Assembly: GCA_036490855.1 (NCBI GenBank)
Contig: DASXDC010000050.1
Location: forward strand, 1 to 42,689
Source of the DNA: Chthoniobacterales bacterium
GTDB taxonomy: Bacteria > Verrucomicrobiota > Verrucomicrobiia > Chthoniobacterales > UBA10450
Reading direction: 5' to 3'
Length of the DNA stretch: 42,689 bases
Below are positions 1 through 42,689 of this stretch, piece after piece (position 1 is the first letter of the stretch; every line of letters begins with the position of its first letter). The notes beneath the pieces were generated by a model, which saw nothing but the letters and a program-made list of their open reading frames with translations, did no database searches and was not told where the DNA came from. The position numbers and the translations under genes were made by a program.

Positions 1-498
1 TCCTTCGAGGAGTAATGGAACGAGGGCGGCGTGATTTGCGCGCGCCAGCTCAGGGAATATCTGCCGAAAGCTGGCCGCATATTCGAGGCCGAGATTTGGA
101 GGAATTTGCATTCCGGCGATGATGATTTTCACCTTCGGATATTTTGCTCTGACGCGGTCGATGATCTTTTGCAGGTTTGCTTTTGTCTGCGCCACCGGCA
201 GGCCGCGCAAGCCGTCGTTTGCGCCCAGCGCAAGCACAAGCACCTCGATTTTTTTTTGCAGGACCCAATCGAGTCGCGCGAGCCCGCCCGCGCTCGTGTC
301 GCCGCTGATCCCGGCGTTGACCACGTCGAAAGGAAGATTCTTTTGGCGAATCTTTTCCTCAATCAAAGCCGGGTAGGCCTGCTCCGGCGCGACCCCGAGA
401 CCGGCCGTCAAACTGTCGCCGAGAAAGAGAATCGTCCCACCGCAAGCCGAGCTCGCAAGAATGAGGGCGAGGAACGCGCAAACAAATTGGCGTCGCAT
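1..498 (-). CDS. tesA: SGNH/GDSL hydrolase, TesA-like acyl-CoA thioesterase I / lysophospholipase L1 (C-terminus runs off the left window edge)
   Basis: Absent from the ORF track because it is open at the window edge. Reverse translation from ATG at 498 gives MRRQFVCAFLALILASSACGGTILFLGDSLTAGLG...VVNAGISGDTSAGGLARL...ALGANDGLRG. It has a signal peptide plus SGNH blocks I (GDSL), II (G) and III (GxND). It lies divergent to ybbA-ybbP, as in E. coli. Confidence 0.85.
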   Translation of the reverse strand, partial: MRRQFVCAFLALILASSACGGTILFLGDSLTAGLGVAPEQAYPALIEEKIRQKNLPFDVVNAGISGDTSAGGLARLDWVLQKKIEVLVLALGANDGLRGLPVAQTKANLQKIIDRVRAKYPKVKIIIAGMQIPPNLGLEYAASFRQIFPELARANHAALVPLLLEG

Positions 499-560
499 CA
501 TTTTCCCCATGCGGGCCGTGTCGCCATCGCGTAAGCAAACCGCGCTGCCCGGCAGCGTCA

Positions 561-1235
561 ATGAACTCGTTTCCAATTCTCCAGGTCCGCGACCTAACGA
601 AAAGCTATCCAACCGGCGCGGGCCGCTTGACGGTGCTCGAAAAGATTTGCTTCGCGCTCGCGCCGGGCGCGACTTGCGCGATTCTCGGTCCCTCCGGCAG
701 CGGCAAAACCACGCTCCTCGGCCTGGCGGCGGGATTGGATCTGCCGACCTCCGGTTCCGTGCTGCTGAATGGCGTCGACCTCGGCGCGATCGGTGAGGAC
801 GAACGCGCGCGGGTGCGGAACGAGCTGGTCGGTTTTGTCTTCCAGAATTTTCAGCTCATTCCAACACTGACCGCGCTCGAGAACGTGACGGTGCCGCTGG
901 AGTTGCGCGGTGATCGGAGCGCGCGCGTCCTCGGCCGTGAGCTGCTGGAGCGCGTCGGCCTCGGCGAACGAAGCGATCATTATCCGACGCAGCTTTCCGG
1001 CGGCGAACAACAGCGCGTCGCACTCGCGCGCGCTTTTATTAACCGCCCGAAAATACTCTTCGCCGACGAACCGACCGGCAACCTCGATGCCGAGACGAGC
1101 GAGAAGGTGATCGAGATCATGCTTGAGTTGAACCGGACCGCGGGCACCGCACTCGTCCTCGTGACGCACGACGTCGAAGTCGCCCGCCTAACGGAAAAGA
1201 CCATCCGGCTGCGCAACGGAAAGATGATCGAATGA
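561..1235 (+). CDS. ybbA: ABC transporter ATP-binding protein, YbbA/LolD family
   Basis: Walker A GPSGSGKTT, ABC signature LSGGEQQRVA, Walker B ILFADEPTGNLD. ATGA overlap with the downstream permease at 1232-1235. Confidence 0.93.
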   Translation: MNSFPILQVRDLTKSYPTGAGRLTVLEKICFALAPGATCAILGPSGSGKTTLLGLAAGLDLPTSGSVLLNGVDLGAIGEDERARVRNELVGFVFQNFQLIPTLTALENVTVPLELRGDRSARVLGRELLERVGLGERSDHYPTQLSGGEQQRVALARAFINRPKILFADEPTGNLDAETSEKVIEIMLELNRTAGTALVLVTHDVEVARLTEKTIRLRNGKMIE

Positions 1236-3778
1236 CGAGCGGGTTCGCATTCGTCGGCCGCATGGCCTGGCGCGACAGCCGCTCCAGTCGGCGGCGGCTC
1301 CTCCTTTTCTCGATTTCGATTTCGTTAGGCGTAGCCGCCCTGATCGCGATCGGCCTCTTCCGCGCCAGTCTTTCGCAGGCGATCGACGACCAGGCGCGCA
1401 CCCTGCTCGGGGCCGACCTGGTGGTGGAAAGCCCGCGTCCGTTCACGCCCGCGCAGGAAGAAATGCTCCATTCGTTAGGCGAAACTCAGGCGCGTGAAGT
1501 GCGTTTCCGCACCATGGCGGTCTTCCCGAAGTCCGGCGGCACCCGGCTTGTCTCCGTCCGCGCGCTCGGAGGAAATTTTCCCTTCTACGGCAGGATGGAA
1601 ACGACGCCGCCATCGGCCGCGCAGAACTTTCGCAACGGCGTCGAAACCGTGCCGGAAGAAAGCCTGCTCTTCCAATTCCACGCCCGGGTTGGGGATCCGA
1701 TGAAGATCGGCCAGATCACTTTCAAGATCGTGGGTGCCCTGATCAAAATGCCTGGCGAAGCCTCGCCCGCCGCCAGTTTCGCCCCGCGCGTTTACATTCC
1801 GCTGCAGAACCTCGCACAGACCAATCTCCTCCAACCCGGCAGCCTCGCGCGCTATCTCGATTTCGTGAAATTCGCTCCCGGAGCCGATGTCGCGACTGAG
1901 GTGAAAAAACTCGCGCCGCGGATCGAAGCGACCGGACTCGAATATGACACGGTCGCGAAGCGCAAAAAGAATCTCGGCGAAGCACTCGATAATCTCTATC
2001 GCTTTCTCAACCTCGTCGGTTTCATCTCGCTCCTCCTCGGTGCGGTCGGCGTGGCGAGTGCAATCCAGGCGCATCTCCAGCAAAAAATGCGGACGGCCGC
2101 GATTCTGCGCTGCCTCGGCGCCCCCGGCCGGATGACGGTCGCCATTTATCTGCTGCAGGCGATCGCGATGGGTTTGATCGGTGTCGTGACGGGAGCGGGC
2201 ATTGGCCTAACGATCCATCGACTCCTCCCCGCGACCCTGCAGAAATTCATCCCTTTCCCGATCCCGCACATGATCGCCTGGACACCGGTCTGGTCTGGGA
2301 TGCTCGTCGGTCTGCTCGTTTGCATTCTTTTCGCGCTTCCGCCGCTCCTTCGTTTCCGGCGAGTCTCACCGCTTCTCGCTTTGCGGGCGGCGGTGGATGA
2401 AAAAGCCCCGTCCTCCCGACGAGATCCCGTCACCTGGCTCGTCTATCTTGTCATCGCCGCAAGCCTGACGGGATTCGCCATCTGGCAGGCTGATGCGTGG
2501 AGCGACGGCTTGTTTGCCGCAGGCGGATTGGGCATCGCGATCGGCATTCTGCTTGGCATCGCGAAGTTGCTCATCCTGCTCGTTCGCCACCTCCTGCCGG
2601 GACGCTGGAGCTTCGTTCTCCGGCAGGGCCTGGCCAATCTCCATCGACCTCACAATCGCACTTTGCTTCTGACCCTCTCGTTAGGCTTGGGGACTTTTTT
2701 ACTTCTCACGATCTACGTGACGCGCGATGTCCTGCTCACGCAATTCCGCTCGGTCGACGCGCGCGATCAGCCCAATATTTTTCTTTTCGACATCCAGCCG
2801 GAGCAGACGAAAGCCGTCGCTGAACTCGTTAGGCAACAGAAGCTTCCGATCATTCAGGAGGCGTCGATCGTCACGATGCGGCTGGTGGAAGTGAAAGGGC
2901 GCAAGTCCTCCGAAATTCTGAAAGATCCGCAACGGAAGGCGCCGGAATGGGAACTGGAGCGCGAATATCGCTCGACCTACCGGGCGGACCTGAGCGCGAC
3001 GGAGAAGATCGTGGCTGGGAGGTGGATCGGCCATTTCGATTATCATACCGGAGACACCGTGCCGGTTTCGGTCGAGCAGGATATCGCGAAGGATCTTGGC
3101 CTAACGATCGGCGACACGCTGGTTTTCGACATTCAGGGGGTGCCGATCAAGACACGGGTCGCGAGCTTGCGCGAGGTCGATTGGAAGCGTTTTCAAACGA
3201 ACTTCTTCATTGTTTTCCCGACCGGCGTTCTGGAAAACGCTCCGACCTTTAACGTGCTCGTGAGCCGGGTGCCAACGCCGGCCGCCTCCGCCCGCCTGCA
3301 AAATGCGACCGTGGCCAGATTCCCTAACGTCTCGGCGCTCGATCTGACTTCCGTCATCCAAACCGTCGATTCGATCCTAATCAAGGTCGCGCTCGTCATC
3401 CGCATCATGTCGCTCTTCACCGTCGGCACCGGGCTGATTGTGCTCGGGAGCACGATCTGGAGTGGCCGTTATCAAAGGCTGAAGGAGAGCGTGTTGCTGA
3501 GAACGTTAGGCGCCTCGCGCGCCCAGATCTGGAAAATTCTCTGCGCGGAATATCTCTTCCTTGGTCTGCTCGCGAGCGCGACCGGCATTCTGCTCGCCCT
3601 GGCGGCGAGTTGGGCGCTGGCCGTCTTTGCCTTCCGGCTCGATTACACTTTTTCGTTTCTGCCGATCGCGAGCGCGGCGTTGGTCGTGACCGCGCTCACG
3701 GTCGCAATCGGGCTGCTCACGAGTTACGGCGTCGGCTCGACGCCGCCTCTCGCCATCCTGCGCGAGGAGCTGGATTGA
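1232..3778 (+). CDS. ybbP: FtsX-like ABC transporter permease, YbbP-type (two fused permease modules)
   Basis: 848-aa ORF with two blocks of hydrophobic helices separated by large soluble loops (MacB/LolE/FtsX architecture). Translationally coupled to the ATPase. Confidence 0.9.
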   Translation: MTSGFAFVGRMAWRDSRSSRRRLLLFSISISLGVAALIAIGLFRASLSQAIDDQARTLLGADLVVESPRPFTPAQEEMLHSLGETQAREVRFRTMAVFPKSGGTRLVSVRALGGNFPFYGRMETTPPSAAQNFRNGVETVPEESLLFQFHARVGDPMKIGQITFKIVGALIKMPGEASPAASFAPRVYIPLQNLAQTNLLQPGSLARYLDFVKFAPGADVATEVKKLAPRIEATGLEYDTVAKRKKNLGEALDNLYRFLNLVGFISLLLGAVGVASAIQAHLQQKMRTAAILRCLGAPGRMTVAIYLLQAIAMGLIGVVTGAGIGLTIHRLLPATLQKFIPFPIPHMIAWTPVWSGMLVGLLVCILFALPPLLRFRRVSPLLALRAAVDEKAPSSRRDPVTWLVYLVIAASLTGFAIWQADAWSDGLFAAGGLGIAIGILLGIAKLLILLVRHLLPGRWSFVLRQGLANLHRPHNRTLLLTLSLGLGTFLLLTIYVTRDVLLTQFRSVDARDQPNIFLFDIQPEQTKAVAELVRQQKLPIIQEASIVTMRLVEVKGRKSSEILKDPQRKAPEWELEREYRSTYRADLSATEKIVAGRWIGHFDYHTGDTVPVSVEQDIAKDLGLTIGDTLVFDIQGVPIKTRVASLREVDWKRFQTNFFIVFPTGVLENAPTFNVLVSRVPTPAASARLQNATVARFPNVSALDLTSVIQTVDSILIKVALVIRIMSLFTVGTGLIVLGSTIWSGRYQRLKESVLLRTLGASRAQIWKILCAEYLFLGLLASATGILLALAASWALAVFAFRLDYTFSFLPIASAALVVTALTVAIGLLTSYGVGSTPPLAILREELD

Positions 3779-4458
3779 CGAAGCGCGCTCAGTTCGCTTT
3801 TGGTTAGGGGACGCCAGGCGCCGCGCGGCATTTCATCGAGGCGGAGGGGTCCGATCCGGGTCCGGAGGAGGCGTTTCACCTCGTAATCGAGTTCGTAGAA
3901 CATCCGGCGGATCTGTCGGTTCAGGCCCTGTTGCAGGATGACGCGCAATCGGGTGGGGCCAAACTGCTGGATGCTCGTTAGGCGCGCGCGTTTCCCGTCG
4001 AGGAAAATGCCGCTTTGCAGTTTCTCGGATAGCTTTGGATCCCAGCGCCGATCGAGGGTGACTTCGTATTCCTTCTCCACCTTGTAGCGCGGATGAGTGA
4101 GACGCTGGGAAAGGTCGCCATCGCTCGTGAGAAGGAGGAGCCCTTCGGTCTGAGCGTCGAGCCGGCCGACATTGAAGAGCCGGGAGAATTTTGCCGGCAA
4201 GAGATCGTAGATCGTGTCGGTGGCGTGCGGATCGTGCCGGGTGGAAACGAAGCCGGCCGGTTTGTAGAGAGCGATTGTCAGCGTTTCGGCTACCCTAACG
4301 ACACGTCGGTCGACTTTGACATGATCGCTCGCTTCCACCTGCGTGCCGAAATTCGTGCAGGGCTGGCCGTTGAGTGTAACCCGGCCGGCGGCGATCAGCT
4401 CGTCGCAATGCCGGCGCGAGCCGAGCCCGGCGGCAGCGAGAAAACGATTGAGGCGCAC
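3724..4458 (-). CDS. rRNA pseudouridine synthase, RsuA/RluB/RluF family
   Basis: N-terminal S4 domain (MRLNRFLAAAGLGSRRHCDELI) and catalytic motif GRLDAQTEGLLLLTSDGDL. The 3' end overlaps ybbP convergently by 55 nt. Confidence 0.9.
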   Translation of the reverse strand: MRLNRFLAAAGLGSRRHCDELIAAGRVTLNGQPCTNFGTQVEASDHVKVDRRVVRVAETLTIALYKPAGFVSTRHDPHATDTIYDLLPAKFSRLFNVGRLDAQTEGLLLLTSDGDLSQRLTHPRYKVEKEYEVTLDRRWDPKLSEKLQSGIFLDGKRARLTSIQQFGPTRLRVILQQGLNRQIRRMFYELDYEVKRLLRTRIGPLRLDEMPRGAWRPLTKSELSALRQSSSSRRMARGGVEPTP

Positions 4459-4534
4459 TTTAGCTGAGAGTCTCTAGTTGAGAGAACGAGCCCCAACTCG
4501 CTCTCAACGATCAACCCTCGACCATCAACTGTTC

Positions 4535-4690
4535 CTAGAGATCGGGCTTGGTCTTCGGCAATCCGATGACTTTGCTCGTCTCTTTCCACCGGCCGCGCTT
4601 CTTGAGCAGCTCGACCCGCTCGAATCGTTTCAAGACATTGCGCTTCGCCGCGATGGTGCTGGCGCCTTTTAGACTACGATGCTGCGACAT
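4535..4690 (-). CDS. small basic protein, 51 aa (below the ORF-track length cut-off)
   Basis: ATG at 4690, TAG at 4535-4537. Translation: MSQHRSLKGASTIAAKRNVLKRFERVELLKKRGRWKETSKVIGLPKTKPDL. GGAG lies 9 nt upstream of the ATG. It fills an otherwise empty 278-bp gap, and an imperfect hairpin (4478-4509) lies downstream. Confidence 0.6.
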   Translation of the reverse strand: MSQHRSLKGASTIAAKRNVLKRFERVELLKKRGRWKETSKVIGLPKTKPDL

Positions 4691-4736
4691 AAAGGTTTGC
4701 TCCGGGTTGTGCTCCGAAAATGAGCGGGCAAGGTAA

Positions 4737-5315
4737 GTGGCTTCGCGGATTTTTCAAATGGATAACCGATTCTTGTCGCGGCCTCTTTCGGGAAGGCAGG
4801 CACTGGGAATGGTTGCACTCTTGGTCATCGGCGTCTGCCTCGTCTGCTGTCGCGAAATTGACTGGTTTCTCCTCAAGCGCTCGCTCCGGAGCAAATTCAG
4901 CGACGTAGATTGGATCACGACACAGCAATTGGCCGATTGGCTATCGGAAAAAAATCGGCCGCCTCCGGTGTTGTTCGATGTGCGTACGCTGGCGGAGTGG
5001 AACGTCAGCCACTTGGCTGGCGCGCGCCGGGTCGATCCGAACATGGGCGCGAAAAGCGCGGCGCAAGGCTTGGCGAAAGACACGCCGATCGTGACTTATT
5101 GTTCGGTTGGTTACAGGTCGGGCAAGATGGCGCGGCGGCTGCAGGCGGCTGGCTATACAGAAGTACGGGATTTGGAAGGCTCGATCTTCGAATGGGCGAA
5201 CGAGCATCGGCCGCTGGTCCGCGATGGCAACCGCGTGAGCGAGGTGCACCCGTACAACGTGACCTGGGGCCGACTGCTCCAACCGGAGGTCAGGGCCGCG
5301 ATTCCGAGATTCTGA
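4737..5315 (+). CDS. rhodanese-domain sulfurtransferase with N-terminal membrane anchor
   Basis: VLFDVRTLAEWNVSHLAGA plus active-site loop YCSVGYRSG. GTG start at 4737 (AAGG upstream); an alternative ATG at 4758 is possible. Confidence 0.85.
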   Translation: MASRIFQMDNRFLSRPLSGRQALGMVALLVIGVCLVCCREIDWFLLKRSLRSKFSDVDWITTQQLADWLSEKNRPPPVLFDVRTLAEWNVSHLAGARRVDPNMGAKSAAQGLAKDTPIVTYCSVGYRSGKMARRLQAAGYTEVRDLEGSIFEWANEHRPLVRDGNRVSEVHPYNVTWGRLLQPEVRAAIPRF

Positions 5316-5324
5316 TGTGTCCGC

Positions 5325-7121
5325 CTAACGACGGTTGCTGAGGAGAACGGTCGTGCCGCAGGTCGTCAGCTCCTCGACGCGCGCGCCGGTCGGATGCAGG
5401 ACTGCGCGCCAATGCGACAGCCGTCGCTCTTCTGCCAGCAGGTAAACGCGATTTGTTCCTGCCCAAGCCTGTTGCAGCATTTTCTCATTGAGAAAAACAT
5501 TGCGCGTCGGCCCGAGGGCCGCGCCTGGAATCGAGGCCGGGTCCTGATCCACCAGATAGAATTTGCGGCCGAGATAAAAGAGCAGGCTGCTCCCGACATG
5601 CATCGGCCCGTCGTACACAATGGTGTCGTTAGGCGCGATTCGCTCCTGGATGAAACCGGCCGCGTCGGCCAGGGAAAAATAGGGGGCCATCCGCGCCACG
5701 CCATCCATCATGTTGAAACCGATCGGCAACATCGCAGCTGCGAGCGCGGTCAGAGCGAGCCGCGGCCGTTCACGAGCGACAAACCAGAGTGCGATGATCG
5801 GAAAGAGAATCAGCGTGCAGCCGATGACGACGAACATCGAGCGGAACCCGAGCCAGGTGGAAATCGGAATCGAAGTAATCGTTCGCCAGGCCGTAGAGCG
5901 GTCGGCGGTTGTGTTCCATCCGCCGCTCGCGTGGTCGAGCAAATAAGGTAACCGCCACGCGACGAATGCCGCCAGCAAGCCAACCGCGAGCACGAGGCTG
6001 ATCCCGGCGAAGCGCGTCCAGCGCGGCATCCGATCCCAGGTCGTCGCGACAAAAATCGCGAACCCGCTCCACATGCTCATCGAATAATAATCCTGGCGCT
6101 GGCCGATGACGAAGAGCGGCAGAAAAACCACCGCCATCCAACAAAGCGGAAGCGCATCGTTGAACTCGATCTCGCGAGGGCGGATCACCCGCCCCCACGC
6201 GAAAATGATCCCAGGCAAAATCAGAAAGGACCACGGAAACCACCACGCGAGATGGAGGGCGAGAAAGGTGCTCCGCGCCACGCTGTCGTAGCTATGTGCG
6301 GCATCCGGCGCGCCCATGAGATGGATGAACCATTCGTGCGCCGTGAAGCTCTCGATGAACCCCGGGTGTTTCCATTCCAGCCAGACGTGCCAGGGCAGCG
6401 CGATGAGGAGAAAAACAGCGATGCCTTCCCAGCGAAGCAGAGCGCGGAAACGCATCCGCGCTTCCCGATAAAAACAGGAAAGCAAAGCGACAATCGCAGC
6501 CGGATAGAGAAAGCCGTGCAAGCTCTTCGTCATGCAGGCAAGCGCGGCGCAAACCCAAAAACCGACGAACCAGCCGCGTCGACCCTGACGCCGTTCGTAG
6601 CCCCGAATCGCGCAGTAGATTGCGCCAGCGACGAAGACGCTGAAGAGCGGCTCCGGCATGATGATCCGGCCGAAAAGGAACATCCCGCAGGAGCCGAGAT
6701 GAATAAGCCCGGCCAGAAATCCGCGCCACGGTCCTCCGAGGCGGTCGCCGATGAGAAACGTAAGTGCGATGGAAGCGAAGGTGGCAAGCGCGATCGGGAG
6801 ACGCGCCGCCGCCGTCGTTAGGCCAAAGGCTTTCAAGGAAATCGCGATCGCCCAGTAGAGGAGCGGCGGCTTTTGCGGCCGCGGGATGCCGTCGTTCGTC
6901 GGCGTGAGCCAGTGCTGCGACTCGAGCATCTCGCGCGCGGCCCCGGCATACTGACCGTCGGTCTCGTTGTAGAGTTCGCCCCAGCCGACTGTCGCGATAT
7001 GCACGAGCGCCGTTAGCCCAAGAAGAAAAAGAAAGAGTGCGCGCCGAATCGGCGGCGGCTTAAGAGCCTGCGGCGGAAGGAAGACCTCGTCGAGACTGAG
7101 AGCGGGATTGCCTGAGGACAT
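5325..7121 (-). CDS. GT-C fold glycosyltransferase, family 39 / ArnT-like (polyprenyl-phosphate-sugar dependent)
   Basis: 598 aa and polytopic. The N-terminal loop [27 protein letters not shown]...PQKPPLLYW is typical of ArnT/PMT-type enzymes. The TAG stop lies inside a copy of the 8-mer motif. Confidence 0.85.
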
Positions 7122-7170
7122 TTTTCGTTAGGCTGGCCTTTCCGGCTTGGTTTTGTCTGCCGCCGGAATT

Positions 7171-7614
7171 CTAGCGATCGCTCGCCCCAGCTTCGGAAGC
7201 GCGGAAATGGTCCCACTCCTCCGGGAGACGAAGCAGCTTCGCCTCCGGCATTTGGACGAGAGCCAGCATCTGGCGGCATTCGGCGATAAGAAGATCATCA
7301 CTCAGCCGGCGAATTTGAAAGGCGCACCAAAACCTGACCCGCTCGACCCGATCCAGCCAGCCGTCGACCCGCAGGCGGTCGCCGAGTTTGGCCGCGCGGC
7401 GGTAATCGATCTCCGTCCGCACGACGACCGGATAGCGCTGCGTCTCGGCCATCTCGATTAGCTTCATCCCGAGCTGTTCGGCGAGGAGTGTGCGCGCGAC
7501 CTCGATGAAACGCAGATAGGCGATATTGTGCACGACCGCGCCGCAATCGGTATCGAAGAACATCACCTGGACATCAGTTTGAATGCGCGGAGCAAGTTTG
7601 GTCACTCCGCTCAT
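7171..7614 (-). CDS. hotdog-fold acyl-CoA thioesterase (4HBT/YbgC-like)
   Basis: VMFFDTDCGAVVHNIAYLRFIEVART matches the YbgC-type N-terminal catalytic Asp region. 147 aa. Confidence 0.85.
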   Translation of the reverse strand: MSGVTKLAPRIQTDVQVMFFDTDCGAVVHNIAYLRFIEVARTLLAEQLGMKLIEMAETQRYPVVVRTEIDYRRAAKLGDRLRVDGWLDRVERVRFWCAFQIRRLSDDLLIAECRQMLALVQMPEAKLLRLPEEWDHFRASEAGASDR

Positions 7615-7654
7615 CTTTCCGAAACGCGCGGTGAAAGCAACCGCACAGAATTGG

Positions 7655-8470
7655 TCAGAGCCGGACGAGATCGAGCAGGAACTGGCACCAGAGATAGATC
7701 ATCCCGCGCCAGGAGTACTTGATCTCACCGCCAGGGGTTTGCATGAGGACGCCGGTCGCGATGTTGTGCGCGATCTGGTCGCGCAGGTCATTCTCGATTT
7801 CCTCCTGAATGCGATCCTCATCGAGCGGATCGATCAGCTCGTGTTCGACTGTGTTGTCGCGCAGGAAGCCTTTGTGGCTGTGATAAAGCTGCCAAAAAGT
7901 CTGGTCGGGCCGCTGACGGTTGATGCGAAATTGCGGGGTTAACTTCAAGCCGTAGGACAAGGGATAATTCCACGTCGTCCAGATCGTGCCGTCGCGCGCG
8001 CGGGAGGAAATGCGCAGGTAATAAAAGGAAAGGTCGTGCTGCTCATTCAGGCAGATGGTGGCTTGGGCCCGATCTTCCTCCCGGTAAAAGAGGCGAAAAA
8101 ACTGCCGGTAATCTTCCCAATCCCAGCCCGCATCGCTGAGGTGCCTGAAGCCTTCGCTTTCGATCTGCGCCGTGATCTCGTCCAGGGTTGGGAAAACGTC
8201 GGCCGAGGGTGGGCTCTTTGGGCGGAGCGCTTTTTCGCGCGGGAGACGAAGCGCGCGGATGCGGGTGAGAATTTCCAGCCAGGGAAGAAAGAGCCAGCTT
8301 AGGGCGCTGATCATCCCGAGCACCCAGCTGCCGGTGATGAAGTAGATGGCGAGAAACGAGGCGGTGAGGATGCCGAAGGCGCCGACCTTCTGCGAAATGG
8401 AGGATTGGTAGCTGCGAAGGGCGACGCTGAGCACAGCGACCCCGAGGGTGATAAAAAGCCCGAACAGCAT
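7655..8470 (-). CDS. uncharacterised membrane protein (about 3 N-terminal TM helices plus about 190-aa soluble domain)
   Basis: 271-aa ORF with coding-like composition. Its ATG at 8470 abuts the stop of the upstream glutaredoxin-like gene. I recognise no family. Confidence 0.7.
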   Translation of the reverse strand: MLFGLFITLGVAVLSVALRSYQSSISQKVGAFGILTASFLAIYFITGSWVLGMISALSWLFLPWLEILTRIRALRLPREKALRPKSPPSADVFPTLDEITAQIESEGFRHLSDAGWDWEDYRQFFRLFYREEDRAQATICLNEQHDLSFYYLRISSRARDGTIWTTWNYPLSYGLKLTPQFRINRQRPDQTFWQLYHSHKGFLRDNTVEHELIDPLDEDRIQEEIENDLRDQIAHNIATGVLMQTPGGEIKYSWRGMIYLWCQFLLDLVRL

Positions 8471-8737
8471 TTACGGGACGATGTCGTGCTCGCGCAGGAA
8501 TTTCTCCAGTTGATCGGTATCGAAATTCGCCAGCACTTCATCGCCCGCGACGAGTGTCGGGACGTAAGTCTGATCGCTCAGCTCCTTCATTTCCTGGTAA
8601 GCGGCGCGATCTTCTCCGACGTTGATCTCGGTGAACTTGTAGCCGCGTGCGGTGAGGTATTCTTTTGCGTCGATACACCACGAGCACCATTCGCGGCTGA
8701 AAAGTCTGATCTCGGTCGGCACCGGGGGAATAAACAA
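8471..8737 (-). CDS. glutaredoxin/NrdH-like thioredoxin-fold protein
   Basis: IRLFSREWCSWCIDAKEYLTARGYKFTEINV...TYVPTLV shows a CxxC (CSWC) and the cis-Pro region of the glutaredoxin fold. Confidence 0.85.
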   Translation of the reverse strand: MFIPPVPTEIRLFSREWCSWCIDAKEYLTARGYKFTEINVGEDRAAYQEMKELSDQTYVPTLVAGDEVLANFDTDQLEKFLREHDIVP

Positions 8738-8854
8738 ATTCCGCGATGGGCGTCAATCAATCACTCGCGTGCTGATTCGTGTCCGGTTAACCGACGGCGT
8801 CGTCTGGCCTATCCCGGCGCAGAATGATTGCCTAACGAGTCGGAGCGCTCCCGA

Positions 8855-9781
8855 TCAATAAACAATCTCCCATTCGCCATCCGGCTTCTTCACCGCCACC
8901 ATCTTCGGCGGGTAGATCATCGAAAGCACCATCCCAGCACACATCTGCATGTCTTCGTCCTTCACGCCAGCAAAGGTTTTCTCGTCGAAACCAAAGAGTG
9001 TTCCATTCTTCTTTGTCACGACGACCTCGGGTCCGTTGGTCATTCCGAAATTCAATTCACCCGCTTCTGGCGCATTGACGCGCACGCCCGCCTTGTAGAC
9101 CGCCTCGAGGCACTGCGCCCTGCGCACATCCTCCACCTTGAGCGATTCATTGTCGTCGATCGCCTTGTAGAGCGGCGCGAAATCCGGCTGGAACCATGCC
9201 GCGCGCGTCTGCAGCAATCGCGCGATCTTTTGCTTGTCGTCCTCGGTGAGAGAAGTGACGGCCGGATAATGATGCCACGGCAGGTCGGGCGCGAAATCGG
9301 CCTGGAAGGCACGCTCGAAAACCACCTTCCCTTTCACCGCTTTGCGATCGTCGACACCTTCGTTCGCCTCATTGGTCGAATGGACGCTGCCTGGTTCCTC
9401 TTCCGTCCTGGCCGCGTCCGTCACCGCAGCCCAACGCAATTGTGCGCGATAGGATTTCTCCGCGTCGTTAGGCGTAAATTCGATCCGGATTTTGTTCGTC
9501 CCTTTCCGCACCATCGGACCGACCGAGTTCATCGGCAGCCAGAGAGCAGGTGCAATTTCGTGAGTGTCGAAGAGGACCGGCACTTCCTCCTGCCGCACTT
9601 CCTGCTCCACCGATGGCACATCATTGATGAAAACCGCCGCCTTCCCTGGAAGCGTCGTGACTTTTTCGTCCTTCGCCGGGTCGCCCACGAAAGGTGTAAA
9701 CTTGAATTCCACATTGATGACCGCGGCATCGGCGAGCGGCAACACGAGCAGGAAAAGCAGAGTTCCGGCAAACTTTCGCAT
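8855..9781 (-). CDS. secreted hypothetical protein
   Basis: 308 aa. Signal peptide MRKFAGTLLFLLVLPLADAAV. No family recognised. Confidence 0.75.
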   Translation of the reverse strand: MRKFAGTLLFLLVLPLADAAVINVEFKFTPFVGDPAKDEKVTTLPGKAAVFINDVPSVEQEVRQEEVPVLFDTHEIAPALWLPMNSVGPMVRKGTNKIRIEFTPNDAEKSYRAQLRWAAVTDAARTEEEPGSVHSTNEANEGVDDRKAVKGKVVFERAFQADFAPDLPWHHYPAVTSLTEDDKQKIARLLQTRAAWFQPDFAPLYKAIDDNESLKVEDVRRAQCLEAVYKAGVRVNAPEAGELNFGMTNGPEVVVTKKNGTLFGFDEKTFAGVKDEDMQMCAGMVLSMIYPPKMVAVKKPDGEWEIVY

Positions 9782-9841
9782 CCGCTCGCTCTACCGAAAA
9801 CGGCCCGCGATGGCGAGGCGAAAGACATAACGTCGTCGAAC

Positions 9842-10404
9842 CTAACGATCAGTCGATCTGCCACGGCGCCGGTCGTCGTAGGGAATGTCATGGTCTAACG
9901 GATTTCTTGCCCGCCGCCCTAAAATCGCATCCATTCTCCGGGAGCCGACGTATCGCAGCTCGTCGGTTGCTTCGCGCTGATCCTCGGAGAGCTTTTGCAA
10001 CGCCGCCTGTAAAGTCGCCTTGCGCTCCCGGGCCGCGACGACGAGAAGCGAATCGCGATCATCAAACTGCTCCGCGCTTTGCACTTCGCGTTTCACGTCT
10101 TCGTGCATTTCCCCGCGTCATTGGGTGGAACGGATGAGATCGATCGCGCGACAACGCGTCAGAGTTACCGCCCACGTCAGAGGCTTGCCCCGCTTCGGAT
10201 CGTAGCTCGGCGCTTCGCCCAAATCTGGACGAACACCTCCTGAAGCACGTCTTCCGCGGCCTGTTCGTTGCGCAGAAGTCGCTAGGCAATGGAATAGGGA
10301 ATCCGCGCAAAGCGATCGTAGAAATCCGCGAAACTAGCCCGATCACCGCGGCCGATCCGCCGCAGAAGCTCGACCTCCGCCGATTAGTCGGCTGAAAAAT
10401 CCAT
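9842..10404 (-). pseudogene. decayed ECF (sigma-70 family) sigma factor gene
   Basis: The reverse strand reads MDFSAD*SAEVELLRRIGRGDRASFADFYDRFARIPYSIA*RLLRNEQAAEDVLQEVFVQIW, then a 1-nt frameshift, then APSYDPKRGKPLTWAVTLTRCRAIDLIRSTQ*RGEMHEDV...LQAALQKLSEDQREA. Regions 2 and 4 are recognisable but interrupted by in-frame TAA (10384-10386), TAG (10282-10284), a TGA and at least one frameshift. Confidence 0.8.
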
Positions 10405-10486
10405 CGCAACCACCTGCGAGCTTGGCAGGCCTCTTCAGCCTCGCAACCTCCCGTCGCGAGAGAAAAGCTCGCCGGGCGACAGCCGC

Positions 10487-10864
10487 CTAACCGATCGCCA
10501 CTTTGTAAGCAGCGGCGTCCTTCAGTCCTTCCAGAGCCGACGAGTCCTCGATTTTCAAAACGAAAATCCAGCCCTCTCCATAGGGGTCAGTGTTGATCAG
10601 AGCGGGATTCGATTCCAGTTCGCGGTTCGCTTCCACGACCGTGCCTTTCGCGGGCGCGTAAACGTCGCTCGCGGCCTTGACGGATTCGACGACCGCGATC
10701 GTCCCGCGGGCTTCGTAGCTCGCGCCGACTTTCGGCAACTCGACGTAAACTACATCGGTCAACTCGGCCTGCGCATGATCGGTAATGCCGACGCGGATCG
10801 TGTCACCATCGCGACGGATCCATTCGTGGCTTTCAGTGTAGAGAAGGTCTTCTGGAACGTTCAT
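10487..10864 (-). CDS. gcvH: glycine cleavage system H protein
   Basis: ESHEWIR..GITDHAQAELTDVVYVELP...VESVKAASDVYAP (lipoyl-lysine motif ESVK). Confidence 0.95.
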   Translation of the reverse strand: MNVPEDLLYTESHEWIRRDGDTIRVGITDHAQAELTDVVYVELPKVGASYEARGTIAVVESVKAASDVYAPAKGTVVEANRELESNPALINTDPYGEGWIFVLKIEDSSALEGLKDAAAYKVAIG

Positions 10865-11961
10865 GATTTTTTGTAGAGCGGTTTTCTTTCGATCACTGCC
10901 GGAAATCTCTGGCCGCGGATTTCGATCTCGATCTCTTCGCCCGGCTTCGGGACCGGTGTCGGCAGATAGGCCATCCCAATCCCGTAGTTCAAGCTGGGCG
11001 AGAGCGTGCCACTCGTTAGTTCACCCGCTTCCCGGCCGTCGCGGAAGACTTTATAATGCGGCCGCGGCGGCGGACTTTTCCCCTTCATCTTGAAAGGGAC
11101 CAGCCGGCGGGAAAGCCCGGCTTCCTTTTCGCGCAGCAGCTTCTCGCGGCCGCTGAAATGTGGCTTCGTTAGGTCGACGAAAAACCCGAGACCGGCTTCG
11201 AGCGGGTCATGCCCGGGTGAAAGATCGGAGCCATTGAGCGGATAGCACATCTCGAGGCGGAGAGTGTCACGCGCACCGAGTCCGCACGGCCGGATCCCCA
11301 AGGAACTTCCTTTCTCCAAAATCTCATTCCAGATTTTCGCGGCGTCGTTAGGCGAAAAGAAAACTTCGATCCCGTCTTCGCCCGTATAACCGGTCCGCGC
11401 GACCCAGATTCTCATCCCGCGCAAATCGAAAAGCGCGATTTGATTTCGCGCCGGCATCTCCTTTTCCGCACCGAAGAAATTGCGAAAAAGTTCGCCGATG
11501 CGCGGGCCTTGAATGGCCAGACCGGCGAATTGTTTGCTCGCGTTTTCGAGCCGCACATCGTCGCCAAGATGCGATTGCAGCCAGGCAAAATCCTCCTCGA
11601 TCCGCGACGCATTCACCACGAGCAAAAATTTGTCGCGCTCGATCCGGTATGCGATCAGATCGTCGATAATTCCGGCCTCGTCGTTGAGCAGGAAAGTGTA
11701 TTGCCCGGCGCCAACTTCGAGTTTCGCCACATTGTTCGTCAGCATCGTATCGAGCCATTCGCGCGCCCGGGAACCGGAGGCGACGAGCTCGCCCATGTGC
11801 GAAATGTCGAAGACGCCGACATCGTTGCGCACCGCCTGATGTTCCTCGCGGATGCTGCGGTATTGCACCGGCATGAGCCATCCGCCGAAGGGGATGAGCT
11901 TCGCGCCCAGCTTCACGTGTTCGTCGTAAAGCGGGGTGCGTTTTTCTGCGGTGTCGCTCAT
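10861..11961 (-). CDS. gcvT: glycine cleavage system T protein (aminomethyltransferase)
   Basis: Conserved start MSDTAEKRTPLYDEHVKLGAKLIPFGGWLMPVQY at 11961 gives 366 aa. The 691-aa track ORF is an artefactual upstream extension. ATGA overlap with gcvH. Confidence 0.93.
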   Translation of the reverse strand: MSDTAEKRTPLYDEHVKLGAKLIPFGGWLMPVQYRSIREEHQAVRNDVGVFDISHMGELVASGSRAREWLDTMLTNNVAKLEVGAGQYTFLLNDEAGIIDDLIAYRIERDKFLLVVNASRIEEDFAWLQSHLGDDVRLENASKQFAGLAIQGPRIGELFRNFFGAEKEMPARNQIALFDLRGMRIWVARTGYTGEDGIEVFFSPNDAAKIWNEILEKGSSLGIRPCGLGARDTLRLEMCYPLNGSDLSPGHDPLEAGLGFFVDLTKPHFSGREKLLREKEAGLSRRLVPFKMKGKSPPPRPHYKVFRDGREAGELTSGTLSPSLNYGIGMAYLPTPVPKPGEEIEIEIRGQRFPAVIERKPLYKKS

Positions 11962-12060
11962 CGCGGCCAGCCTAGGTGTTGCGTCCCGGGTGTCAATCGG
12001 CCGCCGTGCGCAGGCCGCTTTGTTGAACTGCCAGCGGCCCGCCTTTACGGTGATTTCGCC

Positions 12061-12843
12061 ATGAGTTTGCTCGATGCACTCGAACGACGCCTCGGCCGCT
12101 TCGCGATTCCCGGTCTGATCCGCATCGTCGCCGGCTTTAACGCGCTCGTCTTTATCCTCGCGCTGATGAATCCACAGTTCGTCGATATGCTCGACCTGGA
12201 TCGCGCGGCCATTCTTCACGGACAAATCTGGCGACTCGTGACCTACATTTTCATCCCGGGCACGAACAGCCTGCTTTGGATCGTCTTCGTCCTCCTCTTT
12301 CTCTGGTTCATCGGCGAAGGATTGGAGCGTGCCTGGGGCGCCTTTCGGCTCAACCTCTTCTATTTCGTCGGGATGATTGGCACGACCATTGCCGCCTTTT
12401 TCTTCGGCAGTAACTTCTCCAATACGATGCTGAACGCGTCGCTCTTCTTCGCCTTCGCCCGCTTCTACCCCGAGGAGGTGATCTACGTTTTCTTTGTTCT
12501 GCCGGTGAAAGTAAAATGGCTCGCCTGGATTTCGGCCGCCTTTCTCCTCGTTGAATTCGCTTCCAAGCCAATGTCCTACCGGATGGCGATGATCGCGGCA
12601 TTGATGAATTACCTCATCTTTTTCGGCCCGGAAATCATCCGGGCCGCGCGAAGCCGACAGCAGAATTCGACTCGCCGTCGCCGCTTCGAGGAGAACGCAC
12701 GGCCGGAGGAGGAAGCGCTTCATCATTGCGCAATCTGCGGCGCGACCGAGCTGACAAATCAAACTCTCGAGTTTCGCGTCTCGCGCGACGGCGAAGAATA
12801 CTGCCTCCCCCATCTTCCGAGCGCGACGAAGGTCGAAGCCTAA
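12061..12843 (+). CDS. rhomboid-like polytopic membrane protein with C-terminal Cys/His cluster
   Basis: ATG at 12061 (MSLLDALERRL...). QIWRLVTYIFIPG resembles the rhomboid WR..T..F.H region, but I cannot find a GxSG serine motif. The C-terminus reads HHCAICG...EEYCLPH. The upstream part of the track ORF is antisense to gcvT. Confidence 0.7.
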   Translation: MSLLDALERRLGRFAIPGLIRIVAGFNALVFILALMNPQFVDMLDLDRAAILHGQIWRLVTYIFIPGTNSLLWIVFVLLFLWFIGEGLERAWGAFRLNLFYFVGMIGTTIAAFFFGSNFSNTMLNASLFFAFARFYPEEVIYVFFVLPVKVKWLAWISAAFLLVEFASKPMSYRMAMIAALMNYLIFFGPEIIRAARSRQQNSTRRRRFEENARPEEEALHHCAICGATELTNQTLEFRVSRDGEEYCLPHLPSATKVEA

Positions 12844-12910
12844 CGAATCGCGATATTTCCCCCCGGAGCGCTCGCTTGACCCCATCGCTACGCACGGGGA
12901 AACTGCGTCC

Positions 12911-13732
12911 ATGGATCCGACGCCCGCACCGCTCATCCCGCAGGATGGCTGGCATTGCCTGCATCTTTTCTATCGGATCGAATATGGCCAATGGCAGTTG
13001 CTCAATCCGGCCGAGCAGCGAGCGGCGAAGGTCGCTCTCTCCACCCTGGTGCAGGAAACGCGTGCGCTCGAATCCACTCAGCTTCTTACCCTCAGTCAGG
13101 TCACACCCAAAGCCGATCTCGGGTTCATGCTCGTGACGCCGGACTTGCAAAGCGCGAACCGAGTCGAAAAGCAGCTCACCCTGTCGTTAGGCGCGGATGT
13201 TCTCGTCCCGGTCTACAGCTACCTTTCCCTCACCGAAGAAAGCGAATACACCACGACGGACGAGCAGTATGCCGCGACTCTCGAGACCGAACAAAAGCTG
13301 AAACGCGAAACGGCAGAGTTTGAAAAGGCGATGGAGGAATTTCGGGAGCGGATGAAAAAATACCGGCACGAACGCGTCTACCCGGCGCTGCCCGACTGGC
13401 CGGTCGTTTGTTTCTATAACATGACGAAACGCCGCGGCGAGCAACGCAACTGGTATTCGCTCCCTTATGAAGAGCGGCGCACGCTGATGGGCGGCCACGC
13501 GCGCGTCGGACGACAATATGCCGGGAAAGTGAAGCAGCTCATTACCGGTTCGAGCGGGCTCGATGATGCGGAGTGGGGCGTGACCCTTTTCGCGCACGAC
13601 ACCTTCCAAATCAAGGCGATCGTTTACCAGATGCGCTTCGACGAAGTCAGCGCGGCCTATGCTGATTTCGGCGAATTTTACATTGGCATTCAACTCCCGC
13701 TCGACGAACTGTTCCGCCGCCTGCAGCTCTAA
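12911..13732 (+). CDS. chlorite dismutase family protein (HemQ/ChdC-like heme-binding)
   Basis: 273 aa. DGWHCLHLFYRI...VCFYNMTKRRGEQRNWYSLPYEERRTLMGGHARVGRQY...GLDDAEWGVTLFA is typical of the Cld/HemQ family. Confidence 0.85.
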   Translation: MDPTPAPLIPQDGWHCLHLFYRIEYGQWQLLNPAEQRAAKVALSTLVQETRALESTQLLTLSQVTPKADLGFMLVTPDLQSANRVEKQLTLSLGADVLVPVYSYLSLTEESEYTTTDEQYAATLETEQKLKRETAEFEKAMEEFRERMKKYRHERVYPALPDWPVVCFYNMTKRRGEQRNWYSLPYEERRTLMGGHARVGRQYAGKVKQLITGSSGLDDAEWGVTLFAHDTFQIKAIVYQMRFDEVSAAYADFGEFYIGIQLPLDELFRRLQL

Positions 13733-13740
13733 GTTTGCCG

Positions 13741-13755
13741 GCCTAACGCCTAACG
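13741..13755 (+). repeat. two overlapping copies of the dispersed motif (GCCTAACGCCTAACG) abutting the tRNA 5' end
   Basis: Read directly from the sequence. The final G is also the first base of the tRNA acceptor stem. Confidence 0.9.
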
Positions 13756-13839
13756 GATGGGTGGCAGAGTGGTCTAATGCGCACGCCTGGAAAGCGTGTT
13801 TGCCGCAAGGCAACCAGGGTTCGAATCCCTGCCCATCCG
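13755..13839 (+). tRNA. tRNA-Ser (anticodon GGA), type II with long variable arm; CCA not encoded
   Basis: Acceptor GGATGGG/CCCATCC; D stem GCA/TGC; anticodon stem CACGC/GCGTG with loop CTGGAAA; variable arm TTGCC-GCAA-GGCAA; T arm CAGGG-TTCGAAT-CCCTG; discriminator G. Confidence 0.92.
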
Positions 13840-13846
13840 CCGGCCG

Positions 13847-14536
13847 CTAGGAATCCTTAGGCTGGCGCCGGCTCAATACTTGCGTCGTCTGCCGCAGTTT
13901 TACAACGCTGTTTCCCGGTAGCACGCCGCGGAAATTTGTCCCCGGATAAATGACGCAGTCGCGGCCGAGGACCGAGCCGGGATTGAGGACCGAATTGCAA
14001 CCAATCTCGGTCCGGTCACCGATGATCGCGCCGAATTTGCGCAGTCCGGTCGCGATCATCCCGTCGGTCGCGAGGACGGAAATCTCGGCATGATCCAGTT
14101 TCACGTTTGAGAGGATGACGCCAGCGCCGAGGTGCGTCCTGTAGCCGAGGATGGAATCGCCGACGTAGCTGAAGTGCGGGATCTGCGCGTCATCAAAGAT
14201 GATGCAGTTCTTAAATTCGCAGGAGTTGCCCATCACGACGCCGTTGCCGACGATGACGTTTTCGCGCACATAACAACCCGCGCGCAGGTGGCAATTCTCC
14301 CCAATCCAGGCCGGACCTTTTATCATCGCGCCCTGCTCCACGATTGTGCCACGGCCGATGAAAACGACGTCGCTGATGTAGGGTTTGCCGAGCAATTCTC
14401 CGAGCACTGCCGGTTGGAGCCGGAACTGCAGGTAGCTCGGGATCTGCTTGAGTGCGTCCCAGACGTATTTATCCGCCTCGAAGAGTTTCGAATGCGCGGT
14501 GTGCTCGAGCTCAAAGAATTCAGCGGCGTGGAACAT
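13847..14536 (-). CDS. left-handed beta-helix (hexapeptide-repeat) transferase, GlmU C-terminal-like
   Basis: 229 aa with repeated [LIV]G-x4 hexapeptides (IGENCHLRAGCYVRENVIVGNGVVMGNSCEFKNCII...HLGAGVILSNV). Confidence 0.8.
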   Translation of the reverse strand: MFHAAEFFELEHTAHSKLFEADKYVWDALKQIPSYLQFRLQPAVLGELLGKPYISDVVFIGRGTIVEQGAMIKGPAWIGENCHLRAGCYVRENVIVGNGVVMGNSCEFKNCIIFDDAQIPHFSYVGDSILGYRTHLGAGVILSNVKLDHAEISVLATDGMIATGLRKFGAIIGDRTEIGCNSVLNPGSVLGRDCVIYPGTNFRGVLPGNSVVKLRQTTQVLSRRQPKDS

Positions 14537-14538
14537 GT

Positions 14539-14571
14539 CGTTAGGCGCAATCTGCCGTCTTTTCGTTAGGC
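14539..14571 (+). repeat. two direct copies of CGTTAGGC 25 bp apart, bracketing the spacer between the LbH gene start and the cysS stop
   Basis: Read directly: copies at 14539-14546 and 14564-14571. The second copy contains the cysS TAA stop on the minus strand. Confidence 0.9.
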
Positions 14572-15963
14572 TCCGGCCGCGTGGGTCAGGACCTGCCCTT
14601 CCTTCGTGTCCCGCACCGACCAGCCGCCAGCCTGGATGGTCTCGCGCAATTCATCACTTTTTTGCCAGTTCCTGGCAAGCCGTGCCTGCACTCGCTCTTC
14701 CGCCAGTGCCCTGATTTCAGCCGGCGGTTTTTCTTCTTCCGTCTCGAAAGCGAGAACGCGATTGATCCGCTCCCACCAGTTTAGCCAGACGCGCGCCCGG
14801 CCAGCCGCGAGACCAGCATCGAGCTCGCGATTGCTTTCGCGGATCTGCTCGAAGAGATGACCGAGCGCCGCCGAGATGTTGAGATCGTCGTCCAGTGCCT
14901 CGGCAAATTTATCGTCGGCAACTTTTCCGCCAGTCGTCCCGGCCCTCTCCGCCTCCCGCAGCCGGCGCAGCCATTCGTCGATCCGGGTCAGTGCCTGGCG
15001 CGCTTCCTCCATTCCCTCCCAGGTAAAGTTTAGCGGTGCCCGGTAATGCACTCGAATGAGCGCGTAACGGACTTCACGCCCGGTGTAGCCCTTCGCCAGC
15101 ACGTCGCGCAAAGTATAAAAGTTGCCTAACGACTTCGACATCTTCTGTCCATCAACGAGGAGATGAGCACAGTGCAGCCAGTAACGGACGAATCTCTTCC
15201 CGCTGCAGCCTTCCGCTTGCGCGATCTCCGCTTCGTGGTGCGGGAAGATGTTGTCGACCCCGCCGCAATGAATGTCGAGCTGTTCGCCTAACAATGCCGT
15301 CGCCATTGTACTGCATTCGATGTGCCAACCCGGCCGGCCCCGGCCCCAGGGGCTTTCCCACCAGACATCGCCGTCCGCCTCGTCCCACGCCTTCCAGAGC
15401 GCGAAATCCCCGACGTGCTCCTTGTCGTACTCGTCGCTCTTCACCCGGCCGGTGGAGCGCAATTCCGCCAGATCGAAATGGGCGAGGTGTCCGTAGTTTG
15501 GAAAACGGTGAATCCGATAATAGACGGATTTGTCCTCCGCCTGATAGGCAAGGTCGCGCTTCATCAATTCTGCGATCATCGCGATCATCGCCGCGATATA
15601 ACGCTTCTCCGTTGCGGCCGGGAAGGCATTCGCCGGCTTGATCTGGAGCGTCGCGAGATCTTGGAAAAAGGCTTCTTTGAACGGCGCGGTGAATTCGCCT
15701 AACGGAAGATGCGCCGCCCGGCTCCCGCGGATTGTTTTGTCGTCCACGTCGGTGAGGTTCATCACCCGCTCGACGGTGAAGCCACGCCCCTCGAGCTGGC
15801 GTTGCAGCAGGTCTTCGAAAATGTAGGCGCGGAAATTTCCGATGTGCGCGTGGCTGTAAACGGTGGGCCCGCAAGTGTACATCTTCACCCGCCGGCCCGC
15901 CGGATCGAGAGGGCGGAACTCCTCAATCTCTCGCGAGTAGGTATTGAAAAAACGCAGAGCCAT
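14566..15963 (-). CDS. cysS: cysteine--tRNA ligase
   Basis: Class I signatures HIGN (SHAHIGNFR) and KMSKS (GQKMSKSLGNFY). 465 aa. Confidence 0.96.
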   Translation of the reverse strand: MALRFFNTYSREIEEFRPLDPAGRRVKMYTCGPTVYSHAHIGNFRAYIFEDLLQRQLEGRGFTVERVMNLTDVDDKTIRGSRAAHLPLGEFTAPFKEAFFQDLATLQIKPANAFPAATEKRYIAAMIAMIAELMKRDLAYQAEDKSVYYRIHRFPNYGHLAHFDLAELRSTGRVKSDEYDKEHVGDFALWKAWDEADGDVWWESPWGRGRPGWHIECSTMATALLGEQLDIHCGGVDNIFPHHEAEIAQAEGCSGKRFVRYWLHCAHLLVDGQKMSKSLGNFYTLRDVLAKGYTGREVRYALIRVHYRAPLNFTWEGMEEARQALTRIDEWLRRLREAERAGTTGGKVADDKFAEALDDDLNISAALGHLFEQIRESNRELDAGLAAGRARVWLNWWERINRVLAFETEEEKPPAEIRALAEERVQARLARNWQKSDELRETIQAGGWSVRDTKEGQVLTHAAGA

Positions 15964-16048
15964 CAGGGTGCGGAGGAGTGCGGGAGCATCGGAATGACGG
16001 AGTGATCAATCTGCATTGCCGGCCACCCTACTCCATTGCTCCAGCCCA

Positions 16049-16525
16049 TCACTCCATCTCTACGCTCGCCACCGCCATCGCCGCCATGCCTTCACCGCGA
16101 CCGATCGCACCCATTCCTTCATTCGTCGTCGCCTTGATTCCCACCTGCGAGAGCTCCATCCCGAGGGCCGCGGAAATCTTCTCGCGCATCGCCTCGAGAT
16201 GCGGGCCGATCCTCGGTGCTTCTGCGATCAGGGTCGCGTCCAGATTGGCCACCTTGCATTTTTTCTCCGCGAGGATTTCGCCAACCCGCCGCAAAATCTC
16301 GAGACTGCTGATGCCTCGAATCGATTCGTCGCTGTTTGGAAAATGATGGCCGATGTCGCGCTGGCCAATCGCGCCTAACAATGCGTCGGCGATCGCGTGC
16401 GAGAGGACGTCGGCGTCGGAATGCCCTTCCAGGCCTCGTGGATGTGGAATTTCCACCCCTCCGAGAATGAGCCTACGGCCCTCGGCAAAACGATGCGCGT
16501 CGTAACCAATCCCGGAGCGAAACAT
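16049..16525 (-). CDS. ispF: 2-C-methyl-D-erythritol 2,4-cyclodiphosphate synthase
   Basis: GIGYDAHRF...GHSDADVLSHAI... Confidence 0.95.
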   Translation of the reverse strand: MFRSGIGYDAHRFAEGRRLILGGVEIPHPRGLEGHSDADVLSHAIADALLGAIGQRDIGHHFPNSDESIRGISSLEILRRVGEILAEKKCKVANLDATLIAEAPRIGPHLEAMREKISAALGMELSQVGIKATTNEGMGAIGRGEGMAAMAVASVEME

Positions 16526-16534
16526 TTCGTTAGG

Positions 16535-17278
16535 CTATTTCAGTTCGAGCAGCCCGTTGGAAGCAACGATGCTGAATTTATCCGGCTGATCGCTCCGCGG
16601 CTTCATCTCCACCCGCCCCCCGGCCGACTCCACCAGCAAGCAGCCGGCGGCGATGTCCCAGAGGCTGATTCCCTGTTCGATATAAGCGTCGAGCCGGCCG
16701 CACGCGACGTACGCCATGTCGAGCGCGGCGCTGCCTAACATTCGACATTTGCGCACCCGATGCACCATCTCCTGCAGAAGCGGCAATCCGGCATCAATCG
16801 TCGCGCTCGTTTTGGCGAGGCCGATCGACACCACCGCCTCCGTCAGAGTCCGTCGAGGACTGACGCGAAATGCTTTCCCGTTCAACAACGGCAGCTTTCC
16901 TTTCTCGGCCGTCCAGAGCTCATTTCGCATCGGATCGTAAATCACGCCGACGATCACTTCGCCGCGAAAGCGAAGCGCAATCGAAACGCAAAAGTGCGGG
17001 ATGCCGTAGAAAAAATTAACCGTTCCATCCAGCGGATCGACGACCCATTGATGTTCGCTTGATTGATCACCAACAATTCCCTCTTCGCCGTAAAGCGCGT
17101 GCTCCGGGAAACGGTTGAGGAGAATTTTCGTGATCAAGTCCTGCGTCAAAACATCAACCTCGAGCTTGATGTCATGCGCGGTCGCGGCGTTGACGGTGAG
17201 CGGTTTCGCGAAGTGCGCGCGGAGCAGGTCACCGGCGGCGAGGGCCGCTTCGGTCGCGACTTCGAGAGAGGAGATCAC
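16535..17278 (-). CDS. inositol monophosphatase family protein (SuhB-like)
   Basis: WVVDPLDGTVNF and the ...GSAALDMAYVACG motifs of the IMPase family. Confidence 0.9.
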   Translation of the reverse strand: MISSLEVATEAALAAGDLLRAHFAKPLTVNAATAHDIKLEVDVLTQDLITKILLNRFPEHALYGEEGIVGDQSSEHQWVVDPLDGTVNFFYGIPHFCVSIALRFRGEVIVGVIYDPMRNELWTAEKGKLPLLNGKAFRVSPRRTLTEAVVSIGLAKTSATIDAGLPLLQEMVHRVRKCRMLGSAALDMAYVACGRLDAYIEQGISLWDIAAGCLLVESAGGRVEMKPRSDQPDKFSIVASNGLLELK

Positions 17279-17328
17279 GCTTTGAACCTAACTGATTCTG
17301 CGTGGCGGCCGCGAAATTTTTCTGGCAG

Positions 17329-17366
17329 AAAAAAACCGGGAGGAGAAACTGAATTCCCCTCCCGGG
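17329..17366 (-). terminator. rho-independent terminator downstream of the 30-aa Lys-rich gene
   Basis: The minus strand reads CCGGGAGG-GGAATTCAGTTTCT-CCTCCCGG followed by TTTTTTT. Confidence 0.75.
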
Positions 17367-17422
17367 TTAAGTTAACATGAGGAAGAACGGCTACTGCACC
17401 GCCCTTCTGTGGAGACCCAGCG

Positions 17423-17515
17423 CTAATGTTTCTTCTTGCTGGTTGCCTTTTTCTTGGTCGCCATTTTTTTCTTGGCAGGAGCCTTTTTGGCGGCCGCTTT
17501 TTTCTTTGCTGGCAT
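17423..17515 (-). CDS. 30-aa Lys/Ala-rich highly basic micro-protein (histone H1-like composition)
   Basis: MPAKKKAAAKKAPAKKKMATKKKATSKKKH. Strong SD (GAAAGGGGGGA) 6 nt upstream of the ATG at 17515, TAG at 17423-17425, and its own terminator downstream. Too short for the ORF track. Confidence 0.65.
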   Translation of the reverse strand: MPAKKKAAAKKAPAKKKMATKKKATSKKKH

Positions 17516-17595
17516 AGGGAATCCCCCCTTTCAATCCGCAGAAGCGGTCTGTGAACAGTTGGTGAATAACTTCACTTTCATCGAGTCACTAATCG

Positions 17596-18249
17596 TCACG
17601 TTTTTTTTGTCAAACATTTTTCGCGCGCTTCCAAAATTATTTTGAGCAGGTCGCGCGCGAGCGCCGTTTTTTTCGCGCGCGGAATTTTTTTCGGCGCCTC
17701 CGATTTGGAAAAGATCACAACCTCATTCTCCTCCGCATCAATCCCGAGATCGTCGCGACTGACATCATTCGCCACCAGCAGATCGCAATTCTTCTCCACC
17801 AGTTTGCGGCGCGCGTTCGCTTCCAGTTCCTCGGTTTCCGCGGCGAAGCCGACAACAAAACAACCGCGGTCCGCATTCGTTAGGCTGGCGAGGATGTCGC
17901 GTGTCGGCTCGAGCTCGAGGGAAAACGGCGAGTGGTTTTTTTTCATCTTCTGCGTTGCATAGTGCACTGGTCTGTAGTCGCAAACCGCGGCGCACATCAC
18001 GAAGATATCGCAGTCCAAGAGCGCGCTGGAAATAGCTCTGAACATCTCGTCCCCGGTCGTGACGCGGATCACTTTCGCAGGGATCGGCGGAGCGAGCGCG
18101 ACCGGACCGGAAATAAGAGTGACCTCATGCCCTTCCTCCACTGCGGCGGCCGCGATCGCGTATCCCATTTTCCCGGAAGAGCGATTGCTCAGGTAGCGGA
18201 CTGGGTCGAGCGGCTCGCGCGTCGGGCCGGCCGTGATGACAAACTTCAC
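17596..18249 (-). CDS. coaB: phosphopantothenate--cysteine ligase (CoaB domain as a separate ORF)
   Basis: (GTG)KFVITAGPTREPLDPVRYLSNRSSGKMG is the canonical CoaB N-terminus. GTGA overlap with the coaC stop. Confidence 0.88.
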   Translation of the reverse strand: MKFVITAGPTREPLDPVRYLSNRSSGKMGYAIAAAAVEEGHEVTLISGPVALAPPIPAKVIRVTTGDEMFRAISSALLDCDIFVMCAAVCDYRPVHYATQKMKKNHSPFSLELEPTRDILASLTNADRGCFVVGFAAETEELEANARRKLVEKNCDLLVANDVSRDDLGIDAEENEVVIFSKSEAPKKIPRAKKTALARDLLKIILEAREKCLTKKT

Positions 18250-18812
18250 GCGATCAAATTTTCCTGGCTCGCGAGAAGGAATTCAGCGCGGAAGGCGATT
18301 TCATCGATCTTCCACAAACGGCCAAGGCCTTCGTAACCACAAGCCAGGATGCCCGCTTCCGGTCCGATGAATTCCACCCCGCGCGCGCCTAACGTCGCCA
18401 CGTTTTCCTTTGTCGCCGGGTGGTCCCACATCTTTCCATTCATTGCCGGCGCGAGCAGAATCGGCGCGCGCGTCGCGAGCGCGATCGCGGCCAGCGGATG
18501 GCCGGCGAGCCCGTGTGCGAGCTCGGCGATGAAGTGCGCGGTGGCGGGCGCGACGAGGAGGAGATGGGCGCGATCGGCCAAGGCGATGTGGCCCGGATGC
18601 CAGCTCTGCTTTTCGTCGTAGAAACTGGTCGTGACCGGATTCTTCGAGAGCGTCTGCAAGGTAAGGGGAGTGATGAATTCGGTCGCGTCCTTCGTCATCA
18701 CGACATGGACGTCGTGGCCCTGCTTCACCAGCAGGCTGGCGAGCTCGGCCGCTTTGTAGGCGGCGATCGAACCGGTCACGCCGAGCACGAGAGAGTGTCT
18801 GGTTCTTGTCAT
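18246..18812 (-). CDS. coaC: phosphopantothenoylcysteine decarboxylase flavoprotein (CoaC domain as a separate ORF)
   Basis: LVLGVTGSIAAYKAAEL...APAMNGKMW matches the HFCD flavoprotein family. Confidence 0.88.
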   Translation of the reverse strand: MTRTRHSLVLGVTGSIAAYKAAELASLLVKQGHDVHVVMTKDATEFITPLTLQTLSKNPVTTSFYDEKQSWHPGHIALADRAHLLLVAPATAHFIAELAHGLAGHPLAAIALATRAPILLAPAMNGKMWDHPATKENVATLGARGVEFIGPEAGILACGYEGLGRLWKIDEIAFRAEFLLASQENLIA

Positions 18813-18814
18813 CG

Positions 18815-19435
18815 TTAGGGAATTTCGGCCATGATCAGCCGGCTGCTCAGGTAGCGTTCCGCGCCCATGATCTGGCGGAACTTGAGCAGATCCTCTTCCA
18901 TCGAGCGGCTAATAATGGTGTAACGATAATCGCGCCAGAGTTCCATCTCGCGCGCCGCGGTCCGCAGGCGCACTTCGATCTGTGCCGGGGGCTCGGTGCC
19001 GCGTTTCGTTAGGCGGCGGCGCAACTCTTCGAGATCGGGCGGCATGATGAAGACATCCGCGAGCGACTGGCGAACAAAGGCATCGTCGAAGGCGCGAATC
19101 GCGGCCGCACCCTGGGTGTCGATATCGATCAGCACGTCCACGCCCTCGCGCAGATGGCTCACGATCGGTTCACGCAAGGTGCCATAGAATTTTCCATGAA
19201 CGTTGGCGTGCTCAAGAAATTCGCCGGCCGCGATCCGCGCCCGAAATTGCGATTCGGAAAGAAAATGATAATCCTCACCGTCGATTTCTCCGGCCCGTGG
19301 CGGCCGGGTAGTGCAGGAGACGGAGTAAACGAAATCAGGCGTCTGGCGGAGTGCGTCGCAGAGTGTTGTCTTGCCCGCGCCGGACGGGGCGGAGACGACG
19401 AAGAGGATGCCGTAGCGGCTGAATTCCCTACTCAA
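18815..19435 (-). CDS. gmk: guanylate kinase
   Basis: VVSAPSGAGKTTL...SCTTRPPRAGEIDGEDYHF. Confidence 0.95.
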   Translation of the reverse strand: MSREFSRYGILFVVSAPSGAGKTTLCDALRQTPDFVYSVSCTTRPPRAGEIDGEDYHFLSESQFRARIAAGEFLEHANVHGKFYGTLREPIVSHLREGVDVLIDIDTQGAAAIRAFDDAFVRQSLADVFIMPPDLEELRRRLTKRGTEPPAQIEVRLRTAAREMELWRDYRYTIISRSMEEDLLKFRQIMGAERYLSSRLIMAEIP

Positions 19436-20303
19436 GATTTTGGATTTGCTCGCGAATCTTTTCGACTTCCGCCTTGCAGGCTACGACGTGGCGCGAAATC
19501 TCGGCGTCGCCCGCTTTCGCGCCTAACGTGTTCAACTCCCGCGAAATTTCCTGGGTGATAAATTCCAGCGTGCGACCGACCGGTTCGTCGCGGCGGAGAT
19601 GATGCGCAAACTGCGCGAGATGGCTTTCGAGGCGGGTGAGCTCTTCGGAAACGTCGGAACGATCAGCAAAAAAAGCCACCTCCTTCATCAGGCGGTCGTC
19701 GTTAGGCTCGAGGTCAAAGCCCGCTTTTTCGATCCGTTCGAGCAGCGTCTCCCGGTATTTTTCCGTCACGCCCGGATGCAATTTGCGCACCTCCTTCAGC
19801 GACTGGCGGACGATTTTGAGGCGCTGGATCAAATCCTTTGCGAGATGCTTCCCTTCGCGCTCGCGCATCCGGATCAATTCATCGAGGGCGGGAACGAGTG
19901 CTTCCTCGATCGTCGGCCAGACTTCGTTAGGCTCAATCCCGTCCTCGGAGAAGCGCATCACGCCCGGCGCCTGCAGGATCATGCTGATGTTAATTTCGCC
20001 CGGCACGCTCAGCTCTTCCTGAAGCGCGCGCATGTCGGCGTGATAGGAACGCGCGAGCTCCCGATCGAGGGCGAGGTTGCGCGGCGGACTGCCGCCGGGG
20101 TCGAAGGAGATGACGACGTTCGTCCGCCCCCGCACGACGCGCTCGGCGACGATCTGGCGGACGCGCGGTTCGAGCACGCTCAGGTCGCGCGGCAGATTGA
20201 TCACGATGTCGCTCTGGCGGCGATTGACCGAATTGATCTCGACACTCACCTTGGCGCCGCTGCGTTCGCTTTCGCCGCGGCCATATCCGGTCATGCTTCT
20301 CAT
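19428..20303 (-). CDS. yicC: YicC family stress-induced protein
   Basis: The conserved start MRSMTGYGRGE at 20303 gives 291 aa, and the C-terminus has the DUF1732-like EISRELNTLGAK. The track ORF (363 aa) is an upstream extension. Confidence 0.9.
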   Translation of the reverse strand: MRSMTGYGRGESERSGAKVSVEINSVNRRQSDIVINLPRDLSVLEPRVRQIVAERVVRGRTNVVISFDPGGSPPRNLALDRELARSYHADMRALQEELSVPGEINISMILQAPGVMRFSEDGIEPNEVWPTIEEALVPALDELIRMREREGKHLAKDLIQRLKIVRQSLKEVRKLHPGVTEKYRETLLERIEKAGFDLEPNDDRLMKEVAFFADRSDVSEELTRLESHLAQFAHHLRRDEPVGRTLEFITQEISRELNTLGAKAGDAEISRHVVACKAEVEKIREQIQNLE

Positions 20304-20358
20304 CGGGTCTGCAGGTTGGGAAAATAGCGCGGGAATAACAATTGGAAACACTTCGGCC

Positions 20359-22731
20359 TCAGGGCGCCGCCGTGCGTCCGGCGCCGATGCCGTGGGTCGG
20401 ATCGCGCAACGGTGCGCGCTCCTCGTAAAGTGAGAGATCGCCTTCGAGCGAATGGGCGAGCGCGGCTTGACCCTGCGCCGCGGCCCGCTGCGCACCTTCG
20501 CGCGCCAGTTGCATCGCATCGCTGAATTTTCCGACCTCGGCGCAGGCGGCGGCGAGGACGCGAAAGCTCATCAGATTTCTCGCGCCGATTGTTTGGTAGG
20601 CGCGTTCGGCGAGCTGGAGCGCGTCGGGTCCATTACGAACTGCTGCTTCCGGCGCCGTCGCCAACATCCATGCGAGGCTGAGTTGGGTTCCGATTTTGCC
20701 GGGTTGCAGACGCAACGTCTCGTGCCACTCCGCGACCGCGGCCGTCAATTGACCGGCACGGAGAAAGGCGACTGCGAGATTATTATGAATATCGGCGTTA
20801 TTCGGCTGGATCTGCAGCGCCTTCTGCCATTCAGAGATCGCCGCTGCGACCTGGCCCTGCCTGAGCAGGGTAATGGCGAGATTGTTATGCGCGTCGACGT
20901 GCTGCGGCTGGAGACGGAGCGTTTCGTGGAATTCCGCGATCGCTTTCTCCGCACGACCGGCGCGATTGAGCGCAATCGCGAGGTTGTAATGCGCGTCGAC
21001 CCGGCGCGGATCAGCCGCGATCGCCTGTTGGAAAAAAGAGATCGCCTCCTCGATTCGGCCCTGCTCGAGGAGGAGGTTGCCCGCGCTGTAGGCCGCGTCG
21101 GAATCGTTAGGCTGAATCCGGAGGGCGGCGCGGAACTGCTCGAGCGCTTCGGCGGGCGCGCCCTTTTTGGCGAGAGCCTTGCCCAGGTTGCGCCGCACTT
21201 CGCTGTCGTTAGGCCGTAACCGGACGACTTCCCGGAAATGGTTGATTGCTTCCGGCAACTCGCCTTTTTGGAAAAGGGCGTTGGCCAGATTCGTCAGGCC
21301 GAGCGGCTCGTGCGGCTCGAGTCGGACGGCGGCGCGATCATGCGCGATCGCCTCGTCGAGCCGGCCGACCCTGAGCAGTGCAGTCCCAATCCCGCGCTCC
21401 GCGACATTGTTATTTTTCGTCACGAGGAGAGCGTGTGACCAGAGCCGCACCGGCTCAGCCCAATAACCGACCTGGCGGTACGCGACCAGCATCAAACCGA
21501 GAATGATCGCGGTCGTTAGGCCGCCGAGAACGAGACGGCACGCCCGCCAGTCGGCGCTAAGATCAGCCGCGCCCCACGCGATGAGAATGTAGATGCCGAT
21601 CTGCGGCAGATAAGTGTAACGATCGGCGTGCGCCTGCAGCCCGACCTGCACCAGCCCGACGACCGGGACGAGCATTCCGATGTACCAAAACCAACCGGTA
21701 AAGAGGTAAGGATATTTTTTGCGTCCGAAAAAAGCGCCGGCTGAAACAAGGAGGAAAAAGAAGAGTGCCGCGGCCACGCTCCAGATCGGCAGCGTCCCCT
21801 TCGGATGCGGATAGAAGACGGCGAGATGCACCGGCCACACCATCTGCCGGAGATAAATCCAGATCGTGACGAGCGCGTTCTCGACCCGCCAGGGCATCGG
21901 CCAGGCGGAAGCTGAAACCAAGGCACGTTCCTGCGCAAAAACGGTCGCGATCGAAACCGCGATCACGAGCGCGAGGAGCGGCAGTTTTTCCCTAACGAGT
22001 CGGCTGACCGAGGACGCGGCTGGAGTCGTCGCATCGTCCGAGGTTTGCCGGGAAAGAGCGAAACGGCGCAGTGGCCAGAAGTCCAAAAGCAAAAGAAGAA
22101 AAGGTAGCGTCACCAGCATCGCCTTCGCGAGAAGTCCGAGAGCGAAACAAAAACTCAAAAGGAGATAGGCTCCGCGCGAGCGTCCTTTTCGCACGTAACG
22201 CACGTAGGCCATCAAACTGAGAAAGAAGAAGACGCCACTCAGCACATCTTTGCGTTCCGAAATCCAGGCGACCGACTCGGCCCGCAAAGGATGAATCGCA
22301 AAGAGCGCGGCGACGAACGCGCTGCGCCAGACGGCGCCGGTCATCTGCCGCAGGAGGAGAAAAAGAAGCAGCACCCCGAGCGTGTGCAGAAGAACGTTGA
22401 TGAAGTGATAACCGCCCGGATGCAGACCAAAGAAGGTCGCGTCGAGCATGAGCGAAATCGAAGTGAGGGGATGCCAGTTACCGACGAGCGGATGAGTGAA
22501 CGCGCGCGCCAGCCCCGCCCAGGTGAGCCCGTTACTGATCGAGGGATTCTGATAAACGTAGAAGCTGTCGTCGTAATTAACGAAATCGAAGCCCGTGCTC
22601 TGGCCAAAAATTATCCAGACAATGACGACGAGTCCGAGGCAGATGAAAACGTTAGGCCACCACCAGCGGGTGCGTGCTGCCGCGGAGCGCGCCCGTTTTT
22701 TCGAAGACGCTTTCCGCCCCTTGCGCTTCAT
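20359..22731 (-). CDS. TMTC-like GT-C membrane glycosyltransferase domain fused to about 9 TPR repeats
   Basis: The N-terminal polytopic domain has a first-loop acidic motif (FDFVNYDDSFYVYQNP...GNWHPLT). The C-terminal half is tandem TPRs (A..AL.l.P....AhnNLA). The preferred start MKRKGRK at 22731 forms an ATGA overlap with the upstream GT2 stop. Confidence 0.85.
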   Translation of the reverse strand: MKRKGRKASSKKRARSAAARTRWWWPNVFICLGLVVIVWIIFGQSTGFDFVNYDDSFYVYQNPSISNGLTWAGLARAFTHPLVGNWHPLTSISLMLDATFFGLHPGGYHFINVLLHTLGVLLLFLLLRQMTGAVWRSAFVAALFAIHPLRAESVAWISERKDVLSGVFFFLSLMAYVRYVRKGRSRGAYLLLSFCFALGLLAKAMLVTLPFLLLLLDFWPLRRFALSRQTSDDATTPAASSVSRLVREKLPLLALVIAVSIATVFAQERALVSASAWPMPWRVENALVTIWIYLRQMVWPVHLAVFYPHPKGTLPIWSVAAALFFFLLVSAGAFFGRKKYPYLFTGWFWYIGMLVPVVGLVQVGLQAHADRYTYLPQIGIYILIAWGAADLSADWRACRLVLGGLTTAIILGLMLVAYRQVGYWAEPVRLWSHALLVTKNNNVAERGIGTALLRVGRLDEAIAHDRAAVRLEPHEPLGLTNLANALFQKGELPEAINHFREVVRLRPNDSEVRRNLGKALAKKGAPAEALEQFRAALRIQPNDSDAAYSAGNLLLEQGRIEEAISFFQQAIAADPRRVDAHYNLAIALNRAGRAEKAIAEFHETLRLQPQHVDAHNNLAITLLRQGQVAAAISEWQKALQIQPNNADIHNNLAVAFLRAGQLTAAVAEWHETLRLQPGKIGTQLSLAWMLATAPEAAVRNGPDALQLAERAYQTIGARNLMSFRVLAAACAEVGKFSDAMQLAREGAQRAAAQGQAALAHSLEGDLSLYEERAPLRDPTHGIGAGRTAAP

Positions 22732-23462
22732 TTCGGGCCGACTGGGCGCGGCCTCGACCATCGCGCGTGGAAAGCCGTCGCAAGACAACCGATCCCGTAG
22801 CGAACGCTGGCGCCGAACCCAATCGAAGAGGCTTCCGGAAAATAACGGGTCGGACAGGTGATCTCGCCGATTGGATAACCAAGCGCGATGACCTGAGCGA
22901 GAATCTGGTTATCGAAAAGAAAGTCATCCGAGTTCTGCTCCAAGGGGAGTTGCTCGAGGAGAGAACGGGCAAAGGCCCGATAGCCGGTGTGATATTCGGA
23001 AAGCTTGGCGCCGAGGATCAGGTTTTCCACCAGCGTAAGAAAACGATTCGAGACGTACTTCCACCACGGCATTCCGCCGCGCAGCGCGCCGCCGCCGAGA
23101 ATGCGTGAGGCGAGAACGCAGGGATAGAGCCCGCTCACGACCAGTGACGCCATCGCGGGAATCAGAGCCGGAGTGTATTGATAATCCGGGTGGATCATGA
23201 TCACGATGTCGGCCCCGGCCGCGAGGGCGAGGCGATAACAGGTCTTTTGGTTCGCACCGTAACCGCGGTTTCGCGGGTGGACCTCGACCTGGATGTTCGG
23301 GAGGGCGCGCGCCATCGCGACCGTGTCGTCCTTCGAGGCATCGTCGACCAGGATGACGCGATCGACGATGCCATGCGCCATTACTTCGTCATAAGTCGGG
23401 CGCAAAGTGCGGGCGGCATTGTAGGCCGGCATCACGATGATGATTTTCTGCCCCTTCAGCAT
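22728..23462 (-). CDS. family 2 glycosyltransferase, polyprenyl-phosphate sugar synthase type (Dpm1/GtrB/ArnC-like)
   Basis: MLKGQKIIIVMPAYNAARTL...VILVDDASKDDT...NRGYGANQKT...MIHPDYQYTP. The start at 23462 lies 4 nt after the mutY stop. Confidence 0.85.
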   Translation of the reverse strand: MLKGQKIIIVMPAYNAARTLRPTYDEVMAHGIVDRVILVDDASKDDTVAMARALPNIQVEVHPRNRGYGANQKTCYRLALAAGADIVIMIHPDYQYTPALIPAMASLVVSGLYPCVLASRILGGGALRGGMPWWKYVSNRFLTLVENLILGAKLSEYHTGYRAFARSLLEQLPLEQNSDDFLFDNQILAQVIALGYPIGEITCPTRYFPEASSIGFGASVRYGIGCLATAFHARWSRPRPVGPK

Positions 23463-23466
23463 CTGA

Positions 23467-24477
23467 TCAATTTCGCGCCAGAAGTTGCGCGAGCGCGCGC
23501 CGATGCGGTGTCGCGAGCGGCAGGTGAGGAAGGGCACCAATCGGAAACCATTTCTGCCTTTCGTTAGGCAATTCCACCGCGCTCGAGGCGAAGACGACGA
23601 GCGTGACGCGATGATGAGTGAACGGAAAATCGAGCTGGAGAAGCGGCGCCGTCCGCTCCGGCACGCGACTGAGCCGGGGCAGAATCCACATTCCGCGCCA
23701 GCGCGAGGAGGATCGCTCGAGCAGGATGCGATCGCGGCCCCGTCTGAAAGTGTGCGGCTCGGTGAGATGAATCGTCGCAGGCTTCCTTCTTCTCACCGGC
23801 AAGAGTGCGGGCGCTGGAGCACGACAAAATTGCCGGACCGGACATTGCGTGCAGCGTGGCCGACGCGGCAGGCAGACGAGCGCGCCGAGCTCCATCAGGG
23901 CGGAGTTGTGTTTCCGGCTGCCGATTTTCGGGACGAGAGCCGCCGCGGCCGCCCAGAGATGATCGCGGCCGGCCGAGCTGTCGATCGGCTGGTTATAGTT
24001 CGTTAGGCGGGCGAGGACTCGGGCAATATTGGTGTCGACCATCGGCTCGGGAAGTTCGAAAGCGAAACTGGCGACCGCGCCCGCGGTGTAGCGGCCGACT
24101 CCAGGAAGTTGCGCGATGGTGGCGGCGTCGGGCGGAATTTCCCCGTAAAATTTTTGCCTAACGACATTCGCGGCCGCGTGGAGATGACGGGCGCGCGCGT
24201 AGTAGCCGAGTCCCTGCCAGGCGTGGAGGACCTCCGACTCCCGGGCGCGGGCGAGGACGGCGAAGTCGGGAAACCGTTCCAGCCAGCGTTGATAATAAGG
24301 GATCACGGCTGCGACCTGCGTCTGCTGGAGCATGAATTCCGAAACCAGGATGGCGTAGGGATCGCGCGTCCGTCGCCATGGCAGATCGCGACCGTAGCTC
24401 GCGAACCAGCGATTGAGGCGGCGCCGAAATGACTGGCGATCGGCGAGGCGGTCGAAAACGTCAGCGGGTCGCGACAT
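23467..24477 (-). CDS. mutY: A/G-specific adenine DNA glycosylase
   Basis: LPWRRTRDPYAILVSEFMLQQTQV, the HhH-GPD region, the 4Fe-4S cluster CLPRRPRCTQCPVRQFC, and a C-terminal NUDIX-like domain. Confidence 0.93.
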   Translation of the reverse strand: MSRPADVFDRLADRQSFRRRLNRWFASYGRDLPWRRTRDPYAILVSEFMLQQTQVAAVIPYYQRWLERFPDFAVLARARESEVLHAWQGLGYYARARHLHAAANVVRQKFYGEIPPDAATIAQLPGVGRYTAGAVASFAFELPEPMVDTNIARVLARLTNYNQPIDSSAGRDHLWAAAAALVPKIGSRKHNSALMELGALVCLPRRPRCTQCPVRQFCRAPAPALLPVRRRKPATIHLTEPHTFRRGRDRILLERSSSRWRGMWILPRLSRVPERTAPLLQLDFPFTHHRVTLVVFASSAVELPNERQKWFPIGALPHLPLATPHRRALAQLLARN

Positions 24478-24696
24478 GCGTACGGCAATGATGGCACGAG
24501 AAGGCGAATCCCCAAGCGGCGAGCGCGAGAATTGCCGCCACTCTCAAAGCGAGTTCCATAGGAGAGATAAAACAGCTCTCGGATCGCCAGAAGAAGAGCC
24601 GCCGGCGCGGGCTTTCACTCTCCCGGTTAAGAGTGAGGGCGGTTGTGAAAATTCTCGCCTGCGCTGTTGAGCGATGTTCTCGTGAGATCAATCGAG

Positions 24697-25659
24697 ATGC
24701 CCGCGCCCATGCTCACCACTTATACTGCGCCGCTCAGCCAGAAGCAGGTCGGGGCTCTGCGGCAACTGCTGGAGGAGACCGGTTTCGCTTTTTCGCCCAG
24801 GCCCTACGCCATCTTTTTTGCGCGGAAAGATAAGCTGAGCGTGGCTGTTTACGAAAAGGGCCCGAAGCTCCTCCTCCAAGGCAGAGGGATTGAGGAATTC
24901 GTTAGTTTCGAACTCGAGCCGAAGATTCTCGGCGAAGCGCGACTTGGCTATGAAGAAATCCATTCGCCGGAAATGTTTGAGCCCCACTTCGGGATCGACG
25001 AGAGCGGGAAAGGCGACTTCTTCGGGCCGCTCGTGATCTCGGGCGTTTATACCGATCGCGGCATCACGCGAGCTTTTCTCGAAAGCGGAATCCAAGACAG
25101 CAAACGGATCGGCTCGGATGTGAAAATCCGGGCCCTCGCGAAGATGATCCGCGAGACGCCGGGGGTTACGCTCGACGTTGTCCTCGTCGGCCCGGAGCGG
25201 TATAACGATCTCTACGCCAAATCCGGGAATCTCAATAGCCTCCTCGGCTGGGGGCATGCGCGGGTGATCGAAAACCTGCTCGGGAAGCGGCCCGATTGTC
25301 CGCGCGCCTTATCGGACAAATTTGCGGACGCCCGCGTGATCAAAAGCGCTTTGCTGCAGCACGGCCAGCAGATCGAGTTGGAGCAACGGACGAAAGCGGA
25401 GTCGGATTTGGCAGTCGCGGCGGCTTCGATTCTGGCTCGGGAAGCATTCATCGGATGGCTGGAGCGAAACGGAAAGCGCGCCGGGCTGTCGTTAGGCCGA
25501 GGCGTTTCCGCTGCGGTCAAGGAAACGGCGCGACGAATCGTGGAGGCAGAAGGTCCGGAGGCGTTGCGCCGTTTCGCGAAGATCCATTTCCGCACCGCGC
25601 ATGAGATCGCACCCGGGCATTATGCCGCCCCGCCTCCGCGGCGCGAATGGCGCAGGTAA
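24697..25659 (+). CDS. rnhC: ribonuclease HIII
   Basis: GIDESGKGDFFGPLVISGV catalytic motif plus the N-terminal HIII-specific domain. ATG at 24697; the track uses a TTG at 24667. Confidence 0.85.
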   Translation: MPAPMLTTYTAPLSQKQVGALRQLLEETGFAFSPRPYAIFFARKDKLSVAVYEKGPKLLLQGRGIEEFVSFELEPKILGEARLGYEEIHSPEMFEPHFGIDESGKGDFFGPLVISGVYTDRGITRAFLESGIQDSKRIGSDVKIRALAKMIRETPGVTLDVVLVGPERYNDLYAKSGNLNSLLGWGHARVIENLLGKRPDCPRALSDKFADARVIKSALLQHGQQIELEQRTKAESDLAVAAASILAREAFIGWLERNGKRAGLSLGRGVSAAVKETARRIVEAEGPEALRRFAKIHFRTAHEIAPGHYAAPPPRREWRR

Positions 25660-25722
25660 GAGGGAATCGCCCAGCGGCAAGCTTCCTGCTTTAAAGCTGG
25701 GCCAGCGCCTTCTTACTCTGCC

Positions 25723-26448
25723 GTGGACACTCGAATACTAATCTTAAACTTCGACCCAGTCTTCCAAGATCGCGCTCTGGCGATGTTCGACGCCATTCCT
25801 CAGGCTGAGACACGGATTGTCCGCTCCTTCGCCGAAGCGATCCATGTCCTGCTCCGCGAAAATTTCGATCTCTTCGTTACGGAAGGGGAGGCTGATCCGG
25901 CAATCGAGGCCGCGACCAATGCCCGGCAACATTTTCCTTCGCTCGAAATCGTTTGTCTGGTGCCGAGTGACGAAAGCGCGACGCTGCGAGAGCAGGCGAC
26001 TATGCAAAATATCAAGTTGGTCGCGACTGACGGCAGCGATCGCCGCCTGCGCCGTGAATTGCGGCGGGTCGTCGCTGGTTTTGGACGGGAGGAGACAACG
26101 CCGGCCGAGGGAATTGATCCTTGCCATTCGCTCATCGGCAACCTGAACCAGTTTTCCGCCGCCGAAGTCTTGCAAATGAGCTGCATGGGCCAGCGAAGCG
26201 GCCGCTTTACATTCAAATCCGCCCGCGGGAACAGCGAGATTTATCTGCACCACGGAATGGTGCGCCACGCCGCTTACGACATGCTGGAGGGCGAGGCGGC
26301 CGTGGCGGAAATCTTCCGTTGGCGGCAGGGGCGCTTCTTTTTTGAGGAAGGAATCATCAGCCAGATCCAGACCGTCAACCGGCCTTGGAATCATCTCCTG
26401 ATCGATAACCTGCAGAAGCTCGATGAAACCCTCCAGAGGTCAGCCTGA
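25723..26448 (+). CDS. degenerate receiver-like domain fused to a DUF4388/PATAN domain
   Basis: The N-terminal 120 aa have a CheY-like alternating pattern. The C-terminal LNQFSAAEVLQMSCMGQRSGRFTF...EIYLHHGMVRHA...GEAAVAEIFRWRQGRFFFE is DUF4388-like. GTG start. Confidence 0.75.
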   Translation: MDTRILILNFDPVFQDRALAMFDAIPQAETRIVRSFAEAIHVLLRENFDLFVTEGEADPAIEAATNARQHFPSLEIVCLVPSDESATLREQATMQNIKLVATDGSDRRLRRELRRVVAGFGREETTPAEGIDPCHSLIGNLNQFSAAEVLQMSCMGQRSGRFTFKSARGNSEIYLHHGMVRHAAYDMLEGEAAVAEIFRWRQGRFFFEEGIISQIQTVNRPWNHLLIDNLQKLDETLQRSA

Positions 26449-26458
26449 ATGGATAACG

Positions 26459-26893
26459 ATGAGAGATACGACTCTTGAGACTCAACTCCGCCTTCTCACC
26501 CTCCAGGTGGAAAGCTGGAAGAAGCTGCACGATTTCGTCACCTATGCGCTCGATAAGGCGAAGCCGATCGTCTCGACCGATCAGGAACGTCAGTTTACCG
26601 AAGTCCGTGCGACGTTGCTCCAGGAAAGCGAATATGTTTTCACCGAGCTAAATCTCGTTTCGGAGCTTTCGGGCAAAGCGATGACCGTCCTCCAACGCGC
26701 CACTTCTCTCCGGCGAGTGCGCGATCTCGGCGGCGAAGAAACGCGCCGGCTGGAGGCGGATTGGAATTTCGTTTTTACCAAGCTCGGAGTGCTCCAGGGA
26801 CAGTTAAAGGCACGCCGCCGTGAACTCCTCGGCCGTAGCTTTCTCGCCCATACGCTGACAGGTGTATTCGGCCGGAAGGCGCTCGCGCGCTAA
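26459..26893 (+). CDS. hypothetical helical protein (144 aa)
   Basis: In-frame ATG at 26459, 11 nt after the upstream stop. Coding-like composition. No family recognised. Confidence 0.6.
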   Translation: MRDTTLETQLRLLTLQVESWKKLHDFVTYALDKAKPIVSTDQERQFTEVRATLLQESEYVFTELNLVSELSGKAMTVLQRATSLRRVRDLGGEETRRLEADWNFVFTKLGVLQGQLKARRRELLGRSFLAHTLTGVFGRKALAR

Positions 26894-27020
26894 GGCCGGT
26901 TGCCGGTCATACCGACCGCCACCGCGATCTTGCCGAGGGTGGTAGTTTTCACGCTCGAAGGATTAGTTTTTCCGGAATTCATCCGCTCACTCAGCGGTCG
27001 GCAGACGAATCTGTTACACC

Positions 27021-27428
27021 ATGAGCAAGCTCACAAAACGCGACATTGTCGTGTCCATCAGCAATGAGACGGGGATGGTGCAGCATCAGGTTTTTGATGT
27101 GGTCCAGCGGACGCTGAACCAGATCACCGACAGCCTGGCGCGCAATGTCGCCGTCGAGTTGCGCAACTTCGGCGTCTTTCAGCCGCGACTGACCAAGCCG
27201 CGGGTAGGCCGCAATCCCAACCAACCCGGAAGCAGTTTCGTCATCCCTCCGCGCGCGACGGTCAAATTCAAGGCCGGCAAAATCATGCGTCAGCGAGTGG
27301 AAAAGCTTTCCCGAGAGATGAAAGAAGCCGCCGAACGCCACAACGATGGCGCGACTGGTTCCGCGCCCAAGACTGCTCCGGATGGCAGCCGCGTCTTCCG
27401 GACTCCGGGCCAGCGCGCGACTCCCTGA
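27021..27428 (+). CDS. HU/IHF family DNA-binding protein with about 45-aa C-terminal extension
   Basis: LTKRDIVVSISNETG...VELRNFGVFQPRLTKPRVGRNPNQPGSSFVIPPRATVKFKAGK. Confidence 0.9.
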   Translation: MSKLTKRDIVVSISNETGMVQHQVFDVVQRTLNQITDSLARNVAVELRNFGVFQPRLTKPRVGRNPNQPGSSFVIPPRATVKFKAGKIMRQRVEKLSREMKEAAERHNDGATGSAPKTAPDGSRVFRTPGQRATP

Positions 27429-27591
27429 CTTGAAACGCCGACGCCTCTCGCGCTGTCGGTAGCCTAACGAATCTTCATCCCAGCCAAAACTTCCGCTCAC
27501 CGCCGTCACTCGGCGAAGGCTCTTTTTTCCAGAAAGCTGCGAGTCCACTTTGTGTCGTCTGCACGAATGAGCTAAAGACAAGCCCAACCTT

Positions 27592-28509
27592 ATGAAAAAA
27601 ATCCTCTGCCTCGTTGCCACCTGCTGCCTTTTGCTCAGCGCTCGCCCGTTATGGGCCGGCACGGAGACAGACGAGAAAGCGACCGTCGCCACCACCCAAT
27701 CGACCGGAGAGGCCGTCCCGCTCGATCTGTTCAAAATCGAGAGCGGCTATGTCTTCGAGAGCGATCTGAACCACGGCGGCAGCTTCGGCAAGCAATCGGA
27801 GATTCAGAATGAATTCGAATACGGTCATCGCATTCAGCTTCACGGTAACTTCTACGCGCACCTCGGGATCTCTTATGACCGCTACGATTTCGGGAGCACC
27901 GGTGCTCCCGTCCCGAATCACCTCCAGGCGCTCGCCGGCGTCTTCGGCGTCGATTACATGCACGGCAAGGATGTCGGTGCCTTTTTCCAGGTCCGCCCCG
28001 GCTTTTATTTTCAGAACGATGTCGGCATCTCTTCCTTCGACATCCCGATCACGTTAGGCAGGATTTTTGTCGTCAAGGAAGACAAGCTCTACATCTTCGG
28101 CGGCGCCTATGCTTCGTTCCTCCGCAGCGGTTTTCCGGTCCTCCCACTCGCCGGCGTGATCTGGATTGTGAGCGACGACGTGCGTCTGATGGCTGTCCTG
28201 CCGGAGCCGAAGCTGATCTACTCGCCTAACAAGAAGTTGGATCTCTGGGTCGGCGGTGAGCTCGTCGGCGGCTCCTTTCGCACCGATCGCAACGAGAATA
28301 TCCTGCCGAAAAAACTCAACGGCACGCAGATTGATTTCAGCGAATACCGGGCCGGTGTCGGCCTGACTTACGCCGTCTGCAAGGATCTCTCGCTCGATCT
28401 CGGCGCCGGCGTCTCGATTGAACGTCAGTTTGATTTTGGCCGTGCCGGCGAAACCTATCGGACCGATCCGTCGCCTTACGTCCGCCTCCAAATGTCTGCG
28501 AGTTTCTGA
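27592..28509 (+). CDS. predicted outer-membrane beta-barrel protein (cassette 1)
   Basis: Signal peptide MKKILCLVATCCLLLSARPLWAG, alternating beta-strand pattern, C-terminal ...RLQMSASF (terminal Phe). Paralog of 32824-33759. Confidence 0.8.
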   Translation: MKKILCLVATCCLLLSARPLWAGTETDEKATVATTQSTGEAVPLDLFKIESGYVFESDLNHGGSFGKQSEIQNEFEYGHRIQLHGNFYAHLGISYDRYDFGSTGAPVPNHLQALAGVFGVDYMHGKDVGAFFQVRPGFYFQNDVGISSFDIPITLGRIFVVKEDKLYIFGGAYASFLRSGFPVLPLAGVIWIVSDDVRLMAVLPEPKLIYSPNKKLDLWVGGELVGGSFRTDRNENILPKKLNGTQIDFSEYRAGVGLTYAVCKDLSLDLGAGVSIERQFDFGRAGETYRTDPSPYVRLQMSASF

Positions 28510-28510
28510 T

Positions 28511-29542
28511 TTGAATTTTCGCGCGCGGCCAGGTGCGGCTTTGTTTTCGTTAGGCAAAATCGCCTGCACTCTCGGGGCATTTCTCACCGCCGCCCCTGTG
28601 GCGCCGGCCGCACCGATCGATGAGTTGCATGCCTTCTCGCTTTTTTCGCGAGCAGATCTCGCTCGCTTGAAAAGCGGGCAGATCATGGTCGAGCGGGGGC
28701 CGGTTGGCGATTTCCCGCGTGGAATTTATCTCGAGGCCTGCTATTTCATCCATCTTCCGATGGAGAAGGTGGGGAACGCGCTCCTCCATTGGAACCCGGT
28801 CGCCCACCAGGACGTCGAGGTTCGCCTCTACCGCGAATTCCAGCCCCCGCCCTCCGCCGATGCTTTCAAAACCCTGAAGCTGAATCACTCCCTTAACGGA
28901 GACCAGTGGATCCTCGACGAAACGGCCAAAGTCGCGCAGGGCGGCAAATCGGAAGATCTTCACCTAACGAGCAACGAGATCGAGATCATTCGTCAGCACG
29001 GAAATGATCCAAGTGAAGCCTGGCGAGAGATCCTGCGTCATCGAGCTGAGACCGCATCGCACGGTGGACTGGCCACCGTCGCGCCCTATGGCAAGGATCG
29101 TTCGATTTCACCTCGCTCAGAATTCCGCGGTCTTCTCAGTCTCACTCCAAAGGTCGAGCAACATTTTCGTCCGGTCGCGACAGCCTCCCCTTTCTCGGCC
29201 AAAGGGAAGCCGGCAAGTGAAACTGTCGGCTACTGGGAAGCCTCGAAAGTGCGCGATCATAACACCCTGCAGCTCGGCCTTTTCGCCGCCCAAAAAGGAG
29301 GGGAGTCATGGCAACTGATCGACTGTCTTTATTATCCTTCCGACACCTATTTCATGTCGCTCAACCTCTTCCAGCTTTGGCCGGTCGAGGGAGGCACGCT
29401 CGTCTGGCAGGTCGGTTACGTCTCAGCGCCTTTCCGCAGTTATCTCGGCGGAATCGACCGTTACGTCGCAGGCAAAATGATGACCCAGGAAACGATGGAC
29501 ACGATCAAAGCCTTCCGTCGCGATCTGGAGTCGCGTCGTTAG
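28511..29542 (+). CDS. secreted hypothetical protein (cassette 1), paralog of 31850-32827
   Basis: TTG at 28511, 1 nt after the upstream stop, gives the signal peptide (M)NFRARPGAALFSLGKIACTLGAFLTAAPVAPA. It shares FSLF/FSVF, DLA.L..GQI, L(F/Y)QLWPV and TLVW blocks with the paralog. Start codon uncertain. Confidence 0.75.
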   Translation: MNFRARPGAALFSLGKIACTLGAFLTAAPVAPAAPIDELHAFSLFSRADLARLKSGQIMVERGPVGDFPRGIYLEACYFIHLPMEKVGNALLHWNPVAHQDVEVRLYREFQPPPSADAFKTLKLNHSLNGDQWILDETAKVAQGGKSEDLHLTSNEIEIIRQHGNDPSEAWREILRHRAETASHGGLATVAPYGKDRSISPRSEFRGLLSLTPKVEQHFRPVATASPFSAKGKPASETVGYWEASKVRDHNTLQLGLFAAQKGGESWQLIDCLYYPSDTYFMSLNLFQLWPVEGGTLVWQVGYVSAPFRSYLGGIDRYVAGKMMTQETMDTIKAFRRDLESRR

Positions 29543-29548
29543 GCAGGT

Positions 29549-30739
29549 CTATTCCTGGATGCGCTTCAGGAGCAACGCCGCGCCGAGAAACGTGACGAGC
29601 GCGCCGACGAGCATAAAAATCAGATCATCGCTGTAGAAGCTGGGGCCGGCTCGATACAGGTTCACCAGCCGAAAAGCGCGGCAGAAGTGCGTGAGCGGAA
29701 AACATTCCGAGAGATAGCGGATCGCTTGCGGCAATTGCTCGAGCGGAGCGAATGCGCCGGAAAGAACGAAGATCGGGAGGAGAAAGAAGACCGAGAGCTG
29801 GATCGCCTGCGTCTGGGTGCGTGAGAAGGCGGAAATGAGCAAACCCAAGCCTAACGAGCAGAGGAGGAAGAGCAGACAGATCAGCGCGAGCATCGGAATC
29901 TGATGAAAGGCGACGTGAAAATGCCAGCCCGCGACTACAATCACGACCAGGATCAGGAGGATCGAGATGCAGAGGTAGGGGAGGATTTTCCCAATCACAA
30001 TCTCCCCTCGCCGGAGCGCCGTCACCATGAGCTGGAAAAGCGTTCCAGATTCCCTTTCGCGCGCAATCGTGCAGGCGGTCAGAGTAACCGTCAGTAGCTG
30101 CAGGATGATCCCGATAATGCCCGGCACGACATACTCGATGAAACGCTGTTCGGGATTATAAAGCACATGCGTCTTTAATCCCCATTGGCTCATGGCGGAG
30201 ACAAATTCCTTCCGCACCTCGACCGGCAACTTCTTTGCCAGGCCGATCACTTCGTCAGGCAGGGTGGTGACGGTTTGCTCGAGCTGATTCTTCTGAAATG
30301 CGCCGAGACTTTCCTGAATCCGGCCCTCCAGCTCGCTCGCGGTGTTGGTATCGCTGCCGTCGAGATAGAGCGGCAACGCCATCGGATTTCCATTCTTCAG
30401 GCTCGCGCCCCAGCCCTGCGGAATAACGAGCGCCGCCTGCACGCCATTTTGCAGGAGATCAGGATGGCCGCTAATCTTTGCATTCACCTTCCAGCGAAAG
30501 GTTGTTTGCTTCTGGAGTTGACTAACGAACTCGTCGCTCGCCGGTGAGTGGTCGCGGTTCTCGAGCAGGGCGGGGACATTGCTCGAACCCGTCGTTTCAA
30601 AAGCGTGCCCGAAGATAAGAGTAAAGACCGGCGGCAAAATCAGGAGCAAGACGAGGATGCGCCAATCGCGATAAATATGGATGAACTCCTTCACCGCCAC
30701 GCTCCTGATCGCCTGCGGAGACAAGCGCATGCCGCTCAT
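29549..30739 (-). CDS. ABC-2 type exporter permease
   Basis: 396 aa with an N-terminal TM, a large external loop, then 5 TMs (YbhS/YhhJ-like architecture). ATGA overlap with the ATPase. Confidence 0.88.
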   Translation of the reverse strand: MSGMRLSPQAIRSVAVKEFIHIYRDWRILVLLLILPPVFTLIFGHAFETTGSSNVPALLENRDHSPASDEFVSQLQKQTTFRWKVNAKISGHPDLLQNGVQAALVIPQGWGASLKNGNPMALPLYLDGSDTNTASELEGRIQESLGAFQKNQLEQTVTTLPDEVIGLAKKLPVEVRKEFVSAMSQWGLKTHVLYNPEQRFIEYVVPGIIGIILQLLTVTLTACTIARERESGTLFQLMVTALRRGEIVIGKILPYLCISILLILVVIVVAGWHFHVAFHQIPMLALICLLFLLCSLGLGLLISAFSRTQTQAIQLSVFFLLPIFVLSGAFAPLEQLPQAIRYLSECFPLTHFCRAFRLVNLYRAGPSFYSDDLIFMLVGALVTFLGAALLLKRIQE

Positions 30740-31713
30740 GGCAACGCCTCCCGATTAAGCATCGCCTTGTAACCCTGCGAGTAAGCGGTGAAGACATCCT
30801 CCATGTCAGGCTCGGTCCAACGATGCCCGACCAACTCGATCTCGGGGAAAGGCCAATCCTGCTCCCAGCGCGCGAGCAGCTTTTCCGCTTCCGGCGCATA
30901 GACGCGCAGGCTGCCGCTCCGTAATGAGACGCCGAGGACCCCTTCGCATTCGCGCAGCCTAACGAGCGCTTCCATCGCCGGCTTGGCATCGAGTTCGAGC
31001 AGCTTCGCCTTGAAGGTCGCTTTCAAATTGCGCGGCGACGATTTCGCGAGCAGCCGGCCTTCGTGCAGAAATCCGACTTCGGTGCAGCGCTCCGCTTCAT
31101 CCATGTAGTGGGTCGTGACGAAAATCGTGATTCCGGTGTGGCTCAGCTCGTAGAGCAGGTCCCACATCTGCTGGCGATGGACCGGATCAAGCCCCGAGGT
31201 CGGCTCATCGAGAAAGAGCAGCGGCGGCTCGTGGACGAGCGCGCAACCGAGCGCGAGCAATTGCCGCATTCCGCCGGAGAGGCTGCCGGCGGCGGTGTCT
31301 CGTTTTTCGGTCAAATCCATTTGCACCAGGATGCGTTCCAGTCGCCCTTCGAGTTCGTTAGGCGAGACCCGGTAGGCGCCGGCGAAGAAGCGGAGATTCT
31401 CGCAAACCGTCAGGTCGGGATAGAGACTGAACTTTTGCGCCATGTAGCCGAATCGCGCGCGCGCGACCCGCCGCTCGAACCAGACATCGGCGCCGTCAAT
31501 CGTCGCCTTTCCCTTCGTCGGACGGACCAGGCCGCACAACATGCGCATCGTGGTTGTCTTGCCCGCGCCGTTCGCCCCGAGGAAGCCGAAAATCTCTCCG
31601 CGATTGATGCGCAGCGAGAGTTCGCACACCGCCTGAAGATTGCCGTAGGCCTTGCTCAGTTCGGTGAGAATGATTATTGGCTCACTCACTTTGAAAGGAA
31701 ACGCGGGAAACAA
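30736..31713 (-). CDS. ABC transporter ATP-binding protein (ABC-2 subfamily, with C-terminal accessory domain)
   Basis: Walker A GANGAGKTT, signature LSGGMRQ, Walker B LLFLDEPTSGLD. Confidence 0.93.
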   Translation of the reverse strand: MFPAFPFKVSEPIIILTELSKAYGNLQAVCELSLRINRGEIFGFLGANGAGKTTTMRMLCGLVRPTKGKATIDGADVWFERRVARARFGYMAQKFSLYPDLTVCENLRFFAGAYRVSPNELEGRLERILVQMDLTEKRDTAAGSLSGGMRQLLALGCALVHEPPLLFLDEPTSGLDPVHRQQMWDLLYELSHTGITIFVTTHYMDEAERCTEVGFLHEGRLLAKSSPRNLKATFKAKLLELDAKPAMEALVRLRECEGVLGVSLRSGSLRVYAPEAEKLLARWEQDWPFPEIELVGHRWTEPDMEDVFTAYSQGYKAMLNREALP

Positions 31714-31849
31714 TTCATTCGGACTTCCCTAGGGAAATCCGGCTCCTTTGCAAGGTGCAACCCGGATGCGCGTCGACCGCGGGCTCGATCGCCCAGGAGT
31801 AGAAGAAACCGACCGGGAAGCTCGCGGCCCGCGTTTCTCAAACGTCATC

Positions 31850-32827
31850 ATGAAACTATTCCGCATCCTGCTTTTTCTCTTCCCGCTCACTCTTCTCGCG
31901 GCCGATCCGGTGAGCGAGATGGCCCAATTCTCCGTTTTCGGAAAGGTCGATCTCGCCGCGCTGGCAAACGGCCAGATCAAGACCGCGACCGGCGCGCCGA
32001 TGAGCACGGCACGTTATCTTTCTGCCCAAAGCTGCTTCGTTGTTCCGAAGTCGCCGGCGCAGGTCATCGCGGCGATGAAGCATTTCGATCCCACCGCTCA
32101 TCGCGAGCTGCAGGTTTATCTTCACTCCGATCTTCCAGGCTCGCCCTCCGCGGCGAATTTTTCCCGGCTGAGCAATCCGCCTAACAATGGCGCCGTCAAG
32201 TCCCTCGCCGCGGCGACCCAGAAGATGTCGTCCGATCTGCAGCTCAGCCAGGAAGAGACAAAAAGTTTTGCCCAGGGCCAGCCGGTCTGGAATTTCTGGA
32301 TCAACCTTCTGGCAAAGCGGGCGCGGTCGTTTGTCTCCGGCGGCGCGGCCGCCGAGGCGCCTTACAGTCATTCCACCAACCCGGTCTCGCCCGGAAAGGA
32401 ATTTTCCGGGCTCGTTAGGCAACAGCCCAGGGTCGACCGGCAGTTCGGCAGCTTTCTCGGCAGCACCGGCTTGCTTGACGGCCGCGGTTCACTCAAGCCG
32501 GATCTCTACTGGGAGCTGCTCCAAGTGGAAGACGACGGAGTTCTGACTCTCGGGGCTTCCTACAATCGCTCGACGAGCGGGGGCGGCGCGCAGGTAGCCG
32601 ACGGACTCTATTATGCGAGTGGCGGCTATAATGTAGCCCTGACTCTTTACCAGCTCTGGCCGGTCCAGATCGCCGGCCGCGCTTCCACTCTCGTCTGGCG
32701 CGGCGATTTTATTTCCGCCAACTCGTTAGGCGAACTTCATGGCATCGAACGCCTCGCCTCCGAGTCGGCCATGCGGAAGGATATTTTGAAGGCGGCGACG
32801 ATCTTTCAGCGCGAAGCTGGGCGATGA
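31850..32827 (+). CDS. secreted hypothetical protein (cassette 2), paralog of 28511-29542
   Basis: ATG at 31850 gives the signal peptide MKLFRILLFLFPLTLLAADP. See cassette 1 for the shared blocks. Confidence 0.8.
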   Translation: MKLFRILLFLFPLTLLAADPVSEMAQFSVFGKVDLAALANGQIKTATGAPMSTARYLSAQSCFVVPKSPAQVIAAMKHFDPTAHRELQVYLHSDLPGSPSAANFSRLSNPPNNGAVKSLAAATQKMSSDLQLSQEETKSFAQGQPVWNFWINLLAKRARSFVSGGAAAEAPYSHSTNPVSPGKEFSGLVRQQPRVDRQFGSFLGSTGLLDGRGSLKPDLYWELLQVEDDGVLTLGASYNRSTSGGGAQVADGLYYASGGYNVALTLYQLWPVQIAGRASTLVWRGDFISANSLGELHGIERLASESAMRKDILKAATIFQREAGR

Positions 32828-33759
32828 ATTTGCGTCTCCTGTTTCTGAGCTCTCTCTCCCTCAGCCTCCTCACTACTTCCCTCTTGGCGGGCGAGGGCAA
32901 GGAAATCGCTTCTCCGCCTAACGAACCGGTGCTGGAAAACGAGCCCTATCGGTTCTCCGCGGAATTCACGATCGAGCAGGCCTACCTCGGCGGTTCCGAC
33001 GTCGAGCGCGGCAACCGTCAGGTGAATGACTTCGACGAATATTATTCCAACCTCCTCTTCGTTTACACCCCGCGGATCAAGTTCGGCATCCTCCGTCTCG
33101 GCGCGCAGTGGGAGCGTTACTCATTCGGCTTCCCGCATGGCGGGCAGCAGTTGCCCAACACCCTGCAGGCGGTCAATTCCATCGTCGGGCTTGATACGAA
33201 GTTCTCCGATTCGATTCTCGTTAGGCTGGAAGCGCAACCCGGCTTTTACGAAACGACTTTCGATCATCTCGAGGGCGATTCCTTCAACGTCCCGTTCGTC
33301 ATCGGCGGCACTTACATTTACACGCCCGAGCTGCAATTCGTGCTCGGTGTTGGCGTTAATCTCCAAAGCCGCCTTCCTGTCATCCCCGGTGGCGGAATCC
33401 GCTGGAAGTTTGCTTCCGACTGGGTGCTCAATGCCGTCCTGCCCACCCCGCGGCTCGAGTATCAGCTCAACCACAGCCTGACTCTTTTCGCCGGCGCGGA
33501 CATCAAGGCGAACACCTTTCGGGTCGACGATCACTTCGGCGACAGTCACGGCGACACCAGCCTGAACAGCGCCTGGCTCAGCTACGAAGAAGTGCGTCTC
33601 GGTGCGGGCGCGGAATGGAAGATGAACTCCTCGATTTCTCTCTCCCTCGAAGGTGGTTACGTGCCGTGGCGGCAGTTCGATTTCCACCGGACCGAAGTGC
33701 GCTACCACTACGAGAGCGGCGCGCCCTATGCCGCAGTCATCCTGCACGGCGAGTTCTAG
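32824..33759 (+). CDS. predicted outer-membrane beta-barrel protein (cassette 2)
   Basis: Signal peptide MNLRLLFLSSLSLSLLTTSLLAG, C-terminal ...AVILHGEF (terminal Phe). ATGA overlap with the upstream gene. Shares the (E/F)(A/Q)(Q/V)(P/R)PGFY and LP.P(R/K)L.Y blocks with 27592-28509. Confidence 0.8.
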   Translation: MNLRLLFLSSLSLSLLTTSLLAGEGKEIASPPNEPVLENEPYRFSAEFTIEQAYLGGSDVERGNRQVNDFDEYYSNLLFVYTPRIKFGILRLGAQWERYSFGFPHGGQQLPNTLQAVNSIVGLDTKFSDSILVRLEAQPGFYETTFDHLEGDSFNVPFVIGGTYIYTPELQFVLGVGVNLQSRLPVIPGGGIRWKFASDWVLNAVLPTPRLEYQLNHSLTLFAGADIKANTFRVDDHFGDSHGDTSLNSAWLSYEEVRLGAGAEWKMNSSISLSLEGGYVPWRQFDFHRTEVRYHYESGAPYAAVILHGEF

Positions 33760-33766
33760 CGCTTCG

Positions 33767-35140
33767 TTAGGCGACCGATCTGTCGAGCGCGCCGATTTTC
33801 CGCGTTTCCGGCCAGCGAAAGGCGACGGCGAGGACGACCAGAATCGTGCCGATGCCGCCGGCGACGACCGAGACGACGGGGCCGAAGAGCGCCGCGGTCA
33901 GGCCCGATTCGACCGCGCCGAACTCGTTCGAGGTGCCGATGAAAATGTTATTCGTTGCCGAGACCCGGCCGCGAAGCTCGTCCGGCGTGAGCAGTTGCAC
34001 GAGCGTTTGCCTAACGACGACGCTGACACTGTCGAAAACGCCGGTCAGGAAAAGCATGAGCAACGAAAGCCAGAACCAGCGGGAGGCGCCGAAGATGATG
34101 GTGGCGAGGCCAAAGCCGCTCACGCACCAGAGCAATGTTCGCCCGGCCTGTCGCATCGGCGGCAAATAGGCGATCGTGACTGCCATGACAAAGGCGCCGA
34201 TCGCGGGCGCCGCGCGCAACCATCCCAGCCCGATCGGTCCGCAATGTAAGATTTGATCGGCGAAAATCGGCAGGAGGGCGGTCGCGCCCCCAAGCAGGAC
34301 CGCGAAAAGATCGAGCGTGATCGTGGCGAGGATGATCTTCTGGCTTAGGACGAAACGGATCCCGGCTGCCAGGCTCGTCCAGGCGCTCTCCACGACGCGG
34401 CGTGCTTCGCGGATTTTTTTTATCGGCAGGACGAGGAGGAAAAAGATCAGAGCGCAGACGGCGTCGAGCTCATAGATGAACGGGAATCCCATCCGCACGA
34501 TGAGAAAGCCGCCGACCGCCGGACCGAGGACGCAACTGATCTGGAAAAGGCTGCTGTTCCAGGTGACGGCATTGGCAAACTTTTCCCGCGGCACCAGGGT
34601 CGGGAAAAAGGAAGCGCGCGCCGCCCAGCCGAAAGTCCGAATCGAAGCGGAGGTCAGCATGAGCAGATACATCAGGGGCAGAGAGAGATCGTCGAAGTGA
34701 AAGTGCGGATGTCTTTCGAAAACAGTCGCGATCCTGCGCAGAAAATCGTTGGCCCGCAGAAGCGCGGCATAGCGCGGAATCGCGAGATGCTGCCAGGAAA
34801 CGAGCGCAAGACAAATGGAACAGAAGGCGCTTCCCGCCTGCGAAACGAGGATGATCGATTTGCGGCGCAGGCGATCCGCCAGATGCCCTGCCGGCAGGGA
34901 AAGGGTCACGATCGGCACGGCCGCGACCAGACCGACCAGACCAAGCGCGGTCGCCGAGTGGGTCCGCGCGTAGACTTCCCACTCGATCGCGATCGTGAGC
35001 ATCTGTCTTCCGGCGATCGCGATGGAATTGCCGAGCGCATATAAGGCGAAGCCGGGAAAGCGAAAGGCAGCGTAGGGATCGCGTGGCGGGCGGGAACTCT
35101 CGGCGGTCGGCGGCGGCGCGTACGGTTTTCTCTCGGGCAT
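33767..35140 (-). CDS. MFS transporter
   Basis: 457 aa with about 12 TM helices and an MFS-like loop motif (GHLADRLRRK). The TAA stop lies inside the 8-mer motif. Confidence 0.88.
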   Translation of the reverse strand: MPERKPYAPPPTAESSRPPRDPYAAFRFPGFALYALGNSIAIAGRQMLTIAIEWEVYARTHSATALGLVGLVAAVPIVTLSLPAGHLADRLRRKSIILVSQAGSAFCSICLALVSWQHLAIPRYAALLRANDFLRRIATVFERHPHFHFDDLSLPLMYLLMLTSASIRTFGWAARASFFPTLVPREKFANAVTWNSSLFQISCVLGPAVGGFLIVRMGFPFIYELDAVCALIFFLLVLPIKKIREARRVVESAWTSLAAGIRFVLSQKIILATITLDLFAVLLGGATALLPIFADQILHCGPIGLGWLRAAPAIGAFVMAVTIAYLPPMRQAGRTLLWCVSGFGLATIIFGASRWFWLSLLMLFLTGVFDSVSVVVRQTLVQLLTPDELRGRVSATNNIFIGTSNEFGAVESGLTAALFGPVVSVVAGGIGTILVVLAVAFRWPETRKIGALDRSVA

Positions 35141-35223
35141 CGTCGCGCGCGGCCAGACCCGGGCGCACCAGATAGTAGAGTCGGCGCGGGCGCCCGCAAC
35201 CGACTCGCTCGCCTAACGATCCC

Positions 35224-36291
35224 CTACAGCAGCACCGTGCTCCGACGCCAGCCGGTGCGATTGTTAGGCGAAAGTGCCGCCCGCTCCGTCCCGGGGCTTT
35301 GGAGGTGGACTGATTCGTTACCGGTGGGCGGTTCCGGGGCATCCGGCGGCTCGGGCGCTTCCGGCACTTCAGGAAGCTCCTGGTTCTCCAGTTTCTCGAA
35401 ACGCTTCCGCACCTCGGCCGGAATCTTCGCGCGCTCCCCCTCCGTGTCGACCGGGCCCTGGAAAAGCAACTTGCCCTGCGCGTCTCGGGCGAAGAGGACT
35501 TTTTTGCCGTCCACCGCCTTGAGTTTCAGCTCACCCTGATCGTCGGAGAAAGTGATGGTCGCATTCCCCAGATCCACCCTTGTGCTTTTGGTCGTCCCTC
35601 GCTCTCTCGTAATGATCCGCAGACGGTCGGCGGCCCGCCGCGCTTCGTCACCGGCGCGCGCCGCCTGATTCTGCGCCTGCTCGACCGCAGCCTGGACCGC
35701 GTTGCGCATCACGCTCATATCGGGCGCCTTGAAATCGAGGTTCATCTTTCCGAAATCACCCTTATCGAAATTCCAGTTCCAATCGCCGCTCTCGCCTAAC
35801 GAATGGCCGACGGAGATGTCGTGCTTCGTCAGTTTGACCGGCAATTTCATTTCCTGGCCTTTGCGCAGAACGGTCAGGGTGACGGTCGTGCCCTCGGAGA
35901 AATTGCGCACCAGGGCGCCGAGCTGAGAAGGATTGACGATGATCTGATCGTTCAACATCCGGATGATGTCGCTCCGTTGCAGACCGGCGGCGGCGGCCGC
36001 GCTCTCCGGCACGACGTAATCAACGACGACGCCAAAGCCGCGCGGCAGATTCATCTGCTCCGACAGAACCCGCGGCACACTCGAGGATTCGACCCCGAGA
36101 AAAGTGACCGCTTCTTTCCGCCCCATCTCATGTTCGTGGAGGTGGCGGCCCGGAGCCGCCACGGGTGGCGCGGGCGCGGGCGGAATGGCCTGCGGCGAAG
36201 GCTGCGAGGGAGCGGAGGGGGATGATTGCGCGAAGAGCGCGAGCGGCAGGAGGGCGGCGAGCGCCGCGCTCAGGATGATCGATTTTTTCAT
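35224..36291 (-). CDS. secreted PDZ domain protein
   Basis: ATG at 36291 gives the signal peptide MKKSIILSAALAALLPLALFAQ. PDZ region GVVVDYVVPESAAAAAGLQRSDIIRMLNDQII..., with a Pro/Glu-rich tail. Confidence 0.8.
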   Translation of the reverse strand: MKKSIILSAALAALLPLALFAQSSPSAPSQPSPQAIPPAPAPPVAAPGRHLHEHEMGRKEAVTFLGVESSSVPRVLSEQMNLPRGFGVVVDYVVPESAAAAAGLQRSDIIRMLNDQIIVNPSQLGALVRNFSEGTTVTLTVLRKGQEMKLPVKLTKHDISVGHSLGESGDWNWNFDKGDFGKMNLDFKAPDMSVMRNAVQAAVEQAQNQAARAGDEARRAADRLRIITRERGTTKSTRVDLGNATITFSDDQGELKLKAVDGKKVLFARDAQGKLLFQGPVDTEGERAKIPAEVRKRFEKLENQELPEVPEAPEPPDAPEPPTGNESVHLQSPGTERAALSPNNRTGWRRSTVLL

Positions 36292-36311
36292 GGCGTGTTT
36301 TTGGTTAAGAC

Positions 36312-36812
36312 TCATTGAAAGGAAACCGGCGTGAGGACGACCTGCTCCGCCGGATAGGAGACGCGCAGGGAGGCGCCAGTTTGCGGATTGCGCCACTGCA
36401 TCGTCTCGCGGGTCTCGTAACGGACCCGCCGGAGCAACTGCTCCGATTGGTTAGGCGAGAAAACCAGACCTTCGTCGCGCCGGCGATAAACAACCCGGGT
36501 GAGCGCGGAAGGTTGCAAGCCACGGCCGCTCGTTGCACCCGAGGAGGTCGCTTTGTTTTGAGCGACGCTCGTTGCCGAGTCGGGCGATGGTGAGAAGAAA
36601 GCGAGGCCGGCCATGATCGCGACACAGGCGGCGGCAAGGCTGAGGCCAAGTGTCCACCAGGCGGCGATGCGACGCCGGCGAGGGGAGAGCAGGCCCGCCG
36701 TCGCCACATCCCGGAGGGCAAACCCGCGCTCGATTCGCGCCCACAGCTCAGGCGAAACCGGCGCGGGCCGCAACCCCTTTAGTTCAGCTTCGACTTCGGA
36801 AAAATCATTCAT
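36312..36812 (-). CDS. putative anti-sigma factor (single-pass membrane protein)
   Basis: ATG at 36812 overlaps the sigma stop by 8 nt. It has a short cytoplasmic N-terminus, one TM (AAWWTLGLSLAAACVAIMAGLAFF) and a periplasmic tail. Confidence 0.65.
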   Translation of the reverse strand: MNDFSEVEAELKGLRPAPVSPELWARIERGFALRDVATAGLLSPRRRRIAAWWTLGLSLAAACVAIMAGLAFFSPSPDSATSVAQNKATSSGATSGRGLQPSALTRVVYRRRDEGLVFSPNQSEQLLRRVRYETRETMQWRNPQTGASLRVSYPAEQVVLTPVSFQ

Positions 36813-37302
36813 GATGCGGCTGCAAAATTCTCCTGAGTGCGCCAAGCGCGTAGCGGTAGCGGGAAGCAGCGGTGTTTTGCGAAATCTCGAGAACCGCGGC
36901 GATCTCGGCGAAAGTCAGTTCGTTCCAGATTTTCAAGAGCACGACCTCCCGTTGTTCGTTAGGCAGGCGCTCCACCGCCGCGGCCAGCATCTGCTGGCCT
37001 CCATCCAATCCGGTGAATTGCGGCTCGACCTGCTCGGCGCCGTCTTGCGCGGCCGCGGCTTCGCGCCGGTGGCGGCGTTGTTCACTCCGCAAACGATCGA
37101 GCGCGGCGGAGCGGACCGCCGCGTAGAGGAGGGCGCGGTTACTGATCGAATGCTCCCGGCGCCAGAAACGGACGAACGCTTCCTGCACGATGTCTTCCGC
37201 GTCGGCCCGGCAATTCGTCCAGCGGCGCGCGAAAAGAAGAAGGGCCGGCCCGAGCTGGGCAAAACAGGTCTTCCAATCTTCATCATCGTGCGTCTTCTCC
37301 AT
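36805..37302 (-). CDS. ECF-type RNA polymerase sigma-70 family factor
   Basis: Region 2 (AEDIVQEAFVRFWRR) and region 4 (ERLPNEQREVVLLKIWNELTFAEIAAVLEISQNTAASRYRYAL). Confidence 0.92.
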   Translation of the reverse strand: MEKTHDDEDWKTCFAQLGPALLLFARRWTNCRADAEDIVQEAFVRFWRREHSISNRALLYAAVRSAALDRLRSEQRRHRREAAAAQDGAEQVEPQFTGLDGGQQMLAAAVERLPNEQREVVLLKIWNELTFAEIAAVLEISQNTAASRYRYALGALRRILQPHHE

Positions 37303-37353
37303 GACCTCTTCACGGTCTTTTAAAATGGAGACGCCGCCAAATGCGGGTTTTGT

Positions 37354-38487
37354 CTAGCGCGCCGGAATTTTTTTCTGCGCCGCCGGCGCGGAACGCAGGG
37401 CGAGGTCGCCATGCCAGAAGGGATCCGCCACGCCTTTTCGGTAGGCGGCGAGGGCCTCGGGCGACGAATTAAGGTGCAGATTGCTGTAGGTCTGGTCTTC
37501 GTTTTGCCAGCGTTCGTGCCAGTAGACGGCCGCTTTCATTCGCGGCAATTTCCTTTCCATGAGAGCAAAGGCGTCCCGGATCCATTCCGCCTTGTCGCCC
37601 GAGTTTGGAAATTCCCCTACGCCCCATTCTGCGATCATGATCGGTTTCGTACGATCGACCCGCGCCATTTCCTCGTAGGGCCATTCGATCAGCGGCGGAA
37701 AATCCACCCACGGCTCTTCCGAAAACTGCTGGCCATAAACACTGAGCCCGAGCCAGTCGACATAGGCGCTTCCGGGATAATAAGCGGCCGCCGAATTCCA
37801 GACATCGACGGGCGAAGAATAGTTATTCGTCTGGAACATCCACTGGATATTATGCGCGCCGCGCGCCCGCACCCGCTCGACGACATAACGAAAAGCGCGC
37901 TTGAAAAGTTCCGGCCCTTCCCACCTTTTCACGGGGCCCGGGATTTTTTTGTTGCCGCCGTAGTAGATGCCCGACCACGGAAACCAGTCGCCGTTCATCT
38001 CGTCGCCAAACGAAACGATCAGCGGATGACCAAAGCCGCGCGCCGCGTCCGCCCAGTCATCGATGTAGCGATTCCAGGTGCCGGCGAGAATCGCGTTGAG
38101 CGAGAAACGGTCGGGACCTTTTTTTTGTTCGTAAGGCCGATCCCAGGGCGACCAAAAAACAAGCGGAAGCGATCCGTGCCGCCAGATCATTTGCAGGTTG
38201 GCGTTCGGGAAATTTTGCTCTCCCCAATAGCTGGAGGAGGCAATGATCGCCTGATGTTTTCCCACCATTTGCTCGAATCCCTCGATCGTCTCGAGCGCAA
38301 CCTCATCCTCCGCCTCGCCGAAATCGATGAATGCGCCGGTGTAGGCGCCCCTCTCCGGAAGGACCACTTCGACCGGGCCGTTGCGATCGATCGAGGGCGC
38401 GACCGCGGCCGGCTTGCCGCAGCCTAACGAAAAGCAAATGACGGCCAGGGCCCCAGCCACCCGGCCGGTGCAGCGGGAATTTCCCAT
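37354..38487 (-). CDS. GH26-like (clan GH-A) glycoside hydrolase lipoprotein
   Basis: ATG at 38487 gives the lipobox ...VICFSLGC. FGDEMNGDWFPWSG resembles the GH26 acid/base motif (HEMNG.WFWW), and IMIAEWGV resembles the nucleophile region. The track ORF (606 aa) is an upstream extension. Confidence 0.8.
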   Translation of the reverse strand: MGNSRCTGRVAGALAVICFSLGCGKPAAVAPSIDRNGPVEVVLPERGAYTGAFIDFGEAEDEVALETIEGFEQMVGKHQAIIASSSYWGEQNFPNANLQMIWRHGSLPLVFWSPWDRPYEQKKGPDRFSLNAILAGTWNRYIDDWADAARGFGHPLIVSFGDEMNGDWFPWSGIYYGGNKKIPGPVKRWEGPELFKRAFRYVVERVRARGAHNIQWMFQTNNYSSPVDVWNSAAAYYPGSAYVDWLGLSVYGQQFSEEPWVDFPPLIEWPYEEMARVDRTKPIMIAEWGVGEFPNSGDKAEWIRDAFALMERKLPRMKAAVYWHERWQNEDQTYSNLHLNSSPEALAAYRKGVADPFWHGDLALRSAPAAQKKIPAR

Positions 38488-41400
38488 CAAACCCGCACCG
38501 GCACAGACGCGGTCCGCTCCAATTTTCCCCAGCCGACCCAGGCGCCCTTGAGCGCGCGGAAGATCGCTTTCCAGATCACATAGCTGAGGAGCGGCCGGTA
38601 AATCAGCCGCATCGGCAGGATACGCCAGGCGTGCCGGATCGGATCGCGTTCCAGGATGCAGGCGAGGGTGGCGAGAATCACATCCATCGCGAGAAAAACG
38701 ATCACGAATGGCAAGACCGCGCCCCAGGCGCCGAAGGGGAGTGAGGCGAGAAGAAGGAAATCGACCAGCGGCGTGATCGCGACGAGCAGGATCTGGAAGA
38801 ACCAGACGCTCGGGAGGCTGAACCAGCCGAGCGCGCCATAACGCCAGTTGAAGACCTTCTCGCGATGTTTCCAGAGGCATTGCAGCGTCCCATACGCCCA
38901 GCGAAAACGTTGCCGTGCGAGCGTGCGCAAAGTCTCGGGCGCTTCCGTCCAGGCAATGGCGTCGGGCGTATAGACAATCCGATTCTCCCCGTGATAAAGC
39001 GAGAGGGTGAGATCGGTATCCTCGGCCAGAGTGTCGAGGCTCAATCCCCCTGAATCCGCGATCGCGGAACGTCGCAAGGCGCTGATCGCGCCCGGCACGA
39101 CCGTGATGCAGTTCCAGCGATCGTAGGCGCGCCGGTCGAGATTGAATCCGCAGGTGTACTCGAGCGATTGGCAACGCGCGATGAAGCTGCGCAGGTTGCC
39201 GACTTTGGCGTGACCGGAAACCGCCGCGACCCGATCGTCGAGCAATGGCTGGACGAGCAAACGCAAAGTGTCGCTCTGCAAATGGGTGTCGGCATCGAGG
39301 AAGATGACGATCTCGTGCTGGAGGAGCGCGAGCCCGCGCCGGAGCGCTTCGGCTTTTCCACGGTTGCTTTGCCTAACGAGTCGGATGCGCCGGTCTTTCT
39401 CCGCGATTTTTTCCACCTCGGCCGCGGTCTCATCCTGCGAACCGTCATCCACCACAAGGATCTCGATTTCGCCGCGATGATCGTTCGCCAGGACTGCGCG
39501 GAGGGTGGCCGCGATCACTTTCTCCTCATTGAAGGCGGCAATCAGGACGCTGACCGGCGGCGAAAATTCCACGCTCGCCGGAGCGATCCGCCGAAAACGC
39601 GCTGCCAAAAGAATCACGAGCAGCGTGCGCAGGACGATCAGGGCCGTCGCGACGATCATGAATGCCCAGAGAAATTCCGCGATCGCGTGAAAGACGCGAA
39701 AGCCGGCGCTGCTCACGAGACGCGGCAGCCGCTGCGTATTTCCGACCGGCGGCATGACCGCGTCGCGCGAACTGCCAATCAGCGTACTCAGAGGAACGAT
39801 CGTGTCGCCACGCGTCCGCAGCCACTCAATGATCCTGGGCAGCGCCGTCACCGTCTGGGAACGATCGCCGCCCGCGTCGTGGAGCAGAATAATGCTGCCA
39901 TCCCGCCGCTGTTGTTTGATCCGTTGCAGGATGACTTCGGCCCCCGGGCGGGCCCAATCCTGCGGGTCGATATTTTCGAGCACGACGAGATAATTCATCT
40001 CGTTCGCGATCCGGAGCGGGGCGAGGTCGGCGAGCGACGACGGGCTCGTATCGGCCGCATAGGGCGGGCGAAAGAGGGTGGTCGAGCGGCCGGTGATCGT
40101 CTCGAGAAGCAACTGGGTCGCGTTCAATTCCAGCTTGATATGCTCCGGCCAGCAAACCGCGAGATCGGGATGGTAATAGGTGTGATTGCCGATCTCGTGT
40201 CCCTCGGCCACAATCCGCCTAACGAGATCGGGATACTTCTCCGCGTTCACCCCGACGAGGAAAAACGTCGCGGTCACGCCGTTGGCCTTGAGCAGATCGA
40301 GAATCCGCGGCGTCCATTTCGGATCGGGACCGTCGTCGAAGGTGAGCGCGACCTGATGCTCCCCACCCGCGCCCTGATGATAGAGGGTGGGAAACTCCGG
40401 AAAACTCTGGTAGCTGGCGTGCAGATAACCATCCTGGCTCAGGCTGATCGTGCGTGCGCCGTCCGCTCGCGTCTCGTCGACATCGACGATCTCGCCGTCG
40501 CCGACATCAGTGATCGTGTCGGTCCCTTTCAACGGCTGGAGGATACTCCGAGTGGCGTCGTTAGGCTGAATCGGCCGCGGAAGATTGAGCGCGTCCCAGA
40601 TCGCCGGATCCTCGGTGCCGAGGCGATAAAGGGCGAAGCCGCCCGCTTTTTCATCATGCAAGGCGTGGAGCTCGTTCAGGAAACTGACGACATCCAGAAA
40701 CGAGACGGAGTGTTCCTTGTCCGCGTCTTCGAAATAAAAATCCGATTCGTGATCCGGCGGACCGACCACGCCGGGTCCGACACCGGCGTTGTTCGCGCGG
40801 CTCATCGCTTCGGGAAAACTGATCGTCTCCGCGCGGTGGGCACCGTTTGTCCAGTCGTAGCCGTAGCTGCCAAGCGCGATCACCCATTGTTGCGGATCCG
40901 CATCGTGGAGGAGCGCGTGGAGCCAGGATTCAAACCAATGCCGCGAAGCAAGCGGACCGGGCGGGTCCGTATCCGACGTCTCGTCGAAAAGGAGTGCGAC
41001 GAAGCGGTCGACGTGATCGGAAAGGGTATCGAAATCGATGTAATCGAGGTCCTGTCCCGGTTGCACGCAGAGCCAGAGCTGGAGACCGGCGGCATGCAAA
41101 CCATCCGCCATTTTCTCGAGCAGCTTCGTGATCTCGTCGCGATAAGCGGGATCGACCTGCTCCCAATCGATCACCACGCCGGCCGCTTTCGCCTCCTCCA
41201 GATGAGCGAGGAGGTTTTGCAAAAAACGATCCTGTCGATCGGGCGGTCCGTGCGCGAGATTCTCGACTGCTTCCGGGAGCCAGTTGTCGCCGATCAGATT
41301 CGTCAGGAGCGGAAGGAGGGCGAGCCCTTTGCGCGCCGCGAGTTTCGGAATTCGGACATCGGCATCGACCTGGAAATTTCCCAGGCCATCGACGAGCGCG

Positions 41401-41834
41401 AACCATTCCGGACAGACGTGGGTGAGTTGGGCGGCATGTTGCTCGAGCGATTTGTAGCTGTAGGGATCGCCGTTGATGTAAAAGCCCATCCGCACTTCGC
41501 CGCCAGTCGATTTATGGGCGATTGCGGCTGTGGCGGCGACGGGCTTCTTCGCTGCCGCGCGTGCGCTGAGGAATTTCTGCCAGAGGGGAACGTTAGGCGG
41601 GAGTTGTCCGGCTGGATTTTTATTCTGGAGCGACTTCAGTTGCCCGCGCAATTGCCGCAAGGTAAAGGGGAGCCGCAACTGCGGAGTAACGAAGAGCGTC
41701 TGGACAAAAAAGATCGCGGCGATGAAAGCCGCCACCCCGGTAAAGAGAAGCGTCAGGCGCAGCCGCGGCCAGCGCCGGCCGGCCGGGTCGGAAAAAATGA
41801 AACCAGTGCGCTCTTTGGGAAAATCCGCGTCCAT
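38487..41834 (-). CDS. tri-domain exopolysaccharide synthase: GH18-like domain + CE4 (NodB) deacetylase + processive family 2 glycosyltransferase
   Basis: 1115 aa. An N-terminal TM is followed by a GH18-like region (GFYINGDPYSYKSL...GVVIDWEQV), then CE4 (ALTFDDGPDPKWTP...GHEIGNHTYYH), a second TM, then GT2 (VLIAAFNEE...VVDDGS...DADT...QRFRWAYG) and C-terminal TMs. Confidence 0.9.
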   Translation of the reverse strand: MDADFPKERTGFIFSDPAGRRWPRLRLTLLFTGVAAFIAAIFFVQTLFVTPQLRLPFTLRQLRGQLKSLQNKNPAGQLPPNVPLWQKFLSARAAAKKPVAATAAIAHKSTGGEVRMGFYINGDPYSYKSLEQHAAQLTHVCPEWFALVDGLGNFQVDADVRIPKLAARKGLALLPLLTNLIGDNWLPEAVENLAHGPPDRQDRFLQNLLAHLEEAKAAGVVIDWEQVDPAYRDEITKLLEKMADGLHAAGLQLWLCVQPGQDLDYIDFDTLSDHVDRFVALLFDETSDTDPPGPLASRHWFESWLHALLHDADPQQWVIALGSYGYDWTNGAHRAETISFPEAMSRANNAGVGPGVVGPPDHESDFYFEDADKEHSVSFLDVVSFLNELHALHDEKAGGFALYRLGTEDPAIWDALNLPRPIQPNDATRSILQPLKGTDTITDVGDGEIVDVDETRADGARTISLSQDGYLHASYQSFPEFPTLYHQGAGGEHQVALTFDDGPDPKWTPRILDLLKANGVTATFFLVGVNAEKYPDLVRRIVAEGHEIGNHTYYHPDLAVCWPEHIKLELNATQLLLETITGRSTTLFRPPYAADTSPSSLADLAPLRIANEMNYLVVLENIDPQDWARPGAEVILQRIKQQRRDGSIILLHDAGGDRSQTVTALPRIIEWLRTRGDTIVPLSTLIGSSRDAVMPPVGNTQRLPRLVSSAGFRVFHAIAEFLWAFMIVATALIVLRTLLVILLAARFRRIAPASVEFSPPVSVLIAAFNEEKVIAATLRAVLANDHRGEIEILVVDDGSQDETAAEVEKIAEKDRRIRLVRQSNRGKAEALRRGLALLQHEIVIFLDADTHLQSDTLRLLVQPLLDDRVAAVSGHAKVGNLRSFIARCQSLEYTCGFNLDRRAYDRWNCITVVPGAISALRRSAIADSGGLSLDTLAEDTDLTLSLYHGENRIVYTPDAIAWTEAPETLRTLARQRFRWAYGTLQCLWKHREKVFNWRYGALGWFSLPSVWFFQILLVAITPLVDFLLLASLPFGAWGAVLPFVIVFLAMDVILATLACILERDPIRHAWRILPMRLIYRPLLSYVIWKAIFRALKGAWVGWGKLERTASVPVRV

Positions 41835-42025
41835 CGCGTTCTTAAGGGGGCGCCTATCTTAGCGCGGAGCGGGCAAATCCCAACTGCGATTTTTTCCCAG
41901 AAGACGCCCGAGCTGAAGATCGGCCCGCGACGTTTCAGGAAAGCCGCGCCTGAGAGCCCGGTCAGCGCAAGCGGATTTTCGAAAACGAAGCGCTCCTGCT
42001 CGCGGGGAAGGAAATTGCGCGGTCG

Positions 42026-42313
42026 TTAGGCAGCGATACTCTGAAAAACTTTCGGCGGCGGGATGTGGATCGATCCGCGATAAAACCAGTCGCGCGGTTG
42101 TGCCGGGCAGTCGGGCGTCGGGCAATGGAGGCGATACGTCCCATCGCGTTCCTGCCAGATGTCGATCATGCGGCCGCTGATGACGCGATCGCAGAGGACG
42201 CAGGCGCGGCGATCATCGAGCGAATACCACTTGCGAAAAGTATCGGCCTCCTGCAGCACGGACAGTTTTTGATCCAAAGCGATGTGGCGTTTCATTAGCC
42301 CTAGGAAAGCCAT
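42026..42313 (-). CDS. small hypothetical protein with four-Cys cluster
   Basis: 95 aa from the ATG at 42313 (the track uses a TTG at 42331). CVLCDR...LHCPTPDC suggests a zinc ribbon. The TAA stop lies inside the 8-mer motif. Confidence 0.55.
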   Translation of the reverse strand: MAFLGLMKRHIALDQKLSVLQEADTFRKWYSLDDRRACVLCDRVISGRMIDIWQERDGTYRLHCPTPDCPAQPRDWFYRGSIHIPPPKVFQSIAA

Positions 42314-42457
42314 CACCCGTGATTTGCGCAATTAGGGGCGAGCCGTTTCGTTAGTTCAGGAAAAATCCTAGATCGCGCAGCGATTCGCTCGGAACCGGGC
42401 AATGTTGTTCCGCACGGGTATTTGTTGCGCGTTGTTCAGTGTCAGATATCGGATGCT

Positions 42458-42655
42458 ATGGCAAAAGACACAGGCAAAGGCTCACGCAAAGGCGCGGTCA
42501 CCGGCCGCACCCAGGTAGAGAACCCGAAGACCGGCGATTACGCGAAGCGCAACGAATCGCCCGGGAGCAAAAAGAAGGGCGAATTCATGGACAACAAGAA
42601 AGGCGGCAAACCCTTCAAAGGCGTCGCCAAGGAACCAGATAAGCGGCGAAAGTAG
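42458..42655 (+). CDS. small hydrophilic Lys/Gly-rich protein (65 aa)
   Basis: MAKDTGKGSRKGAVTGRTQVENPKTGDYAKRNESPGSKKKGEFMDNKKGGKPFKGVAKEPDKRRK. In-frame ATG at 42458 within the 77-aa track ORF. Confidence 0.5.
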   Translation: MAKDTGKGSRKGAVTGRTQVENPKTGDYAKRNESPGSKKKGEFMDNKKGGKPFKGVAKEPDKRRK

Positions 42656-42689
42656 CGCGACGCGCTCAATGACTTGGCAGTACGAGTTC

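What the first reader, a model, noticed from the sequence alone, without database searches (positions are those of the whole stretch)
593..42031. Hyper-abundant dispersed 9-mer TCGTTAGGC / GCCTAACGA (about 1.4 copies per kb) that ignores gene orientation and reading frame
SEEN (hand count, could be off by a few). The core CGTTAGGC occurs on the + strand 38 times, at 1323, 1473, 2679, 2827, 3504, 3976, 5627, 6816, 7126, 9466, 11346, 13185, 14539, 14564, 16528, 17878, 19007, 19700, 19925, 21105, 21207, 21514, 22650, 23562, 24001, 25490, 28052, 28548, 29537, 31356, 32413, 32724, 33219, 33765, 36957, 40559, 41591 and 42024. Its complement GCCTAACG occurs 23 times, at 1186, 2205, 3099, 5323, 8830, 12838, 13741, 13748, 15124, 15697, 18387, 19521, 24156, 27462, 29849, 30957, 32916, 34008, 35211, 35794, 38422, 39371 and 40217. 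That totals 61 copies.

The naive expectation for one 8-mer on both strands is 2 x 42689 / 65536, about 1.3, or about 1.7 when allowing for roughly 60% GC. Of the 61 copies, 51 extend to the 9-mer (T before, or A after on the other strand). Eight more copies keep CCTAACG but lose the outer G (593, 3323, 4294, 9841, 21991, 28963; 11167 and 18813 on the other strand). Six or more one-mismatch forms (GCCTAACA or TGTTAGGC) also occur.

The flanks are not conserved, so this is not a MITE or REP unit. Within genes the sense orientation is balanced (26 vs 27). All four stop-free frames are used: xCG-TTA-GGC Leu-Gly 16 times, GTT-AGG Val-Arg 8, xGC-CTA-ACG Leu-Thr 9, CCT-AAC Pro-Asn 14. Six further copies act as stop codons and 8 are intergenic. 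TTA and CTA look otherwise rare here by eye; Leu is mostly CTC/CTG/TTG.

ESTABLISHED. This density, two-orientation use and frame independence are what is described for the USS of Pasteurellaceae and the DUS of Neisseriaceae (about one per kb) and for the HIP1 octamer of cyanobacteria.

INFERENCE. The motif is maintained at the DNA level. Candidate explanations are a DNA-uptake signal, a repair- or methylation-driven octamer, or a nucleoid or segregation protein site. I know of no description of this motif.
Basis: partly seen in the sequence, partly recalled or inferred. Interest (0 to 1): 0.85.

Follow-up and report, generated by a model that had tools for sequence, protein, structure and literature searches.

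The report
Hyper-abundant 9-bp genome tag, shared across phyla
A 9-letter DNA word (TCGTTAGGC) is written into this soil bacterium's genes about 70 times more often than chance allows, has been kept at the same places for long evolutionary times, and the same 8-letter core is equally abundant in an unrelated, cultivable soil phylum; it looks like the species-recognition tags that some bacteria use to take up their own kind's DNA, which are so far accepted in only two bacterial families.

Summary
CGTTAGGC occurs 61 times (38+/23-) against 0.86 expected. The 9-mer TCGTTAGGC occurs 51 times against 0.17 expected. Inside genes there are 48 copies against 0.89 in synonymous-codon shuffles.

The window is a housekeeping contig of a Chthoniobacterales (Verrucomicrobiota) soil bacterium. 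The flanks are unrelated, all four stop-free frames are used, and spacing is more even than random.

Syntenic relatives carry the motif at 0.15-0.96 per kb. 27-48% of window sites are shared with the closest relatives, against 13-18% for random 8-mers.

The unexpected result is that the same 8-mer core is dispersed at 0.4-0.8 per kb in Gemmatimonadaceae. This includes the cultured Gemmatirosa kalamazoonensis KBS708 (310 copies in 472 kb of chromosome and megaplasmids). A sister genus has none. One sister Chthoniobacterales lineage instead carries AAGATCGACAT at about 1 per kb.

The published KBS708 SMRT methylome lists no methylated motif matching it. I found no replichore polarity and no longer repeat unit.

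Best reading (about 0.4): a DUS/USS-like tag that biases horizontal DNA transmission and accumulates by molecular drive. The main rival is an intracellular recognition site. No function has been shown. I found no prior description of the motif.

The parts
1186..1194 (-). CCGTTAGGC; in ABC ATPase ORF 561-1235(+), antisense, GC-CTA-ACG (Leu-Thr)
1322..1330 (+). TCGTTAGGC; in FtsX/MacB-type permease ORF 1232-3778(+), sense, xCG-TTA-GGC (Leu-Gly)
1472..1480 (+). TCGTTAGGC; permease ORF 1232-3778(+), sense, Leu-Gly frame
2205..2213 (-). TCGTTAGGC; permease ORF 1232-3778(+), antisense, Leu-Thr frame
2678..2686 (+). TCGTTAGGC; permease ORF 1232-3778(+), sense, Leu-Gly frame
2826..2834 (+). TCGTTAGGC; permease ORF 1232-3778(+), sense, C-GTT-AGG-C (Val-Arg)
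3099..3107 (-). TCGTTAGGC; permease ORF 1232-3778(+), antisense, Leu-Thr frame
3503..3511 (+). ACGTTAGGC (8-mer core only); permease ORF, sense, Leu-Gly frame
3975..3983 (+). TCGTTAGGC; pseudouridine synthase ORF 3724-4458(-), antisense, Leu-Thr frame
5323..5331 (-). TCGTTAGGC; its TAG is the stop codon of the PMT-family glycosyltransferase ORF 5325-7121(-)
5626..5634 (+). TCGTTAGGC; PMT-family ORF (-), antisense, G-CCT-AAC-G (Pro-Asn)
6815..6823 (+). TCGTTAGGC; PMT-family ORF (-), antisense, Leu-Thr frame
7125..7133 (+). TCGTTAGGC; intergenic, forms the 5' arm of a terminator-like hairpin 7127-7151; exact motif also in relative L241
8830..8838 (-). TCGTTAGGC; intergenic / gene boundary
9465..9473 (+). 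TCGTTAGGC; unknown ORF 8855-9781(-), antisense, Pro-Asn frame; shared with relative L243
11345..11353 (+). TCGTTAGGC; gcvT (-), antisense, Pro-Asn frame; lies in a poorly conserved peptide position
12838..12846 (-). TCGTTAGGC; its complement TAA ends + strand ORF 11440-12843; shared with L241
13184..13192 (+). TCGTTAGGC; chlorite-dismutase-family ORF, sense, Ser-Leu-Gly; relatives have TCGCTCGGC/TCGCTGGGC (synonymous); exact motif in L006, L243, L244
13741..13749 (-). GCGTTAGGC; intergenic, overlaps the next copy, just upstream of tRNA-Ser
13748..13756 (-). CCGTTAGGC; intergenic, abuts tRNA-Ser(GGA) 13755-13841; shared with L244
14538..14546 (+). TCGTTAGGC; intergenic, direct pair with the copy at 14563; relatives have CGTCAGGC
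14563..14571 (+). TCGTTAGGC; its complement TAA is the stop codon of cysS 14566-15963(-); shared with L241, L242
15124..15132 (-). TCGTTAGGC; cysS, sense, Ser-Leu-Gly with the rare TTA codon; exact motif in 10 of 20 aligned relatives, the other 10 encode the same peptide with other Leu codons
15697..15705 (-). CCGTTAGGC; cysS, sense, Pro-Leu-Gly; relatives have CCGCTG...
16527..16535 (+). TCGTTAGGC; boundary between ispF and the inositol-monophosphatase-family ORF; shared with L243, L244
17877..17885 (+). TCGTTAGGC; DFP (coaB) ORF (-), antisense, Leu-Thr frame; shared with L241-L244
18387..18395 (-). ACGTTAGGC; flavoprotein ORF, sense, Thr-Leu-Gly where distant relatives encode Lys-Leu-Lys (non-synonymous gain); shared with L242-L244
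19006..19014 (+). TCGTTAGGC; gmk (-), antisense, Arg-Leu-Thr (synonymous relative to relatives); shared with L244
19521..19529 (-). ACGTTAGGC; yicC-like ORF, sense, Thr-Leu-Gly (conserved peptide); shared with L241-L244
19699..19707 (+). TCGTTAGGC; yicC-like ORF, antisense, Pro-Asn frame; shared with L004, L007, L241, L242, L244
19924..19932 (+). TCGTTAGGC; yicC-like ORF, antisense, Pro-Asn frame; shared with L244
21104..21112 (+). TCGTTAGGC; TPR protein ORF 20359-22788(-), antisense, Pro-Asn frame
21206..21214 (+). TCGTTAGGC; TPR protein ORF, antisense, Pro-Asn frame; shared with L242, L243
21513..21521 (+). TCGTTAGGC; TPR protein ORF, antisense, Leu-Thr frame
22649..22657 (+). ACGTTAGGC; TPR protein ORF, antisense, Pro-Asn frame
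23561..23569 (+). TCGTTAGGC; mutY-like ORF 23467-24477(-), antisense, Pro-Asn frame; shared with L242-L244
24000..24008 (+). TCGTTAGGC; mutY-like ORF, antisense, Arg-Leu-Thr; all four close relatives have the one-off CGTCAGGC
24156..24164 (-). TCGTTAGGC; mutY-like ORF, sense, Val-Arg frame, variable peptide position
25489..25497 (+). TCGTTAGGC; RNase HII/HIII ORF, sense, Ser-Leu-Gly where relatives encode Arg-Leu-Glu
27462..27470 (-). TCGTTAGGC; intergenic, downstream of the HU gene
28051..28059 (+). ACGTTAGGC; unknown ORF 27592-28509(+), sense, Leu-Gly frame
28547..28555 (+). TCGTTAGGC; unknown ORF 28418-29542(+), sense, Leu-Gly frame
29536..29544 (+). TCGTTAGGC; its TAG is the stop codon of ORF 28418-29542(+)
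29849..29857 (-). TCGTTAGGC; ABC-2 permease ORF (-), sense, Leu-Gly frame
30957..30965 (-). TCGTTAGGC; ABC ATPase ORF (-), sense, Val-Arg frame
31355..31363 (+). TCGTTAGGC; ABC ATPase ORF (-), antisense, Pro-Asn frame
32412..32420 (+). TCGTTAGGC; unknown ORF 31748-32827(+), sense, Val-Arg frame
32723..32731 (+). TCGTTAGGC; unknown ORF 31748-32827(+), sense, Leu-Gly frame
32916..32924 (-). TCGTTAGGC; DUF6268 ORF (+), antisense, Pro-Asn frame
33218..33226 (+). TCGTTAGGC; DUF6268 ORF (+), sense, Val-Arg frame
33764..33772 (+). TCGTTAGGC; its complement TAA is the stop codon of the MFS ORF 33767-35140(-)
34009..34017 (-).
35211..35219 (-). TCGTTAGGC; intergenic / gene boundary
35794..35802 (-). 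TCGTTAGGC; PDZ protein ORF (-), sense, Leu-Gly frame
36956..36964 (+). TCGTTAGGC; unknown ORF 36613-37323(+), sense, Val-Arg frame
38422..38430 (-). TCGTTAGGC; GH26-like ORF (-), sense, Leu-Gly frame
39371..39379 (-). TCGTTAGGC; deacetylase-GT2 ORF 38487-41834(-), sense, Val-Arg frame
40217..40225 (-). TCGTTAGGC; deacetylase-GT2 ORF, sense, Val-Arg frame
40558..40566 (+). TCGTTAGGC; deacetylase-GT2 ORF, antisense, Pro-Asn frame
41590..41598 (+). ACGTTAGGC; deacetylase-GT2 ORF, antisense, Pro-Asn frame
42023..42031 (+). TCGTTAGGC; intergenic / gene boundary

Best explanation
TCGTTAGGC (core CGTTAGGC) is a genome-wide DNA-level recognition tag of a Chthoniobacterales lineage. It is not a repeat element and not a coding or compositional by-product.

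The most likely mechanism is the one accepted for DUS and USS. A protein of the horizontal-transfer route binds double-stranded DNA carrying the motif. The most likely candidate is an extracellular, type-IV-pilus-associated receptor of the competence machinery; a donor-side packaging or export factor would work equally well. Fragments that carry the motif are then transmitted and recombined into conspecific genomes more often than motif-less alleles.

Any mutation that turns a near-match into a match therefore spreads (molecular drive), wherever the protein sequence tolerates it. Over time this fills genes and spacers at roughly one copy per 0.7 kb.

Specificity sits in a replaceable determinant. 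This would explain three things: sister lineages carry a different motif or none; the flanking preference differs between lineages ('dialects'); and the same core occurs in some Gemmatimonadaceae, either through transfer of the determinant between the two soil phyla or through some constraint that I cannot name.

Shown here: abundance, DNA-level maintenance, positional conservation, phylogenetic distribution, absence of replichore polarity, and no reported m6A/m4C methylation at the motif.

Inferred only: that the biased step is uptake or transfer, and that a dedicated receptor exists.
For: (1) Enrichment is about 70-fold over dinucleotide shuffles and about 54-fold over synonymous-codon shuffles. 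Half of all TTA codons lie in the motif.

(2) Both strands, four frames and unrelated flanks are used. This matches the description of DUES in 10.1101/2025.10.24.684340.

(3) Five of 15 testable coding copies are purely synonymous at conserved SLG/TLG/RLT peptides, and 10 of 15 lie at poorly conserved peptide positions. This is the 'permissive position' rule reported for DUES.

(4) One-off variants are themselves enriched, and orthologous sites in relatives are mostly one-off (CGTCAGGC, CGTTGGGC, CGTTAGGG). A stepwise drive would produce this pattern.

(5) 27-48% of window sites are exact in relatives at ~77% nucleotide identity, against 13-18% for random 8-mers. 70-90% of the relatives' sites are also motif in the window. 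The cysS site at 15124 is retained in 10 of 20 lineages.

(6) Density declines in graded fashion with phylogenetic distance, from 1.43 through 0.96-0.5 and 0.28-0.15 to 0 per kb. A sister lineage (L076) carries a different dispersed motif, AGATCGACA, 21 times against 0.25 expected.

(7) Flank 'dialects' differ: T at -1 in 84-89% of Chthoniobacterales copies, against a purine at +1 in 81% of Gemmatirosa copies.

(8) Spacing is more even than random (coefficient of variation 0.70 against 0.98, p=0.002; largest gap 1972 bp).

(9) There is no replichore polarity.

(10) Context from the literature: soil Verrucomicrobia and Gemmatimonadetes populations recombine, and ComEC loci track low linkage (PMC7305173). 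A 2026 preprint reports that even HIP1 enhances transformation. A PilT-family ATPase lies in the Gemmatimonadaceae recA locus; this is weak support.
Against: - No competence, uptake or receptor gene was identified for this organism. The window holds only housekeeping genes, and I could not read whole genomes.
- Natural transformation has not been reported for Chthoniobacterales or Gemmatimonadaceae in the literature I could search.
- One hallmark of known DUES is missing in the window. About half of known DUES lie in terminators, often as inverted pairs. The window has no inverted pair, and only 3 copies touch terminator-like hairpins.
- A modest strand imbalance (maximum-likelihood estimate about 0.65, p about 0.03) is not predicted by the model.
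- An identical 8-mer core in two phyla needs an extra assumption, namely transfer of the determinant.
- Even spacing and positional conservation fit an intracellular function equally well.
Confidence: 0.4

Rival explanations
1. The motif is an intracellular recognition site under direct selection. An abundant DNA-binding or DNA-processing protein needs a site every 1-2 kb. Candidates are a non-polar 'self' marker that modulates a nuclease or helicase, a strand-discrimination or nicking site for repair, or a nucleoid or condensin loading site. The determinant gene would be exchangeable between lineages.
For: Spacing is significantly even and the largest gap is only 1972 bp. Sites are conserved over deep divergence. 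The motif is present at similar density on the chromosome and both megaplasmids of KBS708. A slight strand imbalance exists. There are no terminator-associated inverted pairs.
Against: No candidate protein was found. Direct selection would have to act separately on each of an estimated several thousand sites (my extrapolation from the sampled densities), each with a very small effect. Closely related lineages do without the motif (L045, R. agri L246, L236-L240) or use a different one (L076). That is hard to reconcile with an essential housekeeping role. Enriched one-off variants fit a drive better than a binding threshold.
Confidence: 0.28
2. The motif is driven by methylation and mismatch repair, as was once proposed for HIP1. 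A methyltransferase marks the motif, and a Vsr-like very-short-patch repair converts mismatches in near-cognate sequences to the cognate sequence.
For: The motif contains a CpG. C>T one-off variants at positions 2 and 9 are among the commonest. R-M and orphan methyltransferase genes move readily between phyla, which would explain the patchy distribution. SMRT sequencing does not detect m5C reliably (my own knowledge).
Against: The KBS708 SMRT methylome reports only RGATCY, ATGCAC and CCAGN7TCA, with no motif overlapping CGTTAGGC (PMC3974934). Creating the motif from the orthologous states seen in relatives (CTC/CTG to TTA, TCA to TTA) needs C>T, G>A and C>A changes at positions a T:G-specific repair cannot make. 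TTGTTAGGC, the deamination product such a repair should remove, is enriched rather than depleted. The motif is not palindromic, and a contiguous 8-9 bp specificity is unusual for methyltransferases (my own knowledge).
Confidence: 0.1
3. The motif is a Chi-like or KOPS-like polar element, read by RecBCD/AddAB or FtsK and oriented with replication.
For: It is an over-represented non-palindromic 8-mer. The window shows 62% on one strand. A mixture model over independent loci prefers q of about 0.65 over 0.5 (delta log-likelihood 2.3).
Against: q=0.8 is rejected (delta log-likelihood -6.9) and q=0.75 is disfavoured (-2.8). The more distant syntenic relatives give 21:18. KBS708 gives 164:146 overall. 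Per-window fractions (.63 .62 .32 .62 .48 .37 .49 .64) are unrelated to the sign of GC skew around the 1.1-Mb replicon. Enrichment of about 70-fold is far above what I recall for known Chi sites. Specificity changes between close lineages.
Confidence: 0.06
4. The copies are remnants or targets of a mobile element (MITE/REP/IS ends).
For: On KBS708 plasmid 1, a 96-bp hairpin element present in about 20 copies ends in inverted copies of the motif.
Against: In the window the flanks are unrelated. 47 of 61 copies lie inside ORFs in four frames. Many were made by synonymous substitutions at orthologous codons. No inverted pairs occur in the window. The hairpin element is confined to one region of one plasmid.
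Confidence: 0.02

Closest known systems
DNA uptake enhancing sequences: DUS (Neisseriaceae, GCCGTCTGAA-type, receptor ComP) and USS (Pasteurellaceae, AAGTGCGGT-type, predicted receptor ComN)
   Same: - It is a non-palindromic 9-mer with an invariant core.
- Density is about 1 per kb.
- Both orientations are used, and copies lie inside genes in all stop-free frames.
- Copies sit at permissive protein positions.
- One-off variants are enriched.
- Flank preferences and whole motifs are lineage-specific ('dialects').
- Positions are partly conserved among relatives.
- Spacing is even.
   Different: - No uptake specificity, competence or receptor has been shown.
- There are no inverted-repeat pairs in terminators in the window, whereas about half of DUES lie in terminators.
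- It occurs in phyla where DUES are unknown; as of 2025 the literature restricts them to two families.
- The same core is shared by two phyla, which has no precedent among DUES.
HIP1 (GCGATCGC) of cyanobacteria
   Same: It is a hyper-abundant octamer, enriched tens-fold or more. It is evolutionarily conserved, evenly or quasi-periodically spaced, and independent of reading frame. Its function was long unknown. A 2026 preprint now links HIP1 to transformation.
   Different: HIP1 is a palindrome and is methylated by the dedicated methyltransferases DmtA and DmtC. CGTTAGGC is asymmetric and is absent from the list of methylated motifs in KBS708. HIP1 is nearly phylum-wide, whereas this motif is patchy within families.
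Chi and KOPS / architecture-imparting octamers
   Same: These are also over-represented asymmetric octamers read by a DNA-translocating enzyme.
   Different: Those are strongly co-oriented with replication and, as I recall, only a few-fold enriched. Here no replichore polarity is seen and enrichment is about 70-fold.
REP/BIME and MITE repeats
   Same: They have many dispersed copies. On one Gemmatirosa plasmid region the motif forms the ends of a 96-bp hairpin repeat.
   Different: REP and MITE units are longer, palindromic, intergenic and have conserved flanks. In the window the conserved unit is only 8-9 bp and lies mostly inside genes.

Membership tests
DUES (DUS/USS) | Short asymmetric motif at about 1 per kb, tens-fold or more above expectation, genome-wide | tested here: met
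   61 against 0.86 expected in the window. 48 against 0.89 in codon shuffles. Also enriched in non-syntenic contigs and in relatives.
DUES (DUS/USS) | Both orientations, no replication polarity | tested here: met
   Window 38:23. The more distant syntenic relatives (L001-L008, L029) give 21:18. KBS708 gives 164:146 with no relation to GC-skew sign. A modest imbalance (q about 0.65) cannot be excluded.
DUES (DUS/USS) | Intragenic copies avoid stop frames and sit at permissive or compatible peptide positions | tested here: met
   Four stop-free frames are used. 5 of 15 copies are synonymous at conserved peptides and 10 of 15 are at variable positions.
DUES (DUS/USS) | Lineage-specific dialects of one core, and different motifs in related clades | tested here: met
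   T at -1 in Chthoniobacterales against a purine at +1 in Gemmatimonadaceae. L076 carries AAGATCGACAT instead.
DUES (DUS/USS) | A large fraction lie in transcription terminators, often as inverted-repeat pairs | tested here: not met
   There is no inverted pair within 100 bp among the 61 copies. Only 3 copies touch terminator-like hairpins. In KBS708 a few inverted pairs form the base of a 96-bp hairpin repeat.
DUES (DUS/USS) | Competence machinery and a motif-specific receptor (ComP or ComN-type minor pilin) encoded in the genome | not tested
   Whole genomes could not be read. The window has none. The only hint is a PilT-family ATPase in Gemmatimonadaceae locus L184.
DUES (DUS/USS) | Motif-dependent DNA uptake or transformation | not testable with these tools
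   This needs an experiment. G. kalamazoonensis KBS708 is cultured (PMC3974934).
HIP1-type highly iterated palindrome | Palindromic octamer | tested here: not met
   The reverse complement of CGTTAGGC is GCCTAACG, so it is not a palindrome.
HIP1-type highly iterated palindrome | The motif is the substrate of cognate DNA methyltransferases | tested here: inconclusive
   The KBS708 SMRT methylome lists only RGATCY, ATGCAC and CCAGN7TCA, so nothing is reported at the motif. m5C is not excluded, and no methylome exists for the window's organism.
HIP1-type highly iterated palindrome | Even or quasi-periodic spacing and evolutionary conservation | tested here: met
   Coefficient of variation 0.70 against 0.98, p=0.002. 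Sites are shared 27-48% against 13-18% background.
Chi / KOPS polar octamers | Strong strand skew (about 75% or more) that switches at ori and ter | tested here: not met
   q=0.8 is rejected at delta log-likelihood -6.9. KBS708 plasmid 1 window fractions are unrelated to GC-skew sign, and the total is 53%.
REP / MITE | A longer conserved, usually palindromic, intergenic unit | tested here: not met
   Flanks are unconserved beyond position -1. 47 of 61 copies lie wholly within ORFs.

The most novel reading that the evidence does not exclude
Two unrelated, globally abundant soil phyla share one and the same 8-bp recognition code. These are Verrucomicrobiota of the Chthoniobacterales/Udaeobacter group and Gemmatimonadaceae, including Gemmatirosa. 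The specificity determinant for DNA uptake or transfer would have been exchanged between them. Hyper-abundant 'genome tags' would then be a widespread, fast-switching system in uncultured soil bacteria: different tags in sister lineages, and the same tag across phyla. This would be the first DUES-like system outside Proteobacteria, and the first cross-phylum one, and it is testable in a cultured strain.
Probability: 0.2. Interest if true: 0.95.

Novelty: new variant of a known kind. Interest (0 to 1): 0.82.

Why it matters
Sequence-tagged self-recognition of DNA (DUS/USS) is currently accepted only in Neisseriaceae and Pasteurellaceae, with HIP1 in cyanobacteria recently proposed as a third case. 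Here a tag with the same genomic anatomy appears in soil lineages that are very abundant and almost uncultured, and whose mechanisms of recombination are unknown.

The tag is strong enough to force the rarest Leu codon into conserved genes of a 60% GC genome and a 73% GC genome. It is conserved at orthologous sites across deep divergence. It is replaced by a different tag in a sister lineage. And it is shared by two phyla.

If it governs DNA uptake or transfer, it would define who exchanges genes with whom in soil, and it would give a sequence-based handle for delivering DNA into these organisms.

Whatever its function, three practical points follow:
- It offers a candidate marker for binning and taxonomic assignment of soil contigs.
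- It gives a ready experimental system in Gemmatirosa kalamazoonensis KBS708.
- It gives a clear comparative design, motif-rich against motif-poor sisters in two phyla, to find the determinant gene.

Tried and rejected
- **Chance, composition or codon usage.** Rejected by dinucleotide and synonymous-codon shuffles.
- **A longer repeat unit.** Rejected by the flank logo.
- **Viral carriers.** A scan of 2.9 million viral contigs for a direct pair of the 9-mer gave 34 hits. All were local tandem repeats and none was motif-dense.
- **Exact look-up of the window's CysS** found no other contig. The window is itself a complete 42,689-bp contig, and the nearest CysS is 86% identical, so no strain-level comparison was possible.
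- **Literature.** No paper holds the motif other than as part of primers. Nothing turned up on uptake sequences in Verrucomicrobia or Gemmatimonadetes, nor on competence in Udaeobacter or in a Gemmatimonadota genomics paper.
- **Taxonomy of the 58%-GC contig L193 and of L179** by exact cluster look-up returned no organism names. Their assignment rests on GC content and flank dialect only.
- **GC skew** is too weak in the window to define a replication direction.
- **Gene orientation** explains the local strand heterogeneity in KBS708 only weakly (r=0.40, n=10).
- **The 21-kb phage-like element of KBS708** (CP007127) and un-prefixed accessions are not in the collections.
- **Other frequent 8-mers in relatives.** Those in L037 and L008 turned out to be 7-bp tandem arrays, not dispersed motifs.
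- **Rfam** found only tRNA-Ser in the window. The conserved block at 27027-27340 is the HU gene, not an RNA.

Full report
**Observation.** The core CGTTAGGC occurs 61 times in the 42,689-bp window, 38 on the + strand and 23 on the - strand. Dinucleotide-preserving shuffles give 0.86 +/- 0.90 copies, with a maximum of 4. The 9-mer TCGTTAGGC occurs 51 times against 0.17 expected. It is the most frequent 8-mer in the window by a wide margin. The 7-mers CCTAACG and GCCTAAC occur 69 times each, so there are 8 truncated copies. A logo of the 61 copies shows no conservation beyond T at position -1 (51 of 61) and a weak depletion of C at +1. This is an 8-9 bp unit, not part of a longer repeat.

**What the window is.** Pfam assignments show an ordinary housekeeping stretch: cysS, ispF, gcvT, gmk, coaBC, mutY-like, RNase HII/HIII, HU, ABC transporters and glycosyltransferases. 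There is one tRNA-Ser. G+C is 60%. The window is a whole contig. CysS relatives in GTDB genomes are all Verrucomicrobiota of the order Chthoniobacterales, several of them titled Candidatus Udaeobacter. The nearest CysS in the large protein collection is 86% identical.

**DNA-level maintenance.** I used ORF-based gene models chosen by GC3 periodicity; these are approximate. On them, 47 copies lie wholly inside ORFs, 5 supply a stop codon (TAG on the motif strand, TAA on the complement) and 9 are intergenic. The frames are xCG-TTA-GGC 16, C-GTT-AGG-C 9, GC-CTA-ACG 9 and G-CCT-AAC-G 13. Sense against antisense is 25:22. Shuffling synonymous codons within each gene gives 0.89 +/- 1.0 copies against 48 observed. 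17 of the 35 TTA codons and 9 of the 34 CTA codons in the window are inside the motif. Gene boundaries and spacers hold 14 of 61 copies, although roughly 7% of the window is non-coding. Spacing is more even than random placement. The coefficient of variation is 0.70 against 0.98 +/- 0.12 (p=0.002). The largest gap is 1972 bp against a random median of 3102 bp (p=0.008). Among one-mismatch variants of the 9-mer, only the outer positions and C2>T are populated: T1>A 6, T1>C 3, C2>T 5, C9>T 4 and C9>G 3. The core GTTAGG is almost invariant.

**Relatives.** Sixteen GTDB relatives are syntenic with window 10.5-27.3 kb at about 70% nucleotide identity. Four closer ones (CysS 83-86%, about 77% nucleotide identity) were fetched by exact protein look-up. 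Motif density falls with distance:
- window 1.43 per kb;
- L242 0.96, L244 0.89, L243 0.56, L241 0.51, L003 0.51;
- L029 and L002 0.28;
- L006-L008 and L001 about 0.2;
- L004 0.15;
- 0-0.05 in L005, L009-L012, L020, L034, L045, L076 and in nearly all more distant Verrucomicrobiota and other phyla, where at most a single copy occurs.

Positions are conserved. 27%, 44%, 47% and 48% of window sites are exact in L241, L242, L243 and L244, against 13-18% for random 8-mers in the same alignments. 70-90% of the relatives' own sites are also motif in the window. The non-shared orthologous sites are mostly one substitution away (CGTCAGGC, CGTTGGGC, CGTTAGGG). In more distant relatives they are ordinary synonymous versions such as TCGCTCGGC or TCGCTGGGC. 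The site in cysS at 15124 (Ser-Leu-Gly, TCG TTA GGC) is exact in 10 of 20 aligned relatives, and the other 10 encode the same peptide with common Leu codons. Of 15 coding sites that could be scored, 5 sit on conserved peptides and differ only synonymously. The other 10 sit at poorly conserved positions where the window's peptide differs, for example Thr-Leu-Gly for Lys-Leu-Lys at 18387. So there is a force acting on DNA sequence that is strong enough to hold the rarest Leu codon and to change amino acids where these are tolerated.

**Genome-wide, and in a second phylum.** I scanned metagenome contigs for a direct pair of the 9-mer. I removed the seeding clusters before counting. After that, contigs of 55-64% G+C still carry 0.24 dispersed copies per kb, contigs of 64-70% carry 0.26 and contigs of 70% or more carry 0.51. 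Contigs below 55% carry 0.02-0.03. The 58-62% contigs (L145, L147, L158, L159, L178, L193, L204, L208) hold genes unrelated to the window. They have T at -1 in 50 of 56 dispersed copies, the same 'dialect' as the window. This argues that the motif is genome-wide in that lineage; it is an inference, because the taxon was not confirmed.

The high-GC contigs were unexpected. L184 (67% G+C, 11 copies in 13.6 kb) carries a recA whose nearest named relatives are Gemmatimonadaceae at 90-97% identity. L132 (75% G+C, 8 copies in 6 kb) is nearest to Gemmatirosa kalamazoonensis.

The cultured type strain KBS708 has the motif:
- 17 copies in 22 kb of chromosome against 0.25 expected;
- 0.58-0.82 per kb in eight 50-kb samples around the 1.1-Mb plasmid 1;
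- 0.40 per kb at the start of plasmid 2.

That is 310 copies in 472 kb. Extrapolated to the 7.5-Mb genome this would be roughly 5,000 copies; that figure is my extrapolation, not a count.

The syntenic locus of the related genus Roseisolibacter agri has none, not even GTTAGG. Within Gemmatimonadaceae the distribution is patchy: L235 (RecA 97% to L184) has 15 copies in 21 kb, while L236-L240 (RecA 91-92%) have 2-3.

In Gemmatirosa the -1 position is G/C/T and +1 is a purine in 81% of copies, so the core is shared but the flank preference differs. The frames are dominated by xCG-TTA-GGC (110) and G-CCT-AAC-G (65), with 107 of 310 copies outside my crude ORF calls.

**Other tags in other lineages.** A sister Chthoniobacterales genome (L076, CysS 69%) has no CGTTAGGC. 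It carries AGATCGACA 21 times in 21 kb against 0.25 expected (consensus AAGATCGACAT), dispersed, on both strands, with unrelated flanks. Two distant genomes recovered by the same CysS search, one titled Verrucomicrobiota and one only 'bacterium' (L060, L073), carry GCGCGGCA at 0.9-1.5 per kb (24 against 2.6 expected in L060). Most lineages surveyed have no such motif.

**Tests of mechanisms.**

*Polarity.* The window is 62% on one strand, but the more distant syntenic relatives total 21:18. A two-orientation mixture model over 14 loci gives q of about 0.65. That is delta log-likelihood 2.3 over 0.5, and q=0.8 is rejected by 6.9. KBS708 totals 164:146. Per-window fractions are .63 .62 .32 .62 .48 .37 .49 .64 (heterogeneity p=0.03). 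They show no relation to the sign of the weak GC skew and only a weak relation to gene orientation. A Chi- or KOPS-like polar element is therefore unlikely.

*Methylation.* The published SMRT methylome of KBS708 lists three m6A motifs (RGATCY, ATGCAC, CCAGN7TCA) and nothing overlapping CGTTAGGC (PMC3974934). m5C remains untested. The substitutions needed to make the motif from the orthologous states (C>T, G>A and C>A within TTA) are not those a T:G-specific short-patch repair produces. The deamination product TTGTTAGGC is enriched, not depleted.

*Mobile element.* This is excluded for the window by the flanks and the coding context.

*Terminators.* The window has no inverted motif pair, and only 3 copies touch terminator-like hairpins. 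About half of known DUES lie in terminators (10.1101/2025.10.24.684340).

*Viruses.* No motif-dense viral contig was found.

**Interpretation.** The anatomy is that of a DNA uptake enhancing sequence:
- density, both orientations, tolerated frames and permissive positions;
- enriched near-matches;
- dialects and tag replacement between lineages;
- partial positional conservation and even spacing.

A process that favours transmission of motif-bearing alleles (biased uptake by a competence receptor, or biased packaging or export) followed by homologous recombination explains two features that direct selection explains poorly. First, an estimated several thousand sites are maintained, each with negligible individual effect. 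Second, close relatives can lack the tag or carry another. General support comes from evidence that abundant soil bacteria, Verrucomicrobia and Gemmatimonadetes among them, recombine, with ComEC loci tracking low linkage (PMC7305173). A 2026 preprint also reports that even HIP1 enhances transformation.

Against this reading:
- no competence or receptor gene has been tied to the motif;
- the terminator hallmark is missing;
- the identical core in two phyla needs transfer of the determinant.

I therefore give the transmission-tag model about 0.4. An intracellular recognition site under selection gets about 0.28, m5C/repair drive about 0.1, a polar Chi-like site about 0.06 and a mobile-element origin about 0.02. 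The rest is unassigned.

**Novelty.** Two full-text searches for the motif found only primers. As of late 2025 the literature confines DUES to Neisseriaceae and Pasteurellaceae. The phenomenon belongs to the known class of hyper-abundant dispersed oligomers. It is new in sequence and in host phyla, and it lacks terminator pairing. Above all, one core is shared by two phyla while sister lineages differ. A cultured carrier (KBS708) makes it directly testable.

**Caveats.**
- Gene models are ORF-based.
- Taxon names are those in record titles.
- Only 472 kb of KBS708 and about 21 kb per relative were read.
- The metagenome loci were selected by a seeded pattern; I removed the seed clusters before counting.
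- Replichore inference on the plasmid rests on a weak GC skew.

Noticed in passing
L076:1-21407 (Chthoniobacterales MAG SMAG_U11660, syntenic with window 10.5-27.3 kb): A sister lineage has no CGTTAGGC. It carries a different dispersed motif, AAGATCGACAT (AGATCGACA 21 times against 0.25 expected), on both strands with unrelated flanks. It looks like the same kind of tag with another specificity.
   Followed up: partly
L060:1-16446 and L073:1-13629 (two distant genomes recovered by the CysS search, CysS 51% identical to the window's; L073 is titled Verrucomicrobiota, L060 only 'bacterium'): GCGCGGCA(A) is dispersed at 0.9-1.5 per kb (24 against 2.6 expected in L060), on both strands with unrelated flanks. 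This may be a third hyper-abundant tag.
   Followed up: partly
L254:97-16200 (G. kalamazoonensis plasmid 1, about 840-857 kb): About 20 copies of a 96-bp hairpin element (folding energy -62.9 kcal/mol, z -4). In several copies its two ends are inverted copies of the motif (GCCTAACG...CGTTAGGC). It may belong to the 53-kb tandem-repeat region mentioned in the genome paper.
   Followed up: partly
L037:269-4560 and L008:2760-2890, 9322-9450: Intergenic blocks of 7-bp tandem repeats, (ACGATTC)n and (AATGACG)n, arranged as facing inverted arrays. These are unrelated to the dispersed motif. Function unknown.
   Followed up: no
L255:25342-25436; L253:35994-36031; L116:5857-5948; L146:1865-1908; L184:839-918: Tandem arrays of the motif with periods of 12, 15, 14, 12 and 18 bp. 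The L255 array reads as an in-frame GCG-TTA-GGC-GCG (Ala-Leu-Gly-Ala) repeat inside a long ORF.
   Followed up: partly
window:10861-12936: The 691-aa minus-strand ORF is probably over-extended. The GCV_T domains occupy only residues 336-689, and relatives annotate a 366-aa gcvT with a separate 260-275-aa gene on the other strand between it and the chlorite-dismutase-family gene. The + strand ORF 11440-12843 ends in the TAA of the motif copy at 12838.
   Followed up: partly
window:13741-13841: Two overlapping motif copies (GCCTAACGCCTAACG) abut the 5' end of tRNA-Ser(GGA). A second direct pair (14538, 14563) fills the spacer downstream of cysS.
   Followed up: no
window:27027-27340: This is the most conserved DNA block among relatives (about 80% against about 70% elsewhere). 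It is the HU (Bac_DNA_binding) gene, not an RNA.
   Followed up: yes
L245 and L247-L255 (G. kalamazoonensis): In this 73% G+C genome, 110 of 310 motif copies place a TTA (Leu) codon in frame. TTA is normally a very rare codon at this G+C content, so the tag may account for a sizeable share of this genome's TTA codons; total TTA codons there were not counted.
   Followed up: partly
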